DNA from: Moniliella sp. 'wahieum'
Taxonomy: Eukaryota
DNA length: 64,000 nt
Reading direction: 5' to 3'
Assembly (NCBI GenBank): GCA_003971905.1
Contig: RSEE01000002.1
Location: 992,001-1,056,000 of the forward strand
Shown: positions 1 to 64,000 of the stretch, piece after piece
Position numbering within the stretch: position 1 is the first letter of the stretch
Layout of the letters: each line of letters opens with the position of its first letter
Translations under genes and position numbers: made by a program
Notes under the pieces: generated by a model
Seen by the model: the letters and a program-made list of their open reading frames with translations, nothing else
Databases searched by the model: none
Told to the model about the DNA's origin: nothing

Positions 1-9
1 TCAAGCTGT

Positions 10-545
10 TCAAGCTTCAAGCTTCAAGCTCGAAGTGATCGCAGATCTGTCAAGCTTAATTAGATCAATTTCGATCGACCGTGGTATGTATTTGCAGTGC
101 CTAGTGGGGGGCGCCTGAGGCCTGAGAAGCATTCCACCGTTCAACGTTCAACGTTCAACGTTCATCGATCGTTCATCGATCATCGTACGTTCATCCACCC
201 ATCTTCTGGTGTCCTCATGCATCATGTCCTCCTGCATCATGCATGCCATGCCATCATGGGGCAGAGGGGCTAGCCTGGAGGCTAGTGGCATGCTGCAAGT
301 CTCACTGACCGGTGACCGGTGACGTATGACCAACTGATCGATGATGCAATGATGCATGATCGATGATCGATGATCGATGACGCGTGACGCATGGCGCATG
401 GCGCTCGATGACGTGTGACGTATGACGCGTGACGGGTCATATAGTTATACGAATGTGTCATCATGTGCCACGTGCCACGCGCCACGTGATTATTGGGCCT
501 GGACCCACGTGATGTGTGACATGTGACGTGTGACGTGTGATGCTT
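10..545. repeat. Cluster of 7-bp-period (TNA + palindromic 4-mer) arrays
   Basis: (TCA AGCT)n at 10-30; (TCA ACGT)n at ~141-163; mosaic (TGA NNNN)n at 306-439; TGA CATG / TGA CGTG units at ~517-540. Confidence 0.9.
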
Positions 546-1458
546 GTGATGCTTGTGGGGAAAGCCAGAGGAGATCGACGAGAGCAACGTGCATGGGACA
601 CTCCCGTGGAACCTGTGCACCAGGCAATCAATCAATACCTGGCAATTCCCAGTCAAGAGACTCAGCCCAGAGCCCATTCTGGCTGAGCCGGGTGCAACGG
701 TCAGTTCGCTGGCGCTCAGCTCATACGCTGATGCCGTTGGCGGACTACAGCCTATTACAGCTGCTATAGCATGTGCTACATGCAGCAGGACAGCCCCCAG
801 CAAGCCCAGATCCATAGCCCGACAGCCTGATGAACATAGGACAGAGAAACTGCACCCCTTTTTCCTGCTAGAGCGCATATGAGCTCTCGGGTTTGTACCG
901 GGTACCGATTATCGATTCCTAGCTTTACCGGTTTCACCGGTTACCAATGATTAATGAAAGCGGAAACAAGCTAGGTTCTTCTGTCTCTGTTAGTTGAATC
1001 GATAACGTTGTTTGATACAACCTTTCCAGCTTCTGATAATCGATAATCGAGATAATCGACGGTCAGCGAGTTCAGACTTCAATATAAGCTTCAAGCTTCA
1101 GGCCAGGGGCCTGAGGTACTATATACTCAGTAATAGTAGTCATTAAGTCATTAGTCACTACTAGCTTCACGGACGTGTATTGAGCAACTGATTACTATTG
1201 CTGATAGTGCTGATGAGTTCTGGGGGTTTCCTGGGGTACTGAGATCTGAAAGATCTGAGAATCAAGCTTCAAGGCCGGCCCATTCCCTCATCGATCTCAG
1301 ATCTCATGGAGTATCAGTATATCAGGGTCCCAGGGGCATGCGGATTTGCAGCGGACTGTTGAACACATTGACGTTGAGCGCTGAGCACGTACGTTGAGCC
1401 CCCGATTTGGCCCTTTTACTTTTGTTGTGGGCTACAGAACCATGCCACTGTATCGGTA

Positions 1459-1507
1459 TCAAGCTATCAAGCTTCAAGCCTTCAAGCTTCAAGCTTCAAG
1501 CTTCAAG
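1459..1507. repeat. (TCAAGCT)n heptamer array
   Basis: tcaagctatcaagcttcaagccttcaagcttcaagcttcaagcttcaag, read directly. Confidence 0.9.
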
Positions 1508-2657
1508 ACACGGCATGTGTGCTACGAGAGTGCCGCAGCCACAGCACAGCCTCTGCCGTCAGCGCGTCAGCGCATCAGTGCGTCTGGCCCCCAGACCCTC
1601 AGACCCAACCCTAACGTCTAAACCTCAGGCCCTCCTCACCTTTGACTTCTCGCCCAAGACTCTCCAGACCCTTCCCCCCTGGTCGGCCGCTAAAGCTTCT
1701 GGCTGGGCTCCCAAAGATCGCCTTATCCCCTAGTAGACTGATAGTCGATCTTTTGCCGATAGGCACCACAACAATATAACTAAGATCGTTAAGATCATCG
1801 ACCATCCTCCCATATCTCTATTTTGGGACCGTGTCATTGACAGAGCCTAAGGCTGGGACATAGAAACAGTATTTAAAAGCAGTTCAAAACTACGGCTGTT
1901 CAGTTCAAAAGAAACACTCAGACGTTCAGGTGTATCAATGCGTTAATATATGCCACTCAGCATTCGATTAGCAGAGGTAAACACCTTGCATTTTTATCGT
2001 TACGGTGTATAGGTTTGCTGTCCGCGGGGTGATAGTTTCTGGGAAAGAATGACACCAATGGGTATCAAACACCTTACTGTTTACCTATTGCATATTGGCC
2101 AGGGACGCGCTATCGAGATCCGGGATCGGAGCAGTTGCAGGACCACAAGCATCACTCTATGACAGTCTCAAAAAGTCGTCAACATTCCCTACTGCTTCAT
2201 CGGCCCTATAGGGCCTGTGAAATCTCCTGTTGCACGTTTTGGGCACTGTCTGGGGTGTACGGGTATGCAAATGAGGGCATTTGTTCGGGAGACCAGGCAG
2301 CTAGAGTTGGTATACTTAGCTGGATGATGTATACACGAGAGTATACGGAAGCCACCGAGAATATTTTTGGCCTCTCTCGTGGGGACGGATAGGTGCATAT
2401 GATCCGTATAAAAGGGGAGAGGGAACCAGGCTTTCGGCTGATGCGCCACAGTATTTGGACGCTATACCGGCTGTTAGACATTTCGTTGGTTATGTGTGAA
2501 CCACACACAGACCAAGCAAACCTATGCATTTTGCATTGGTGGAGGAAGACAAATGCCCATGCGTGCACCAACAGAGCTGTCCCGCAACAATTATCAGTCA
2601 CAAGTTAGTTACGACGCTCTAGATATACAGCTTCCTGCCTCTCTTTTACCGTTTTAC

Positions 2658-3102
2658 TGTAACGCGTAAGCTAGGCTCCGGCCTGGGAAACACCTAGTCT
2701 CTATAAAGCACATAGAACGATCACAGTGTGTACGTGGTGCGTTGGATATGAGATGGCCTGATCAAAGCTAAGTCCGCCTGCTCTTCACATGCCCAGTAGA
2801 GCGCACTGAGAAGTCCACCAAGTTTGATGATATGGCCCGTAAAAACCATGTACCGTGGCCCGAGTGGCCATGCCCGTGCGACAATTACAATCAGCGAGTG
2901 AGAATCTATCAACAAGGTGAGCGATAGGTACTAAAGGGAAGAGAAAAGGAAAAGGAGAAGAGGGCAGTACAAGCAACAGTGGGCAGAGTGTATACAGTTT
3001 CTGGTCTGCCCGCGGCAACTCTAGGGTCTGTAACCCTTTTTTCACAATTACTACTAATCAGCCGCCAGAACGCCGCCACAGGTACGACGTAGCAGCATTA
3101 CA
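2658..3102. mobile_element. Degenerate solo-LTR-like element sharing a segment with the 19514-20344 LTR
   Basis: Termini TGTAACGC...GCATTACA (7/8 inverted match). 2725-2885 aligns by eye in reverse complement with ~20188-20335 (shared gctctactgggcatgt, agcaggcgg, ttagctt, atcatca.acttggt). No matching TSD found, so the boundaries are tentative. Confidence 0.5.
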
Positions 3103-3317
3103 TGCATTACCAGGTATTCTTTAGGGTGCATCATCATGATGGGTACAGCTTTTCTAATTGCTTGCTTCCTGACCCTCTTGGTCCCTGCTCAACAACTCAG
3201 CGCCTCATCAGTGGCCGCGAAACGCTTCCCTCCCGCCTCCCACAAGGGTTTACGATCAAGAAACCATAGACTGCGAGAAGTATTGAGAATTTGTAGGAAT
3301 TTTGGGAATTGAATATT

Positions 3318-5323
3318 GAGATCTGAGTACTCAACTGAAGGAGCGCACATGAGACCTGACCCTGAGGTCTGACGAGGCTTGATGCTTTGAGATCTGTTGA
3401 GATCTGAGATCCTGAGACTGAGAGGCGAATAGTCTTTTAAGCGCCTAAAAGCGCTTTTGAGCTTCATGCAGACAGCGAGTCAGAAGTAACGTCTCAGAGA
3501 CATTGCGGTGTCGCACAGGCCATAATTCGCGGACTTTCTGAGGTTTTATATACGCCAGGAACATTTTGGAACCTGAGGCTCAGGCCTGAGCATACTGAAG
3601 CTTGAAGACTGTTACGCGTTACGTGAAGCTTGAAGCTTGAAAGTGGGACAGCCCCTCCATATCAATGAGGCGCAGTTGTGAAGCTTAAAAGTTGTGTACA
3701 AAAGGGGCCTGTAAACACGGCCTACAAGTACAACAAGCTAGCCTAAGGTAAGGCCATATGAACGTTCGCCGAAGCCTGTAAGGGAACCCCTGGAAAAGTC
3801 TACATAGAGCAATCCAACGGTGGTGGTGGTGGTCTGCTTGTAATGGCATGATGCCCCTGAACTTGAAGATGAGGCAGGAGGCCGGCAGGAGGCCGCGGCA
3901 GGTTTCCAAATTCATGCATGATGCATGATGCATCATGCACATCATGCCTATACCAGGCAAAGCCATACTGTTGGGGGAGAGACAGGGGTTCGAAGAAACC
4001 AATGATACACACGTGTAGGCGTCGGAGGTCAAATTTTAAAGAGGGTGTACATGGTACAAGGGAGGAAATGTAATAAGACCTAAGGAAGCCTAAGGCCTAA
4101 AGGGCTTGGTAAGGATCGATGATCGGTGATCGCAAGGGCCGTCACGCGTCACGCGTCGCCCGTCACGTGCAGACATGAGATCTAAGAATCTGAGGTCTGA
4201 GAGCGCGGAGATATGTGAGATCGATCGGAAACCATACAGTACGTGTGTAACGTAATAATTGTCTGGAGTAATAACATCAACTGCTTGCATGATGCATCAT
4301 GCATCAATGATCTGTAGGATTTGCGTACAGTAAGAAGACGACGTTACGCGCTAACCGGCTTGACCATGGCGGGCGTGGCGGGGCATGGACCGATTCGCAT
4401 TGAGCGCGTTGAGCGCTGAGCTGAGCACATTGACCTATTTTTCCGTTGTGGCAAAAGATGTGGCTGTGGCAGGTGTTACTAGAGGGGGGAGCATATGGCG
4501 GATGTAAAGGGCATGTAACTTGCAAACGAGTAGTGACATATGTAAACGCCTGATAACGGGTACGCGTAACGCGTAACGCGCAACGCGTAACGGGGGAAGG
4601 AAAAAGATACTGCAGAGTGGTGTGATGGGCAGCAAAGGCTCTCCTTAGGCCTCAGGGCCTCAGGGCCTCAGGCCTCACATGTCACCTCAATTCCTATCGC
4701 AATGGGCTGCAAAGGAGAGAGACATATACCCAGAGTTATCTCACTGCCTTTCACTCTCTCCTCACTGCCCGCTGCTCTCTCTACTTCCACGCAGTATACT
4801 CATCGCCCAGCCTGAGCCTGAACATCTGAGAACGCTCGCCACTGCAGTAATCGATCCCTATCGATTTCTGAGACCTCTCGCACTTGATTACCTACTGTGG
4901 TATCGGGATGGCGAAAGATGGAACAAAAGATGGCCTGTGGTGGAAGTTTGAGCCCTCCGGACACTGAATATTCTTAATCGTTCTGAGAGAGCGCTCAAAA
5001 AACTTGCATTAAACACATAGTAGTAGCTTGCATCACGCCAAGCCGTGAAGAATGAAGAAAAGTTAGAGTTAGATGATTGATGCGACCTCTCGAAGAGGCT
5101 CGCGAGGGCCTGAAGCTGTTAAGACACTGTGGCCTGGCCTGTTTTTGGGGCTATGGATGCGATCGAAGGGATACAAGAGGGCTTAGATTGCTGCTGTCGA
5201 CTGCCGGCACCTGATGAGGCCGAGGAGGCGAGGAGACCTGAGGCCTCAGCCTGAGGCCCTAGGCCAGAGTTGGAAGAACAGAACAGCAGTGGGGATGATC
5301 GATCGATCATCGATGGTCGATGA
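3318..5323. repeat. Dense field of heptamer palindromic arrays
   Basis: GATC cores ~3388-3415; AGCT 3596-3640; TGCA 3912-3945 and 4287-4306; CGCG 4141-4157 and 4560-4592 (TAA linker); GCGC ~4410; GGCC 4645-4677 and 5237-5258; TCGA 5296-5323. Confidence 0.85.
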
Positions 5324-8278
5324 AAAAACAAGATGATGGAAGGGAGACTAAGAAATACAGAGGATTTACTGAGTAATACTCATCCCATCAGTCACACCCA
5401 TCTCTGAGTGCTCAGAGAGTGCTCAGACCGAGCATTATACGGCTGTGACTAATACACTTGTATGAATTGAGTATACTTGTACCGAATACTGACATTCGTA
5501 GCCAAAGCAGTATTCTATGCAAGAAAATGACTCGGACGGAGTGCGACTCTCCGATGCATTCGGTTTGAGACATGTAGTGGCGCTTGAGGCCTGATGAGGG
5601 TGGATGGTGCGAACTGTAGTGCTAGAACCAATAAATGGGCGGGGCGAAGCAGGAAGGGAGGAGCGGGGAAAGTAGTTGTTGCGTGAAGTATCAGAGCGAA
5701 GTGGCGAAAAGAGATGTTAAAGGAATGGGCCACGAGATTAACGCATTTATCTGCACGGAGTTCCGACAGATCCGAGGTAAATAGAACTCCCAAGGCACGA
5801 CGGACGATGACTTTGACATTCTCGTGAGCTTGCCCCTTTGAGTGGGAGGATGCAGCAGCCCGCTAATGAGGTCAACGGCTAATACTCTCTTTATTAGTCG
5901 TTACCACTCCTTTTTAGACGCACGCGCGTCGACGAACGCATTTACGACGCGGCCCAAGCGCTGTCAGGGGGGGTGGAGAAGAGCCGGAAGGAAGTGCCCA
6001 AGAAGCTCGACGATGCCGACGGTCGCAATGTCGTCGAGCAAGCAACGCGCTCAATCACACCTGGCTCTCCTCAATCCCATGATCTGTGTGCCTTCGGCTC
6101 ACAAACAAGAAGTTCAGGTTGGTCTCCAGCTCCGCACCTGTTGTGCCGTTCCACGCACAGCATGGGCCAGTGTGTCGTGTCATGTCCTCGCTAAGCACAT
6201 CATGGCTTTAGCCTCACCCAGTCCAATTTTGGTGCATTTCACGAGGTTCCCATTCTTCACTGCGGCGATCCATCCCCCACGACCACATCCACGAGCCGAC
6301 TAAGGGGGGGGGGTAATGATGGGGCGAGGTGTGGAAGGATATGACGATGCGTATTATATTGACTACCGAGTGTTGAGACCTGAAGCCTTCGGAGGATAAA
6401 GAATGGAGATGGACCTCACTTTGTGGAGATCGGGAACGCGGGAGGCGCTGTCTGCGTACGGAAGGGTGGTACACGAGAAGAGCACGCGACGCCATTTGAA
6501 CGCCACGAGAAAACTGATCCAGCGACGGGGGTACAGGGCAACCCTCTTCTCATTCGCACGCCCCTCGGGTGCGAGTCAAAGTCGTTTGGGAGGGGAAGGG
6601 GAACGGACGGAGGAGGTAGCGGCGCTGTTGGCCCGCTGGCCAAATCTCGCCTCTTCGGGACTTGGGGAAAAGTATACGAGCTCCGCTGGCCCGCCTGCCA
6701 ACGTTCGCTCGCACGAATACAAGGTCCTGGGGACTGCTAAGAGGATCGGCGCTCTCCGCTGGCCCGCCAGCCAGTTTTCACCGTCACAAAAAATGGTTCT
6801 TGCGTGCGAACCCGGGTACTATACTAGACACTTGTCCCATTCAGATTATTCCTAGAGTCGAAGCATATGGAAGGAGGAGGGGGGAGAGAAGCCGAGAAGC
6901 GAGAGGGACAATAAGGGATTGGAGGTGGTTGGTGCAAGGCGACTTGATCAAGGCGACTTAATCTCACCCCGTTGCAATCCTGATCTGATGGCGGTTTCTC
7001 TGGTTCCTAAAGGGTTGACGCCAACAAGCAACGCACACCAGAGGTAACAGGTCAACAGTTTAGGCCCAGCATTTCTTTGTCTCAGCCTAAGCTCTCTGTC
7101 AATGATATCATTAGAGATCGAGATGTGGTACCTCGAACACAGTCCCAATGAAGGACTCCTGAAGCTTCTCTCAAGCGTTTCATCAAAGCGAATTGAGATG
7201 GCTTGCCTTAATTGTGCCCAACCGACGATGTAAACCATTGTTGGGGCGAGGGTTAAATACATGTCCGGTACACCTGATAACTATCATCATTTGCAAAGCG
7301 TAAGATATTAGGGATAGCGAAATGCTACACCTACCGAGCTCGCTCAATATGAGCCGGCATGTGCTGCTCACACGTATACAAAAATAACTAGAGGAGGCCA
7401 GTGGAGTCGCGCACACGTCAGACTTCTTGTTTCCCGCCACAGCTGCTTCCCAAAACCGGATGCAGTGTGAGGATACGAATAAGTTTGAAAGGCATATATG
7501 TGAGCGAAGAACCATCTCCAATGAGACTCTTCAGTAAGATTCTTCATGTGCTCAAACATCTTGTTGGCCGTCTTCGACGGTGTGACATAGTACCTTCCTC
7601 GTGTCACCATGGCCAGAGGGAAGGACAGGTCGCGAGTGCGTCCCTGATAATACTTGGTATTTTCTTGTCGCATCATTACGTTTGCTCCACAACAGTCCAT
7701 GCACCCCTTTCTCGCGGCGTTGCCCAAGGGGTTCCGTCTCCTCGCATGCTATTTGCCTGTAAGTGACCTTCATGGCCTCCTTTTTGGACCCGAGCCACTC
7801 ACTATACACATGCAGGATGTGTGGCCCGCACCTCCATTCCTGATCATCCTAACGCTCCTGGTGTCACACGGCAACACTCGCTTGTCCGTGCGTCTGGTCT
7901 TGCTTCCCCCGATGTTTCCTCGTCTTCCTCCACCGTCGGCTCATTGAAAATATGTGTACCCCGGTGGTACGCACAAGTCGGAAGATCGGCTTCCGCGCGA
8001 CCTCTCATGCAACGCCCTGCAAAACGCCCCGAAATGAATGTGTAAAAGGGGGCCGGGGATGGGACGCCTCTGAGAATTTGAACGTTCAAATGAACCCTGA
8101 ATAGTTGAAATATACCACCCATGGCCCACCTGAGGATTAGGTAACCTTGCCGCTGGCGTTGTCCACCGAGGCGACTACGACGCCATCAAACAGCCCATCA
8201 ACACCTGACCCGCCTACTCTGGCGGTTGTTTGAGTCGCTTTCTTTCCCTTTGTTCGCGCCGTGCTCGATCTTGGAACG

Positions 8279-8865
8279 ATGGCGTCTGGAATCCGCAGTA
8301 CGTGGTATTGCTACCTCTGACGAATAGCTACTGATTTTTTGTATGATGGGTAGCTGTCATCTGGCTCGCCTTTGTCTTGGCGTTTGGCTTTTTGCTGCTG
8401 ATTCTTTCGTGTGCACTTTGGTCCAACTGGTATCCCCTTCTGGTTGGTACGTGCTCCCCTGGTTCTCCACCCATCATCAAATCTTTGGCCGACGTATTGC
8501 TCAGCTGGCTCGGCTGTCGATCTGCTACGCATGTTTCTGACTGCTAATCCGCCTCCCGTCTTCTGTTTGTGTTCGCAGCTCTCCTTTTCGTTCTCGCCCC
8601 GATTCCTAATTCGCTTTGCTCCCGCCTGGCCGGTTATGACGACTACTCAGCGGATTACAACACGGCCTTTGTCGACCTAGGCAACTTTCTCACCTCCATC
8701 ATGGTTGTCAGTGGGGTGGCACTTCCCTTGGCCCTCGCCCACGCCGGCGTGATCACCACAACGGCGTGTGGCATGTCGATTGTAGGGGGGGCGTTGGTGT
8801 ACGCGACGATGGTCACGTACCATGCTTTCTTTGCTGAGGAGGAAGATGCCCACTTTGGATTTTGA
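8279..8865 (+). CDS. VPS55: Vacuolar protein sorting 55 (Vps55/OB-RGRP family), 3 exons
   Basis: Exons 8279-8297, 8354-8446, 8579-8865 with GTACGT...AG introns give MASGIRTVIWLAFVLAFGFLLLILSCALWSNWYPLLVALLFVLAPIPN...DLGNFLTSIMVVSGVALPLALAHAGVI..., the typical Vps55 four-TM pattern. Confidence 0.93.
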
Positions 8866-9629
8866 GCATGGGCAGGGGGGTGCTGGGAGTGACCCACTGT
8901 CCTTCGCCTGAATGCGCGCGCCGCTGTAGGTCCCCCCCCAAATGGCTCAGGGTCGCCATCGCCATGCAATTCAACGTTTGGCACCGAGCGCACGTCATCG
9001 CCATGCACAGGAACGTGACTTTGTCCCGCTCCAACCAAGACGCTTCTAGATCTTGTCGAGATAGGGTGATGATGTGGAAGGAGCTGTTCGATGGGTCTGG
9101 CGGAGGACCGACGTGCTCCATGGTACCACAGAGAGTAAGGACCAGCAGTGTATGCAGGTCATGACGCGTAGACTAGTCCCACGCGTCGCAAAGCCCGGGG
9201 GTTTGGAGTGTTCGGGCTGGTACGGAGGTGCCCAACACACGTAGAGATTGTGGAGATGATGCTGCAGGTGCGGGGCATGCATCGCTCAATGTGAAGTGGC
9301 ACGGGTGAGAGGGAAACAGAAGCAAACTGAACATAAACAGCTATCTCTTCGCAGTGACTCAGGAGCCCCCGCAGGCCCCTGCAGGTGGTTTGTTGGTTGC
9401 CCTGGGGGTAATCGGTAAGTCTTGGCATTGGATACGATGGACTGGATCGTCGGTCAGCGCAAAGATGAGCCTGTACGTTGGCACCATAAACGTTAAACGT
9501 AAACCATTTTGCCTTGTTTCTCAGGAAAAGCCCTTGGAGGCTATCGTCCTCAGGCGTCGATATTCCATGCGGCAGATCCCAGTGAAGTCAATCAAGGCAT
9601 TCATCTATCAGCGTACTCAATAGTCAAGC

Positions 9630-9748
9630 TGTCAAGAGGTACAGAGGACTAGGTAGTGCAACAGAGTGTAGCGGTGAGTAACTGAGTAGTGTACTGTATG
9701 AACTAAAAACTGAGCCCCGATAGTGGGGGAGGGGGTCCAACTCTTGAC
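9630..9748. mobile_element. Short (~120 bp) LTR-like remnant
   Basis: Inverted termini TGTCAAGAG...CTCTTGAC; no TSD seen. Confidence 0.3.
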
Positions 9749-11584
9749 GCAGTTCGAAATAGTTGTTATAACCAGCTGAGACGCGGGGGATTCCCTCTCC
9801 CAGCCTTCTGGACGGGAACGTACGCTTCGCCTGTCCCAAAACGCTACGGGTATCGTCCCATAGCATGTGGCACAGTCCCTGTGTGCCCTGCATTCTCTGA
9901 TGTGTGCCTCACTGACCCTGGGCCTAGTACGGCCTCCTATAGATGCACCTCTATGATCCCGACCCAACTCTTCTGACTCCAATCCATCACCTCCTCTCCT
10001 CATCCTTCTGCCCGTCCAGTCTGTTGACCAGGGTCCTATGGGCCAGCCACCCCCGCGGCACTCCTGACCATCTTACTCATCCGGGCACCACACCAGTATC
10101 CCTATCCCCTGGCCTAGTGCCGCTCTCCTTTCTTCTCCTTCTTCTCCTTCTTTTTCTGATCCTCAGTCTGGGTTCAACCCAGCTCCTGTCTTCTCTCTGC
10201 CATTGCACAACTGCACTTAGGACGTCGCTGGGTCACCAGGATCATTACAGTCCCCTAGGCCAACAGTCTCTTCTCCACACGAGGTTGATGGGGCTGCTCG
10301 TCCACGGAACCTCTGCCGTGCCCGTTCTCAAAGCCGTTCGCATGCGGTCGTGGGGGGCTGTTGGCCCTGAAGCTCCCTCTGCTCCCCGAACCCTCGGCTA
10401 TACAAGGCCCCACCCTTCTCATAGCCTTCCGTACCTCTCCTCAGAACTACATCCTCCTCCTCTTTCAGCATGTTGCCTTGTTTCCTTGTTTTTAGTCCTT
10501 TTTCTTGTTACTAGCCATAGTTCGTGGTTTTCCCTCACGGTCCACTAGGGTCTCCCCCTACTCTGCTCGTCAATTGATCAACCCAGTGCAAGCAACTCCT
10601 CCGCTTAATTGCTCCTCCATCTCCCGTCTTCAGCTTTCCGTTCTCAGTTCACCCAGGTCGCGAGGGACTCACAGGTGTCACCCCGAAACCCAGCTCAGTT
10701 CAGCCGCGTGTGACCCTGCCTACAGCCACGCCGCCCCCATTCCCAGTCCAGCTCCAACAGTCCACAGCGCAACATATCTACTATTGCCTCCTCCCCGTCC
10801 CTGAGCGCTGAGCGCGAAGGCTTCAGACACGTTACTGCCGCCCAAGTCGGTGCTACGCAGCCTCACTGTGGCTTGTACCCGCCTCTGCTATACGCCGGGA
10901 GGCCTCTCCACGGGCGGTCGAAAAAAATAATTTCAACTCTTAGGACACCCCATTAATATTTTGCTCTCAAAAATTCCTGCACGGCACAAAAACGCTCCTG
11001 GATATAGGACAGCGAATTATCTCCAGCGTAACATATTGCGCTCTCCTGACCCCCTAACATTGTTTGCTCTCCTACACCTCAGGGAACCATAAACATCTCC
11101 TGAGGAGCACAAACTGAAAAGCTCTCCTGAACCAGGGGATCAAACACGCTCTCCCGGGGCTACAGATACAAAAAGGCTCAAAAGATGATATAGATGAAAA
11201 CATAATTCATTGGCACGAAAGGCAGCCGCCATAGCCATGGCCTCGGTCGCCGTTACAATGGTAAATGGAACCACGCGCACACAGCATGATCGACACCTGC
11301 AGGTCCAACTGGTAGGTCAACACATGACAGCCTTCTTGCCAAATAGAAGATCCCAAGGGTTGCCAAGCGTATCAACCATGAAAGTTGGCCCAAAACCATG
11401 GTGGCGGCGACGATTCACGACACACAACCCAAAGACTTCACGTACACAAGACATTGGGGTTAGGGGACCATGCAGTGAGGCTGACGCACTGACGTCCCTT
11501 GCGCTCGGCCAGCGACACAGAAGAGAAGAGTAAATGTGTAGCCTTGGGCGTGAGGGCGAGAGGAACCTTCCAATTGGAAAGATC

Positions 11585-11815
11585 ATAGAGGGACATAGCA
11601 CGGGGAGGGCAACGTACCGTGCACTTGGATCTGCCGCGCGAGCATAGAGTGAGGACAAAGCATGGGGAGGGCAACGTACCGTGCACTTGGACCTGCCGCG
11701 AGATGAAAGAGTGAGGACAAAGCATGGGGAGGGCAACGTACCGTACACTTGGACCTGCCGCGAGATGAAAGAGTGAGGACATAACATGGGGAGGGCAACA
11801 TACCTTGCACTTGAT
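11585..11815. repeat. 62-bp minisatellite, ~3.8 copies, inside the TIR element
   Basis: agtgaggac recurs at 11648, 11710 and 11772; core ggggagggcaacgtaccgtgcacttgga. Confidence 0.95.
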
Positions 11816-12209
11816 GTAGGTAGATGGGAGGGAAGCAAGTAATGGTCAGTACAAGCAATTTCGACGTACCGAATACTGCAGGCAGGCGGGAGTGCATCGG
11901 TTTGTTGTCAACGCGGTGAAGTTGGAAGGGAGCGGGAATGGGGCATGCCGTTGGCGCATGCCTTTTATAGCTCCCAAATTGTTGGCACCGCCGCGCGCAT
12001 ACACTGCCCCCGTGCATCTCACAGATTCTCTGCGCTCTCAACAGAAACCCAAGCCCGGGCCAGTGTATGGCGATTGGTAATCAAGGTTCCCTGAAATCAA
12101 GCCTGGGGCCAGTGTGGCCTTGATGAGTCATCGCATTAGTTGTTACGCGATTGTGTATTATACCAGCTGACGCGCGTGGCACGTGACAGGAGGACGAAAG
12201 TAATATACC

Positions 12210-12913
12210 AAGGCTGGTCCACTTTCTATACCGCGACTTGGTCGAACTTTACGCAACTGAAGCGCCGTTCATTATTGGTAAGGTCCTGCGCATAGGGCGT
12301 AACAGTAACAACAGTGGAGTTGCATGGGTTGGATTTCGCCCATTTAAAATCACAGGGGTCAAGCACCGCTCCGGGTGCCGTATCGTTGAAGAGGTGGAAG
12401 ATGCTCCTGAAGAGTTTGCCTTACTTGATGTGAGTGGACACATCAACACTGTGTTGAGCTGTTTGAACTAACTATTGATCTCGTTATCAGAGACTTGGAA
12501 CGGAGGCCCCCTTCCAACACGCCTGCACTAAGCGCTGTCTCATTGACCCTCAAGGAAAGAGGGTAGTTGTGCATAATCACGAGATCGATCCCGAGACTGG
12601 CGACTTTGAGGAGATTGAGTACTACACTGAGGAAGCATATCACGAGGGGCAAGGCCGAAGGCCGGTACCCAATGAGTATGCCATACGCAGTCCTCCTCAC
12701 ACCAAACCCTATATGGACCTGCGCATCAGTCGCTCACTCACACACATCACGCCCGAGCGTTTGAGTAGGAACGTCGCCGCAAACATCGACAAAACGAACG
12801 CGATGGCGCACATGAACAAGAGGAATCAGACCAAGGCTCGGCTAGTAGCCAATGCCTTGGCGCCCGACACCACGAAGCCCCGGAGTCTGACTAGGACAGA
12901 GGCCCATGCATAA
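12210..12913 (+). pseudogene. Residual coding fragment inside the TIR element (possible transposase/accessory C-terminus)
   Basis: ORFs 12238-12471 (FIIGKVLRIG...GHINTVLSC) and 12569-12913 read as natural protein and may be joined by an intron; no catalytic motif visible. Confidence 0.35.
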
Positions 12914-13968
12914 ATGTATGTCCTCTCCCACAAATGACCCGAGCAGCCTTGAAGGCTTACGCATTCCGACAGCCTATACGTCTGATAAGGGTGCCGCTGG
13001 TCCAAATGAGCGTTGTAGGGTGTGTGGATAGGACCCTGGGCGAGAGAACAGTGCTCTTGTTCGCCCTTGGAATCTGGGCGAGCACGGTTGTGGGTTCCTC
13101 TCGGCGGCAGCGGGCTGGGCAAGCACATGGTGGGCAGGCGGTAAAGCAGAGAGAGGTCGGAGGCGTGGGATGAGGGCGTGTGCCAGGTCAAGCTGGCGTG
13201 CAGGACGGCAAGGGTGTAGCGCGGAGCGATGCCGCCGGTCTTATTCAGCGCGGGTGAGGGAGGCAGGTGGCGAGGCGGCGAGAGTGGCGTCGAGCATGGC
13301 TGTGTGGGGATGCTGACGATGGGATGGGTGGGCTGGGAATGGGGGTGGGAGAGCCAGCTGTGCGAGCCAAGGGGGGCAACTGGTGGGTAGGCGTGCGCTA
13401 TGTTTCAAGAATTGGCTTAAAATCTCAAGAAATCTCAACGTTGGGCCCGGCTGGCCCCAGTTGCGCGCCGAGACCAAAACAGCTCCTTGGCGCAGGACGC
13501 GGAATTCGCTCCTCTGTAATATTTTTCAAGCCTTGGCCGCCAGCCAGAGAGAGAATGGCCGCCAGAAGCTGATAAAATGAAATTGTGTTCTGCATTAAGA
13601 GTTTAAAATTTCCCAGTCGACCGCCCGTGTCCTTGTCTCTCTAGCCCCACTAGGACCCCCATCAATCATTCGCCAAAGCACGTAACTACCTTGAGTCGGC
13701 CCTTTAGGTTCTACAAGGGATTGTACCCCTAAACCCCCGGCCGGGCCCCCTGGCGGCGCACACCCGTGCGTGATACTGCCAGTGGTCTCAGCCATACCGC
13801 GTAACGCGTAACGGACAACCGCAGTTACAGGTGGCCAGTTTATTAGGCCACCGTTTAGAAGGGTATAGCATTTCTTTTTGTCCCAGACTTACTGCTGCAT
13901 GACATATATGCCTACGGCATAATTGTGTGAGACGGGCAACCCAGGATAGAAAAAGGAAGAGGAAAAGA

Positions 13969-14041
13969 TACTCAACGGAGATTCGAACCTGCGGTCTTCC
14001 GTATTACCCAAGGATGGGCTTAACCGCAACACTGTTTAGTC
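13969..14041 (-). pseudogene. Degenerate tRNA-like sequence (pseudo-tRNA or SINE head)
   Basis: Minus strand has a B-box GGTTCGAATC, a near-complementary acceptor stem ACTAAAC/GTTGAGT and downstream T runs; the T-stem and anticodon stem do not pair properly. Confidence 0.4.
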
Positions 14042-14712
14042 TGGATAGGAGAGTTTCCAAAAAGGATTGACCTCTATAACGGATTTTGTGATGCCAAAAA
14101 ACCCCTTCATCAGTCCCCACACTACCAAAGTATGTAACCTGATCGACTAGATCTCAGGGACCTGGAAGGCCTGATCGCCGAGATCTGTCCCCATCATTAG
14201 GAAAATGCCAAAGCCATCGTGAGTAGGAGATACATCGATACAGGGAACCCAAGCCGGCGGGAAGTTCCGGTCACCGGTCGCATCATAGTATTCCATGTGA
14301 CCGGTGTCCTCTGTCTCCTAAGATCAAACGCGCTAATTGAGCGCTGGTGTATAGGTGGGGCCCCACACATTAGAGTGGGCCCATCTCGGAGAAAGCCGGG
14401 CCGGAGTCATGCGTCACGCGTCACGGGTGTCGAGCAGGGGGAACATCACATTTCAGGATCTCCCAAAAGGCTGTAGTGCGGGTGAGATGACATAATTGGG
14501 GTGGCGCCGTATGGGCTGACATGGGAAACCCAGAAACAACATGGAGCTGTCGGATGTGCTGCGATTTAGTAGTTATCCACATACTGTCATCCGGGGGAAT
14601 ATAGCAGGTGCCGCTGGCATCGCGCTCAGCGTTGGAGGCCAGCGAAGAACGATCCGGAATTAACTGTGCATTACTCTTTCATCCACCATCTTCGCGTTCA
14701 CACCTGTTGGCA

Positions 14713-16401
14713 ATGCTGGTGCAAGACAAGCCGTTGCTCACCTTTACTCTCGTTGCCGGCATCTCGACCCTGGCTGTAGGATATGCGCTGTGGCGCACTT
14801 CCCGCGTACCTCCGTCCAAGAAGGACAATAAGGAGGGAAAGGGCCAACACCGTACGCGCACTACCTTCCTTAACCTTGGACCCGAGACCGATTCGGCACC
14901 AGAAGCATCATGACGGACCAATGGCTCATGAAGACATTCCCATTACCGTCACTACGAAGAAGAGTTGCCTGCGATACCCAATGGAGCAATCAGTAGGTTG
15001 TCTATCTTCGCTCCACGTTCATTACTGACCCTCGGCCAGACCTGGAGTCTTCCTCAAATCCTACCGGCCTGGAACCGCTGCGCGAACCATACCTGCTTCC
15101 GTCTCAGGAGGAACTCTCGAGTTATATCCAAAGGTCGCTGAAATCGAGACCCCAACCGTCAAATCGCGCAAGCCTGAACCAGTCATCCCCAATACTTCCG
15201 CCACGTCAGAGTTCTCTGATGTATCAACCACGAGGACCCAACAATCGAATGTTTTGCTCTCCGATCTAGTGAACAATAATCATTCGGGCACACACCTTTC
15301 CATGACGGCTCCGTCCCAGTGTCCTGCGCCTACTTTAGAAGCCATGGGGGATATGCCTGCAATGTCGCCCGCCCTTTCTACTCCCACAGCACCGAGAATA
15401 CTTCCCCTCCAGAAAGAGGATGATCGTCCTGTTGTCCCCGTCACCGTGACTGGGCTCCCCCCCGAAGCGAGCAAGACGGCAAACCAAATCCCCAGCACGC
15501 CACCGACGGCCCGCAGGAGCACACAACAGGACCCGCGCATTACGCGTGTGGACCAATCAGCATCACGTGAGGAAAAAGAGCCATCGAATCGGGGAGAAAG
15601 AAAATCCACTCCCCCGCTCGAACGGACACCTGTATCCAAGGTAAAGGACAGCAGTTTCCCCATGCCACCCCAGAACTCTCCTCGTATCCCTTTCTCTCAC
15701 AACCGCCCCGAATCGGATTGGCACAGTCCTAGTAGCCCCCCCGAGCCACGCCCTCTCCTCGTCCTCGCTCTTCCATGTTCTTCGGTTTGCACCGTCATGA
15801 TGCGGAAGAGAAGCCCCTTTCGACGGACAACGAGTCACCGGTCAAGTCGAAAAGCGTCGACAGTCGTTCAGCAAGCGCGCCTCGAGCCTATTCCACAAAA
15901 AGACGTCCTTGCCTACAAACGCGCCCCCGTTGCCGACGGATGCGGGGATGAACATCCATGCGGCACAGCCGGAACGCAAGCGTGTCTCAGCCGGCAGTGC
16001 CCCACCACTCCCATTTATCTTATGGCTCGGACACAACGCACCGTTCTGCATACCCTCTCATCATAACGGCTTTTGCGAGTGACACAACCAACAGGGAAAG
16101 CAGCGCACCTACACCCCCCTCGGCAACCAACACTTTCCTCAGCTCGGTGGGCAAGGTCTCCCCCATTGACAGTGAGGGAAATCTCTTACTCACTCCCAAG
16201 ACTTCTCCCAATATGGACAAGGGCCCCGCGCACTCTGCCGGTGGCTTATCCCCACCGGTTTCCAGTGAGCTTCATGAAGACGAGGAAAAGCGGCCTGGAG
16301 TCGGAACGCGTCTGGGGCGGCTGAGCATCATAACGAAGCGTGGATCCCAGCTGGATTCGAGCCAAGGGCCTCCCATGTCTCACAGCCTGCACCAAGTGTA
16401 A
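14713..16401 (+). CDS. Hypothetical Ser/Pro/Thr-rich protein with N-terminal membrane anchor (frameshifted in assembly)
   Basis: MLVQDKPLLTFTLVAGISTLAVGYALWR hydrophobic segment followed by overlapping low-complexity ORFs 15254-16066 and 15958-16401. Confidence 0.55.
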
Positions 16402-17109
16402 AGGACCTGTGATGGATGAGATCTTCTTTCGCCGTGGATTGTTTTCAAAGCCCATTCACCCACTTTCGTGTCTGCTACCACACAGATATCAGAGGTTTCG
16501 TCAACATGCTGAATTCATACCACCCGTCTTAGTATGTCGTTGAAATTGCGGACCGCTAAAGGCACAACATGTGCTATTCCCGCGTGCTTTTCGTGCCCTC
16601 TTTTGAATCTACGCTAGTGGAGGTTTAGGGTGTCTATAAATTGGCTTTCAATGGGTCTTCTCTACTAGAGACAAAACAGTTCAATAGGTATATGTGGCAT
16701 ACTTAGTATCACTCCAGTCTCTAAAATTCGTTAACCGTTAACACCCAGACAAGATCTGTCTCTGCATTATAAAAAACAGCTTCAGGCAATTGTTCCGAAT
16801 AAATGAATGGGGCAACTCATCGGGCTCATTAGGTCATACAGGGAAAGACGCTCGCCGATTAGTACGATAGGCTGGTTAGTCGCCCTCATAATGTACGGAG
16901 AGAAGGGGTCTTGTGAGCCCAGTAATATGAAAGACGTGAGTAAAAGACAGTTGGGCCAATTGGCCGTATATTGCTGCTGCTCAGGGTCGTATAGATGGCG
17001 CAGCTGTGGGTGTTGTTGTGTCATGAGTGCGAACCCGGGATTCGTGCACATGTAGGGGGTTCAAGCACTCTGGTATTCACAACTAGATGAAGAAATGAGA
17101 AAGAGGAAA

Positions 17110-18791
17110 CTAGACGCTGTTGTCCCTGCAGGAGAAAGGTTGCCCAGAGGTGGAAGAGTCCTTGGCCATTGCCACAGCAGCGGCATACGTTCCGCACCCC
17201 GTAAAAAGCACCCTGCACCCACGAGAACGGCGCTCAAGATAAAGATCATCTGGTCTTTCTTGGACCCATGGTGGAACGAACGGTTCCAAGCGCGTTGCAG
17301 CCAAGTTTTGCCTGGAGGCGTAACAAGAGTGCCTGTGGAAGGATGCGCAAACTCGAGGGAGAGCATGTACAGCCCCATAAGGCCAGTGAGACCGACGACC
17401 AAGAATCCGCCCGTCAAAGCGCCAATGAGGGAAAGCAAGTCATCAAACACTGGTACCGCACATGCGAGCACAAAGCCGAGAATGAGTACGGTGCAAAAGG
17501 AAGCCGACCAGACGACCCAGTGTACAGGGGTAGAGTGGTTCAGGTGGCGTGTCCCGCGTAGAGCACGCACGAAAATATACTTGGCACCGATGTGCCACAG
17601 GAGAAGGGCACTAACAAACAATCCAAACAGAGCGATTGAATAGCACACAATCTTGAGTGTTGGCCCAGCCGTGGCGAGGACAGGGGAGGAGGAAAGCCAC
17701 TTGCCCGCCCGCCCATAGACCAGACAGGCAATCACAACGTACGTGATGCAGACAAAGCCTTGTCCCGCATAGACCGACTTGAGGAAATCTTCCGGTCTCT
17801 TCATCTCGGCCGAGATGGAGAAGAAACCAGGGGTTCCCATTAAGGCAAAGAGCTGCGTTGAAACGGCGTTCATTGCCTTGTACAGAGGGTAGCGTACGGC
17901 AGCCTGGACTTCGTTTCCCGCACCAGGAGGGCGGCTTTGGCCTTTGCCCTTGACGAGTATGGCAATCGTTTGCACCCACACTGATACGATAACGCATGTC
18001 AAGCCGATATAGGACAGGATTGCCACCCGTTCCATCTCGTGCAGAATTGATCCGATAATACACACAAAGCCGGTCACAATACCCGCAAATGCGAGTGTAC
18101 AGAGCCCGTGGAGGGTGATCGCATTAAAAGCGATGGTCAAAGTCCTGTCAAAGCATTAATATCTCTCTCCACCAGGGGATCATAGCCGTAATCGGGAAGG
18201 AAGGAAGATGACTTACTCAATGGCCGAACCGGCAAAGAGGATGAATACAATGCAATAACTCCAACCAAACACCTCACCGCCCACGCGACCGCCAATCATG
18301 TACCCAAAGTCGCCAACTGAGTGGATATGGGGATAGCGCATGCGGATCTTGGCAATGTACCATGACGAGAGAGTGGTGATTGCACATAAGAGCAAAAGGG
18401 AGATGAGGCCCGGTACAAAGCCCAGGGTCCCGAAAGTGGCGGGAATACCTAGGATGCCAACTACCAAAAGCCGAGTCAATCTTCCATCATCTCTCATATA
18501 CGAGAACAGGGACGGGAGTGGGGAAGAGGATGGGGACAATGAAGAGGATTGTGGGACGTACTTCCGATTTGGGATTTCGCAGCCACGACAGCACCTTCTT
18601 TCCAGTCCATTCGGCGAAGCTCGTTATCCTCGCCGAGCACGTCCTCCTCACCTTCGGGATAGGTATGCCCAACCTCGTATACGTCCACTCGGCCCCGTTC
18701 CCTCGCCCTCGTACCGCTTTTCATCTTTCTCCTCCTTGTTAAGGTGGGAAGAAGGGAGCTTCACGGTCTCTTCGATGGTAGAAGCAGACAT
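17110..18791 (-). CDS. Amino acid permease, Aa_trans/AAAP family (Neurospora Mtr-like), 2 introns
   Basis: RRMDWKEGAVVAAKSQIG / GILGIPATFGTLGFVPG, YPHIHSVGDFGYMIGG, GFFSISAEMKRPEDF, VPVFDDLLSLIGAL, and C-terminal FSCRDNS typical of fungal Mtr permeases. Confidence 0.9.
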
Positions 18792-19513
18792 AATGTTGGT
18801 GTGGTCATGGTAGGGAAGTGAGTAGTGAACGGGGGCGGGCCGAACTGTTTGAGACGAGAGGCATAGGCCCGTAACCCATATTCAGCCCACGGTATTCCTA
18901 CCGAACCAACAAGCATCATCAGCTGATGCCTCACACGCCTCACACCCCCTGTGGAGAGTGGGGCTTGTCTTATCGTGGCGCGCCGTAGCAGGCCGTAGCT
19001 CTCGCTGCGGGCGGTTTCGCTGGCTCAGCGCTCAGCGCTCATCATTCGTCATGCATGACCAGGACCAGAGGCGTTCTGCCGTTACGCGTCACCGGTTACC
19101 TCTCGAACCGCAGCGGGGACTCCCCTACTGCCTCGGCTGAGTAGGCTGTGCGCCCTCCGCCGCTGAGTAGGGCGTTTAAGTTCTCAAGCTGAGTGCAGAG
19201 CCGCTGAACCTCGGACGCTGTCTCGGCCCACCGCCCAAACACCCCAATATATCACCCCGTTCGCGGGGAAAACTTCGCAGCGTGAGAGCAGTCTTCGGCC
19301 ATTCGGGCAAATGACGCAGGTATCGAAGCGTTATCGATTATCAGCCACTAGACACCAGCACAGGACCACTTCCATACCAAGATATAACAATTCGCGCGAA
19401 TGTTGTCGATGAAGACTTGCGCAGGGGCACCTACCCTGGTCTACCAGTGGCCTACCCTGGTCCAACACAGGCAAAATGATCATGCACCTGTGTGTGATGC
19501 ACCATGTGACCAT

Positions 19514-20344
19514 TGTCACGGGCGGGCGCCGCCAGGGGGCCCGCCCTGGGGTTTTTGGGGTACAATCCCTTAGGCGACGGTAGGTCGACTCACGATAGTT
19601 TCGGGCTTAGGCTGGTTGGCGTGTCCGAGCGGAGCTAGGAACGAGGAGAGGCCTTTGGTGGGGCGGCTGCACGTGTGGCAAGGCTGCGTCTGCACCGGTG
19701 GGCCGTAGTAACGTGTCTGAAGCCTCCGGGACTTAGGGACGGGAGGAGGCAGCGGCGGACAAACACTGCCTTAACTGGGACTGGGAATCGCCGCGACCGA
19801 AGGAGGGCTCGCGCGATTGGACTGACGAAGGGCTGGAGGACGAGGTCGGAGATGTCGGACGCTAACAAGAGGAGCTGCCATTAGCTGGAAACGGACAGGA
19901 GTCGGACAGGATAGGCGGGAAAGGGACGAAGGTGGAGACGAGAGATGACGAGAATGGAAGGGGGGGAAAAGATCCCCATCAACCAGGGGTACAGGCAGGA
20001 TCAAAAGGGAAACGGATACAAGAGAGGGTGTAGAAAGGAAGACATGTCAAAAGCGGGGTTGGTCGCCGCAGGCGCGACCGAGAAAGGAAACGGAAACGGG
20101 GACGGGACGGCAGATGCCGCCACGGCACTGGAAGCTTGGTGGCCTTATTTATAGGCCGGCCGACTTGGACTTGGGCGGGGGGCGACTATTGTCGCGCGGA
20201 GCATGGCCCTTCGGCCACGATACTTAATTTAGCCAACCATCATCACACTTGGTTGGCCTGCGGAGCACGCTCTACTGGGCATGTTCGGAGCAGGCGGGCC
20301 TTAGCTTGGGTCGGACCATCTCGTGTCCGCCGCAGCCCGTGACA
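19514..20344. mobile_element. Solo LTR, 831 bp
   Basis: Termini TGTCACGGGC...GCCCGTGACA (10-bp perfect inverted repeat, TG...CA). 5-bp TSD ACCAT at 19509-19513 and 20345-20349. TATAAATA on the minus strand at ~20146-20153 suggests minus orientation. Confidence 0.93.
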
Positions 20345-20359
20345 ACCATAGTCGACTGC

Positions 20360-21911
20360 AAGCTTCAGGCTTCAAGCTTCAAGCTTCATGCGCCCCGACG
20401 CCAGCGTTCCGCACACCTCAGGCTGAGGCCCTCGGGCCTTTGAGGCTCAGGACGCTCGCCAATTCGCCAAGCAGATCAGAGCCTAGGGCCTATAATCAGA
20501 GCGCCGAACCCCCAACGCTGAGCGTGTTGAATGTTGAACTGAACAAAAGGGGACCTTGGACCTTAAGCCTTTGCCGCATGCTGAGCGTTGATGTACTTCA
20601 TGTGGGCATCACCACACCCTGGCAGAATTGATACGTCGTTTGCCTTCGGATTATAGTACCTGAACGCCAACGTGGCTTTTAAGAGGCGCTGGATTGGAAC
20701 TGTGGCAGAGCAAGGGTGGTCACCCGGTCACTCAGGGGGTGGCCTCAGCGTGAAATCCGCCCAAGGGCCCTGAGGCCTGATGCAGATGAATGATGTCGAT
20801 GAGCACCGAGTCTGACATCTGTTCATACATTACGCGTTACGCGTTACGCCTCCTTGATGCACTTGATGGGTTACGGTTACGCTTAACGTGTTACGCTGCC
20901 ACCCATTCCTACTTGCAGCGACGATGGAGATGTGCAGATTGACTTCATTCGATCATCAACGTCAACGTTCAACATCATCCTATCCGATTCAGGTCGCGCC
21001 AGTGTTTGAGAGTGACTCAGCTGCGAGACCTCGATAGCTGCAACACTGCCGCAACCGTTTTCCGATGTTCAACGTTCAACGTTCAACGTTCAGTACTCAG
21101 TACTAGTAGTAGGCTTTTCAGGTCCTCCGCCCCCTCGGCGCCTCAGCGCGCCAGAGCCTGGCTATTTCGCTCTGCCCTTTCTTCCTCACCCGTACCTGTC
21201 ACACTCACGTGCCACGGTCCTACTGTTAGGCCTTAGGCCTTTAGGTAATCTGCAATAAGCAATCCTTCATCTCCTTCCTAGCCACATGTCTACTCTTTTC
21301 TACCAACGAATCATTTGCCTCCTTGACTGTACTTGTGGTTCTACGCGTCTTCCGCCAACACATAATTATACCTGCTGCCGATACTCTGCGTCTGCCATGA
21401 TTGATTCATATTCGCCGATGCAGGCTGGGTACTGCTATATATACAAGCTAAAGTGGGAGGGAATGCGGAAATGTACACTTAGCATCAGGTACTCAGTCTC
21501 CAGTAGTAACTACTCGTGTACTCAGCACTCATGATACTTGCAAGATTGGCGGATCTGATGTCGTGCCACATGAGCTTCCCCTGTCCCTTCGGCTTAGGGA
21601 GGCGGAAGCCCTAGGCCTCAGGCCGCACCTGCCGCACTTCGCACGCTTTGCGCGTTACTAGGTAACACTAGTAGATCCACGGAGCAACCGGGTAGGCCCA
21701 CCTCCAACCTTTTCTCGGGTTGGCGCAAGGTTTCTCAGTACTCAGTATAGTATACGCTTTTGTTGATTGGCCGATACTGCCGACAGCCCCCCCTCCCACA
21801 CAGCGAGAACAAAAGGGCCCTCTCAAGTAGCAAAATAGCCAAGCTTCTTCATATTCCCCAGTGGTGCAGTTTGTTGATAGTCAAGCTTCAAGGTTGAACG
21901 TTGATGCATCA
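20360..21911. repeat. Field of heptamer palindromic arrays
   Basis: AGCT 20360-20388; (TTA CGCG)n 20830-20849; ACGT->GTAC 21069-21103; (TTA GGCC) 21226-21240; mixed 21881-21911. Confidence 0.85.
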
Positions 21912-22171
21912 TGCCCTGAATTGCAGGGCAATGAAGGCGACGTGCAACCCGACCCAGGAATAATGAGACGGCTATGGATGGAGGCCAGGCAGACTGGTGG
22001 CTCTTTAGGCATGTGCCATTTGGGGGGGATGGGGTGGGTACAGAGGTCGGGAGTATCGAGAGGAATGGGCATAGCGGCGTTTGCAAGAGAGAGGGACAGA
22101 CAAGGCTCTCCCGCCCAACAAACAGGGACGTACGAATAGTACAGCAAAGCATGTAACGGAGCAAACAAGAA

Positions 22172-22778
22172 TTACTTCTTCTTGCCAGCAATGGCACGAC
22201 CACGACGGCCGGTCGTCTTGGTGTGCTGTCCGCGCACACGCAGCTGGAGGTAGTGACGGATACCGCGGTGAGCGCGGATCTTCTTCAAGCGCTCAATGTC
22301 CTCACGCAGTGCAGAGTCAATGTTGTTCGAAAACAAGCTGGGACGACTTGCCCGTCGTCACATCGCGCTGCCGGTTAAGGAACCAATCCGGGATCTTGAA
22401 CTCCTGCGGGTTATGAAGGATGTTGACCACGCGCTCCAGCTCGTCCGAGTTGAGCTCACCGGCACGTGACAGCGTCAGCTCACGTTCACGATAGAATGGG
22501 TAGGAGAGGAGGAGGGAGAGGGAGGAAGGAGGGGACGGAGGCGGAATGGGGGCATCGCCTACGACGTCCGTGGGATGACAAAAGGGAATCGGGCGAGCCA
22601 CATACCGCTTGTTGAGGTCAATGTCGGCCTTCTTGCACACCATGTTGGCAAAGCGACGACCCACACCCTTAATCTGGGTCAAAGCGTACATAATCTTGAC
22701 CCTGCCATCAACGTTCGTGTTGAGCAAGCGCAAAATGTGCGCAAAGCTCTGCGATGCATCCATAGGAACAAGGGACAT
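22172..22778 (-). CDS. RPS18: 40S ribosomal protein S18 (uS13), 1 intron (~22465-22605)
   Basis: [58 protein letters not shown]...[12 protein letters not shown]...[36 protein letters not shown]; one homopolymer frameshift near 22330. Confidence 0.97.
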
Positions 22779-23101
22779 CTTGGCAATTACTGGGGTGTGT
22801 AAGCTTAGCGGAAGGAGTTGGCCAACTTGTCCACCCACTGAGTTGCGTCCGGGTGGGTGCGGTCGCACTAGAAACAGTGGGTAGGGTTCGAAGGGCGCAA
22901 TAAATTCAACTCTTGAAGACGCGAAACATTAGGGTTGATGCCATTTTGTGCGAAGGCCATGGCAACCCTCGCATTCACGCGTCACGTGCGTCACGTGCGT
23001 CACCGGTCACCTAGCTCAGCGTACCAACAGCATTAGATCGCGTGATGATGTTTCGGAGGCATGATGTGGTGAGGCAGTAGGATAGATGATGCGTGATGCA
23101 C

Positions 23102-24000
23102 ATGATGGGGACGCGGGACGAAGGAAGTAAGTATCCCAGCCTATCCCAGCTGTGCGAATACGCGAACGTCCTTGGCGCGACTGACTGCAAAACGAAAGGC
23201 AATGCCCTGCTGTGGGATGAGTTCAAATTCAAGCTGGCGAACAGGTAACCAAGGGGGACCAGGTGTAGCGTGCCGAAGGCGCTGAAGCTAGCGAAGATAC
23301 AAACGCCCGGCAACAGGGCAGCTTTAGCGGTGTGAGCACCAAGGCAAAAACGTATCAAGCCGTCGCCTTTCCTGCCTGTTGACTCGCGGCCGGCTGGATG
23401 GAAAGTTGTTGTTCAAGTGGCTCCTCGACGAGGATCCCCAGGCGCTCAAAGCCATCCAGTTTCTCATTTTTCTCGCGAGCAAGTCTCCACGGCGGTCTTT
23501 CCATGAACGTCGACGAGACGTCACCGTCGCTCCGTGGTCTCCTCGCCCGCCCCACCTCCTTCCAGCATGCCAACATACGCGACCGTCTATATATGACTGC
23601 TAATTTCTCAGGATAACGCAGGACCTCAGTGCTCCCGTGCTGGGACTTCTCATTGGCGATATGTGGTGTTGCCGCACTCTTTTTCACCTGGGCCTAACCA
23701 CAAAATTGGAGAGCCAGCATGCCAGCGGTAAGCTGCTGTCTTCCATTATATCATGTGCTGTACACATTCAAAGTGCGCGCCTCTTCCGTGGTCTGTGCTC
23801 CGTCCGGTTGGTGCTTAGTGGCTCAATTCAAAAGTCTCTGTAGTTCGGCTCTTCAATGACTACTGAGTTCGGGTTATGTTGACCGTAGCGTCTTTGCGCG
23901 ACGAAAATGCTACGACCTTTTTATTCAGTAAGTCGTCACATCTATTAAGAGGAAATGTCATCCGGTGGGCCACGGCAGGCGTCGGATATGACCTGTCTAT
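23102..24000 (+). other. Possible multi-intron gene or gene relic of unknown identity
   Basis: ATG at 23102; donors GTAAGT 23127, GTAAGC 23728, GTAAGT 23928; branch/acceptor GCTAAT...CAG at 23599-23611; short protein-like segments between them; no recognisable homolog. Confidence 0.3.
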
Positions 24001-25088
24001 GTCCCTGGTGGGTGCCTCTATCGCCGCACCCGCCTGATGCCTTTAGAAAGAAGAGTCCCTTTGAGTAATCCCGCTTAATGTCGATCTCTATACTATGCTG
24101 GCTGCTCGCACTAAGAGCTGATAACTCTCGCCTCCCCTCTTTAACGCTCTCCCGAGAGGTCTTCGCTTCTTTCACGGACTCTCACGGATACGGATTCCCA
24201 CCTTGCTCGGCTGCCTGCCTCGAGGCGAGATAAGACCGGCAAACTGCAGCGGCCACGCTGCACGAAGGCACTATTGGTCCTAAACCCTCACGTGCGATGC
24301 TATACAGCTTTCAAGGTCGGCTGCGTGGCGCTGAATCGCTCCATCGGCCTCTTCTATCCCGTCTGAGCTTATTGACATCATGGGCCTGTAGTCTCACCTT
24401 CATCCCAATCCAAAAGATGCACTCTCTCGCTGTCGAGATCAGACTCACTTTTTGATCACGTTTTGTCACCAAGTTGTCTGGCCCCCTTGATTTGTTCTAG
24501 ACCCTGGTTTCCCCCTTTGGATTGCGCCCCCTCTTTCCCTCCATATGAATTAGCTCGCATGTTTCTTCTGCTTCGAGGCATATGCCTCGTTCTCTTTCCA
24601 CTCGATGAATATGATCCTCATCCTTTCCCCCATCTCCATCCCCCGATACTCTCTCCTTTACTGGCATAGAGGGGGGTTACGACGGCTGCACTCACGATCA
24701 TCAGATCGCCCCCTTCCCTCTCTAACGCTCGACGTGGGCTAAAATTGCTCGCTAAATGGATTGCTTTTCATAGAACTCTAAGGCATCTCGAAGGTAGCCT
24801 CTCTTCCGTCGTCGTGTTCGATCTACTACCACATAGAAGAGTATCAAGAGTACTGTACTAACTATTGATGCTTCTTTGGGCCTGACCCCCAAAGGCCCAG
24901 CCTCTCTCTCGGTTACCGTTTTGTCTGCGCGCATGATTTTGCCTTATCTTCGTTTCTGATTCTTTCTTCGGGAGTATAACTTATGATTGTTACTAGCTAC
25001 CATTAGATGTTCAAGCCCCGAACCCCCCGGCAGATCCTGCCTTATGATAAACCTTCCTCTCAACCGTGGCCGCTCTTCGCATGACCGC

Positions 25089-25172
25089 TGAAGTTTGAAG
25101 CTTTTGAAGCTTGAAGCTTGAAGCTGAAGCTTGAAGCTTGAAGCTTGAAGCTTGAAGCTTGAAGCTCGAAGC
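25089..25172. repeat. (TGAAGCT)n array, ~12 units
   Basis: Direct reading; the longest single-core heptamer array in the window. Confidence 0.95.
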
Positions 25173-26554
25173 GTCCGTACGCTGAGGGGATGCTGTATGA
25201 TAGGTTCGGTTACGCGTTATCATACGGTTGAAACATGATGTATGACAAGGCTCGGACTGAGCAAACATATGGCCCTCGAATTCCCCCGTTTCTGAGCCAT
25301 CCGCGGGTGTATACAGGTATGAACTGGTATGGCACAATCGAACTGACGATCGGATGGAGTACCGAATGAGCTCGGTAAGCGAGCGTTCGTGTTATTTTCA
25401 TCTCTCTGATCTTAGTACCCTGATGCGCTGCATGATCATCGCCGGACCGTACTGCTGCCACTCTCCTTCGGGTTTTCATTTGGCGTCGTATTTGATGGTG
25501 TGGGTTCTGCCACACATTATGGTGACGACTCTTTTCTTTCTTGACATGCTTCGTAGCTGTGCCGGCTGACCGGTCTCTATTCCCCACCTTGCTCTTGTTT
25601 AGACAAGCTTTCTGGTGTGGAGGAGGGGGAGTTGGCGACGTGGAGGTGATATCTTCCCTAACAAATCCTTTGCGGCGCCGACATGCTCATAGCGGTGATA
25701 CTATGTGACAGTCGTGTCTTCGTTAGACTGCACCTTCCTTCGTGCTCTTGTGTCTCCGTCCTACCCTCTCTCTATGGCCCCGACACCGCTTTTCCACTCG
25801 CTACAATTCGTGCACCGATCACCGGTCATCGATCATCTCCGTGCTGGTGATATCGATGAGTTCCCTAGCTGTTGCGTCGCGGTCGGAGCGTTTTTTACAG
25901 TGGCCACTTGGTCCCGGCGGGCAGGGGTGCTGGAGTGGCTAGTGAGGCCGGACTGGGACAGACAAGCACTGCATGAAACTCAATGGGCGGGAGCGACTGC
26001 GGAAGCTGGCCTAAGGTCCAGAGGCCTCAGGCTCTCATCGATCTCAGGGGAGGAAAGTAAGTGTCGGCAAATGTCACACTCATCCTATGTGGCGCCCCAT
26101 AGTATGTAACGCCCTGTCGCACTTATGCCACGCTGTTATGGTGCGAACTAGGTGGATGAATGCAAGGGTTATAGCAGAGCTCCCCGCTCGTATGTCTGAG
26201 CACCCAGTCGCTGCGCGCGGCCTCTGTGGCGGCAGGAGGCACTCAAATGCCAAGCTTCAAATCATAATCAGGCGCGGCTGCGAGCAGCCTAGGCTGCTTG
26301 GCATGGGGCTAGTGCACAAGCATACACAGCTACCCGAGATATACACGTTGCACAGAGCACCTCGCCGAGCCCAATACGCCAAACCCCCATCCGGCTCTCG
26401 CTCAGGTACTCAGGCGCCCACAGCCAGCCTCAGGCGCTGGGTTTGGCCATTCCTCGGCAACTAGAGCGGCGTAGACCAGTAAAAGAGACAACACGATGAG
26501 TGCGATCGGCATGAATATGAGGCCAGGATGCATGAGGCCGAGGTAGGATGCATG

Positions 26555-27170
26555 AGAGATCAGATCGATCATCGATCATCGATCTTATTGGCGAACCAGC
26601 GAGCTGTCCATAGGCATGGATCCATTCGTAGTACCGGATGGTTGATGATCGATGATTGATGATCGATGAGCGCGAGCGCTGGGATGCATGAGAAGTATGG
26701 TTGCTATGGATGATCGCGTCCTGCGCGGGGGCCTGCGGGGGGCTTTGGAGGCTGGCCTGGGCTGGCAGTGCCTGAGTGTTCCGAAACTTGTCACACCACG
26801 CAGCGGCAAGCACATTTTTCGCCGCCGCAGCATCCGCGCACCAGCGCACCAGTTCGCACGCTCGAGATGGTACGAGGCATGATGCATGATGCATGATGCG
26901 GGAAGCGGGATGCGGGATGTGCTCCGCCGTGCTGCATCCCACGACCCAGGGGGGTGGTCCGGGTGGACGATGATCAATGATCGATGACGCTGGCGACGCG
27001 AGAGGCGTGGTGCTTGGTGGGGCGGTGGCGACCGGTGAGGCCGGAGTGACATGTGGGCGTGTGCGATTTGTGACGTGGGGGAGCGGCGGCCGGAACAGGC
27101 CGGACGCGACGATGAACGCTGCCGGGGCGGCAGATGGCGGCGGGTTGGCCGGTGACCGGTGACCGGTGAG
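26555..27170. repeat. Heptamer arrays upstream of the Zn2Cys6 gene
   Basis: TCGA cores 26562-26584 and 26646-26669; TGCA 26877-26899; CCGG 27149-27169. Confidence 0.85.
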
Positions 27171-27615
27171 GTGAATGCTGGTGAGATGGCGATGGGGCGG
27201 GGAGAGCGGCAGCAGCGGCAAGGGGGCGGCAGCAGAGCAGCAGTGGGCGTGCGGCGCGGCGAGCAAGCGTGCCGGAGCGGGCAGGGGAGCATGGCAGCGC
27301 AGAGCCGCACAGAGCAGCACGCAGCAGCACAGAGCCGCACACAGCAGCACACAGCATGGCGCTGCGGCTTTCTGCGGCCTGCGTGCAGCACTGCTGCCTA
27401 CTGCAGTGCCCAGACACCTCGGTCCGTCAGCGCGGCCGGGCAGAACACCAGACAGCGCACACCCGCGCGGGCGGCAGCACAGGCAGCACCGGCAGACGGC
27501 TGCTCGCGCCTCCCGTCTCCTCCTCTCTTGCCTCCGCCTGTTCGCCGCTGCCTTGCCGTTGCTTCGCCTGGGCTGCTCGCGTTGCTGCGCGTGCGTGCCC
27601 ACAGTGCCCACCCGC

Positions 27616-30600
27616 ATGTCTGCCCCGCGCCCCGCTCGTCCGTCGCCCTCGGCCACCCGCCCCGGCCGCGGCTGCGTCCACGCCCAGCACGCTCCCGCCG
27701 CTGCCGGCCCGCTGGCCGCCATGCCCCCCCTCCGCCCACCCGCACGCCGCCCCCTCCAGCAGCGGCTACTCCGCCTCCGCCCCCCCCCCCGCCCGACTTG
27801 CCCGCATACGGCGCCTACGGCGCCTACGCCATGCCCGCCCCACCCACCGCCCCCGACGACGGGGCTGCCCCCAAGACGCGTACGAGTACGAGTACGAGTA
27901 CGGGTACGAGTACGATCCCTACTTCTACCCGCCACCGCCCACAAGCGTCCCCGCTACGCCCGCCCTCTGCCCGCGCCCCCTGTCCTACCTGCCCCGCCCC
28001 GTCTCCCCACGAGGAGCAGGCCTTTGCCTATGCCCATCAGCGCCACCTTGCTCCGCAGGCCAGCGCCCCCGCCGGCCTGCCAGCCTCGTCCGGAGCACCC
28101 ACGTCTGCTGCCGCTATATCTGCACCCACCACTGTCGGCGGTTGTCCCCATCCCCCCCCGGCAAGTAAGCGACAAAGACGCAGCGTGCGTGCGACTGCTG
28201 CCGCGCAAGCGCATCGCTGCGACATCATCGAGCCCCTCAAGATGTGTGTCCATTGTCGCACTTACGGCCTAGGTGCGTCATTTTACTCTGTTGTTATCAT
28301 CGCTTGCTAACCATGTGTCTGCCTTAGAATGATCCTTCGTTCTGCCCATTTCCGAGACGCGGTTCAAAAAGAAGAAGGAAGCAGATGGTGACACATCTGG
28401 CCACATATGCTGCTGTGGCAGGTCCTTCCTCTGGCGAAGGCTCGCTCTTGCCGCCGGAAAAGCCGAGTCCGGAAGATTCAGTCGACGACGAAGGTCTTCG
28501 CCCGCCATCGACCTCTTGCCTCGTGGCAGTGCCGGTCGGGTTGTGCGACGATACTGTCCTGGGGCCCACTTCCATCGCTTATCTCGTGCATTCCACGCCT
28601 TTGTGCCGACAGGTGCGATGAGGAGCACGACCGCCAGGCTCATCAGACCTTTGAGGTGGGTGCCAATGGAGATGGAGTCATCAAATTCCACAAGCTACCA
28701 GAGGCCGGAGCACGGTGGCCGAGAGCGATTCGGATGGGGATGAGTTGCCGTGGGCGCGCCGGCTTCCATCAAGTTGGAAGCGGACATGGCTCGTCGCAGC
28801 TAGCTGGCGATGTGGCCGAGAAACTGACCAATTCGTACTTTGCTCAATGGGCACTCTCTTTCCGGTGGTCACAAGAGTGAGTTTGTCTATACCACCCGAC
28901 CCCACCGGCGTTGCTCTATTCCATCTGTTCTGTTGCTGCGCAGAGCCGGGAGGTGCCGTCGGAGGTGCGGGCTGTGTTGCGAGGGGAAGTGGCCACCCTT
29001 TTCAAAGACGGTGCAATGCTTTCCCGCTCCCACACGACCACCATTCGCTCCCTTTTGATCATGTCCTTACACCACGATATTCATGGTTCCTTCTCCAAGC
29101 GCCCTCGCGGCACTGGAATCGGACCGGTCTGGGGATTCGGATGGCCCAAGATCTCGGTTTCCACCGTGAGTCCATCTCCCGCGCCAATGGCAGCACACCC
29201 GATGCGTATCATATCGAACAACGCCGGCGGATCTGGGGTGCTTGTGTGTCAGCGGATCGATGGGCGTCTTTGTACGCAGGCCGCCCGCTTTCCATCGATT
29301 TGACCGACTGCGATGTCCGGCTCCCCTCGCCCGTCGAGGTGGTACGTACCAAGCCCGGTTCCGATACGCCCCTCCCTGGCTCAACCGCCGTGACAGGGGG
29401 ACGCAGGTGTTTGCCTTTAACACTGAGATGGTCAAGTTGAGCATTTTGCTGGGCAGGGTGCTGAAAACGATTTACTCCCCCACGGGGCTGATGAATGCTA
29501 CCGATGCTCAGATCGAAGGTCTGCTGGCTGACATTGACGCATGGCATGATGCGCTGCCGCCTCAGTTGAAATACCATGATACGACGGCCAACCCCGGGGC
29601 CGGAATCTTGCAAGTGAGCTATGCCTGTCTCTTGGTCTCTTCTTCCGTGTCTTTATGCGCATCTCGTATGTCTGTCCCACTCATCTTCGCTTCTCCATCA
29701 CGATCGAGCGAATGACGGCGATGCTCACGGCGTGCAAGAGCGCCTGCGACTGGGCTGCCGCCCACCCATTCTATTGCGACACTTGTCCTGCATCTCGTAC
29801 TGCAATCGTCTCGTGTGCCCCTTGCTCTACCACGCGTATGTGCGAAGGAAGGACCAAGTGGCCCTGGAAAAGCTCCGAACCATTGAGAAGGTGTATGCGT
29901 CGGCGGACCCGTCAATGCACGTTCTCAAGAAGATGTGGAAGTTTCGCCAAAGACCACGCGCAGCTGCGTCCTCGCAGGAGGTGCAGGAAACGTGGAGGCC
30001 ATCTCTTCCACGGACGCTTCCTGGCGCAGCAAGTGGGGCGGTGCTCAAGATTCTTCTCGATGCAGCTCAGGGTGCTTATCCTTCCGACGCTCCTGCCAAG
30101 GGTCCGCGTCGTGCCTCTCTCTGGGACGGAGTGCTGAATCCCACAGCCGGAGTGAGCAACCGCAAAACGGTGGAAATGGTGGCTTCGCTCAAGTTCCGCC
30201 CGATCCCACCCTGCCAGGGGGCGGGGTGTTCGTTGCGGATGCCGACATGTTGGTGGCCAAGGATTTGCCTGGCGGAACAGTAATTCAGAAAAGCACAGAG
30301 AAAGCCAAAGGCGAATTGAAACGCAAGCGATCGGATGCGATGAGGATGCCGGTGCGGATGCGAATGCGGATGCGACCGAGCCGGATCTGCAGCAAGTCCC
30401 GCTTCGCACACCCTTCGCAGGACGTTGCACCCGAAGGCAAGTATGAGTGGCCCATCACGTCGGCTTCGCTCCTCCACATCCGCACAGGGGGGGGCGACGG
30501 ATGCTCCCGCTCGGTCGCCTTTGCGGCGGGCGGGGAAGCGCCTATGATGGCAAGCCCGTTAGGTTCGAGCCCGGTACGGGGCCAAGGTGGTCACACGTTC

Positions 30601-31020
30601 AGTCCACCGCCACCCAAGCTCGAAGCTGGATCGGCGCTGGCTCAGCCTCCATCTCTAGTTGGCAGTCGATCCCTCTGCGCCTCCGTTGTGGTAGGCAGCG
30701 CGCCCAACCTGAATCCGAGGCGAACGACCTGATCTGGTCGACGCCTACTGCATTTGTGTTGAGGCTCCAGCCGCTCGCGGCCCGAGGACTGCGTGGGCCT
30801 TACCAGGCCCTAGGGGGCAGGCGGAGAGCAACCCGTCACCCCTTCGCCAGGGCGAAGCGGTGCGTCTGCTGGCGCTCCTACTTTCCCCAGTGTCGATCCT
30901 ACCTTTCTCGACGGCCTACCCCAATCGTTGGACTTTGATGCTTGGTCCACCTGGGGGGCCAAGTTGCCCATGCCTCGCGCGTGGGGTAAGGTTCACGTTG
31001 ATGGCAGCTGGAACGTTGAC
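27616..31020 (+). CDS. Zn(II)2Cys6 fungal transcription factor with middle homology region (start and end approximate; frameshifted)
   Basis: RQRRSVR-ACDCC-RKRI-CDIIEPLKMCVHCRTYGL/ECSFVLPISETRFKKK binuclear cluster at ~28170-28380 with an intron; GIRMAQDLGFHRE...EQRRRIWGACVSADRWASLYAGRPLSIDLTDCDVRLPSP; MVKLSILLGRVLKTIYSPTGL. Confidence 0.9.
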
Positions 31021-31925
31021 TGCCCCATGTCCCTCTTTCTCCCTTTCCCCATTTCCTGTTCCCTCCGCCCCGCCCCGCCTACTATATAACTCTGGACTTT
31101 CAATTTTGCTTTGCTGGACGCTCTTACCCCCCTCTCGGTTTGCCGTCTCTCTCTCTACGAGGAGGGAAGCCTGACACGATTTCTGTTCCAACCCCAGCGT
31201 GGTCGACCGTGTCCAACTGAAGCTTTCCCTGTCGCTGTGGGTGACAAGTCTATAGATCCATGCATACATGCTCGGGAGTCCTGCCGAGGTTGTGGCATAC
31301 GCCACTCTCGTCGTTCGTTCGTTCATTCGTTTACGTGCACCGGTAACAATCCATGTAGGTTCACTGGCCCGTAGTAGGAGGGCGATGGTCAGCCAAGATG
31401 GGAGGCGCAGCAGTCATCAACGTCACTGTGGTTGAAAAGGAGAAGTGGGTAGTTGGGTGTAGTGGGGAGGAGTAGGGGGAGGAGAAGGGAGATTGTAACC
31501 CCAGACACCAAAACAGAGAGGAATCCCCCTTACTGCGTTGCATTTCTGGGGCAGTAATCATGACCCAGCCCGAAGGAGATTGAGTCGCAAAGGAGACGAA
31601 AGTGGCAGTCATCACAAGGGTTGGGTTCGTAGCATCGTCTCGAGGATATTTCCATCCTCAAGCGGTCGCAAACAATCACAACTGGCATTCACTGTTGCAG
31701 TTCGAGGGGATAAGGTGAAGGAGACCTCAGTCGAGAAAGGATGGGGGGAAGTATAACCGTCGTTCGCGGGGAAGAGGGAAGCAGTAAGAGGGTAATCGAA
31801 ATGAAACCAAGCGGACGAACAGAACAGGCACAAAAAAAGAGACGCTCGAAAGACGCTCGAAAGATAGAGAGAAGGTTTGAAAAGGGAGCGAGAGCAGCCA
31901 ACCAAAACGACAGCCACTACCGCAT

Positions 31926-32810
31926 TTACCGTTCCGTCACAACGATCCAGCCAATTCTCTGAGCAGCCTTCTGGTCTTGGCGGAAACACCAGTCCAGCGC
32001 TTTCTGGGTCTTACGCTGTTGCCTCGGAACCGAGCGGCGAGGGTGAAGCCAAGAGGACGCTTCCCTTGGTTGCAGTCTCGCTGATGGCCTTGTCAAGGAT
32101 CGCCTTGCGCTTGACAGCCGCCTTCCACTCCTTCTCGCGTGCCTCGTCTTCTTCTTTGACACGCGTATTCGCCCTCCGCTGGTTCCACTCCTTGAAAACC
32201 CCGCGCCTTTGCCCATTGCTTCAGCATTGGGGAAGTACTCGAGGGGCGCAACTTTGCCTCCGAGCGCGGAACAACGACCTTCGAAAATCGGCTCTCTTGG
32301 GTCACTTTCGAACGATACCGACTCAAGTGGAGGTGAATCTGGGAGACGAAGGAAAAGCGAGTTTTATCCGGTGCCGCTTGGGTTCCCCCCTGCTGTTGGA
32401 GGAGGAGAAGGAGTTTTTTGGTCGAAAGAATCGTGGCCTTCAATCCGCGAGGGTAAAACAAACGTTTGGTTGATGCGTTTGAGGTAAAAGTGGGTGCTCA
32501 CTTTGCTTTTGGCCGAACGAAGCATAATGGCCGACAGAGCCATGGACGCACCTACCAGTTGCACCAGCTCGATGGGTACGAGGCTGACTACGGCCCCCGC
32601 CACTTCAACCATTTCCAGAAATTGGGACCCGAGCGTAGCCCTGTTGAGGTGCTCAAGAAAGTCATGAAACGCGACTTCGTCCACGTCGTGCAACGCGAGG
32701 GCGGAGGAGTAGACCATCGGGTAGCCGTACGCCCACTTGGGGTCCATACAACGCGCACATTGCTGAGGAATGGCGACGGGGAGAAAGTTGGCGACCTTTT
32801 CCTTGGACAT
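31926..32810 (-). CDS. Conserved fungal hypothetical protein
   Basis: MSKEKVANFLPVAIPQ...YSSALALHDVDEVAFHDFLEHLN...YLKRINQTF-FYPRGLKA...KAAQRIGWIVV; motif pattern (PVxIPQ, FLxxLN, NxxFFxPRGL) resembles an uncharacterised fungal family; frameshifted. Confidence 0.65.
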
Positions 32811-34233
32811 TGAAAAAGTACTGGGGGGGGAGGTGGGCAGGGAATGCGGTGTTATAAAGTGGGTGAAATGGCGGGGGACAGAGAGACGAGACAGAGGGAA
32901 TAGGGCAAGAGCTTCAGTACTTTCTCTCTCTATATATAGGCTCGCATGCCACACACTTCTGTTCAAGACGATGAGAGACCCTCGGCCGGGGTTGCGTGCC
33001 TTCTTTTTGTGTGTTGATGTGGCGTAGTCTGGCGTACCGCAAACAAGATGGTAAGGTGTAGAATCACTATGTGCTTTTTGCGGGACTCTAAAGTACGTAT
33101 ACATTAGCAGTGCTGCGGAGTACAATAACTCTCTTACCCTCTCGTACTCCTTCTCGGTACACCATCCTGCTTCCATCATCCAGCATCGACATCATAATCA
33201 TCCCTGTCAGCAATGCCTGTGCTGCCATCCATTTTGCCACTCTATCAATACTCTCAACGCATCGGCCCTGTGTGGCCTCTGTCAGCGCATCTGCCAAGAG
33301 AGAGTGTGGGTAAGCAGAAACGTTATCAATGATAGCGACGTTTGTTTCCCGATAGACTATCGGGCTGTTTTAGGGGGTGCTCGCGCGACGTCCATTCTCT
33401 CTCTTCTTCACTGAGAGACCTACGAGATCAGTGTGATCGCTCTATTATCATATCGCCATCAAAAGCATGCAGCTGTCTCTTCTGTTGAGATGGCGGGTGG
33501 CGGTACATGCATCTTGCTCTTGCTCAGTAGCTCAGTACTGTCGCGCTGACTTGATCCACGCCGTGCTCCGCATCCTGGACGCCAAGCTCCGCATCGTGCA
33601 CGCCAAGCCCGTCGCATGGCTTAGCGTGTGGGGCACCGCTCACGTATTAGGCACACAACAACTTGTGCCCACCGATAGCCATTGGAATCCGATCGTTGTA
33701 CGAAGCGCGTGTCAATTACAACTTTCAAACGAGCACCTTCATCGATCGATCATCGCTGCTCCAGGCACAATACCATGCAACGGGTACCCGGTAACATGTA
33801 ACCGGCAACCGGTAGCCCCAGGATCCTAATAGGCGCCTCGTCCCGCCCGAGCATGCCTGAGCGCCTGAGCCCTTGCGAGCGCCATCGATCATCGATCATC
33901 GATCCTCGATGCATATTGCGCCGTGCATGCGCCACGGGGATGTGCAGAATAGTGCTATGGTTCCCCCGCACGGCTCTCAGGTTGAACGTTGATCAGTGAC
34001 CTCACCGGTGACGTGCGCTCGCTGATTATCGGGGCGGAAGCTGGAAGGGTTTCTTCCTTGGCAGGCTGCACCGCCTCCAGTTTGCTCAATCTCCATCTCC
34101 CTGCCCTGTCCTGTCTCCTTCAGATATGCTCGAAGGCTTGGGGCACACCAAATACACGCTTGTTTGCCCGCCTTTCCAAGTCGTTATCCGCTCAACGTAA
34201 CTGAGTGAGTCAAAATATAGCCTGGACATCCAG

Positions 34234-34315
34234 GCCTCTTTGGCTCAGTGGTAAAGCATCTCACTAGTAAACCTGGTATATGAGAAGATCGGTCGTTCGA
34301 TTCGGCCAAGAGGCA
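34234..34315 (+). tRNA. tRNA-Thr (anticodon AGT) with ~10-nt intron
   Basis: Acceptor GCCTCTT/AAGAGGC+A; D-arm TGGCTCAGTGGTAAAGC; anticodon arm TCTCA-CTAGTA[aacctggtat]A-TGAGA; T-arm GGTCG-TTCGATT-CGGCC; T7 Pol III terminator immediately after. Confidence 0.95.
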
Positions 34316-34562
34316 TTTTTTGGCTGAAAAAGGCCAGTTGCTCGCGACCCTGTTCCATGACACGAACATTCACTGTCCTGTACCTGATTCTGTCGCGCTG
34401 CGTGCGCCACGTTCCCAGGAACGACACCGTAGCAACTAGCCATTGTGTTAACTTATCCCATTAATCATGGGGAGCACGTCCAGCGCTACTAAGCCTGATG
34501 CACCGAAGGGCTGTGCTAGCATCTCCCGCTCAGGGCGCTCAGATCATCGATCAGGGGCGAAG

Positions 34563-34609
34563 ATGAAGCTGGTGAAGCTTGAAGCTTGAAGCTGAAGCTT
34601 GAAGCTGAA
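34563..34609. repeat. (TGAAGCT)n array
   Basis: tgaagcttgaagcttgaagctgaagcttgaagctgaag, read directly. Confidence 0.9.
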
Positions 34610-35753
34610 GGATCCCGGTGTGAAGAAACAGGGGGTATGGGTGCTGATTGAGGTGAAGGGGAAATTGTACGTAGGCCACGGGGGTTCCTCTACTCTTTCT
34701 TCATCTGTGGCCCGTTCACGGGAAGGAGAGGCAGTGCATCCAGTTCCACAGCGAGAAAGAGCACATCAACTGGTACCGACTGGGGGGGGTGAATGTACGC
34801 GATGAACCCCGGTGCTATGCCTCGAGGCGGAACGAACCAGAGATGCAATGGTCTGAGGCTAGAGGCCTGAGGATCACTTTGATCCACACTCTTGGGAAAC
34901 TTCGCATCGTTCGTCAGAGGGCCCAAGCCACCATGCAAGGTACACCTTCCTGCTAGGATCAAACTGGGGCGCTGGTCAACAGGGCACCCCTCCGAGGAGA
35001 GAAGGGGACAATCGTCAATGTGGTCGCATTGCTTTTGCTTCCGTTGTAGGCAGGGAGGCAGCTCCCTACCTGGGAACGAGGACAGTACGAATATGTTCCA
35101 ATAGAGTGGCAAGCCTTGCACTTTCCAGCCCTTCGTGCTGTGACAAGACGGCCATGCGAGTTGGTGCAACAGGGGTGGGACTGGGTTTGAGCTGGGGTGA
35201 GATAAATACAACAAACGGGTACATCGTTGCGTGAAGTAGTTGCGCCACTAGACAACACAACGTTAGTTCACTTCAGCACGGCCATAAGCGTCTTGGCTTC
35301 CCGCTTGGCGCGAGCCATGGCCTTCGCATGATTCCCGGAGAGGACACGCAGGACCCGCAAGCAGTTGGAGGGTGGAAATGTAGGCCAGAGGGCCCAATAG
35401 GTGGATGATGGCGATGAATATGTGCTGCAGCAGCGGCTGGCTGGCTTGGTGATGGGGTGAAGCGTGGCGGCTACCAGACCCGGCTGGGTCGGCGTCCCGC
35501 GCGGCCATTGGTACTCGCCGGGTCAGCCTGCCCATCAGGCTAGCTGCCCAATATAAAGCAAGGTGCGGTGCAGCGGCGGAAGGGGTAGGCGGAATGACAC
35601 AGCTGATGTAACTGCATAGCCCCAGCCAACGAAAAAATTTGGAGGCCCATGCATGATGAAACCTGTGGCCTCAGGGCATCATGTGACCCATTCTGTCCTC
35701 CCGCTCTTCCCTTTCCATTCTCCTTCCTGTCACCGCCGCCACAACTGTACACT

Positions 35754-37047
<1,294 letters not shown>

Positions 37048-37459
37048 AAAGCTCGCATTCTCATGCGCGCCACGACGAAGGAATGGCTTTGATCCCCCTC
37101 ACATATTCACGTCCCTAATGCACCCTTGTGGAACGTGCTGTATATAAAGTGGCAGTAGCGGAGCGCAAGAGCATTTTGGCACGGCGATGCCCATGCCCAT
37201 CTCAGTCCGTGCACCGTCAGGGTGGTGTTCGACGAGGAGCGGGTGGGCTGAAGCGCCGGGGCGAGGTGTCACATGCTATTCCCTGTGGTCCTGTGTGGCT
37301 GCCAAAAGACCATTGAATATTGAAGGCCGACAATCGCGTCGCGTGGGAGGGCGGAACGCGCGGCGGAATTGGGTGTGGGAGCGGATGCCAGCAGCTCGTG
37401 CTGAGCATGGCCAGGAGGAATGCTCATCCCCAACTGCTCTGCCCCGCCTCGCGATCGCC

Positions 37460-40400
37460 ATGGCAAGCGACCCCAGTGCGGCTGACGCTGACGCCGGCCC
37501 GCCGCCGATGGCCACAACACCGCCGCTGCTGCTGCCCGCACTGCGTGTGACGGGCGCGCCCGACCCAGACCAACTCTACGACACCGAGTGGCACCGCCGC
37601 CTCCAAGTCCTCTCCGCCCCCCTCGCAGCCCAGCTCGGCAGCGTCGATGGCGCCGCCCTACGCCCACCGGCCGCCTCACTGGCGGACCTGCCGGCGTTGT
37701 ACCAGATTCAGCTCTTCCAGGAGCATGTGCTCGGCATGGATGCTCCGCGCCCCGCCAACCCCGACGCGTCTGAGTCTGCTGCACGCCACCCTACCGCCTA
37801 CCGGCTTGGTGCTTCCGACTGCCGCCCGACGCGCGCTCAGAGCAGGCCCTACACGCCCTGCTTCTCTGTCCTCCAGCAGTATGCCCGCTTCGTCCCTTCA
37901 ACCGGAGAGGACATCCTGGAACCTGCTCGCCGACCCTTCTACGCCTCCGTCTTGGCCACCGCACGCGCCCAGCTCAAAGCCCAGGGCATTCTCCCCTCCA
38001 TCTTAGTCTTTGCCCCACCCGAATGGCCTGAGGAAAAGAAGGCGCAGGCCAAGAGCTGGTCTGACTTTCTTGAACGTACGCACTGCTTCCCTCTAACCCC
38101 TTTGTACTGTTTGGTGGGGCTAACCTCCATACTCATTCTGCTTCTTAGTTGACTGGACGACGGACCGTGCCTCGGCCACCCACATCTTAAGAGACACGAT
38201 TCCTGGAGAAGAGAAAATTGAAGGCCACCAGGCATACCGTACTGTGGTGGTCGATGGTCCCAAAGCACTGTTGCATTTTTACGGGCGGCCCGGCTCGTAT
38301 GATCGCTGGGTGATCAACAGGACCGATTTGGCCCCTCCCTCAGGGGAAGTGCCTCCCCGTGTCCAACCTATGCGAGGGCGCGAGACAAGTTTGGCATGGC
38401 TTGAGAAGAGTGCATTGTACAACGAAATCTTGGACGAAGAGGACTTCGACCTTCCTCCTGCTTCTTCCGCCGCCGACCCCCATGCGGAGCTAAGTGTTTC
38501 CGATGCTGCTGCCCATGGTACCAAGCGCCTGCCTGATGAGCTCGATACGCCAGAGGGAGCAAGTATTAAAAAGGTGCGTCTGGAGATGGAGCCAACGCCT
38601 ATGCCAGAAAGTGCAAGTGGCACCCCACCCGCGCACCCTTTGCCTTCATCAACTCTCCCTACGTCCGCCGCTCCTACATCCCACCAAGAGAGCACGCAGG
38701 ACATTCCACCCGCTGGAGATACGCAGGACATTCCCACCACTGGAGATACGCAGGATATTCCCACCACTGGAGATACGCAGGATATTCCCACCACTGGAGA
38801 TGCGCCGGATATTCCCCTCCCTGAAGGTACCGAGGTCATCCGCCCTCCCGGGGAGGAGTTCGTTTGCCTGTCCAGGCTGCCTGGTTTTCTCTGCAGCGCA
38901 TCCATCCCATTGAGAGACGTTCTTTCCCGGAATTCTTCACAGGTCAAAACCGAAGCAAGACGAGCGGGGTGTACAAGCAGTACCGTGACTTTATGGTGTG
39001 CACGTACCGCCTTAACCCATTGGAATACCTTACGTTACCGCTTGCCGTCGCAACTTGCGTGGGGACGTGTGCACTCTCCTGCGGATCCATAAATTCTTGG
39101 ACCAATGGGGCGTGATCAACCATCAAGCTCTGCCTGACTCGCGGCCACAACGATTAGCCCCCCCTTTGTCGACCACTTCCGTATCACGGTGGATGTGGAT
39201 CGTGGCTGGGTCCCGCCCAAGCTGCCCCTTTCCAGACGGCGCGTCCCCAGACCGCACGAACCCGAGTGGACATCGAGTCGTTTGCCAAGGGGCTGGATGT
39301 CACTGACTGCTGCGCCGGAAAAGGGCGCCCCCAGAACGGGGACATTGCACCCGCCTGTTCGCCCTATGGTGCGGTTCACTTGCGATACGTGCGGGGTAGA
39401 TTGTACCCGAACACGGTATATGCTACTGCACCCCTCCAAGGAGGAGGAAGGAAGCTCGTGGTGTACTCTATGCTACGAGGCAGGGCGTTTTCCTTCCTCT
39501 GTGGGGTGGGGCGATCTGCTTCGAACCGAATTCGACCCTTTAATCCACAGGAAGGCGCACACGCTCTTTGGCGAGCTCCTCATCAGCCTCGGATGATTGG
39601 TCGGAGATGGAAACGTTGTTCCTCCTTCGTGCTGTGCGTGCACATGGCATTAATTGGGACGCGGTGTCCAATACGGTGGGTACTCGTTCGCCTCAAGAAT
39701 GCGCGCTCAAGTTCTTGAAGATGCCGTTGGAGGATCAGTTTTTGAACGAGATGGAACCTAATAAAGCGGGGAAACTGAATCGGGCGCAGCATCACGCCAC
39801 CCGTGCTGGGCCCATATGGGTTGACCGGACAAGGCCGGTTTGCTGCTCCTTTCAACAATACGGACAGCCCTGTGTTGTCCGTCTTGGCCGTCTTATCCTC
39901 TTTGGTTCCATCGGACGTGGTGCAGCATGCTACTGGGCGTGCCCTTGCTGCGCTGGAGAAAATTATCACCAAGGGAACGGAACAACGGGCTGAGCAGATG
40001 GAAGCCAAGGCAAGGCCCATGCTCTTGCCCAGAAGAAGGAACAAGCTAAAACCAGCTCCGAAGCCAACGGCCGGAAGAAAGAAAGCACTGCTGAAGCCCA
40101 GACCGGTGATCAGTCCAAAGATGAGCCTAAGGATGGGAAATGGGTCCCTCCAAGGGAGAAGAGAGCGGCTCTGGCGAACACACATCTGGAGGCGATCCAG
40201 AAAATAAGCAAGAGCATGGTAAGGAGCCTGCTCAACCGAGCCAAACTGAAGATGAAAGTACCATGGACAAGCCCGAGTCAGGGCCGGCTGGTCATCTTGC
40301 CTCAGAGGTTACTCCTCAAACTGCTTCCACCAAAGACGGCGCAGAGCCAGCTTCATCCGTGGGGAAGATGGCCCTAGCCGCAGTGTGCCTGCCGGTGAAA

Positions 40401-41176
40401 AAGGTTCATTGGAACCTGGTGTATCGGCGCCCAAATCGCCCGAAAAGGAAAACGAGGCATCTCTACAGGCAAACGGAGTCGTCAAGGAAAAGGATTCAAG
40501 CGCCTCCTTGGACGACAAGGCAGCGGGAGCAGTGGGTCAATATGTACGTTCGCCTCACTCCCGAAGAATTACGGGCACGGGAGAACTTGAGGGATGTGGT
40601 GGAGGCGCACACGGAGCGCTTCGACACCTACCTCAATGACTTTGAAGCGTATGAGGCCCGCTTGGGAGAAAAGCGGCAGCAGCTGGCCAAGAGACGATCT
40701 GAGCTGTATGCGGAACGGCTCGCGGTTCAGTCGCAAGTGTTGCAGCTAGCTAGTATGGTTGAACGACACCATCAGCAAGCCCAAGCGCCCCGCTTGTGTC
40801 CTCGCCTGCCTTGGCGCCTCCTGGCCAGTCTGCTCCCTCACCACAGCCCCAGTTGGGGCGTGAGCTTGCAAACGAGGCGGAACCTGGGGTAGAGCCCGAA
40901 TCGCAGACCCAGACGCAACTCGAGAGCGAATCTCCACAGAACGGACTCTCTGGCACAGTTGAACCCCTCGCTCTGACTCGTCTTCTTCTCCCGACGATGC
41001 AGAAGATGAGGGCTTCGAGGATGACCCAGCGACACAGGAGGCGTCACAGGCTGACGGTCAACTGGAACCTGACGCAACGCAGGCCGACGAGACGCAGGAC
41101 GACCCAGGCCGACGAGACGCAGGCAGACGAGTCGCTGGCTCCTTCCTCCTGGACGGGAGATGGGACGCCTGCGTAA
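37460..41176 (+). CDS. SWI/SNF-RSC core subunit Swi3/Rsc8/SMARCC (N-terminal module, SWIRM, ZZ-like, SANT, coiled coil)
   Basis: [24 protein letters not shown]...[18 protein letters not shown]...[33 protein letters not shown]...[29 protein letters not shown]...[44 protein letters not shown]; intron ~38076-38148. Confidence 0.93.
38694..38816 (+). repeat. 27-bp coding tandem repeat (TQDIPTTGD x ~4.5)
   Basis: acgcaggayattcccaccactggagat repeated in frame, between the N-terminal module and SWIRM. Confidence 0.95.
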
Positions 41177-41891
41177 TGCCGCGGTTTGTCGCACATTTCA
41201 ATACCTGAACTTGTTTTGTCTTTTTCATATGGAGTTCTGCCACAACTTGCGACACAGTGGCCGTTCACTTGACCGTAGTCCCACGTTTTAGTGAACCCCT
41301 GGATGTTGTAGAGGTGCAAGGCTGGCATAGACACTGGTTGTCTACTTGGGGATACCTTCTCTTGAATTCTTTTGTTTTGTCGAGTGTTGATGGCGAGCGT
41401 CTCGGTGGACTACATAGTAGTAGCGAGCTACACCAAGGCAGAGATACGGTAGCCAGCATTCTGTCGCCACAATGCGTCAGACTGGAGTGTGGACGGATCA
41501 TGCTCAGTTGGTCCTTTTATGGCTGTTCAACCACACATCACCTCCGTATTGATCAGGACTTGCTTATCGCTTTCATGCAAAAGGGTAATGCCGTCTATCA
41601 TCGTCCAGTCAGTTGAACGTTGAGGCGATGGTCGGCTGCCGCCTCGTTCAATGGAACTCGGATGGCTGTGCCAAAGAGTGCGTAGAACCATTCATTCACC
41701 TGCACTTGCCTATGCCGCCCACTGGAAATTGGTGAGGCACCAACGGGAAATGGCTAAGCAGTCAATATTCAATTTCCCTAGCGCAATGATTACGTCATCA
41801 TTCCACGTCATCTTGGGGCACCAAGCCGAGGAGCAGATGTCGGATGCGAGGTCACAGTACCAGCACCACCATCACGATTGCGGCAACCACC

Positions 41892-42470
41892 ATGACGCGC
41901 TCCCCCCGTGCGGCGGCCTCTTCGCCTGGGTTCTACTTGGACTTGTGTTCTGTGCGAGCAATGTTCAGGCCCAGGGTTTCTTCCAGCACATATTTGGTCA
42001 GCATGGTGGGCCCAGTGGTGCTGAGAAGGAACCCACTACGTCCGGCGATCCATCTTGGTTCCGCGAACGCGTTGACGCAGGTACGTTTGAATCTATGCTA
42101 CATCTCCCCTTACTCGGTCTGCATGGTTGTTCCGGATGATTCGTCGGCCATGCCTGTCCCGATTCGTCGCAGACTTGGTTGAGGCGCCGAAGTGTGATTC
42201 TATCAATAAAGCTTGGATGGTATGACTGACAATTGTGCTTTGCTCACAGCCAAATGCACATCTTACCTTTGTCCCGATACTCTTGCCTGCGTCCCGAACC
42301 CATCAGCATGCCCCTGTCCTTTTGCCGAACAGCAGCGGTGTATCTACTCGTCGGAGCCAGCCCCAGGTGAGGCGGCGCGCATCGATTCGGGAGGATACTT
42401 TTGTGTGCAAGCACCTGATTGCCATGCCGTCATGCTTGCCCAAGCTCTCACGCACAATCCGAGCCCTTAG
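41892..42470 (+). CDS. LCL2: Long chronological lifespan protein 2 (secretory, ERAD-associated), 1 intron (~42081-42249)
   Basis: Signal peptide then QGFFQHIFGQ; CTSYLCPDTLACVPNPSACPCP motif. Confidence 0.88.
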
Positions 42471-43395
42471 CCTCCGCTATTTCCCTTTCCCAATTAATCA
42501 CACCACATCTGCTCTTTGAGAGCTATCCAATCTGCAGCGCTCGCCTCTTTGATGAGAGTCACCCGGACCTCCGATTGCCCGAACTTAATCCTCAATTGTC
42601 CCTCTCCTCTCCCATATATAGTGAGATTCACGAGACAACATGTTCGGCCGTTCTGAATCGAAATGCCACGAGCATGGCTCCTTTTGGGAAGAAGAACGCA
42701 TGAGAGATCACTTATCCAGGTACTTCCACACTCTTATTGCGTCAGCTTCTATTTTGTCAGTCCTAACGTCTAAGCCGTTGTTGTGTTGCCTTATGGAGTT
42801 TTTGGTATACGAGAGTGCAGACATCCGCCTTAGGATCCGTCTGGGTGTGGATCATGTTGCTTTAAAGGTGAGGCCATGACGCTGAAGGGGTATATAACAC
42901 AGGGGCCGCGGACCTGATCGATGCTCCATCTTTATTCTTGGGACTTAGGTCTACATGGGTGCACTGCCAACGAAGTACTGGAGCTGTCATTAATTGGCGT
43001 GCACATTACACCGACAATCGATCACCGGTCACTGATCATTCCGCCCCGCACCGGATTTTAAGCTGATTTTCTGTCGAACATGGAACGTTGGACGTTGAAC
43101 GTTGAACGTTGAATGTTGAAGTCAAGTACCAAGTGGCGCGAAGAAAAAGTGTCCTTCCGCTTGTCCAACTAAGGAAAGTATCTCCTTGTTCTCCACTACA
43201 ACCTATCCACCATGACAAGCATTCGTGCATGGGCTACCCTCCCCACACACCTTGTGAGGCACACACGCCACTTATCCTCTTTTTTCGCCAATCTCGTCTG
43301 CCGAGAGAGACAAGGAGTCTGGCCTCTCGCGTGCGCCGGCGCCACCAAGCATCGAAACCCCGTTCTCGGCAGCCCGTCCGGACGCGGAACAGATC

Positions 43396-45080
43396 ATGGG
43401 TGTTCCGGATCCCTCTGCCCCCAACCGCACTCCTTTGCGCAACTCTAACATTCGCACTCCTTTGCGCAAGTCTAACATTACTAAGCATACGAAAAAACGT
43501 CGTTCACCGTTCGTCTCCTCCAAGAAGGCCAAAATCATTGGTATCGATCCCGAAGAGCTGGAGGTGCAGCAGTTTTTGGGCCCTGAGGCGGTGGAGCGGC
43601 GTAGGTCGCCAAGTACAACCCAAGAGCATGTACATTCCATTGGACACACCTTTCAGGTCACTATTGAAAGGCTCACGCCGACCGGGTGCGGCCTTGCGCG
43701 AGATCCACTAAATGAGGATTGGGCCATCCTTGTTCCCAAGACGTTGCCCGGCGACAAATTGGTAGTGAGGGTCGTGCACAATTTGAGATGCATTCTAAAG
43801 CTCTCATCGAGGACATTTTGGTCCCTCTGAAATGCGTACCGAGACTCCCCTTTGTAAGAACTTCCACTCCTGCGGTGGATGCCAGTACCAGATGCTGTCC
43901 TATCCCCAACAACTTGATCTGAAACGCCAAGTGGTGGACAAGGCGTTTGCAAACTACAGTGGGTTGAAAGTCTCCCTCATCCCGCGGGCGGAGGAAACTT
44001 TGCCTTCACCTAAGGAATATGGCTATCGCACAAATTTTTACCTCACTTTGAGCTGCCTCCCAGAATACGCAAGTGGAGGGAACAAGAAACGCTCTACGCC
44101 AAGTTGTCCAAAAAGTCTTTGGACTTGTCGAACCCAGTTTACCCACCACCCCCGCCAGAACCATTTCCTATTGGGATGAGCGGAGATGATGGCTGCGTGA
44201 TGGATATTGATGACTGCCGTCTTGCGACTGATGCGATGAATCAATGCTGAAAGAGGTGCGGAAAGAGGTGCAGGACAAAATCCACCACTACCGTAATGGG
44301 GCGTCACTGTTGATACGGGATTCGCTGGTCCCTCCCAACTTGGACTCGGTTTCGAATGGGAACCACTCACCTCGCAAGTGGTAAACGGATCAAAAAAGGG
44401 GGTGTGGCGTATGAAAAAGTGGGTACTACGTGGTTCCATGTCCCGGCCAACGACTTTTTCCAGTTCAACCGTTCCATCCTCGTTCCCTTTGTCGAATACA
44501 TACGCAACGAGATTGTGCGCTGGAGGTCCACCCTCCCAGCGGCCCAGAGCGCCGAGCCAAGTTACCTGATTGACGCATACTGTGGGTCGGGACTGTTTGC
44601 GCTGACGCTGGCACCCATGTTCAAACAAGTGGCTGGGGTGGAAATCTCCTCAAAGGCAGTCGAATGTGCCGTGGAAAACGCGGCGGCCAACAACGTGCCA
44701 ACGTTACCTTTCAATTGGGCTCGGCCGAAAAGATTTTTGGCACCAAGCACATCAAAATGTTTGAACCGGAGAGGACTACGGTGGTGATTGACCCCCGCGA
44801 CGTGGCTCCGACCCAGTCTTCCTGAATCAACTACTCAAACTGCGCCCCAAATGATCATCTATGTATCTTGCAACGTGCATACCCAAGCTCGCGATGTGGG
44901 CTATCTCCTCAATCACGATCCCGCCTACTCGATCTTCTCCCTCCGTGGTGCCGACTTTTTCCCTCAGACCCAGTATGTTCATCCACTCGATGGGCATGGT
45001 CATTAACCATTTGTTATTGGTCATACTAACCCCTTTCTTGCAGCCATGTCGAGGGAATTTGCATACTGCACCGAGAATAA
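43396..45080 (+). CDS. TRM2: tRNA (uracil-54-C5)-methyltransferase
   Basis: TRAM-like N-terminus, CGGCQYQMLSYPQQL, FFQFN, LIDAYCGSGLFAL, IIYVSCNVHTQARD, DFFPQT/HVE with an intron near 44973-45042. Confidence 0.93.
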
Positions 45081-46271
45081 GGCCAGCCCACCCATAACCA
45101 TCCTCACCGTGCCATGCGCCCTACCCGCTTTTGCTCGGCTGGCTTTCCCTCTCTACCTGCAGGAGCAACGTACGGGAGTGTCCCACTGTGACCATAGGTT
45201 CCCTTACATCTGATCCAATCTGCTCTCGTATGCATCCACGAGGAACAGAGTGCAGGCCTGGGAAGCATTCCAGGAAGGCGGACCAGCTTTCGATGAGATA
45301 TGCATGCCCGGCAGTGGATGGCGGTGCATAAGAAATGGCCTATGCCGGGTATGGTGCTACAAACTGGGTTAGTGAGGCGGGGTGGTATGACAGCTCTGGC
45401 GTTCTGATAGTGGGGCGCGATGACTTTTCAACACCACGATGGCAGAGTTTCCCCCAAAGCAGAAGGCAAATGCTCATGCTTTGTAAAAAGTAGGAGGTCG
45501 CTCCCACTCAAAAATACAACCGTGTCTGCTGAAAAAGTCTTTGGTGCCATAGATGAAGCTAGCTAAGCTCTGATGCAGCAGGGCTAAAAAACTGGCCACT
45601 GGCAGGAATACAAACACCGTTTGAGGTCTACAGCCGGAGTGGAGGGACTTGGTAAATATAATCATGGCTCATCCTAAATCCACAGACAGATGGGTCTTCA
45701 TGAGGTCTTCATTTCTCTGTCCAACTCTAGAACTGAAGTCGCGTCGTATTTTCTTAACGGGGTCCTTTCCTGATCCAGTAAGTATTCCTTGCATCCGCAA
45801 ACCATGTTGACACCACAAAACCCTTATTCTTGGCTTGAAGTGCACCCTTGAATGCGTTTCGCCAACTCAGGACAGTGTCCAAGTTCGCTCCGAGAGTGTG
45901 GATACCTACCAAGCCCAAACCTCATATATAGTTTTTTATTTGGGGCCATCGACAACTGGTGGGACAATTACGATCGACCCCAGGGCTTCTGCGGTTCGGG
46001 AGCAGCAAAGGGTGCCTGTTCTCTTAGATGTCGAAGAAGGCAACGGTCATGAAGACGAGAGTAGTAAGGATGAGGTGCACAGGCGCGGCTGACGAAGGTG
46101 AGGAACTGTAACGGGTGCACTCCGGCAGCTTCAACTACGATACGACCTGGTTAGTTCATGGGCCGTTATCAGAAGGGCACTACTAACACAGCTACAACAG
46201 GCCAAATAGGGATATTGCGTGCAAAGAAAGGACATGGTGGCCGTCTCTTGTCCAAGAAAAAATAGATAGAG

Positions 46272-48083
46272 CTAAGGGCCCCAACTAGATCGCGGGGAAC
46301 GCGCTTGACGGTCCCTGTGGCCCCGAATGGAATGATCGCGCCGCAGCTGGTCCCGCCTGGAACCGTGGCTTGAGCGCGCATCGTACCCTCTGGACTCTGA
46401 ACGGTATCCCGGACCGACGGAAGAACGGTCATACTCCCCAGGTGAAGGAGGAGAAAGCATATCGCTCGCCCTTCGTTTCTTGGCCAAGTCAGGACCCAGA
46501 GAGCTATGCTTGCGCTTCGTAGGACGCTCGTCCTCTATCCGACGTGGAGGGGCCTCCGACGAACTTTCATCCAAGGCGGGAGAATTGTTCTGGACGAGCT
46601 TGTTGAAGAGGTCACGCATCTTACTTGGCTGAACCTGGGAGCATCAATCATGTTAAGCTTCCACCCTAACAAGAGATGAATGGGAATGGGGGACGTACCT
46701 CGGAAGGCCAAAAGTAGGATGCAAACGTCACAGGTGACGCTCAAGTTTTTGACGTTGAGCGCGCGACTGAGTCTGGGACTGGGTCTTGACCAAGCGATCG
46801 ATCTGTTTTCCGATTGCAGCGAGCGCAAGCTTAAGAATCGGCACTGTGTGTTCGCGATCCATCGGGTCGAGTCCATTCCGTAGACGTTTGAGATGCTTGC
46901 GACAGGGACGAAGGAGTTCTTTGCATTGCGCTTCATCCATATCGTCATCTTCATCCTCCTCTTCCTCTTCTTCCGAGTCAGAGTAATCCAGCGATACGCC
47001 CCCTGGACCGACGGAGGCACGGGCTGGGAATCCCTCACTCATGGAAAAATCCGACGCATCAGCAACCACGGCCTTGAGATGATCATCGTGTTCCCGCAAA
47101 ACCTTGAGCAGATAATCTGCCCTCCGCACGAGGTGGACTGAGCTGGGAATGGCCTTGACTTTGGACCAGTCATCGCCAGACTGAATGGCTGGGGCGGGGC
47201 TGTCCTTAGCTTTGTGTTTTTCCTTCTTGGCTTCCTCCACTTTCTTATTTCTCTCCTTTTCTTCCATCAAGAAGAATTTGCCTGTCAGCTTAAGACCCGG
47301 ATCGGCTTCGACTTGCTCCCACGAGCCCAAGCCATAGCGGTAGCACCCGATAAGCAGGTGGGCGTCATCCTCGGCACTCCAGGGCACAGACCAGTTCATG
47401 GTCGTCTTGAGCGACTTGGCCGGCACGCGCCACGCATTCTGTTCCTCCTCGTCTAGTGGGTCCAGCGTCTCGCCCAAGAGGCGAAGGTCGTTGTGGCGAA
47501 TGACCGTCGTCTCGGCATTGATCTTGTCGACGCCATGAAACTTGACTAGGACAGCCTTCTGTCGCAGTTTGGATACATCCTCACCGCGTGCTAGCATCGC
47601 GCGCAGCTGGCGGTCGTGGGCTTGAACAGCCGCCGTGCAGATCGCAAGGAGGTCGGCCGTGGTGCGCATGACAACGGCCTTGTTCTTACCTTGCAGACGG
47701 GCCTCCTCCACCAGCTGATCATAGCGGTAGCCGGGGTCGCCCCACTTGTGCACGCCACGGAGGAGTGTACGAATGTCGCGATCGTTGATCTCCATCGACT
47801 TTTCCGCAGCCGACTTGAGCTTGCGCCGGGGCACGGGTGCAGACGTTGGTTTGCTGGGGGCAGAGGAGGCGGCGGCGGCAGGCGGATCGGCGAGGCTGGC
47901 GCTGCGGCTGCGGCTAGGGTGGGGGCTGCTGCTGCCTCGACGGCTGGGTTCAGGCTCGGGCGAGGCAGCAGCGGACTCGGTGCCCTCCGAGTCGGAGGCG
48001 AAGATGGGCATGGGGGCGGCGGTGGTGGGAGGGGCAGAGGTGGGGATGGTGGCGGCCCGAGCAAAGAGGATAGGATGGGGCAC
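46272..48083 (-). CDS. CHD1-derived protein containing only the SANT-SLIDE DNA-binding region and C-terminal CHCT (DUF4208) domain
   Basis: RDIRTLLRGVHKWGD, KQKAVLV-like RQKAVLVKF, INAETTVIRHNDL, WSVPWSAEDDAHLLIGCYRYGLGSWEQVEADPGLKLTGKFFL, VHLVRRADYLL, CKELLRPCRKHLKRL...HLWTFASYFWP; intron ~46636-46698; no chromodomain or Snf2 ATPase motifs upstream. Confidence 0.85.
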
Positions 48084-48486
48084 GCAAGACCGGGGGGGCG
48101 GCGTGCACGGAGGCGGCAGGGGAGTGGGCGTGCCGACGGCGGCTGAGCAGGACGCAGGACCAGTGCGAGTGAGCGGTGAGGGTGAGCTGGCCAGTTGGCG
48201 CTGCTGCGGCTGGGGGTGCGGCGGGTGCGGCGTGGTGCCGGTGCACGGCGGCTGCTAGCAGCGGCGGGGCGCGGCTGCCGGGGCTGTCGGGGTTGCCGGG
48301 GTTGCCGCGGTTGTCGGCGGGGCGGGCCAAATTGGCCGCCCCGACGGAGCAGCGCCGCGCAGCCGCTTGGCTGCTGGCGGAATAGCCGCCACCTGCCCCG
48401 CCCCTGCCCCCCCCCTGCCCCGCGCTGCCTGCATCCTGTCGGCTATGCCCTGCGTGTCCGCCCGCGCGCGCCCGCATCCATGCCCA

Positions 48487-48727
48487 CTAGTCCTGCGACG
48501 CACATCCCCGGCACCCACAGTTCTGGCACTCCACCACCGGCCCCGCCCGCAGCACCGCCTTGGGCACGCGGCAAATGCACGTCGCGCCCTCGGAGTTGTT
48601 GTCGCGCGCTTGGTTGCAGCGCACGCAGCACAACTTTCCGTACCCTTGCCGCTTTCACTTGGCCATCAGACTGACATAGCGTTCCTTGATCAACCAGTCG
48701 TATCCGGCTGGTACGGATCGATGGCAT
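48487..48727 (-). pseudogene. BUD31: BUD31/G10 splicing factor relic with large internal deletion
   Basis: MPSIRTSR joined directly to [69 protein letters not shown]; the Cys-rich C-terminus is clearly Bud31 and the helical middle is absent. Confidence 0.85.
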
Positions 48728-49062
48728 GGAGGGGGCACCGCGCTAGCTACGCTGCAAGTAGTAGCGTAGGGATGATGGGTGGGAATGTACTTGTGGTTGC
48801 GGTAGCTCTCGTGAACGACGCCACCAGCTTCTGCTACTGAGGGTCCCGCGTCCCGTGGGTCCAGCGTCCAGCGTCCAGCAGCCCCAAGCACCCAATTTCC
48901 GGCGGAGTAGTTGGGCACACGAATTAATGAACTTTCATATTTCACCCTCTCTCCAATTCCGCCGCCTGGGCATACGCGTTCCACCAACCACAGCGGCGGC
49001 GCACACATCCCCTCACGCCCAACCCCACCGTCGTCCCCCTCCCCTCCCCCTCCATCCGACCC

Positions 49063-49994
49063 ATGCAGACCGTACTCGCTCCTGCCTCCGCCCCGGGCTG
49101 CCTGTCGCGGGAGCCAACCAGCGTGGCTTCAACCCCTACACGTCCAACGGCGGCTCCATCCTCGCTGTGGCAGGACAAGACTTTTGCGTCCTGGCTGGCG
49201 ACACTCGTCAGTCTGAGGGCTACAACATCCAGACCCGCTACAAGCCGCGCGTATTTCGTCTGTGCGTACCCGCCTTTCTTCTGTTGGGCTGTTCTGCCAT
49301 GCTAACTCTTACGATGTAGGAACGACCGTGCGACGCTGGCGACCAATGGGTTTTCCGCCGACGCCGAGGCGCTGGTGCAACTGGTTCGGGCCCGCTTGGA
49401 GCTGTACCGCTATGCACATGGTAATCGATGCCCCTTGCGGGGATTGCACGCATGCTCTGCACTATTCTGTATGGCAAGCGATTCTTCCCGTACTATGTGT
49501 GGAATGTGCTTGGTGGTCTGGACGAGGAGGGGAAGGGTGCTGTCTACTCGTTTGATCCGGTCGGTTCGTACGAGCGCGAGGTGTGCCGAGCGGCCGGGGC
49601 GGCACAAAGCTTGCTGCAGCCTTTCCTCGACTCCCAGGTGATGTACAAGAACCAAACCGCCACCCCGGGGCGGCCGTTACCCATCCCAGGCCACATTTCG
49701 CTCCAGCATGCGATCAGCATCGCCACCGACTCGTTCACCTCGGCCACCGAGCGACACATTGAAGTTGGTGATGGCCTGGAGATCTTTGTTGTACGCAACC
49801 CCAAGGCGGAGACCGAGGCAAAGGAGGAGGATGCGACGATGACGGGGCAAGATGGATCGGTGGCGGTGCCGCCGCCGGCGAACGCGCTTAACCTCCTCGC
49901 CGCGCCGTTCAATGCCGTTGAGGCGCAAGGGGGAGAAGATGAGCAGCTTCCTGGTGCGACATTGGTCATTCGTAGGGAACTCAAGAAGGACTAA
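49063..49994 (+). CDS. PRE7: 20S proteasome subunit beta-6 (PSMB1), 1 intron (~49263-49319)
   Basis: FNPYTSNGGSILAVAGQDFCVLAGDTRQSEGYNIQTRY, LYGKRFFPYYV, GKGAVYSFDPVGSYERE, DSFTSATERHIEVGDGL, C-terminal RRELKKD; start codon approximate. Confidence 0.96.
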
Positions 49995-52186
49995 GTGGGT
50001 TGTCTGCCAATGAGATACGAAAGATGCCATGAATCTGTGTCCCCAAGGAGGCTGGAGTTGGGGCGATAACGTAGTTTGGATGGGACACCCCCTTGAGGCC
50101 AAAGTGCATGGGATCATGGTGCTCAATGGCCATTCTGCCGTCATGGTTTCCTACACGGTACAAAACACGAAGACTCGGTGCCGTCTCGTTCCACATGTGC
50201 TCATGGCGTGTCATATGCGCCAGTATAACACTGCTGGTCCCTAGAAATGACCAGCTACAGTCAAATCAAACTGATGAGGCACAAATGAAGGAGCTGCAAG
50301 TCGCCTGTTGGGGCAAACGAACTGATAGATGAAAGCCCCAGAAAAGACGAAGAACCCACCAGCATCCGTTGGAGTTGCTCCCTAGCCATAATAGCTCTCT
50401 GAGCCCTACTATTATACACTACTGAAAGCGCCAAGAAGATAATTGGCCACCCATGAACGAGCATTGGAGATGCTGCCCATTGAGAACATCATCGCTCACA
50501 TGGTCACCGCATCTGCATCCATTCGCGGACGCAGAGGAGTGTTGGAGGAGCCAGAAAGTATGGTGGTGAAACTTGAGAGCGCATCGGGGAGGGGGACGTC
50601 ATTGAGAGACAAGCGATTATCTCGATTATCCACCACAGCAAGTGATATCTGGGGAAATATTCAGTTCCCAAAACAGAAGACACTGTGGAGAGGCGTCTAG
50701 TGACAGCCCCCGGACTTTAGCTTGAAACTTGATCTACACTTAAAATATGAGATCTGTGACATGTGACGTGTGATCTGACTTGACGCTGCCGGTGATATGT
50801 CGATGATAGCGGCGAGAGAAAATAGTCGGGTCGGTCACTAGGTCACTAGCACTCGTCACGCGTCCCTAGTCACTAGTCACTGGCATTATGCGGAAGCATG
50901 CTTTGGGACATGTGTCGCGCAGGGCCCGTTGCTCGCACCTGAGCCTGAGGCGCGAGTTACATGTGAGAGGAAGAGGGAACAATACATGTGGATGCGATAT
51001 GGCCGGATGACCCAATCAATACCTTTGGTCGCTTAACTAGGACTCGTTCAGTACGTTCAGTTATTCGGCACATGCATGACGGGAACAAGCTCAAACACGG
51101 GGAGCCGGAGATACCGGTGGCAAGGTGCCAGACAGGTGGCGTTAATTAGATTGTACGATCGACAGAGGGCCACATCACCTCTACACACTGCATGTACCTT
51201 GGCTACATCCGATGGAAAACATGGTACAGAACGTCAGCCGCGTTATGGTGTGACATGAAGAAGTCATTCACGCAAGAACGAGAGCCCCTCCGCGTCGGAG
51301 TTTGGCCTCAAACCGGGAAAAAGCTCTCACTTTTTAGTGACCGGCGAGACTCGGTCGTATATAGTAGAGGCGAGATACTGCATTTCGCGATCAAAGGATA
51401 TACGCCATCTGTGTTGGTATACATCGTTTATGTGGTTTGTGTCACAGTCGGGGCTAAGGCGCTAAGGCGAGGAGACCAGAGCCGAGACTAAGCCAAGGGA
51501 TGCAGCAATCGTTCGTGAGGGAGAAGCAAGAGCAGAGGACATGACGCGAAGCGTAAAAACAAGGAAGCAGCGAGACGCTCGGGACGAATAGGAATTGGAA
51601 ATGGCAGCGAGCGATATCAACGTGATCAACCAAACTATGACAGTTTGGGACTCTCTGCTTTGCAAACTCGACAACAATAAGCTTCTTCCTCACCGGGAAT
51701 ACAACGGCTGCATTATTGAGTGAGAGCATGTACGTGGTAAGCAACGCGACAAAAAGACTGCAGATAGCAGTTAAGCTTATAGCACACCACAGTAGCGTGT
51801 GGTGGTGCTCGTCCCGGCGCGTCCCGCCCCCTTCGTGCAACGTTTTGGTCTCTCTCGGGGGTAAGGGAGAACCGGACCTAAGCCTTTTCTGATGTGAAGA
51901 GATGCGCGGTATGGTCCGCGTGTGTCGGATGATCGATGACGGGCCATGATCTATGGTCATATGTCTGTTGAAGTTCACCATTCAGCGCCCTCGGCGCGCT
52001 CAGCCTCTGAGGGTTCATGAGGCGGGAACAAATAACTGAGATGCAACAGAGAGGAGCCAAGCCCCAATAAACTGTGTTGAAGATTGTGGTATAAAAAGAC
52101 AATGGAATGCGTGCCCTTCGTCCTTTTATTTGACCCACACACCCTTCTTGTCGCCCATCCTCCCTCTCCCCTTATCTGTTCTCGCC

Positions 52187-53147
52187 ATGTCCAACGGCAT
52201 CACTCGCATCGCCCTTGTCGGTATTGGAAACGTGGGGGTGCCCACTTTGGAAGCGTTGCTGGCCACACCAGGGCTAGAGAAACCTGTTATTTTCTCACGG
52301 GACCCTACGAAGAATGCTTCGCTGCAACCGTTCCTTGAGAAGACGACCGTGATCACCGTGTCCTACGAAGATACCGAGGCAATGGCCAAGTCCCTCAAGG
52401 AACACAAGATCCAAGCCTTGGTGGCAACCACGGGCGGCGGCAATGGCCCCAGCCAGCTTCCTATTGCCACTGCCGCCAATGAGGCCAACGTTGACCTCTT
52501 TGTTTCGGCCGAGTTTGGCGTTGATTTCCTTACGGTGCCCGACAAGGAACTGCACCCTTGGATCCTGGGCCGAAAGCATTTCCATGCTACACTGAACGAG
52601 GTGCGACATCCCTCCAGTAGGCACCGAATTGTGGGCACCTATACTGACCCGATGTACATATATGCAGATGGGTTTGCGCTGGATCTCCCTTGCCACGGGA
52701 CTCTTTGCCGACTTTGTCCTGGACGCTGAGATTGGGTTCAACGTATCCAAGCAGACTGCCACTATTGTAGGGGATGGGAAGCAACTCTTTGGTGCGACCA
52801 GCCTAAAAGACATTGGTCGCGCTACCGTATTGGCGGTGCAGGCATCTTTGCCACCCCCGGGTAAAGGTAGAACATACGCTATCACCGGGTTTGAGGCTAC
52901 TTTGAACGACTGGGTCAGCGAGGCTGAAAAGATTACTGGCACCAAATGGGCCGTCACCTACCGTGCTTATGACGAGGCCCATGCGAATCAAGCGACCGAG
53001 GACGATGAGGGCTTTTCTGACTTCTTGCGTGCATCGATTGCTGATGGGCGCTTGCGTATTCCCTCCGACAAGTTGGACAATGCCCTACTTGGGTTTAAAC
53101 CTCAAGTGACTCTCCAAGAGGCAGTCAAGACAACTCTGTTGGCTTAA
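52187..53147 (+). CDS. NmrA-like / isoflavone-reductase-like NAD(P)-binding oxidoreductase, 1 intron (52601-52667)
   Basis: IALVGIGNVGVPTLEALL Rossmann start, FVSAEFGVD, WISLATGLFAD, GDGKQLFGATSLKDIGRA. Confidence 0.88.
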
Positions 53148-54126
53148 GCTTTGGTGTTTTCTTTCATCCCCATCGTGGGAAGAGAGGTGAGAAAGTGAAC
53201 CCGGGACGATGCTACGTGTTTGGTGTTACTTTTCAAGCTGTACTCTTATTCCAGTGTCCCTACTGTTTGTGAGATCACGCGCATAGCTATGAAACGTGGT
53301 ATCTGAGAGGGCCTTACATTCCCGTGACATTCATAGTACCCAGCCCCATAGCCACTTCAACATCTTGCACGTCAATACCGTGAGAGGTCAAAACATCATG
53401 CGCGACGGGGAAGAGAAAGGGTAGTCTCACAGACAGAGTCCTTATCAGTAGCTTTGGGACAGCTACTAGGGACTATTATAAGCCTTGCAGCACACACACA
53501 AACGCTCACAGCCCCAGCTTTCTCCTCATATGTCATCTACTTTGAGTCTACTCTCGCATCTTACTACATTTCCTTCTCCCTTTCCTTTCTTTATTCGCAG
53601 TTGACTTTGGGAAAGTTGGATCCCTTGTTAATCGCACATAACGTGCTTTTGTCAACTCTAGATGGCTATATCAAACACTACATGATAGAAGAGATGCAAG
53701 AAACGCGAGAGACTGTAAGGGCACCAGACTAAGATGTTATAATAACCCTCTGCTAAAGCCGTGAAAGCTGTAGCAGTGGAACGAACGTGACGCATCACAG
53801 GGTTTGCGTGTGAGAGTCGCGTCCATACGTTGTTGACTCTGATAGGTAGAGTGCCATTCCACACATTGGCTCTCTCTTCCCGTCTTCCATGCGTCTCTTT
53901 CACGAGTGTATAGTGTGTGTTGTGAGTGCAGTAGTGATTATAGGTATAGTTGAGCTTTTGGATTTCTTCGATGTGGTTAGTACGTCAAATTTTTAGCTCT
54001 TGCTTGACACTGTCAGCCGTCACCGGTGATGTCACCAGGTTTATGCCAAGCATGTCGCTAATTCAGCACCTCCACCTCCACTCAGGACCCACCGCTCTAC
54101 CACACCACCACCACTTTTCGCCAACC

Positions 54127-57100
54127 ATGGCAAGCGAGGCCCAATCCTCTCCTGGGATTAGTAGCGCACCTGAAGCGCGAGAGCGTGATGCCACCGCTCG
54201 TTTTCTCTGGCAACAGGCGCACTTGATCCAGCGCGAGTTCGCCGCCACACAGGCCCGCGACAGTCTACTGGTTGAGCCCCATCCGCCCGAGGAGCTCGAG
54301 GCACAGGGTCTTGGCATTTTGCACCTTTATGCCCGGAAGGTTCGGCACACATGGCAAGGCGTCAGTCTCACATTGGAGCTCTTGCCATCAATTCGATCGC
54401 GCTACCTCCCCATCCATGCATTCAAGAAGGGTAGCGTTGCGCCTTGCAGGACGAAACCGCTCCATGGGGCGATTATTGGTCCACCCCTACCAACGGCGAT
54501 GGGACCAAAGTGCGTGCTGCTAATAAGAGCCGCAAACCCCGTTCCAAGCGTGGGCGTGGTGAGTCGCACCTCTCCTTGGGCTGTGGAGGTGATTGTGCGT
54601 CTGCCACACGGCCAGAGGCCACCCCTGATAGGGTAGCCAAGTTTGCCGCCTCGTTACCGACTTCACTGCGTCCGTGGCCCGAGCGGACTTTGAGGTTTTC
54701 CAAATCATGCGACAAGCCATCGAGGCAGTGGCCACCCCATTGAACGCTCGTCTCCCTGCGAGCCACCATAAGACCTCTACGGACAGCAAGAAGAGCACTC
54801 CCCAAACAGTTGGGCCGTCGCGCGCCTTGCAACCTGGGAATACCAGGCCATTTCCACGCACATGCGCGCTATTCTCTGTTCGGACGAATTTGCCTCTGCT
54901 CCTCAAGCGAATGAGGAGAACCTCCCCCTTTGCCCTTCAAGCCGTTTAACCAAGGGTTGAACGAGGAGCAGCTTAAGGCGATTCGCCGTTCCTTCCTCCA
55001 CCCTTCACTACACTATGTCCAGCCCACTGAAGACGGTTCTCCCCGCCGCCTTTGGTTCAGGAAACGAATGATGAGTCGGATGACGACACATCGTCACAAG
55101 CGTCAGACCTCGTCTGTCATTACCGCGGAACTGGTTCGGAGGAAGCATGAACTTGATGATCTTACCGACCAAATGTCTCGTTTGGACGTGCAAAAACAGG
55201 AGGATCCCAGTCCTAGTCTGAATCTGTTCCGTCCTCCCCAACTCAATGAGCTAGAGATGGGGAAGAACGTGCTTCCCCTTCATCTTCTTCATGGCCCGCC
55301 TGGAACAGGCAAGACGACAACGCTGGTGGAGCTGATTGTTCAGTTGGTGCTAGGAACAAGGATTGGCACCGAACCCGTGATGGTGGACGGACAAGTTGTC
55401 AACTATGGCCGTCGCCCCCGAATTTTGGTCACGGCCCCTTCCAACTTGGCCATTGATACGGTTGCGGAGCGGCTGGTAGCGCATGATAAACCTTGGTTCC
55501 GATTTTTCCGTGAGCACCAAATCAAGGTAGCCCGAATTGGTAACCCCGTGAGGATGACCGAGCGGGTGGCACGGCACATGCATCACTTTCATGGGTCTGC
55601 TCTGGTGAGCTCTGCACCTGTTCGTACCAGCTCTGCGTCTGCTCCTGCCAGTTCTGCAGTTCCTCCAGCCGGGCCTACTTCGCCGGCTGGTGGAGACACT
55701 GGTTCAGGTACCGCATCGCCTTCACCTGCCGATGGGGGTGCCGCCTCAGCTGCACCGGAGCACCTACTCGAACGACCTGTAACCGGCACTGCTGATTCGA
55801 AGAATTGGGACCAAGCAGCTGAAGTGGTGCTGAGCACCTTGCATGCAAGTGGAGTTTGGGATCTTCACGGGACGTTTGACTTTATCATTATTGACGAGGC
55901 GTGTCAGGCGGTTGAACCACTGTGCTGGGTGCCGCTGACACGGGCCTGTCCTGATCCGCAAGGCCCACCTGTGAAGGTGGTGATCGCAGGCGACCCAAAG
56001 CAACTGGGTCCAGTGATTATTTCGGAGGATGGGATGACACCTCCCCCTGCGCCCGATGCTGAGGAGTTGGAGAAGGCGGGCGCTCCAGTTCTTGTTCCTC
56101 CTCAGATGCTGCAGGAAACCATGTTTGAGCGTCTGCTTTTGGCCTATCGCGGCTGGCCGGGAATCAAGACATTCCTCAGTGTTCAGTACCGATTCAATGA
56201 GCAGATCATGGCGTTCCCCAACACGTCCATGTACGAAGAAGGACTGCGGGCCTATGCGACCAACGCATCCATTAGATTGAACGATTTGCCCAATACGTCG
56301 CAGCTCACGTCCAAGCATGGCTTGCCTCTTCTACCTCCTACAAAAGGGACAGAGATGCCATCGGGTTTCAAGCATACTGCCTACTTCAACAAAGACAAAG
56401 GCAAAGGCAAAGGCAAAGGCAAGGGACCCCCTCCTCGCCCTGCCAAGTCTGGGGGAAATGGCAAAAAACCATCGACCAAGAGTCAAAAGGAGAGGAAATC
56501 CGCTTTGCGGGCCGAGAAGAAGGCTAAGAAGCAAGAGGAACAAAGGTCGCTCAGAATGCTGGGAAGAAGGCTGCCAAGGAGGCGATGCGCGAGGAGAAGG
56601 CCTATGCCTCATCTTCGGAAGAGGAAGAAGAGGAAGCAGAGGAGGATGCCGAGTGGGATGCCCCGCTCGTGTTCTACGACACGGCAGGATACGACCTCTG
56701 GGAATCGAAGCCGACCAGTGGGGTCTGGGGAAAGTCTAAGAGCAACCAAGCCGAAGCGCGTTTGGTCGTGGCTCATGTGCTCAAACTCTTGGCTCATGGG
56801 GTCCGGCCGGAGCAGATTTCGATCTTGACTCCGTACACGGCCCAGGTGCGCGCGTTGCTGGAGATGGAGGTGATGCGTGCAGGAGGATCGACGGCTCGAT
56901 TCGCTCGATTTTACCCCGAGATTGCGATTGGCTCCATTGACTCGATGCAAGGCCAGGAGAATGAGTTGGTCATTGTTTCTCTGGTGCGGAGCAACCGAGC
57001 CCATGAAGTGGGCTTCCTCAAAGACCTTCGCCGGCTCAATGTCGCCTTGACGCGGGCCAAGCGTCAACTATGTATTGTGGGTGACAGCGAAACGATCGGG

Positions 57101-57190
57101 GGCAAGCATTACTCGCTTCCGTACTTGCGGAGCTTGATGCTTCACTTGAAGAGCAACGCTAGTTTGCCTTCGATTGAGGCGCTAGTCTGA
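54127..57190 (+). CDS. Superfamily 1B (Upf1-like) helicase, Hcs1/IGHMBP2 type
   Basis: LNEEQLKAI (Q motif), HGPPGTGKTTT, LVTAPSNLAID, IIDEACQAVEP, AGDPKQLGP, QYRFNEQI, SILTPYTAQV, IDSMQGQE, VGFLKDLRRLNVALTRAKR; frameshifted. Confidence 0.92.
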
Positions 57191-57506
57191 TATCAGTCTG
57201 TCTCCGATCGAAGCAGTGTGCGAAATGAATGCATACGAAGCTCCGTCATTCACTTTTACCAAGTATTGGCCAGTTTGGGCTATTGGAGGAACACATACAA
57301 TGCATAGAGCACTACAATGAGGGGCAGGAAGGGGATATGTCGGAGTCACATGTGGACATAGCGGGAGGGAGAAGTATGAAGGAAAAGTACGGCACACCTG
57401 TGCGCCAGAGCAAGGACAAGGGGCACAGCGCGATTCCATACGAGACCCGGGGCGAACCACAGTCGCCAGGCCAAGAGATCCGGGCAGGGGACACTCAGTA
57501 CTCAGT

Positions 57507-58572
57507 TTGAGTACTCACGGGCGAAAGACTGGGCGGCTAAAAGTCCACATGGTCCGGGTCAAAGTATTTGCCAAAGTCGACCTTGCGCCAGGGGCGTCCG
57601 CGTCCAAGTCCCCGGCTCCCTCCCGACCGCCGGCTCGACCAAACTCCAAGGCGCCTACCGGAGCTGACTGTGACGAGCGGAAGGTGCGGCGAGCAAAAGG
57701 GGTTCCTGCACCAATGGGCGCCACAGGCTTGCCCAAGTTGGGGTGACGGTGCGACGGCACTGGCTGCACATACGGCGCTGTTGTGGGGGCATGCGGGTTC
57801 ACTGTCTCATCTTCATCGGATGAGCTGGAGCTGGCATCATCCGAGCCAAAGTTGCTGCAGAGCACAATGAGCGGTCAGTGGCGGTGGAGGGCTTGAGAGC
57901 AGGGGCGGGGCGGGGGGGGGCACTTACGCTTCTTCATCTTCCTCGGCCCAGCGGGCAAGGACAGAGTCGACATCTTGTCCCCCCAGGGCACCTTCATGTT
58001 CCACTGAGGGCTTGACACCCAAGACGTCGAGCACTGGCACCTCAAGGTCCGAGCGAGAAGCAGCATAGGTCGACAGCGTGGGCTGGGACCGAGGCGTAGC
58101 GCTGCATCCCCCCCGAGGTGCGAATCAGACGCAGCGTCATTCCACGTGGCTGGGGTTTGAAGCTGGCGAGAGGCTGGAGTTCATTGATCCCGCCTCACAG
58201 AGGGATGATAGTTGGCCTTGACCGGTTCAAAGAAGGGCCCAGGGGCCGGGCGGGGCCCCGGCTCATGTGGCGCACGGGCAGGCTGGCCGTGCGCTCAAAG
58301 TCGGAACGGGTGCGGCGGATGTACTGCAAATCGTCCTCGGTTGCATCGGGCGAACTGGTGGGCGCGGTACGCAGCAGGCGCCTCCGGATCTGGGTCGGAT
58401 GGGACTGCAGACGGTCAAAAATGCGCATGTCGACGTAGTTGTTGGCCGAGATGGAGCCCCGCCAGGTGGCTGGGTGCTCATCGCGCTGGGCCAGCGCAGC
58501 ATCGTCGGCCTCGGCCTGCGGCCCGGCGTTCCTGCCGAGGAGGCCGACGGGCGAAGAGAGGCTTGGGATCAT
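57507..58572 (-). CDS. Hypothetical low-complexity protein
   Basis: GC-rich codon-like ORF segments (MIPSLSSPVGLLG...; SDDASSSSSDEDE...) on the minus strand linked by apparent frameshifts; no recognisable domain. Confidence 0.4.
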
Positions 58573-59651
58573 GGACGGCGCTTGTCCAGCGGCGTGGCGA
58601 GCACAGCCATGCCGAGGGAGAACGGGGCGACGGTGGGGTTGGGGGTGATGGGCGCGCGGCTGAGGCTGCGTTGCACGTTCAACGTTCACGGCTGGTTGGC
58701 TCAGACGCCGCTTGTGGTGGAGTGACCTGAAGTGCGGCACCGCCGACTTCAGCCGCCCCCACCCGTCTGTGGCGACGACCCACTCTAAAAGCGGACATTT
58801 ATTTGCAACTCGGCGGCTACGCGACGCGGGCCCTACACTGGCCCTGTGCGGCACTTGCACGCGTTGCTCTCCACGTGTTCACGCGCTGGGAAAGGAGCCG
58901 GCAGGGCGTGTTACCTGTCGGACGCATCTATCGCGATATGCGGGCTACGGACTGGGCCATCCTGCGACGAACGCCTACCAGCTGCGGAAGGTGTCTCCAC
59001 CACCCGCCGACTTTGTATCTGTCCGCGCTGCCAAGCATATCCATGCCGATTTCGGGCAAAGGCACAGAGTGCCATGATTACCACCGCTGACATGATGGGT
59101 GCAATGGAGAGACGACAACGATCCCAACTAGGCCGGGATGAGTCGGAATCTGACGGATCGGAGCAGCAATTGCTCGCTGTCCGAAGGTTCACTTCGATTG
59201 CCAACACAATTCTATCTGTTCCTCGCCATTTTCCCTATCGAGGGGTGTGGTCAGGGGTGGACTCACAAAGGGGAAGACCGTTTTCGGTAACTCGACTATA
59301 TACCTAGCCTAGTCTGATCGATTGATTCAGATCGCATCAGGATCGCACGTCAGCGTCACCCCCGTTATGTCTCCACACTATGTTGATGTGCACGGCCTGA
59401 TGGCTATTGATCCGTCCGTCGATATATATAAGCTGTCCTGTCGTTGAGATGCCTTGTGGGGATTCTATTTGGGTAACACAGCACGCGTATGGGTACCAGT
59501 GCACAGGACAAGTGCTGAGAGAGTCAAGGGGGGAAGCCAAAAGAGCGGTGGTGTGCATTGATCCAGGACACGAGACTAAAACGAATAAAGGGAGGGGCAG
59601 CCCGAAAGAAAACAACCTGTGTTTCACACAGACTAACAAGAGAAAGGTGCA

Positions 59652-61097
59652 ATCAAAGAGAAGCGCGAATGCGCCTAGGGTCATGAGAAGCGCGGGGGCA
59701 GCAATGTGGGTGCGCATCGCGCCCGACTTGGAGGAGGAAGAGGATGGGGAAGATCCCGAGCTTGAAGCTGAGCCAGACGGGGAGGAAGAGCTGCTAGCGG
59801 AAGTGCCGCTTCCGGTGCCGCTCCACTGCTGCTTCCTGCAGGCGCTTCGACATGCACGTCAATGTCTTGAACAAAGATGCGGTACTGGCTTTGCGGGTCA
59901 GAGAGCATAGGGTAATCTTGGTGGGAGTAAGGCAGAATATCAAGCGTAAAGTTGGCTGCATTGAAGGGCTTGTATGCGTTTTCCAGATTCGTTCCGCGCT
60001 CGAGATGGGTAGAGCCCTCACATTGCGCAGCCGGCTTGGTGTCGCCAGGGCCATTGTCTTTGGATCCCAGAGCATGGTGCATGGTGCGCGAAAAGTAGCG
60101 TTGAATCGTAGCGTTGCGGTCGAATCCGTTCTTGGCGTAAGCAGGCACACCGTCCAGGCCGTAAGGCCAGGTGTCGAAGCCGGTGGATGGGCACCGGCCC
60201 TGACCAGGCGAAACGGGGCGGTCGGTCGTTGGCCAGGTGTAGGAACCGCAGTTGCCGTACCAGTAGCGCAGGTTGGCGTCATTGGGGCCGGGCTTACGCA
60301 GCATGGCGTACCGCTGCGTAAAAGAGCAACCGAGCGAGTGGCCAGCAAGGACAATGTTGTTCAGGTTAGGGTAGGTGGTGCGGTTGAAGAACAAGTCGAG
60401 CATCTGATCGAACGCACGGAACGAGGAGACGGATGCATCCCCTGGACCCTGGGAGATTTGCCCTTCGGCCCAGCTGCTCGGGCCAAAGTACAGATCGCCA
60501 TCTTGAACAGCACCGGCTTTCTGCTCGAGGGTGGACTGCCACGCGGGGGCAGCAATAAGGATGGTGGACAAGTCGACGCCCAAAGTAGCATTGTTGGCAG
60601 CACAAAGAAGATCGTTGCGGACCAAGCTGGCGTACTTCCAACTATCGCGCGGCTTGCCGGGCTGAATAACAACGACACGTTTGATCTTGGTTGGGTCTTT
60701 GCCCGTCTCGACATAGTAAGGCAGAATGCCGCCCTTGGTGTTTCCGCCTACATGCAGGTCACGCTTGAGGTCAAAGCCGAGGAGCTGGGGAGCTCGGTCC
60801 AGCCAGCGGTCTGGCTGCCGCCTACCTGAGGCGACCCAATAAAGGCCGTGTTGGTGCACCAGGCCGTCTGGGAGTTCTGCGCGACGTCTTGGCCTTGAAG
60901 AATGACGGTCTGACCCGCCGCATCGCCGGGGCGAGCGCCGGGAGGGCATCGCCATTTTTGAACTTGCTGGCCAAGTAGCTGGCTGGGTCGAGGGGGTCTG
61001 CGCCGGCCTGGCGGGCGAGAGGGACACGCTGCAGGCGGTGGGCACTGGCTGTGGCCACGGCGGCGCCGAGGGCAGCGATGGTAAGCGAGAGGCGCAT
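59652..61097 (-). CDS. Secreted alpha/beta-hydrolase-fold protein, probable GPI anchor
   Basis: Signal peptide MRLSLTIAALGAAVATASA; nucleophile motif LAGHSLG followed by QRYA; Ser-rich linker and hydrophobic tail (SGAMRTHIAAPALLMTLGAFALL); 3' end approximate. Confidence 0.8.
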
Positions 61098-63051
61098 GTT
61101 GTCGGCTGCTGGGGCGAGGTGGTGGGGGTAGGAAGCGGGATGGGGGGGGGTGCCGGGGCGGGAGGGTGGATGGATGCGCGCGAGAGGCGGCCACGCATTG
61201 GAGGGTTCGGCTTGGCGCGTAGCCTGCCTTGGCCTGCCTGCTGCATGCCAACGACACCGGAGATCCAGGGTCTGCCGGCGCAGGCCGGCGCTCTAGAGGC
61301 CTCGTGCAGCGCTTGCGGCAGACGGGCTGTGTGTTGCTGTGTCGCAGTGTTCTCTTGGCGTTGCGGGGCGGCGGAGCCAAGAGAGTGCACGTGGAGCCAT
61401 CGTACCTCGTGCTGATGCACTGTTGCAGATGCAGGGGGCCGCTGAGCGCTGACTATGACTAGGCGGCCTGGGAGCTGGTGCACCGGCGCCGATCGGCCAC
61501 AGGGGCGCAGGATGCCCGCAAGGGGAGAGGTGCGTGCGCCCCCTCGCAGCACGGGGGCAGGGAGCCGCTTCGCGTTGATCGACATCCCATATGCCACCAG
61601 GGCGAGGTGCTGCTGCGGAACGGAGGCGGACGCGGAGTACGCGAGCAGGGCAGGGCAGCTGAGCACTGTGGGCGGTGCGGGTGGCGGTGGCGGCAAGTGA
61701 TCTGCATGGCGCGTGACTAATAACGTCCTACTGATTAAGCAACGAGTTCAGTACGTTCAGCGTACTGGCAGCTCAAGCACTGGAGCTGAAGCAGGCTGAA
61801 GCACTGCTGCAGCGCTCCTGCCGAGCTGGTGGCTGGCTGCACCGCCCTGCCCCATTCCACCGCTGACCGGTGATCATCCTACCACGCACTAGCCGAGCGT
61901 GGGCGGAGCTGCGCCGGTAGCATGTAGGCAGCACCTCGGGTGACCGGTGACTAGTGACCAGTGACTAGCACTGGTGACTAGCTGGTGACCGTGCCCGGTG
62001 GGACGGCTGGCCATATGCCAAGAGTCAGTCACGTGGCTGCTCGCCACATGCGGCACACGTTACCGTCACACGTCATGAATGCCTAGGGACATGGTGGCTG
62101 GCTACTAGGCTACTGCCGGTAGCTCGGCACGCCTCAGTCTGAGTACCCAATCACTCTACTCAGTATAGGCGCTAGGTTCTCGGTAGATACCGTGCTGAAC
62201 CGATGAACCTCTGAGGTGGAAAGGGTATGTGCACCCAGACGAGGGCAGGAATGTGTTAGCCCTAAGGCCTAAGGCCTTAGACCAAATCCTCCACGTGCAT
62301 GCTTGGCCACATCATGTGAATGTCATCTCTCGTCGCATGTCACACCCATGCGTGCGTGAGATAATATGCACATCACGTGCATCTCACTGCCGCAGGGATG
62401 CAGATAAAAAAGGTCACCTGGAAATGTATGATGGCCACGGCATGCTGGCAGCTTGTCTCGTTCTATGGATACGAACAAGACTGCGCCAACACTTCAAAAG
62501 CTTGGGGACACGACGACGGTCGATGCCGATGAATCAGGACGATCGGAGTCGATCGAGAGGCAATTGCACCAAGCATCAGATCGATGAGAGCATAACGAGA
62601 GAATAGGGAGTTTAAAAGCGGGGGGAACTATGCACCTTCGCTCCTAAGTACCCTAAGTAGAGAGTATAAAATCAACAACCAAGACAGCGGAGCAGGGAGA
62701 AGACAACTGTGCTCCCACGCCGTTGGAAGTGTGTTGGTAAGCTAAGTGTGTGTTGGTAAGCTGTTCGGCGCGAATAGCAAGCACCCTTTCCGTCCCTTTT
62801 GTATAAAGAAAAGCCTCCCTTTGAATGGTTACGCTGGCAACCTCAAGCACAGACTATATGAAATCCGGCCGGTCTCTTGACCCTCCCCCCCCCCCCCCCT
62901 CTCCCGGGTTGTGTATAGTCTCTCCTGTTGGTCATATTGGTTGTACCATGTGGCATGCATATACACAGGGATCACCAATTGCCCGTCACGCGGGCATGCG
63001 TGCTGGGAGCCTTGCCTCTGCGACGCTATTAGTATCGACACCTGCATCGAC

Positions 63052-64000
63052 TCAAAGTACAGTTGCGTATCCAAATGATGATGCATAGGACTGGCGTGAA
63101 CATGGCGCTTTAGAAGAACGATCGTCCCAACGTTCCTGTTGACGGGGCGCCACCTCCAGCACGGCCGAGTGGATGAGGTTGACTGCCTTGAGCGCATTCC
63201 GACGATGAATGGCCGTCGAGATGGAGATCTCGGAAGCACCTTGGGAAATGAGTTCAATGTTGATGTTGCCTTCGGCGAGCGTGGTGAACATCTTGCCTGC
63301 CACGCCGATCGCGCTGGGCATCTCCTTGCCGACCAGGGAGACGATGGCCATGTCCCGGATCACAGATACGTTCCCGATCGGGGACAGGTCGGCCTTGACA
63401 CGGTGCAGGTGGCGCGTCGAGCTGGAGATAGCCATTGAGACGTGCACCTCTGACGTGGCAATCAGGTCCACCACGACTCCGTACCGGTTCAACACTGAAA
63501 AGATCCGAGCAAAAAGTCGTGCGAGATGGTCTTGCGGTTGGAGTGGACGTTGAGCACGACAATATCGTCCTTGATCGTCACTGCCGTCGGAAGTTTGCGC
63601 TTGTTGGCGGGTTGGGGCAGCGGGGTAAAGCCGTGGGTGGGAGTCGCGGCGCCACTGGCCAAGGGCGTAGCAGGCTGCGTCACGTGGCCATCTACGCCAT
63701 GGTCCTTTGCGGCCGACGGCACAATCACCGTCCCTTGTCCCTTTGGGTTTTCAACGTTCTTGATGCGGATCGGGATGGCCTCGCGGATGGCCTGCTCCAT
63801 GGTGAAGGGATGGATGACTCCGAGCCATAGTAGGTCAACTCGGCCGCGCTTCTTCAGGAGAGATGGCTGGGATCAGACGAGCAGAGGGCACCTTTCTTGG
63901 GTCCGCCGTGAAGACGCCATCCACCTCCTTCCAGATCTGCAGTTCCCCGCTCGCACCCCCAGCGCACAAGGCGGCACAAAGGTCCGTATACCCTGCCGAC
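63052..64000 (-). CDS. HOM3: Aspartokinase, 3' part (runs off the window)
   Basis: GYTDLCAAL, ELQIWKEVDGVFTADPRKVP, AELTYYGS-VIHPFTMEQAI, IPIRIKNVENP, and two ACT domains (VVVDLIATSEVHVSMA; SLVGKEM...GKMFTTLAEGNINIELISQGASEI). Confidence 0.96.

Follow-up and report, generated by a model that had tools for sequence, protein, structure and literature searches.

Location of the repeat arrays

The window analysed here is a 64-kb stretch of DNA from a fungus that resembles the Ustilaginomycotina, i.e. the smut-related fungi. It contains many short tandem arrays with a period of seven bases (Table 1), located between genes, upstream as well as downstream of them. The preliminary description of this DNA called the arrays window-wide, but we found them confined to ORF-poor stretches and absent from coding stretches. 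The array-bearing ORF-poor stretches lie at 1-5400, 19-22 kb, 25-27.2 kb, 33.8-34.6 kb, 43 kb, 50.8 kb and 61.9-62.3 kb. In three ORF-poor stretches, period-7 windows make up 9.2%, 5.3% and 10.8% of the sequence, whereas three coding stretches have 0 nt of them. No homology links the sequences flanking different arrays, and the arrays are thus not a dispersed element. TE-like inverted ends are also present within the window.

Table 1. Positions and composition of the seven-base arrays in the window
Position	Units	Remarks
9..30	(TCAAGCT) x3.1	
113..126	(TGAGGCC) x2	
138..195	(TCAACGT) x3.9, then TCATCGA units	TCAACGT at 138-164; 4-nt fillers in TCATCGA part
306..434	about 20 units, constant TGA linker, changing cores	TGACCGG at 306-323; core order CCGG, CCGG, CGTA, CCAAC, TCGA, TGCA, TGCA, TCGA x3, CGCG, CGCA ... 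CGCG
509..540	TGACATG / TGACGTG units	
948	TTAA core	<2 copies
1035..1059	(TAATCGA) x2.3, then TAATCGA again	2-nt filler between
1086..1107	TCAAGCT x2, then TCAGGCC	
1293..1306	(GATCTCA) x2	
1459..1507	(TCAAGCT) x6.7	1-nt fillers
3310..3330	TGAATAT TGAGATC TGAGTAC	one linker, three different cores
3310, 37314, 41762	ATAT cores	<2 copies each
3387..3423	TGAGATC units	3-nt filler in one
3596..3641	TGAAGCT, TTACGCG, TGAAGCT x2.6	
3912..3939	TCATGCA TGATGCA TGATGCA TCATGCA	N flips to complement (minority form)
4140..4167	(TCACGCG) x2.6 and decayed units	TCACGCG at 4140-4157
4286..4306	(TCATGCA) x2-3	
4554..4592	(TAACGCG) x5.7	
4648..4685	TCAGGGCC and TCAGGCC units, then TCACATG	period 8 and 7
10801..10815	(TGAGCGC) x2.1	missing in paralogous copy at 19640-19745
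13798..13813	(TAACGCG) x2.3	
14406..14425	(TCACGCG) x2-3	
19023..19041	(TCAGCGC) x2.7	
20359..20388	(TCAAGCT) x4.3	
20830..20849	(TTACGCG) x2.9	
21067..21108	(TCAACGT) x3.7 in phase with (TCAGTAC) x2.9	TCAGTAC at 21090-21104
21226..21241	(TTAGGCC) x2.3	
21881..21914	TCAAGCT-TCAAG, then TGAACGT and TGATGCA	
25089..25172	(TGAAGCT) x11.9	longest array
26564..26669	(TCATCGA) x3 and TGATCGA units	one TTGA variant
26877..26899	(TGATGCA) x3.3	
27149..27169	(CCGGTGA) x3	
33883..33910	(TCATCGA) x4	
34559..34610	(TGAAGCT) x5.7	with indels
43083..43120	(TGAACGT) x5.4	
50755..50881	TGACATG x1.9 and TCACTAG / TCACGCG units	
57493..57506	(ACTCAGT) x2	
61940..61989	TGACCGG and TGACTAG units	
62261..62277	(TAAGGCC) x2.4	

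A seven-base palindromic repeat rule

In brief, a unit consists of a T-N-A linker and a palindromic tetramer, the core. The unit named beforehand is present at all 24 of 24 coordinates, although the CATG sites at 517 and 50757 reach a copy number of just 1.9. Exact period-7 runs that reach 14 nt or more (two copies or more) number 55; 42 of them consist of a 6-bp palindrome and one further base, with the form A....T in 40 of the 42. What the arrays share is therefore a rule and not a sequence, as had been proposed. The predicted enrichment also holds, since thirty dinucleotide shuffles gave a mean of 3.87 such heptamers (maximum 8) and of 0.47 A....T forms (maximum 2). At period 6, no run out of 52 is a full palindrome, and at period 8 all 12 runs are non-palindromic.

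T-N-A plus a palindromic tetramer is chained at +7 in 59 cases versus 0.27 expected, while the other 15 X-N-Y linkers gave 0-6 each versus 0.3-1.6 expected. Tetramers between two T-N-A with the same N are palindromic in 111/179 cases versus 3.33 in shuffles, and palindromic cores with both flanking linkers have the same N on each side in 111/134. N is C or G at 75/88 loci. The linker is constant within arrays and the core varies from unit to unit: adjacent units have differing palindromic cores in 16 of 59 pairs, with all four bases differing in 5 of the 16, and the array at 306-434 keeps about 17 of 20 linkers unaltered between widely different cores. Fourteen different palindromic cores are in use. 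Their centre is G/C-rich at 71/88 loci (p about 1e-6), and G....C cores (19/88) have about their chance share. AT-only cores, previously reported absent, are instead rare (4/88 loci, p = 7e-5), all with fewer than two copies. Joints are imprecise, with 1-4 extra nt between units and period-8 or period-9 variants in which extra bases follow T-N-A and the tetramer. Units deviating by a single base do so by transitions in 10/10 cases. Divided by 7, the lengths of the longer arrays leave a remainder of 0 or 1 in 23/40, i.e. mostly whole numbers of units.

Metagenome loci picked for a (TCAAGCT)3 array were used as control set. Their other tandem heptamers are palindrome plus one base in 15/157 cases, the chance share, which fits a lineage-specific grammar. 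An independently assembled environmental contig, L063, has the same grammar with three cores in 7 places (11 motifs versus 0.57 expected). Across this evidence base, one 64-kb window and a few metagenome contigs, the seven-base palindrome grammar is confirmed and its support is very strong. We found no published description of it in the literature searched.

The smallest form and its polarity

In its smallest form the pattern is a 12-mer, TNAXY-Y'X'-TNAXY, made of a direct 5-nt repeat, T-S-A first, with 2 nt between the copies. These 2 nt are the last two bases of the 5-nt repeat in reverse complement. The 12-mer contains the palindromic tetramer XYY'X' and the hexamer A-XYY'X'-T between two identical linkers. 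The elementary product is 5'-T-S-A-X-Y / Y'-X' / T-S-A-X-Y-3', a gain of 5 + 2 = 7 bp. T-N-A-pal4-T-N-A without neighbouring cores occurs 35 times versus 3.07 expected, and pal4-T-N-A-pal4 5 times versus 0.63. Single-core runs measure 10 nt (3 runs), 11 nt (9), 12 nt (24), 13 nt (12) and 14 nt (9). Past the last linker, bases 1 and 2 match the core at 64% and 52%, but bases 3 and 4 at only 27% and 29%. Among 12-nt period-7 runs containing a 4-bp palindrome, listed without bias, the 5:7 and 7:5 arrangements together account for 19/35.

N in the 35 strict 12-mers, not all of which are independent, is C in 26, T in 3, G in 6 and A in 0, i.e. a pyrimidine in 29/35. Oriented by the pyrimidine strand, the (0,2) and (1,2) forms number 23 versus 7 of the mirror form, and a second boundary class, core-TCA-core-TCA, numbers 8 versus 1 mirror. 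The strict 12-mers are spread over both strands (18 on +, 17 on -). This polarity points to an asymmetric chemical step tied to the linker and not to the chromosome strand.

Origin of the arrays

We suggest, with a probability of roughly 40%, that a process specific to this lineage, either break-and-repair or fold-back, acts at T-S-A and restores its own target, and that slippage follows. The arrays would then be mutational scars of this process, neither selected elements nor copies of a mobile sequence. In brief, a recurrent nick or break would arise at or beside T-S-A, most likely through a sequence-specific nuclease or a transposase-like activity. Fill-in repair would duplicate the staggered 5 nt, and one end, in a hairpin or fold-back state, would gain 2 palindromic nucleotides, which we liken to P nucleotides at hairpin-capped ends. 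The product would carry the target twice, so the event could recur, and the same linker with another neighbouring dinucleotide, or nibbling, would put new cores behind an old linker. Ordinary slippage would multiply whole units, up to 12 copies, point mutation would decay them, and insertions would persist solely outside coding DNA. Against this mechanism, known hairpin-forming transposases cap both flanks, whereas the palindromic filler here comes from one side only. A precedent for hairpin-then-join footprints is described in PMC5499845: in hAT, Transib, MULE and RAG reactions the flanking DNA is hairpin-capped, opened by host enzymes and joined by NHEJ, leaving footprints.

A lineage-specific process that writes DNA had been put forward, and the shared rule, the unrelated flanks, the constant linker with unrelated cores and the control loci together fit it, the process itself being the conjectural part. 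Among the routes offered, hairpin opening at breaks best fits the smallest form. Fold-back synthesis around a T-N-A loop should turn N into its complement at each fold, as seen in just 12-13 of the 134 flanked units. If 6-bp palindromes were cut and filled in, 4-bp duplications and a surplus of lone A....T hexamers would be expected, but neither was seen (168 hexamers versus 156.7 expected). The preliminary interpretation is thus partly supported.

Some observations speak against break-and-repair at T-S-A. The G/C-rich core centres and the depletion of AT-only cores are predicted by base-pairing strength and are ad hoc here, and the core-TCA-core-TCA class is not predicted. A length remainder of 5 would be expected if a 5 + 2 event had added every unit; since it is mostly 0 or 1, slippage must do most of the growth. 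We found no nuclease, transposase or element with a T-S-A target in the 64 kb. The 130 ORFs gave no transposase Pfam matches, and each of the three candidate TIR elements with a flanking T-N-A duplication proved to be one array matched against another.

A structure-driven replication error or slippage, without a special nuclease, is a serious though less probable explanation. A nascent strand ending in pal4-T-S-A would fold on a T-S-A triloop, copy the core and, the core being identical to its reverse complement, re-anneal one unit back. The outcome would be a direct 7-bp duplication, after which slippage would be promoted by hairpins with one mismatch per unit. Arrays of perfect period-6 palindromes would be lost as cruciforms, in agreement with their absence among the period-6 runs. 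This accounts for the palindromic tetramer, the 4 + 3 period and the mostly whole-unit arrays, and the core-TCA-core-TCA class is the expectation of a C-strand fold-back. The predicted single-strand fold has a T-N-A triloop, a 5-bp stem, an N.N mismatch and a 6-bp stem, with -7 to -12 kcal/mol for four units versus -2.3 for random heptamers; the depleted AT-only cores are predicted to fold about as weakly as random (-2.5 to -3.8), and the G/C-rich centres agree with this. According to PMC7441554, hairpin-forming short repeats stall polymerases. However, nearest-neighbour energies do not favour T-N-A: predicted array stability is -7.4 kcal/mol for both A....T and T....A and -10.5 for C....G and G....C, yet the arrays number 40, 0, 1 and 1, respectively. 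Predicted hairpin stability alone does not explain T-N-A. Further, the commonest small form is 12 and not 14 nt and ends mid-palindrome, which fold-back-and-return cannot produce. Unrelated cores behind one linker within an array also count against this explanation, as do lone odd palindromes around TCA and TGA, which are not enriched (64 versus 61.0 and 71 versus 70.8). The (TCAAGCT)3 loci of other organisms lack the general grammar, making a universal physical cause unlikely.

It is unlikely that the arrays were left behind by a T-N-A-duplicating DNA transposon that repeatedly inserted and excised, each cycle leaving a 3-bp duplication and 4 nt of filler or terminal nucleotides. NuwaII, a PIF/Harbinger-ISL2EU-Spy (PHIS) group in plants, fungi and animals, makes C-TNA-G target duplications with any N, according to PMC4482050. 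The identical N on both sides of the core, the sum 3 + 4 = 7, the commonest minimal form T-N-A-pal4-T-N-A and the TE-like inverted ends would all suit such an element. Against it, neither a T-N-A-flanked element nor a transposase domain was found in the window, C-TNA-G is not preferred (G....C cores being at about chance), and a 3-bp duplication would not be expected to leave the half-core that follows the last linker. Fourteen cores would require many families or a filler process that itself needs explaining, and without slippage the array at 25089-25172 would take an implausible twelve cycles at one site. PIF/Harbinger excision is also mostly precise.

Slightly less likely still are selected cis-elements, whether they bind dimeric factors, act as stop traps in three frames with TGA or TAA every 7 nt, terminate transcripts, or serve as a signal at the level of chromatin or cruciforms. 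The intergenic position on either side of genes would suit these, as would several hexamers, e.g. ACGCGT and CACGTG, which we take to resemble known factor sites; read from the sequence, three units with TGA or TAA linkers also close every reading frame of one strand. But no single binding protein fits fourteen unrelated cores that obey a common spacing rule, the arrays differ freely in copy number and position, many units are decayed with only transitions among the deviants, like neutral decay, and the polar 12-nt form resembles a reaction by-product more than a designed site. A sequencing, amplification or assembly artefact is very improbable, since it would ignore coding status, and the units show ordinary point-mutation decay and recur in the independently assembled contig.

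The pattern is unexplained by chance, ordinary repeat slippage or known mobile elements, and the repeat grammar points to an undescribed cellular mode of writing DNA.

Host DNA and its genes

We found no long bacterial-type ORFs in the window. Its G+C content is 49-66%, and its genes are split and of eukaryotic type. Among the Pfam domains recognised in 130 stop-to-stop ORFs are a fungal-specific transcription factor domain (Fungal_trans), ribosomal protein S13/S18, a proteasome subunit, CHD1 C-terminal domains, an amino-acid transporter and an AAA_11/AAA_12 helicase. The best named match of the proteasome exon is Tilletiaria anomala with 66% identity, followed by Sporisorium, Ceraceosorus, Exobasidium and Tilletia, and one further sequence matches at 85%. 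The helicase ORF is at most 35% identical to Tilletiaria and 51% identical to one further sequence. The fungal-type split genes, together with the best named matches in the Ustilaginomycotina, indicate that the window is nuclear DNA of a smut-related basidiomycete from a poorly sampled branch.

Several further features are collected in the table below. The length and anticodon of the tRNA, the sole RNA gene found, suggest an intron or a miscall. The 27-bp repeat is probably a 9-residue protein repeat in a gene that continues into a Myb / SWIRM-associated region. Four segments (2729-2885, 10909-13629, 13715-13768 and 19512-20346) have TE-like ends of the type (A/G)TTGTCACGGGC...GCCCGTGACAA in common, and neither a clean target duplication nor a transposase domain was found for them. 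The TE-like ends CACGGGCGG...CCGCCCGTG also gave no clean target duplication.

Features of the window and of one environmental contig
Position	Feature	Details
306-434	TGA array	Roughly 20 units; cores CCGG, TCGA, TGCA, CGCG
515-533; 50755-50773	Identical 19-nt string	TGTGACATGTGACGTGTGA
10788-10905; 19640-19745 (reverse complement)	Paralogous segments	68% mean column identity
10909-13629	2.7-kb TE-like unit	34-nt inverted ends
11591-11813	62-bp tandem repeat	3.6 copies, 91% identity; inside TE-like unit 10909-13629
13715-13768; 19517-19571	55-nt inverted pair	
19512-20346	835-bp TE-like unit	Inverted ends
20188-20344; 2729-2885	Related segments	75% over 162 nt
21067-21108	In-phase junction	TCAACGT x3 with TCAGTAC x2
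26000-28300	G+C-rich segment (66%)	Both strands rich in long, overlapping open frames (longest 507 codons) that have no Pfam match; lies upstream of the fungal transcription-factor gene; its first part contains four heptamer arrays
33883-33910; 34559-34610	Heptamer arrays	On either side of the tRNA
34234-34315	tRNA	Rfam 52.1 bits; ARAGORN: Phe, anticodon aaa, 82 nt
38694-38816	27-bp tandem repeat	4.6 copies, in frame inside open frame 38124-39089
L063: 280-340, 840-890, 1670-1720, 5858-6030, 6346, 11440-11520	Motif places in an environmental contig	

Heptamer arrays and chance

Tandem Repeats Finder gave many short period-7 arrays in the window. The preliminary description had read them as a T-N-A linker alternating with a palindromic 4-mer core, and its unit is present at every coordinate that it named. 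There are 55 exact period-7 runs of at least 2 copies, and 42 of these consist of a 6-bp palindrome plus one base. In 30 dinucleotide-preserving shuffles the means were 3.87 runs (maximum 8) and 0.47 palindrome+1 runs (maximum 2), so the proposed excess over a dinucleotide-matched null is borne out. The outer bases of the palindrome are A....T in 40 runs and T....A in none; the remaining two runs, CACGTG+C and GTTAAC+C, represent C....G and G....C once each. The neighbouring periods do not show this: the 52 period-6 runs include no perfect palindrome, and the 12 period-8 runs no palindromic unit.

Linkers were compared by counting X-N-Y plus a palindromic 4-mer whenever another such unit starts 7 nt on. 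T-N-A gave 59 chained units against 0.27 expected, and the other 15 linker types gave 0-6 against 0.3-1.6. Where two T-N-A agree in N, the 4-mer that separates them is a palindrome in 111 of 179 cases (mean of the same-N shuffle, 3.33); where N differs, it is one in 23 of 112. The arrays are a real and highly non-random class of short tandem repeats.

Period-7 windows amount to 1,216 nt of the whole window. In three ORF-poor stretches they take up 9.2%, 5.3% and 10.8% of the sequence. Three coding stretches have 0 nt of them and instead carry the lag-3/6 signal of coding DNA. A self-BLAST of the window gave 36 distant matches, all but 3 of them array against array, and no match extends into the array flanks. 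Since the similarity is restricted to the arrays and the flanks are unrelated, the arrays are not copies of a dispersed element. A dispersed repeat or MITE family, whose copies would be alike in more than the simple repeat, either inside or alongside it, was rejected on the same search. In the paralogous pair 10788-10905 / 19640-19745 one copy alone holds a heptamer array, with GTCCC-TGAGCGC-TGAGCGC-GA-AGGC in one paralogue and GTCCC-TAAGTCCCGG-AGGC in the other; the divergence of the pair is too high for the array-forming event to be reconstructed.

Linkers and cores

We assigned 88 loci, which use 4 linkers and 14 cores. N of the linker is G at 41 loci, C at 34, A at 8 and T at 5. The cores are AGCT and TCGA (13 loci each), CGCG (11), ACGT (9), CCGG (8), GGCC (7), TGCA and GCGC (5 each), CATG and GATC (4 each), ATAT and GTAC (3 each), CTAG (2) and TTAA (1). 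AT-only cores had not been seen at first; they are depleted, at 4 of 88 loci compared with 19.7% expected (p = 7e-5), but as ATAT and TTAA show they are not absent. The core centre, two bases long, consists of G/C at 71 loci, where 55.7% would be expected (p = 1.4e-6), and the outer core base is unconstrained (44/88).

Cores also change within arrays. Among 59 adjacent unit pairs, 16 have differing palindromic cores, and in 5 of these all four positions differ. We rejected the decay of homogeneous arrays by random mutation as a source of this variety: linkers should then be lost as often as cores, yet linkers are kept and cores vary. Single-base deviants beside an intact unit are transitions in 10 of 10 cases, 4 of them at CpG, and are ordinary neutral decay after array formation; CpG observed/expected is 0.87 in the window and 0.78 in 1-5400. 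The 19-nt string shared by two distant places is either process convergence or a small duplicated segment.

The smallest form and its polarity

For T-N-A-pal4-T-N-A without neighbouring cores we counted 35 where 3.07 are expected, and for the alternative, pal4-T-N-A-pal4, 5 where 0.63 are expected. Exact period-7 runs with one core number 3, 9, 24, 12 and 9 at lengths of 10, 11, 12, 13 and 14 nt, the commonest form being a 12-nt unit of 1.7 copies. It reads T-N-A-X-Y / Y'-X' / T-N-A-X-Y or the mirror image, a 5-nt direct repeat whose last two bases also stand, reverse-complemented, between the two copies. At 75 chain ends, bases 1 and 2 after the last linker match the core in 64% and 52%, and bases 3 and 4 in 27% and 29%, full continuation of the core being excluded by construction. 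Only 3 of 88 runs are flush at both linkers. Among 35 unbiased 12-nt period-7 runs with any 4-bp palindrome, 19 have the 5|7 or 7|5 arrangement, and all of these start or finish with T-N-A.

The form is polar. When the 35 strict 12-mers are read with the half-core 3' of the second linker (18 on the + strand, 17 on the - strand), N is C in 26, G in 6, T in 3 and A in none; a pyrimidine is thus found in 29 of 35 (two-sided binomial p about 1e-4). In pyrimidine-strand orientation, classes (0,2)+(1,2) count 23 against 7 for the mirror form, and the second boundary class, core-TCA-core-TCA, counts 8 against 1.

There is no sign of extra target duplications around the runs, with flanking direct repeats of at least 3 nt at 5 of 88 compared with 2.4 in controls. 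Arrays broken by 1-3-nt indels were rejected as a general source of the 12-mers, as 26 of 35 have no shifted continuation on either side. Units 1-4 extra bases apart and period-8/9 variants (T-N-A, palindromic tetramer and 1-2 bases) are frequent. Homogeneous arrays reach 11.9 copies, with a length remainder (modulo 7) of 0 or 1 in 23 of 40. A generic count of direct repeats with palindromic spacers of all lengths is dominated by overlapping windows within arrays and was left out of the results. In formal terms, the runs show an operation that turns TSAXY into TSAXY-Y'X'-TSAXY (S being C or G); it is polar and confined to T-S-A and to non-coding DNA, and whole units were probably amplified later.

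Comparison with metagenome sequences

As an outside control, a metagenome collection was scanned for (TCAAGCT)3, which returned 121 loci (506,935 nt). These contain 157 other exact tandem heptamers, 15 of which are palindrome+1, roughly the one in ten that chance would give. Slippage of arbitrary motifs, doubted in the preliminary description, does not suffice for the window, where the one rule holds in 42 of 55. T-N-A-pal4-T-N-A with non-AGCT cores was found 45 times in the control loci (summed rows) compared with 85 times in the 64-kb window. A tblastx search (E 1e-8) showed no homology between the window and the 121 loci.

One environmental contig, L063, follows the grammar, with 11 motifs at 7 places (0.57 expected), cores AGCT, GATC and CCGG, and the arrays TGAGATC x3, TAACCGG x3 and TGAAGCT. 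Its ORFs are split in the manner of eukaryotic genes, and no homology to the window was detected. Three other environmental contigs (L067, L070 and L020) show weaker signs of the grammar. All four are contigs of eukaryotes, with a lower grammar density than the window. Since L063 shares the grammar and the control loci as a whole are at the chance share, the grammar is present in independently assembled DNA, yet confined to few lineages.

Origin of the arrays

Our main reading, to which we give about a 40% chance of being a genuinely new DNA transaction, would place behind the arrays a lineage-specific and apparently undescribed activity at T-S-A, the pyrimidine strand being marked. Its repair product could be a 7-bp insertion composed of a 5-nt direct and a 2-nt hairpin-type inverted copy. 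By analogy with P nucleotides, we tentatively consider a break/hairpin mechanism as the source of the 12-mers. In brief, a recurrent nick or break would occur at T-S-A, the 5-nt stagger would be filled in during repair, and one end would pass through a hairpin or fold-back state in which two palindromic nucleotides are added. Such a product would hold two T-S-A targets and, as it doubles its own target, the event would repeat. Another neighbouring dinucleotide, or nibbling, would create new cores behind an unchanged linker, and slippage would multiply whole units afterwards. Against the break/hairpin mechanism stand the lack of an enzyme in the 64 kb, the one-sided filler, the unexplained G/C centre, the predominance of whole units in longer arrays and the small sample of one 64-kb window.

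The main rival is structure-driven fold-back and realignment with no nuclease, which we regard as rather unlikely. It accounts for the palindromic core requirement and the 4+3 period, and it fails on the linker choice, the 12-nt form and the lineage restriction. Under DNA nearest-neighbour parameters, four-unit strands are predicted to fold on a T-N-A triloop; the 5-bp stem next to it is followed by an N.N mismatch and then by a 6-bp stem, giving ((((((.(((((...))))).)))))). at -7 to -12 kcal/mol, compared with -2.3 for random heptamers. Predicted mean energies are -7.4 kcal/mol for both A....T and T....A, -10.5 for C....G and -10.6 for G....C. Abundance does not follow hairpin stability, since the more stable C....G and G....C occur once each and the equally stable T....A not at all. 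Within A....T the trend holds, AT-only cores (-2.5 to -3.8 kcal/mol predicted) being rare. Predicted pairing strength can thus account for AT-only cores being rare and perhaps for the G/C centre. It does not account for the choice of T-N-A, given 40 runs against 0-1 for each of the other three outer pairs.

Fold-back self-priming across T-N-A, one of the routes first suggested, is contradicted by the odd base. N should invert, and among 134 flanked units it does so in 12-13, above chance but a minority, and is the same in 111. Hairpin elongation is known in vitro, where thermophilic polymerases extend palindromic repeat oligonucleotides by fold-back self-priming; growth of that kind inverts the odd base, unlike the arrays, where N is kept. 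Outside runs, odd palindromes around TCA/TGA, which would be lone snap-back products, are not enriched in the window, and neither are lone A....T hexamers, which might have been seeds or remnants of arrays (168 compared with 156.7 +/- 10.7).

Transposon scars are an improbable source. The NuwaII group of PHIS (PIF/Harbinger-related) transposons, reported in fungi among others, duplicates a C|TNA|G target (PMC4482050) and so resembles the arrays in a duplicated trinucleotide T-N-A with N free. The arrays show no preference for the C...G flank, C-TNA-G contexts (G....C cores) occurring at 19 of 88 loci, close to what chance would give. The window holds no such element and no TIR element flanked by a T-N-A duplication, all matches being array against array, and a Pfam search of its 130 ORFs gave no transposase domain. 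The passages on NuwaII in PMC4482050 describe no 4-nt palindromic footprint like the one seen here. That the arrays are selected elements is less probable still. A sequencing or assembly artefact is hardly credible, since it would ignore coding status, yet the arrays avoid coding stretches.

Relation to known systems

By analogy, the arrays look like a mixture of two known kinds, namely target duplication with P-nucleotide addition, and hairpin-forming microsatellites; by the tests run they belong to neither. As outlined in PMC5499845, hAT, Transib and MULE transposons and RAG form hairpin-capped ends, P nucleotides and excision footprints. In common with such footprints, the arrays have a direct target duplication of a few bases, a short palindromic addition beside one copy, and imprecise junctions. 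A duplication with palindromic junction nucleotides is found in a formal sense only; runs with a length of exactly 12 nt number 24, and strict 12-mers 35. Unlike in those systems, no element or transposase was found in the 64 kb searched, and the insertion has a one-sided filler and a constant total of 7 bp. The target is T-S-A, and the event would act again on what it has produced and so build up arrays.

Like hairpin-forming microsatellites of the CNG triplet kind, the units are self-complementary except for one mismatch per period, and their single strands are predicted to self-fold. The arrays differ in having period 7 instead of 3, many unit sequences under one rule, short length and a linker choice that is not explained by stability. 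PMC7441554 gives background on hairpin-forming microsatellites. The STRR of cyanobacteria are bacterial intergenic heptamer repeats. Others are the GGGAATC repeats of Xanthomonas/Nostoc (PMC4692102) and the TAACTGA repeats of Beggiatoaceae (PMC4679880), and all three share with the arrays period 7 and an intergenic position and nothing else. They are prokaryotic, with one fixed non-palindromic unit per family and often inverted array pairs, unlike the palindromic units with 14 cores and 4 linkers in a fungal host. We found no description of a T-N-A and palindromic-tetramer grammar in the open-access literature; an older report in a subscription journal is possible.

Significance

Tandem repeats are usually put down to slippage of any motif present, and here dozens of unrelated loci share a structural grammar in which a constant trinucleotide linker alternates with any palindromic tetramer at period 7, the elementary form being polar and 12 nt long. 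The arrays are a readable mutational signature of a process apparently undescribed in eukaryotes. Should an enzyme be responsible, fungi would possess a site-specific nuclease or a hairpin-forming activity of a new kind; should DNA structure alone be responsible, T-S-A triloops would have properties missed by current nearest-neighbour energy models. Either way, this is a natural system for the birth of tandem repeats, a step rarely observable. The four environmental contigs may lead to relatives for comparative work, and the arrays would be usable as lineage markers for a little-sampled branch of the Ustilaginomycotina. If our main reading is true, the arrays would be a self-propagating genomic scar, kin to P-nucleotide addition but genome-wide in a fungus.

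Follow-up and report, generated by a model that had tools for sequence, protein, structure and literature searches.

What process could place several different palindromic cores in one tandem array without breaking its repeat phase? The question is raised by positions 306–439 of the window, i.e. the whole 64,000-nt stretch of Moniliella sp. 'wahieum' DNA analysed here (assembly of 69.5 Mb in 223 contigs). The array starts with TGA CCGG TGA CCGG TGA CGTA TGA CCAAC TGA TCGA TGA TGCAA TGA TGCA. The middle part continues with TGA TCGA TGA TCGA TGA TCGA TGA CGCG TGA, followed by a 21-nt stretch in which TGG replaces TGA, and the 3' end is TGA CGTG TGA CGTA TGA CGCG TGA CGGG TCA. The TGA spacing is 7 nt except for two spacings of 8 and one of 24, which amounts to three phase slips. 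The longest chain of TGA linkers at 7- or 8-nt spacing contains 12 members, while none of 2000 dinucleotide shuffles of these 134 nt exceeded 5, a length that two of them reached. The mosaic array built on a TGA linker, as described in a first-pass annotation of this DNA, is thus real, and all four palindromic cores listed there (CCGG, TCGA, TGCA and CGCG) were found in it. Seven of its nine palindromic 4-nt units match a flank, and two, at 335 and 350, match neither. Among the 22 loose arrays with at least five linkers in 424 kb of the contig, it has the largest number of distinct palindromic cores (four).

The array is part of a non-coding region of about 6 kb that lies 5' of a Velvet-domain exon (L053:7519–7875, minus strand, about 2.1–2.5 kb before the window start); the window's densest zone of heptamers is on the same side of this exon. 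An ORF that runs across the array has no Pfam match. Domains encoded by window genes include Fungal_trans, CHD1 and SWIRM-associated ones; for the CHD1 frame, the second-best representative match (44% identity) clusters with a Ustilago maydis protein, and we take the source to be a basidiomycete related to the smuts. Coordinates of the features are collected in Table 1.

Table 1. Heptamer features of the window, with the evidence or reading for each
Feature	Positions	Strand	Evidence or reading
Non-coding hot zone	1..5000	.	Holds 45 of the window's 111 units; reaches about 1 kb to the left of the window
Mosaic heptamer array, TGA linker and palindromic 4-nt cores, intergenic	306..439	+	Parse, shuffles
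CCGG block	306..322	+	Right flank CC and an inverted copy of it make up the first unit; AC on the left does not match
TCGA unit	335..341	+	Matches neither neighbouring flank; would need later mutation or unit loss
8-bp unit TGA TGCAA	342..352	+	Fits the +8 class, with two P bases and a single left-flank base kept
TGCA unit	350–356		Second unit that matches neither flank, besides TCGA at 335..341
TCGA block to CGCG across one linker (GA-TGA-CG)	357..387	+	Switch without substitution under the flank-copy rule
Single haplotype event, TGA GCGC TGA GC	1375..1386	+	One TGA with non-palindromic flanks in the other haplotype; alignment, by eye
Single haplotype event, TGAAG CT TGAAG	3596..3607	+	One TGAAG in the other haplotype; haplotype gap comparison

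Doublets of the form TNA-N4-TNA with the same N in both linkers were counted over 424 kb of the contig and compared with counts in five order-3 Markov sequences. The core was palindromic in 482 of 878 doublets, compared to 13–22 of 194–250 in the controls, far more often than expected by chance. All 16 palindromic cores are present. In the window, 42 of 55 exact 7-bp tandem duplications carry a palindrome-plus-one unit. With TCA/TGA and TAA/TTA linkers, 418 of the 482 palindromic units match at least one flank. The array had been likened to a constant linker with variable inserts; this description finds no support; the core is set by the two bases adjacent to the linker together with their inverted copy. 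As read from the sequence, each new unit would convert xy-TNA-ab into xy-TNA-ab-b'a'-TNA-ab, or arise by the mirror image of this change.

In a TNA-free test on the 424 kb, the combination of 3-nt linkers and 2-nt half-cores stood out, with TCA/TGA linkers enriched 84-fold and TAA/TTA linkers 41-fold; the remaining enriched geometries look like shifted readings of TNA-N4 units. The middle base was G or C in 85% of 162 isolated doublets, and outside TNA the target has little sequence preference. Units occur at a density of about 1.1 per kb, are clustered, and tend to stay out of long open frames, which cover 47% of the sequence and hold 51 of 355 sites.

The added bases repeat the neighbouring flank as its inverted complement. 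At non-palindromic sites, two such P bases accompanied by 0, 1, 2 or 3 extra retained bases of the far side were found 271, 42, 25 and 1 times, respectively (controls 3.3, 1.0, 0 and 0). Because this series stops sharply, the duplicated stretch must end two bases on either side of TNA, which makes a 7-bp target. The +8 and +9 variants also end exactly two bases past TNA, and no case of a +11 product, in which both overhangs are kept, was detected at non-palindromic sites. The middle base of the linker is repeated in 482 cases and complemented in 52 (controls 10–18 and 18–22, respectively), which indicates direct duplication and not inversion. Even palindromes were present in 412 cases, compared to 13–17 in the controls. 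The odd palindromes of hAT (Ac/Ds-type) footprints remained at about control level (57 vs. 41–47 for one form and 7 vs. 1–6 for the other), and footprints of this type were rejected.

The changes of core within arrays were analyzed next to each other in strict runs over the 424 kb. Among 201 adjacent core pairs, 17 are switches from one palindrome to another, and these differ at four positions (10 pairs) or at two (7 pairs), so single substitutions do not account for them. A linker with unlike flanks yields two different cores, depending on whether the right or the left flank is copied; the TCGA-to-CGCG switch at 371–378 is of this kind and needs no substitution. Both processes were simulated with parameters of our own choice. 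Slippage with substitution produced three palindromic cores in 1 of 8000 runs and four cores never, and left about 6% of cores palindromic. The flank-copy rule alone produced two cores in 1260 of 2000 arrays without any mutation, and, combined with 4–12 substitutions, at least four cores in 108–198 of 2000 arrays. The core switches and the simulations agree with the earlier proposal that array growth proceeds through repeated events, with the TNA linker as their anchor, rather than by slippage of one unit.

Single events could be studied by comparison with contig C50, which is collinear with this contig over 124 kb, then over 424 kb, with 3.0% substitutions and by this collinearity appears to be the second haplotype. 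The length distribution of clean haplotype gaps has a peak at 7 bp, with 55 gaps, compared to 21, 20, 22 and 22 at 5, 6, 8 and 9 bp. One-base gaps are very common (1523), and the assembly may hold errors; such errors would not yield structured 7-mers. There are 179 gaps of 7 bp in total, and a looser flank filter, which required 8 or more identical bases to the left and to the right of a gap, gave 66 of this length. In 29 of the 66, the gap is a non-tandem 5-bp direct copy plus two inverted bases, with no prior unit at the site; the analogous copy-plus-inversion rule at 5, 6, 8 and 9 bp described 0 of 28, 2 of 26, 5 of 25 and 5 of 25 gaps, respectively. When the rule was applied explicitly, 35 of the 66 gaps were flank copies at non-palindromic sites (19 right and 16 left, 29 at TNA), some of which, in existing arrays, could be slippage. 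The other gaps comprised 14 duplications at palindromic sites, 5 exact duplications, 2 mixed cases, 3 others and 7 without linker duplication. The long allele of the 35 flank-copy gaps was found on either haplotype (17 and 18 cases), and their overhangs would be partly complementary at the inner side in 8 cases, at the outer side in 3 and at neither in 24. In this comparison of two haplotypes, a gap could also be a deletion between 5-bp repeats.

The array at 306–439 is arranged differently in the other haplotype (84 of 156 alignment columns match, compared to 401 of 459 in the flank), which places its exact history beyond reconstruction. Next to it, at window position 259, the other haplotype (L002) has about 60 extra bases of CATCATG units, which would suggest rapid array growth or loss after the haplotypes split. 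Thirty solo-LTR copies (about 25 kb) contained no heptamer insertion, with about 2–4 expected at the haplotype rate by our own estimate. One LTR copy sits inside a GGTCACC heptamer array (L035, ~1490–2360), and some arrays are therefore older than LTR insertions. The haplotype comparison also bears on the proposal that CpG deamination of CGCG gave rise to non-palindromic cores of the array: it could have yielded CGTG and CGCA, but the enrichment is slight (12 of 46 single-mismatch neighbours compared to 2061 of 9912 haplotype substitutions).

We think that the arrays were probably produced by a DNA transposon with a TNA-centred target of 7 bp, which inserted time and again and excised through hairpins, with a contribution from slippage and point mutation. 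From the observed sequence rule, 7-bp limit, even palindromes and single haplotype events we infer that an element, hairpins and host enzymes were involved, and in which direction each event ran. A cut-and-paste element would enter a 7-bp target xy-TNA-ab, mostly with TCA/TGA in the centre, and duplicate it. Upon later excision by RAG/Transib-like chemistry, both flanks would be sealed as perfect hairpins, and the host would open each hairpin two bases past the tip, creating 4-nt 3' overhangs a-b-b'-a' and y'-x'-x-y. End joining would overlap the overhangs and keep one of them, with a gain of 7 bp in the form of TNA, palindrome and TNA, as a copy of either the right or the left flank; partial trimming would leave +8, +9 or an exact 7-bp duplication. 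Since every scar would supply another TNA target, hot spots would be hit anew. At a linker with different flanks one core would grow leftwards and another rightwards, and a third core would arise where a half-core is substituted and another event follows. Ordinary slippage and point mutation would both lengthen and erode the arrays. A fixed duplication with P bases at the outer ends is most simply accounted for by insertion and subsequent excision of a transposon that forms hairpins on its flanks.

Hairpins made by RAG and Transib are perfect and give rise to even palindromes. The closest likeness to the units is in V(D)J coding joints (RAG hairpins, Artemis), where the even palindrome, as described, is the last two flank bases plus their inverted copy (PMC2175297). 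According to the same description, the main position at which Artemis opens hairpins is 2 nt 3' of the tip, which leaves 4-nt overhangs, and this dominant +2 opening agrees with the 2-nt P additions observed here (PMC2175297). Flank hairpins are described for hAT, Transib, RAG and MULE elements (PMC5499845). Transposases of the CMCT clade (EnSpm, Transib, Plavaka) are reported to share motifs with RAG1; the duplications described for Transib and the clade are, however, 2–5 bp long (PMC12730594), unlike the 7-bp TNA-centred one inferred here. A transposase of this clade is present in the genome (PF02992, on C17 and C34), and the duplication at the units falls outside the 2–5 bp range. The products here also differ from those of V(D)J recombination and Transib in being very uniform and recurring along the contig at the density given above.

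Other systems share single properties with the units. Footprints of Ac/Ds and other hAT elements involve flank hairpins, short palindromic insertions and a duplicated target that is left behind (PMC5873905; PMC12730594). The Ac/Ds palindromes are, however, described as centred on the complement of the element-bordering base, an odd form not enriched here, and are more varied (28 types in 128 events) than the uniform product of this fungus (PMC5873905). Duplications of 7 bp are described in basidiomycetes for hAT7 of rust fungi and for Kyakuja (KDZ) of Agaricomycotina (PMC12730594). Kyakuja elements differ in that they are described as having no TIRs (PMC12730594), so TIR scans would miss them; weak searches gave no KDZ or CxC2 match in this genome. 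The MULE Muta1 resembles the proposed element in forming hairpins on flanking DNA, but has duplications of 8–10 bp and more than 90% precise excisions in yeast (PMC5499845), and no MULE match was obtained in an equally weak search. The '10-bp repeats' of Ustilago maydis, many small intergenic repeats of a smut fungus, have likewise been suggested to be transposon footprints (cited in PMC4081816); they are of a different length and were compared through this citing description. By analogy, the units would work like P-nucleotide joints of V(D)J/Transib type on a 7-bp duplicated target, and we do not claim membership in any named transposon family.

A search for the element itself was undertaken. 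No element with a 7-bp TNA-centred duplication was present among haplotype gaps of at least 60 bp, and TIR scans of 864 kb and further loci revealed no convincing one. The large haplotype gaps and the sampled repeat families consist of LTR pieces, TIR elements with 2-bp duplications and Helitron-like pieces (labelled as such by eye); two CACTA-like inserts that were measured have 2-bp duplications. Positions 10909–13629 of the window hold a CACTA-like insert of 2.7 kb that has short TIRs and a 2-bp duplication and is missing from the other haplotype; its six ORFs have no Pfam match, and the assembly contains no further full match to its left end. The high-copy repeat at 19514 was rejected as the source element, being an 831-bp solo LTR (19514–20344) with a 5-bp duplication. 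It is found in this haplotype only, with about 40 copies of 87–95% identity among the matches listed. A 5.4-kb TIR element on C50 (L112, ~1975–7350) lies between two direct copies of a sequence of about 315 bp, and C2 carries, some 53 kb beyond the end of the window, a 118-bp relative that shares these TIRs and has a 2-bp duplication.

Family searches of the genome, weak in that introns were ignored and several controls were silent, found no hAT (PF05699), Harbinger (PF13359), MULE (PF10551), KDZ (PF18758), Plavaka (PF18759), CxC2 (PF18803), DUF4218 (PF13960) or DUF659 (PF04937). Tnp2-family (PF02992) loci were detected on C17 (E 1e-12) and on C34 (E 7e-4, under the cut-off), one of which resembles the RAG1 RNase H by language-model features (0.92). 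At neither locus was a TIR with a TNA-centred 7-bp duplication found. Used as queries, the two proteins matched each other and an allele on C62 only, and homology searches with the C17 protein gave no scoring relatives. The C17 gene (~556–559 kb; L119 / L121–L122) occupies the same place in both haplotypes; it and its C62 allele (L125) have 91.5% nucleotide identity with 38 gap openings, and their flanks are collinear. Eight heptamer units are present in the kilobase upstream of it, and the gene is possibly immobilised or domesticated. The C34 gene (~513–517 kb; L120 / L123–L124) has long open frames and is single-copy in the assembly; its borders were looked for and not found, and the locus may be a hemizygous insertion or a collapsed region.

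These results bear on another source of the units, a stationary or host nuclease, for which the C17 gene is the candidate, that would cut at TNA with a 7-nt stagger and leave hairpin or fold-back ends, with no insertion taking place. Such an enzyme would give the same products; the gene's syntenic allele, the failure to find a TIR or duplication around it, the units upstream and the failure to find a mobile element with a TNA-centred target in haplotype gaps or TIR scans would all suit it. However, a 7-bp duplication with hairpins at the outer ends follows from insertion and excision and not from a single cut. The C17/C62 pair is, moreover, conserved no better than the flanking DNA and has the gap openings mentioned, and both alleles have no acidic residue at the putative position of the first catalytic Asp. 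We consider a fixed nuclease unlikely.

Replication template switching or fold-back priming, in which two bases are copied backwards and synthesis is re-primed five bases upstream, is less probable still. It would need no element and would explain both flank-templated palindromes and events in both haplotypes. It does not predict the strong enrichment of TNA linkers, nor the fixed linker and P-length geometry with its hard 7-bp edge, and continued fold-back would complement the middle base, which is the rare outcome.

The clustering of units, their avoidance of long open frames and the position of the array 5' of the Velvet exon are what might be seen if TGA/TCA were transcription-factor half-sites maintained by selection upstream of the Velvet-domain gene. 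Yet avoidance of genes is expected of any +7 insertion, all 16 cores are used and track their flanks, and the array is less conserved between haplotypes than the DNA beside it. Selection for half-sites is thus disfavoured as the origin of the arrays, and we give it very little weight, though later co-option may have occurred. Ordinary 7-mer slippage with point mutation, CpG decay included, may add to growth (25 of the 55 clean 7-bp gaps are plain tandem copies) but is ruled out as the origin by the doublet counts, by switches that need 2–4 substitutions, by non-tandem gaps with no prior unit to slip on and by the low share of palindromic cores left in the simulation.

Stacked excision footprints of a transposon with a 7-bp TNA-centred target remain the explanation we prefer. 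In a bolder form, which we regard as doubtful, the transposase would be RAG-like, would belong to an undescribed lineage with a 7-bp target and might by now act from a fixed gene; it would have left tens of thousands of stereotyped P-nucleotide insertions in non-coding DNA and have remained active after the haplotype split, as a self-feeding, promoter-directed mutator. A literature search, with subscription papers outside its coverage, found no description of the 7-bp rule. If the preferred explanation is true, the arrays would offer a clear example from nature of tandem repeats that arise as excision scars pile up, an unusual route to new repeats between genes. The target of the enzyme (7 bp with a TNA centre), the type of hairpin and the position at which the host opens it would be readable from sequence alone. 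The older suggestion that intergenic repeats of smuts are transposon footprints would become directly testable. For this fungus, the process would be a main source of new non-coding variation: at constant density, 482 units in 424 kb extrapolate to about 40,000 per haplotype.

Follow-up and report, generated by a model that had tools for sequence, protein, structure and literature searches.

Organization of the analyzed region

The window, i.e. the whole 64,000-nt stretch of DNA that was analyzed, carries a solo LTR (copy B), a remnant of the same LTR family (copy A), which is divided by an insertion (insert N), and a fragment of a third family member. The site discussed below is a short run of 7-nt units (heptamers) within remnant A. 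Features of the distinguished elements are summarized in Table 1. The neighbouring genes are of ordinary fungal type and encode Vps55, an amino-acid transporter, ribosomal proteins S13/S18 and a protein with a Fungal_trans domain. Remnant A is bordered by the Vps55 gene at about 8.5-8.9 kb and by an ORF at 15.0-16.1 kb. None of the 173 ORFs of the window that were scanned (50 + 123) contains a reverse transcriptase, integrase or transposase domain.

Table 1. Features of the LTR copies, the insertion and the heptamer sites in the window.
Feature	Position	Strand	Characteristics
Third fragment of the LTR family, last 157 nt only	2729-2885	-	Stops short of the heptamer site
Remnant A, second part	10613-10908	-	74% identical over aligned pairs to 19642-19929 of LTR B, many gaps
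Flank of the heptamer run in A: GGAC, run of four G, AGGAGGCA	10785-10800	-	One G longer than 19737-19751, otherwise 15/15 identical
Perfect period-7 run, 2.1 copies	10801-10815	-	Tandem Repeats Finder, 100% matches
19-nt flank of the heptamer run in A	10818-10836	-	Identical to 19707-19725 of solo LTR B
Insert N, 2721 bp, non-coding, splits remnant A	10909-13629	-	Perfect 13-bp terminal inverted repeats
Remnant A, first part	13630-13768	-	82% identical over aligned pairs to 19517-19647 of LTR B
Independent TCA+GCGC array, 2.7 copies	19023-19041	+	Flanks unrelated to those of 10801-10815
Solo LTR B, 831 bp	19514-20344	+	TGT...ACA ends, 10-nt terminal inverted repeat
Patch of LTR B matching the heptamer run	19726-19736	+	11 nt, single T-N-A (C-TTA-G), no repeat

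Copy B begins with TGTCACGGGC, ends with the reverse complement of TGTCACGGGC (10 nt) and is enclosed by a 5-bp target duplication, ACCAT (19509-19513 and 20345-20349). The name LTR, which a preliminary description of this DNA had given to the family, is upheld by these ends and by the duplication. Judged from two collinear blastn blocks, one of 80 nt (77.5% identity, E 4e-9) and a second of 141 nt (75%, E 4e-18), copies A and B are homologous. The 5′ end of copy A reads ACG where copy B has TGT, erosion has affected its 3′ end, and a search around it for matching 5-nt flanks, as would be left by a target duplication, found none. Copy A is an old LTR remnant, split by a 2.7-kb insert.

Insert N contains a 62-bp tandem repeat present in 3.6 copies (11591-11813), and its ORFs gave no Pfam hits. 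Relative to the solo LTR B, just 2 extra nt (GA) are present at the target of this insertion. The insert has ends whose first 9 nt coincide with nt 4-12 of the LTR; derivation of the insert from LTR ends was nevertheless rejected, since beyond these 9 nt there is no likeness (local alignment scores of 8-10.5). Look-alikes of LTR B, remnant A and insert N were absent from the other indexed windows compared, and metagenome contigs scanned with the conserved 19-mer of Table 1 and with the two-block LTR pattern yielded 0 matches each.

Both LTR copies adjoin heptamer arrays, located at 13798-13813 (30 nt outside the 5′ end of A) and at 20359-20388 (10 nt past the target duplication of B), which may only reflect insertion into array-rich intergenic DNA. 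The segment 1-5600 is extremely dense in heptamer runs of many units and holds about a third of the runs of the window; no Pfam hits were obtained for the two ORFs of at least 120 aa scanned within it. A different type of repeat, with a 27-bp unit in about 4.6 copies (38694-38855), lies inside the long ORF region 38124-39089 (+) and is probably a coding repeat.

The heptamer run of remnant A and its counterpart in solo LTR B

The minus strand of the run at 10801-10815 reads GCGC-TCA-GCGC-TCA-G, that is, TCA+GCGC twice. It can also be parsed as GCTCA + GC + GCTCA, a 5-nt copy with two mirrored nucleotides. On the plus strand the unit of this 15-nt run is TGA+GCGC, and it meets the rule of a T-N-A followed by a 4-bp palindrome. 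In the wider context, the minus strand from 10836 to 10785 is composed of the 19-mer, TCG-CGCTCAG-CGCTCAG and GGACGGGGAGGAGGCA, and the plus strand of LTR B from 19707 to 19751 of the 19-mer, CCGGGACTTAG and GGACGGGAGGAGGCA; the right flank of the LTR B patch reads GGAC, three G and AGGAGGCA. The letters quoted in the preliminary description for both stretches were found to be correct when these intervals were read again on the respective strands. The 19-mer occurs exactly twice in the window, with no further occurrence even when 3 mismatches are allowed, and its mean count in 100 shuffles is 0.00.

Only two copies, A and B, cover the heptamer site; they are 74-82% alike and have no outgroup. 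The quoted stretches are 52 nt (A) and 45 nt (B) long, and the excess of 7 nt is made up of 6 nt in the patch (17 versus 11) and 1 nt in the separate run of G. The extra length had been described earlier as close to one 7-bp duplication: the doubled heptamer is real, but the patch is longer by 6 nt and not by a clean 7. Removal of one heptamer from A improves the A/B alignment score (41.0 before, 44.5 after) and leaves the patch with 3 mismatches and a 1-nt gap relative to B. A single C-T-N-A-G is common to both copies at the patch, with TTA in B and TCA in A.

Four of the eight mismatches in the 70-pair core block of the alignment sit in the 11 patch pairs (hypergeometric P = 0.018), so LTR B is not a clean “before” state of A. 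Nowhere else in the core block have the copies diverged as much as in the patch, and the stretches on either side of it are the two best conserved in the LTR alignment as a whole. For this LTR family, copy-specific insertions had been predicted to be enriched in 7-nt cases; no such enrichment appeared in A and B, the one available pair, where 0 of 25 gaps are 7 nt long.

Two particular routes to the observed pair of sequences were considered. Independent insertions in both copies at the same point (A +14 and B +8, the latter being a 5-nt repeat around T-T-A) were rejected because 5-nt repeats with a T-N-A spacer are not enriched in the window (3 observed, 2.55 expected). Derivation of the patch of A from a B-like sequence by a single event that copies five and mirrors two nucleotides (5+2), worked out by hand, yields a different palindrome.

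Heptamer runs across the window

Perfect period-7 runs that reach 14 nt or more number 55 in the window, whereas 100 dinucleotide shuffles yielded a count of 3.0. The T-N-A + 4-bp palindrome rule fits 40 of them, versus 0.05 expected, and the run at 10801-10815 is one of these 40. The latter could, in principle, be an ordinary 7-nt tandem duplication produced by replication slippage, with a merely coincidental fit to the rule. It is a plain perfect tandem copy, the sequence before duplication already had GCGC+TCA, and in most genomes short insertions are mostly tandem duplications. The single-strand fold around 10801-10815 is no better than that of shuffles (z = 0.01), which led to the rejection of a stable hairpin as the driver of slippage at this site and also speaks for the ordinary duplication. 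Against slippage, the rule is met by only 2.7% of all heptamers, yet by nearly three quarters of the period-7 runs, and period 7 exceeds shuffles 18-fold, whereas periods 5 and 6 exceed them only 1.4- and 4-fold. We therefore regard a coincidental fit as improbable.

Runs composed of a T-N-A, a palindrome and the same T-N-A again number 88 distinct cases; among them 3 are 10 nt long, 9 are 11 nt, 24 are 12 nt, 12 are 13 nt and 9 are 14 nt. The modal length of 12 nt corresponds to two copies of 5 nt separated by two mirrored bases. This 5+2 form with T-N-A was found at 129 positions, versus 0.34 in shuffles. In 33 isolated runs, oriented so that T-N-A forms the end of the copied 5-mer, G occupies the middle position of the T-N-A in 24, C in 6, A in 3 and T in none (binomial P = 0.0014 for G versus C), and this bias to G indicates that the underlying event is strand-asymmetric. 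The isolated scars with the G-biased T-N-A are 12-13 nt long. In runs of 14-18 nt the orientation bias is reversed (12 to 4), and in those of at least 19 nt it is absent; no single one of the models tried accounts for the orientation of both the 12-13-nt and the 14-18-nt class. The run at 10801-10815 belongs to the 14-18-nt class, with its opposite orientation bias, and thus may not be a simple 5+2 event. Moreover, the two mirrored nucleotides, GC, are their own complement, and the run is itself preceded by GC, so that here a 5+2 product has the same sequence as a plain 7-nt tandem duplication.

In one segment, 21067-21104, three copies of TCA+ACGT and two of TCA+GTAC abut and have one T-C-A in common, an arrangement that would be expected if units were added at T-N-A one event at a time.

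Such abutting of units with different palindromes at a common T-N-A, together with the dominance of the 5-nt copy with two mirrored nucleotides in the window, also favours another explanation, namely that the run is the excision scar of a cut-and-paste transposon at T-N-A, made up of a target duplication and a few mirrored flank bases. Hairpin-forming transposons leave varied footprints; the products in the window are far more uniform and, with G in most of the isolated runs (24/33), more strand-asymmetric. A transposase domain was found in 0 of the 173 ORFs of the window, and insert N, the only element with terminal inverted repeats seen, duplicated 2 nt and not 5 or 7. On this evidence we consider an excision scar unlikely. 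A published parallel in its favour comes from Ustilago maydis, for which the available text of PMC4081816 mentions “numerous small (10 bp) repeats” that are suggested to be transposon footprints. These repeats resemble the window pattern at the level of description: they are short, lie dispersed over the intergenic DNA of a smut fungus and have been interpreted as scars left by transposons, and T-N-A + 4 nt + T-N-A likewise amounts to 10 bp.

Among the 76 runs of at least 12 nt no long flank homology was detected. The flank matches found are all 16-38 nt long and come from neighbouring arrays, and none involves 10801-10815. Dozens of different units follow one rule, in flanks that are unrelated, and this speaks for a mutational process and against a dispersed family of repeats; a mutational origin of the heptamer grammar of the window is well supported. 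The preliminary description had proposed that this grammar is generated in place by a mutational process acting on pre-existing neutral DNA after insertion. Its preference for a process over a dispersed family is supported by the unrelated flanks and by the absence of the unit from B. Recognisable mobile-element DNA (2729-2885, 10613-13768 and 19514-20344; 4223 bp) contains 1 of the 76 runs versus about 5 expected (P = 0.04, with an even spread as the expectation), which suggests that neutral stretches are not all equally prone. At the run density of the window, a rule-fitting run somewhere in the 514-nt remnant A is unsurprising (expected 0.32, P = 0.27).

An assembly or consensus error may also be considered as the source of the doubled unit, as the ORFs of the window are fragmented. 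However, a rule-obeying, perfectly periodic gain of 7 nt is atypical of consensus error, and there are 76 runs of this class in the window, so that we judge such an error highly improbable.

Possible origin of the doubled unit

The LTR sequence common to both copies does not include the run, which hence arose, or was lost, after the lineages of A and B had split. The reading that we prefer, at about even confidence, is that the lineage of A acquired one extra 7-nt unit locally after this split, at the shared C-T-N-A-G, by the same T-N-A-anchored insertion process that produced the other 75 or so runs. A gain in A, and not a loss in B, appears to be the more economical direction because it takes one event, of a kind rampant in the window, and because no difference has accumulated between the two units, even though remnant A is old, has eroded ends and was later interrupted by an insert. 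Had the duplication existed for as long as a remnant with 10-13% of its sites changed, the chance of finding 14 sites unaltered would be only 14-23%. This identity suggests that the duplication may be younger than remnant A, in which case the gain would have followed the insertion of A.

Alternatively, the doubled unit was not made in place after insertion: it may already have been present in the retrotransposon lineage of A, through a gain in an active master copy or as a subfamily difference, or in the common ancestor, with subsequent loss in B. A and B, with only 74-82% identity and 25 gaps between them, could represent separate subfamilies; more than a single event distinguishes their patches, and just these two copies span the site. 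The persisting identity of the units and the abundance of gains of exactly this kind in the window argue against inheritance, and to lose the run, B would have had to undergo a deletion together with several substitutions, with no trace of the palindrome left. Inheritance of the unit seems to us rather unlikely, although less so than slippage.

As for the chemistry of the local gain, faulty break repair is our best guess, by analogy with junctions known from other systems. The DNA would be broken at T-N-A, by a cut-and-paste transposon or another nuclease, and a short staggered or hairpin-capped end would be filled in during faulty repair. Such repair might copy five bases and mirror two flank bases, as occurs in P-nucleotide junctions.

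A bolder proposal, which we put forward only tentatively, is that the fungus possesses a previously undescribed, T-G-A-anchored reaction of strand-asymmetric break and repair, each round of which adds five copied and two mirrored nucleotides (7 nt). Any non-coding DNA that is accessible, old retrotransposon remnants among it, would be a substrate. In that case the run at 10801-10815 would be a single-step product, dated by the remnant in which it lies.

Comparison with known systems and significance

A limited literature search returned no description of heptamers composed of a T-N-A and a palindrome; the mitochondrial palindromes that are the topic of PMC7218506 are, as far as the available part of that article goes, unrelated to T-N-A heptamers.

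The site resembles the birth of a proto-microsatellite in a decaying mobile element in that transposon-derived, non-coding DNA carries two perfect head-to-tail copies (10801-10815) that are absent from a paralogous copy of it. Unlike in that process, the unit is not arbitrary but bound to the T-N-A + 4-bp palindrome rule (40/55 runs), and the commonest related product in the window, of 12 nt with two mirrored bases, is not predicted by plain slippage.

P-nucleotide junctions are formed from hairpin-capped ends and are found in V(D)J coding joints and in the excision footprints of hAT, Transib and Mutator-type transposons. The runs of the window are similar to them in having short direct copies parted by the reverse complement of the adjoining flank. 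They differ in their nearly invariant form of 5 + 2 nt, with T-N-A at one end of the copy and strand asymmetry, and in occurring without a matching transposon or transposase in the window. At 10801-10815 itself the P-nucleotide signature is unreadable, as the mirrored pair is self-complementary.

The A/B pair is too diverged, and the difference between its members is not a clean 7 nt, so this locus alone adds little, and its main use is as one data point in an alignment of all copies of the LTR family. Pairs of “before” and “after” states in repeated DNA are the only non-experimental way to the direction and the rate of heptamer-making. What the run at 10801-10815 does demonstrate is that transposon-derived DNA can harbour a rule-fitting unit that is missing from another copy of that DNA, and the presence of the unit in A and its absence from B argue for mutation over a dispersed repeat or a binding-site code.

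Follow-up and report, generated by a model that had tools for sequence, protein, structure and literature searches.

A CHD1 gene piece with SANT-SLIDE and CHCT domains but no motor, next to a BUD31 pseudogene in Moniliella sp. 'wahieum'

Here we describe a locus on contig RSEE01000002.1 of the Moniliella sp. 'wahieum' assembly (GCA_003971905.1), using a window of 64,000 nt (positions 992,001 to 1,056,000 of the contig) within which all coordinates below are counted. The minus strand of the window carries, at 48011-46272, the 3′ part of a CHD1 gene, made up of a linker, the SANT-SLIDE DNA-binding domain, the CHCT domain and a tail. The ATG of this piece lies at 48011-48009 and a TGA at 46730-46728, giving an open reading frame (46728-48011, minus strand) of 427 codons, or 508 codons from stop to stop; these figures replace the 451-codon frame of the initial annotation, which had also set the beginning at 48083, where there is no start. 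The short Ser/Pro/Ala-rich leader that it placed ahead of the domains is there, with 57 codons and 73% G+C (47841..48011, minus strand). Behind it come the SANT-SLIDE domain at 47088..47789 (minus strand; residues 75-308 of the open reading frame, delimited by Pfam and alignment) and the CHCT domain at 46699..46955 (minus strand; from residue 353 onward). Pfam recognises HTH_CHD1_Hrp3 at residues 190-308 of the 427-aa product (E 2e-21, 76.2 bits) and CHD1-like_C (PF13907, the CHCT domain) at residues 353-424 (E 4.8e-13, 49.8 bits, profile positions 1-70 of 96), and the CHD1 SANT-type domain Cdh1_DBD_1 scores 23.6 bits, under its curated cut-off of 26.4. Both C-terminal hallmarks of the CHD1 subfamily are thus represented in the piece: SANT-SLIDE with 53 columns invariant over the eight rows of the alignment, and CHCT with its last helix also there, in another frame past a gap of one base.

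Exon 1 (46699..48011, minus strand) is open for 427 codons as written, and its last 10 codons (46728-46699, 'TFASYFWPSE') stand in the other frame. An intron of 64 nt with the borders GTACGT...CAG follows (46635..46698, minus strand). In the nearest relatives, P0004 and P0005, the same 'WPTE' runs directly into 'VR' in the alignment to the CHD1 piece, and from this the intron at 46698-46635 is read as occupying the same position as in those two proteins. Exon 2 (46272..46634, minus strand) has 120 codons and a TAG at 46274-46272, and begins with 'VQPSKMRDLFNKLVQNNSPA', which resembles 'KMRDIFNKLVSNDSPA' of the Tilletiaria CHD1. The CHCT of relatives ends in '..HLW(A/K)FA(S/A)(Y/L)FWPT(E/K)V', followed by 'K(M/L)R(D/A)IFNKLV' in those whose gene models take in the tail. 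Once the missing base is allowed for, the product would comprise about 558 aa.

The stop within CHCT coincides with a break in frame at 46728..46730 (minus strand), where the window has 'CTGTGACG' and relatives encode H-L-W-x-F-A, so that 'ERHL' is followed by an in-frame TGA and 'TFASYFWPSE' is found in another frame. In tblastx comparisons the matches flanking this position lie in a single frame in the metagenome relatives L001 and L002 but are offset by one base in the window, from which it appears that a base has dropped out between 46729 and 46728, seemingly one of the Trp codon. Past the break, conservation continues through the last CHCT helix, the intron and the tail. Similar breaks occur in other conserved genes of the window. 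The RPS18 frame ends with 'GKSSQLV' at 22332 and resumes with 'SNNIDS' at 22330, the change falling around four consecutive T, and the two sides give a contiguous match to solved uS13 chains (chain residues to 99 on one side and from 97-99 on the other). PRE7 shifts frame within 5 nt (49423-49427, plus strand); a TRM2-like gene changes frame three times within about 160 nt (44697-44854), two of the changes being beside runs of C; and in SWI3 the SWIRM domain is divided over two overlapping frames near 39034-39061. Together with the one in CHCT, these make seven single-base frame breaks, spread over five conserved genes. In RPS18, PRE7, the TRM2-like gene and SWI3 conservation of the protein is good on either side and an intron would not fit; introns were rejected as the cause, since the conserved residues next to the breaks abut or overlap. 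Since indels are many and substitutions few, as base-calling error rather than decay would have it, we read these breaks as base-calling errors, and the CHCT break is taken for another because its neighbours have the same one-base character. The pattern points to a long-read-type assembly, and we judge it unlikely that an assembly of that type would lose 3 kb of unique sequence. Multi-domain neighbours in the window are whole, namely SWI3 (SWIRM, SANT and SWIRM-assoc_1) and a Upf1-like helicase (AAA_11 and AAA_12). Neither the CHCT break nor the frequency of single-base frame errors in this assembly had been remarked on in the initial annotation.

The initial annotation had also placed a BUD31 relic and PRE7 just upstream, and so they are: about 475 nt separate the ATG of the CHD1 piece from the end of the relic, and PRE7 starts some 0.9-1.05 kb upstream of the ATG on the opposite strand. 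The BUD31 pseudogene (48487..48727, minus strand) consists of codons 1-8 ('MPSIRTSR', 48727-48704) followed directly, in a different frame, by residues 76-148 (48702-48490), residues 9-75 being absent, and closes with a TAG stop at 48489-48487; within the retained part a TGA replaces a conserved Trp (48657-48655) and two residues are deleted. It keeps the Cys-rich C-terminus of the BUD31/G10 splicing factors (Pfam BUD31, E 3.9e-16), but these are complete proteins of about 148 aa in an intact frame, which the relic is not. Three intact basidiomycete BUD31s of 148 aa, from Atractiella rhizophila, Microstroma glucosiphilum and Acaromyces ingoldii, align to the window with residues 76-148 only, at 62-66% identity. 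Compared with 11 intact BUD31s the relic has lost four of 28 otherwise invariant columns, against 0-1 of 24-25 when each of the 11 is left out in turn. Because the deletion is accompanied by these extra substitutions, we regard BUD31 as a real pseudogene rather than a fault of assembly, judging by its sequence, and genuine lesions in it mean that the locus has suffered real deletions. PRE7 (proteasome beta-6; 48927..49994, plus strand) is divergent from the relic, about 0.2-0.35 kb from the BUD31 start codon, and the present site looks like the native place of BUD31. The frame of the middle PRE7 exon gave no match in PDB at E <= 0.01 and did give a Pfam match.

Between the relic and the CHD1 piece lies a spacer of 475 nt (48012..48486, minus strand) with 75-78% G+C and short G+C-rich tandem motifs, in which none of the frames tried matched a protein family. 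CHD1 homology breaks off at or adjoining this spacer. A 29-nt imperfect direct repeat is found at 47901-47929 and 48203-48231, and the 50 nt ahead of the ATG are filled by a pyrimidine-rich tract of the kind seen in fungal 5′ leaders. No second copy of 47850-48760 occurs in the window. Capture by a mobile element was considered and set aside, as neither terminal inverted repeats nor long direct repeats flank 44800-49300. The leader shows only a weak alignment to the disordered linker found ahead of the DNA-binding domain in full-length CHD1; when it was compared with the N-termini and linkers of relatives, as a candidate for CHD1's native N-terminus, low-complexity noise was all that came back. 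Neither leader nor start codon is conserved among relatives, and the segment 'FAQV.DFK..V.WEDIIP', which relatives carry about 40-80 residues upstream of the domain, is absent from the window.

That the SANT-SLIDE and CHCT domains stand here without chromodomains or ATPase, as the initial annotation had it, is borne out by both Pfam and tblastn, which find only the C-terminal third of CHD1 in the window. When the window was searched by tblastn with the ATPase-bearing proteins P0004, P0005, P0006 and P0009 and with the short P0001, matches were confined to 47840-46464; P0006, of 1758 aa, aligns only from residue 1160 on, and the chromodomain and ATPase stretches of the four ATPase-bearing queries had no match in the 64 kb. 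Of the window's 130 stop-to-stop frames that reach 130 aa or more, 86 were compared with Pfam and none matched Snf2, Helicase_C or Chromo, and the frames of 47594-49128 on both strands matched no family except BUD31 and Proteasome. Within the window the tandem chromodomains and the Snf2 ATPase (SNF2_N plus Helicase_C) of the CHD1 subfamily are therefore lacking, and the conclusion holds that it contains only the last third of a fungal CHD1 gene. Snf2 (PF00176) and Helicase_C (PF00271) are present in 29 of 29 longer relatives.

The nearest relatives are fungal CHD1/Hrp3 remodellers: P0004 and P0005, then Tilletiaria anomala K437DRAFT_274892 (P0006) and the CHD1 proteins of Ustilaginaceae. They share with the piece the linker, SANT-SLIDE, CHCT, the position of the intron before the tail and the tail motif 'KMRD.FNKLV', at 48-51% identity over the open reading frame, and P0004 is 59% identical over the 352 columns that were compared in the tree alignment. 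Unlike them, the piece has no N-terminal region, double chromodomain, Snf2 ATPase or conserved post-ATPase segment, and its linker between the DNA-binding domain and CHCT is about 35 residues shorter and lacks their 'KKR(R)' patch. In a maximum-likelihood tree of 18 rows and 377 columns the piece falls within the Ustilaginomycotina CHD1 clade, as the sister of P0004 plus P0005 (SH-aLRT 98) in a clade with Tilletiaria (99). This is the place of an orthologue, so the earlier suggestion of a paralog was not upheld. Its end branch measures 0.46, as against 0.37 and 0.38 for P0004 and P0005 from the same node.

Conservation and rate differ between the two domains. For the test of invariant columns 13 of the 18 rows were kept, five of the seven near-identical Ustilaginaceae-clade rows being dropped; the CHD1 piece has lost three of the 49 columns that are invariant in the 12 other fungal CHD1 rows, which themselves lose 0-6 when each is left out in turn. 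The three losses all fall in the CHCT region, and the DNA-binding domain has none. Tajima-type relative-rate counts of unique changes in the DNA-binding domain, taken for the window against P0004 or P0005 with three outgroups, were 24 v 26, 11 v 29, 17 v 20, 20 v 27, 16 v 30 and 25 v 19; this domain evolves at the rate of the full-length relatives, with no excess. CHCT, by comparison, has evolved about three times faster in the window lineage than in P0004, P0005, P0006 or P0007, with 16-19 unique changes in the window against 2-7 in the others in eight of eight comparisons (p 0.001-0.033). Control comparisons among the other lineages were balanced (4 v 6, 3 v 6, 5 v 3, 7 v 8, 5 v 7, 9 v 5, 9 v 8 and 4 v 3). 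Apart from the TGA made by the single-base break, there is no stop in 557 codons. In simulation the chance of acquiring no new stop was 0.33 at 2% neutral divergence, falling to 0.08 at 4.6%, and the open frame is consequently a weak sign of constraint. By the look of its sequence the CHD1 piece appears alive when set beside the BUD31 relic.

A search of 1.84 billion representatives gave 479 matches, and 99 of the best 150 were shorter than 800 aa, most of which, compared with P0006, start inside the homologous region. Among the matches listed, six short proteins (P0065, P0077, P0136/P0183, P0167, P0174 and P0176) combine a foreign leader with the CHD1 DNA-binding domain and CHCT only, with no Snf2 by Pfam. 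They are 29-37% identical to the window protein, and four of the six come from contigs of 1.7-4.1 kb; P0136 (contig of 100,858 nt) and P0176 (contig of 233,781 nt; 797 aa, annotated as 'ATP-dependent DNA helicase Hrp3' of Friedmanniomyces endolithicus) are gene models on long contigs. With so many of the six on very short contigs, a family of such stand-alone proteins is not established. No split CHD1 was seen among the relatives found. A metagenome scan yielded 29 CHD1 loci at 27-48% identity, of which 12 include all of the 10 kb upstream, and in none of the 29 was BUD31, PRE7 or TRM2 found near CHD1 at E <= 1e-4. Five of these loci (L001, L002, L006, L016 and L023) showed no clear similarity to the window by tblastx outside the CHD1 tail, L016 and L023 giving scattered short pieces only; relatives this distant say nothing of synteny in the window's own lineage. 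Among the papers listed on Chd1, CHCT and SANT-SLIDE, no title or opening of an abstract offers a natural stand-alone SANT-SLIDE plus CHCT form, which is not proof of absence. PMC12390759 reports that in two-hybrid assays Rtf1 is bound by yeast Chd1 residues 863-1468 (DNA-binding domain plus CHCT) and by CHCT on its own, that CHCT suffices for binding the Rtf1 N-terminus with its last helix as the predicted interface, and that CHCT slows the ATPase in vitro and couples Chd1 to Rtf1. The 863-1468 construct resembles the window protein in being a fragment of DNA-binding domain plus CHCT of similar extent; however, it and the CHCT-only version are engineered in the laboratory and are not natural genes.

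We tentatively favour the interpretation that the locus holds the remnant of a real and fairly young deletion of CHD1. The open reading frame would derive from the 3′ third of the fungus's own CHD1 (linker, SANT-SLIDE, CHCT and tail), after a genomic deletion or rearrangement had taken some 1,100 codons covering the N-terminal region, double chromodomain and Snf2 ATPase. Such an event would be young relative to the decay of the adjoining BUD31 pseudogene, may be limited to one strain or one allele, and by its youth would account for a remnant that still looks like a live gene; the stop inside CHCT would probably be a single-base assembly error rather than a mutation. We infer, then, a deletion that is real, young and without selected function. 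It is in keeping with this that matches to CHD1 in the window are all to its C-terminal third, and the BUD31 lesions fit a real deletion at this locus. The motor carried by 29 of 29 longer relatives, the place and end branch of the piece in the tree, its few lost invariant columns, the unaccelerated DNA-binding domain and the conservation past the frame break speak for it too, as does the one-base nature of the neighbouring frame breaks. Three observations count against it: the absence of a stop in 557 codons, which is weak; the acceleration of CHCT in every one of the eight comparisons, which a young deletion leaves unexplained; and the adjacency of the BUD31 and CHD1 lesions, which look like one event. 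If they were one, the truncation would be as old as the decay of BUD31, and a DNA-binding domain conserved over that time would imply selection. A retained and expressed motor-less CHD1 derivative of about 558 aa (linker, SANT-SLIDE, CHCT and tail) is a possibility that we regard as doubtful. Its SANT-SLIDE domain would bind linker DNA or nucleosomes and its CHCT domain Rtf1/Paf1C, and its role would be that of an adaptor or of a rival to whatever full-length enzyme there is; it may stem from the complex deletion that killed BUD31, with the divergent BUD31/PRE7 promoter or a new one driving it. The fuller scenario, in which one complex deletion killed BUD31 and cut away the CHD1 motor and selection kept the SANT-SLIDE plus CHCT protein as a factor that binds DNA or nucleosomes and Rtf1, while CHCT drifted because there was no ATPase left for it to regulate, is conceivable, and we would give it no more than that same doubtful standing. 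Consistent with retention are a DNA-binding domain that changes no faster than in full-length orthologues and has lost no invariant column, beside a relic that has lost four of 28, the preserved intron and tail, and the pyrimidine-rich 50 nt ahead of the ATG. Acceleration confined to CHCT would suit relaxed constraint on a domain that is reported (PMC12390759) to slow the ATPase and to couple Chd1 to Rtf1, and yeast fragments of DNA-binding domain plus CHCT, or of CHCT alone, bind Rtf1 in the same study. On the other hand, 29 of 29 longer relatives have the motor, the database proteins with these domains only are mostly pieces on contigs of 1.7-4.1 kb or gene calls with no evident family behind them, the start codon and leader are unconserved, the ATG is separated from the upstream relic by just 475 nt of low-complexity sequence at 75-78% G+C, and a transcript from the BUD31 promoter would carry a 94-codon open reading frame first. 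The initial annotation had considered a retained DNA- or nucleosome-binding protein: the truncation it saw stands and the DNA-binding domain is conserved as in orthologues, but a young deletion or an assembly fault fits these facts equally well.

It is rather unlikely, in our estimate, that the gene is really full-length and that a join in the G+C-rich low-complexity stretch cost it about 3.3 kb or more. The assembly has plainly not been polished, with seven single-base frame breaks over five conserved genes; the break lies within sequence of 75-78% G+C containing short tandem motifs and the 29-nt imperfect direct repeat; and the CHD1 piece has all the looks of a stretch of a live gene. However, the errors observed are of one base, apparently in short base runs, with no large deletions among them; SWI3 and the Upf1-like helicase keep every domain; the neighbouring BUD31 deletion, with its extra substitutions, is real; the junction sequence has no second copy in the window; and an artefact would leave the acceleration of CHCT unexplained. 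Gene fission, with the chromodomain-ATPase half forming a gene of its own elsewhere and the two products cooperating, would agree with the absence of the motor from the window and with the good conservation of the DNA-binding domain, yet it seems improbable given that no split CHD1 was found among the relatives and that the upstream neighbour is a decayed gene and not a tidy new promoter. Least credible of all is a long-dead pseudogene fragment in neutral decay like the BUD31 relic: the CHCT frame break and the pseudogene next door might suggest one, but the branch length is normal, three of 49 invariant columns lost is inside the 0-6 range of intact genes, the DNA-binding domain has no excess of change, and the sole stop is made by a single-base break past which the sequence is conserved. 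On balance, a deletion remnant or an assembly fault is more likely than a proven new stand-alone protein.

If the CHD1 piece is the product of a young deletion or of an assembly fault, its value is practical. Frequent single-base frame errors together with at least one real pseudogene mean that gene models from this assembly, and calls of "domain loss" based on them, need checks at the level of reads. If, instead, the protein is expressed and under selection, it would be a natural experiment on the DNA-binding and CHCT domains of Chd1 without the motor, with Rtf1/Paf1C coupling or competition on transcribed genes as its candidate roles, and it would also represent a fungus living without the CHD1 motor.

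Single-base frame breaks recur across the window, in RPS18 (22331), SWI3 (39034-39061), a TRM2-like methyltransferase (three breaks, of a single base each, within 44697-44854), PRE7 (49423-49427) and the CHD1 piece (46729/46728), the minus-strand coding region with a SANT-SLIDE DNA-binding domain and CHCT but without chromodomains or Snf2 ATPase. Conserved protein flanks the breaks on either side, several of them fall within or adjoin short base runs, and we read their occurrence in these five genes as the mark of an assembly that has not been polished. RPS18 also carries, within 22175-22357 on the minus strand, a stretch of 11 residues that departs from the 'RHYWGLRVRGQ' of the solved uS13 chain with which it was compared. 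Because the codons at the divergent stretch read TAC CTC CAG CTG, it is not explicable as a simple one-base error, and represents either a lineage-specific change or damage.

Two further plus-strand loci gave a split or a partial match. In the Upf1-like helicase (54915-57187), AAA_12 profile positions 1-56 lie in one frame, to ∼56294, and positions 49-194 in another, from ∼56612, leaving a gap of ∼317 nt that reflects either an intron or a frame error. The Peptidase_M24 match at 35818-36486 covers only profile positions 2-117 of 208, and plus-strand frames of 60 aa or more across 35607-36986 yielded no match to the remainder of the profile. The first 16 kb (1-16400) contributed 14 frames of 130 aa or more to the Pfam scan, and none of these had a match at E <= 0.001; this may stem from frame errors, from novel genes or from non-coding DNA. 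Three long open frames in stretches of 64-66% G+C, at 26433-27953 (minus strand, 507 aa), 27156-28307 (plus strand, 384 aa) and 59684-61747 (minus strand, 688 aa), likewise had no Pfam match and are probably low-complexity coding sequence or chance frames in G+C-rich DNA.

Within the CHD1 piece, the linker that joins the DNA-binding domain to CHCT (46955-47090, minus strand) is ∼35 residues shorter than in relatives, whose 'KKR(R)' basic patch it lacks. The acidic run preceding 'MDEA' is expanded. Database proteins whose domains comprise only the CHD1 DNA-binding domain and CHCT include the Friedmanniomyces endolithicus 'Hrp3' (P0176, 797 aa), P0136 (560 aa) and P0183 (574 aa), gene models on contigs of 233,781, 100,858 and 19,151 nt, respectively, which could be split gene models or genuine short forms.

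The BUD31 pseudogene upstream of the CHD1 piece (48487-48727, minus strand) has residues 9-75 deleted and a conserved Trp replaced by TGA, and it no longer matches 4 of the 28 invariant columns. Its decay raises the question of whether the organism holds a second BUD31 copy or lives without BUD31.
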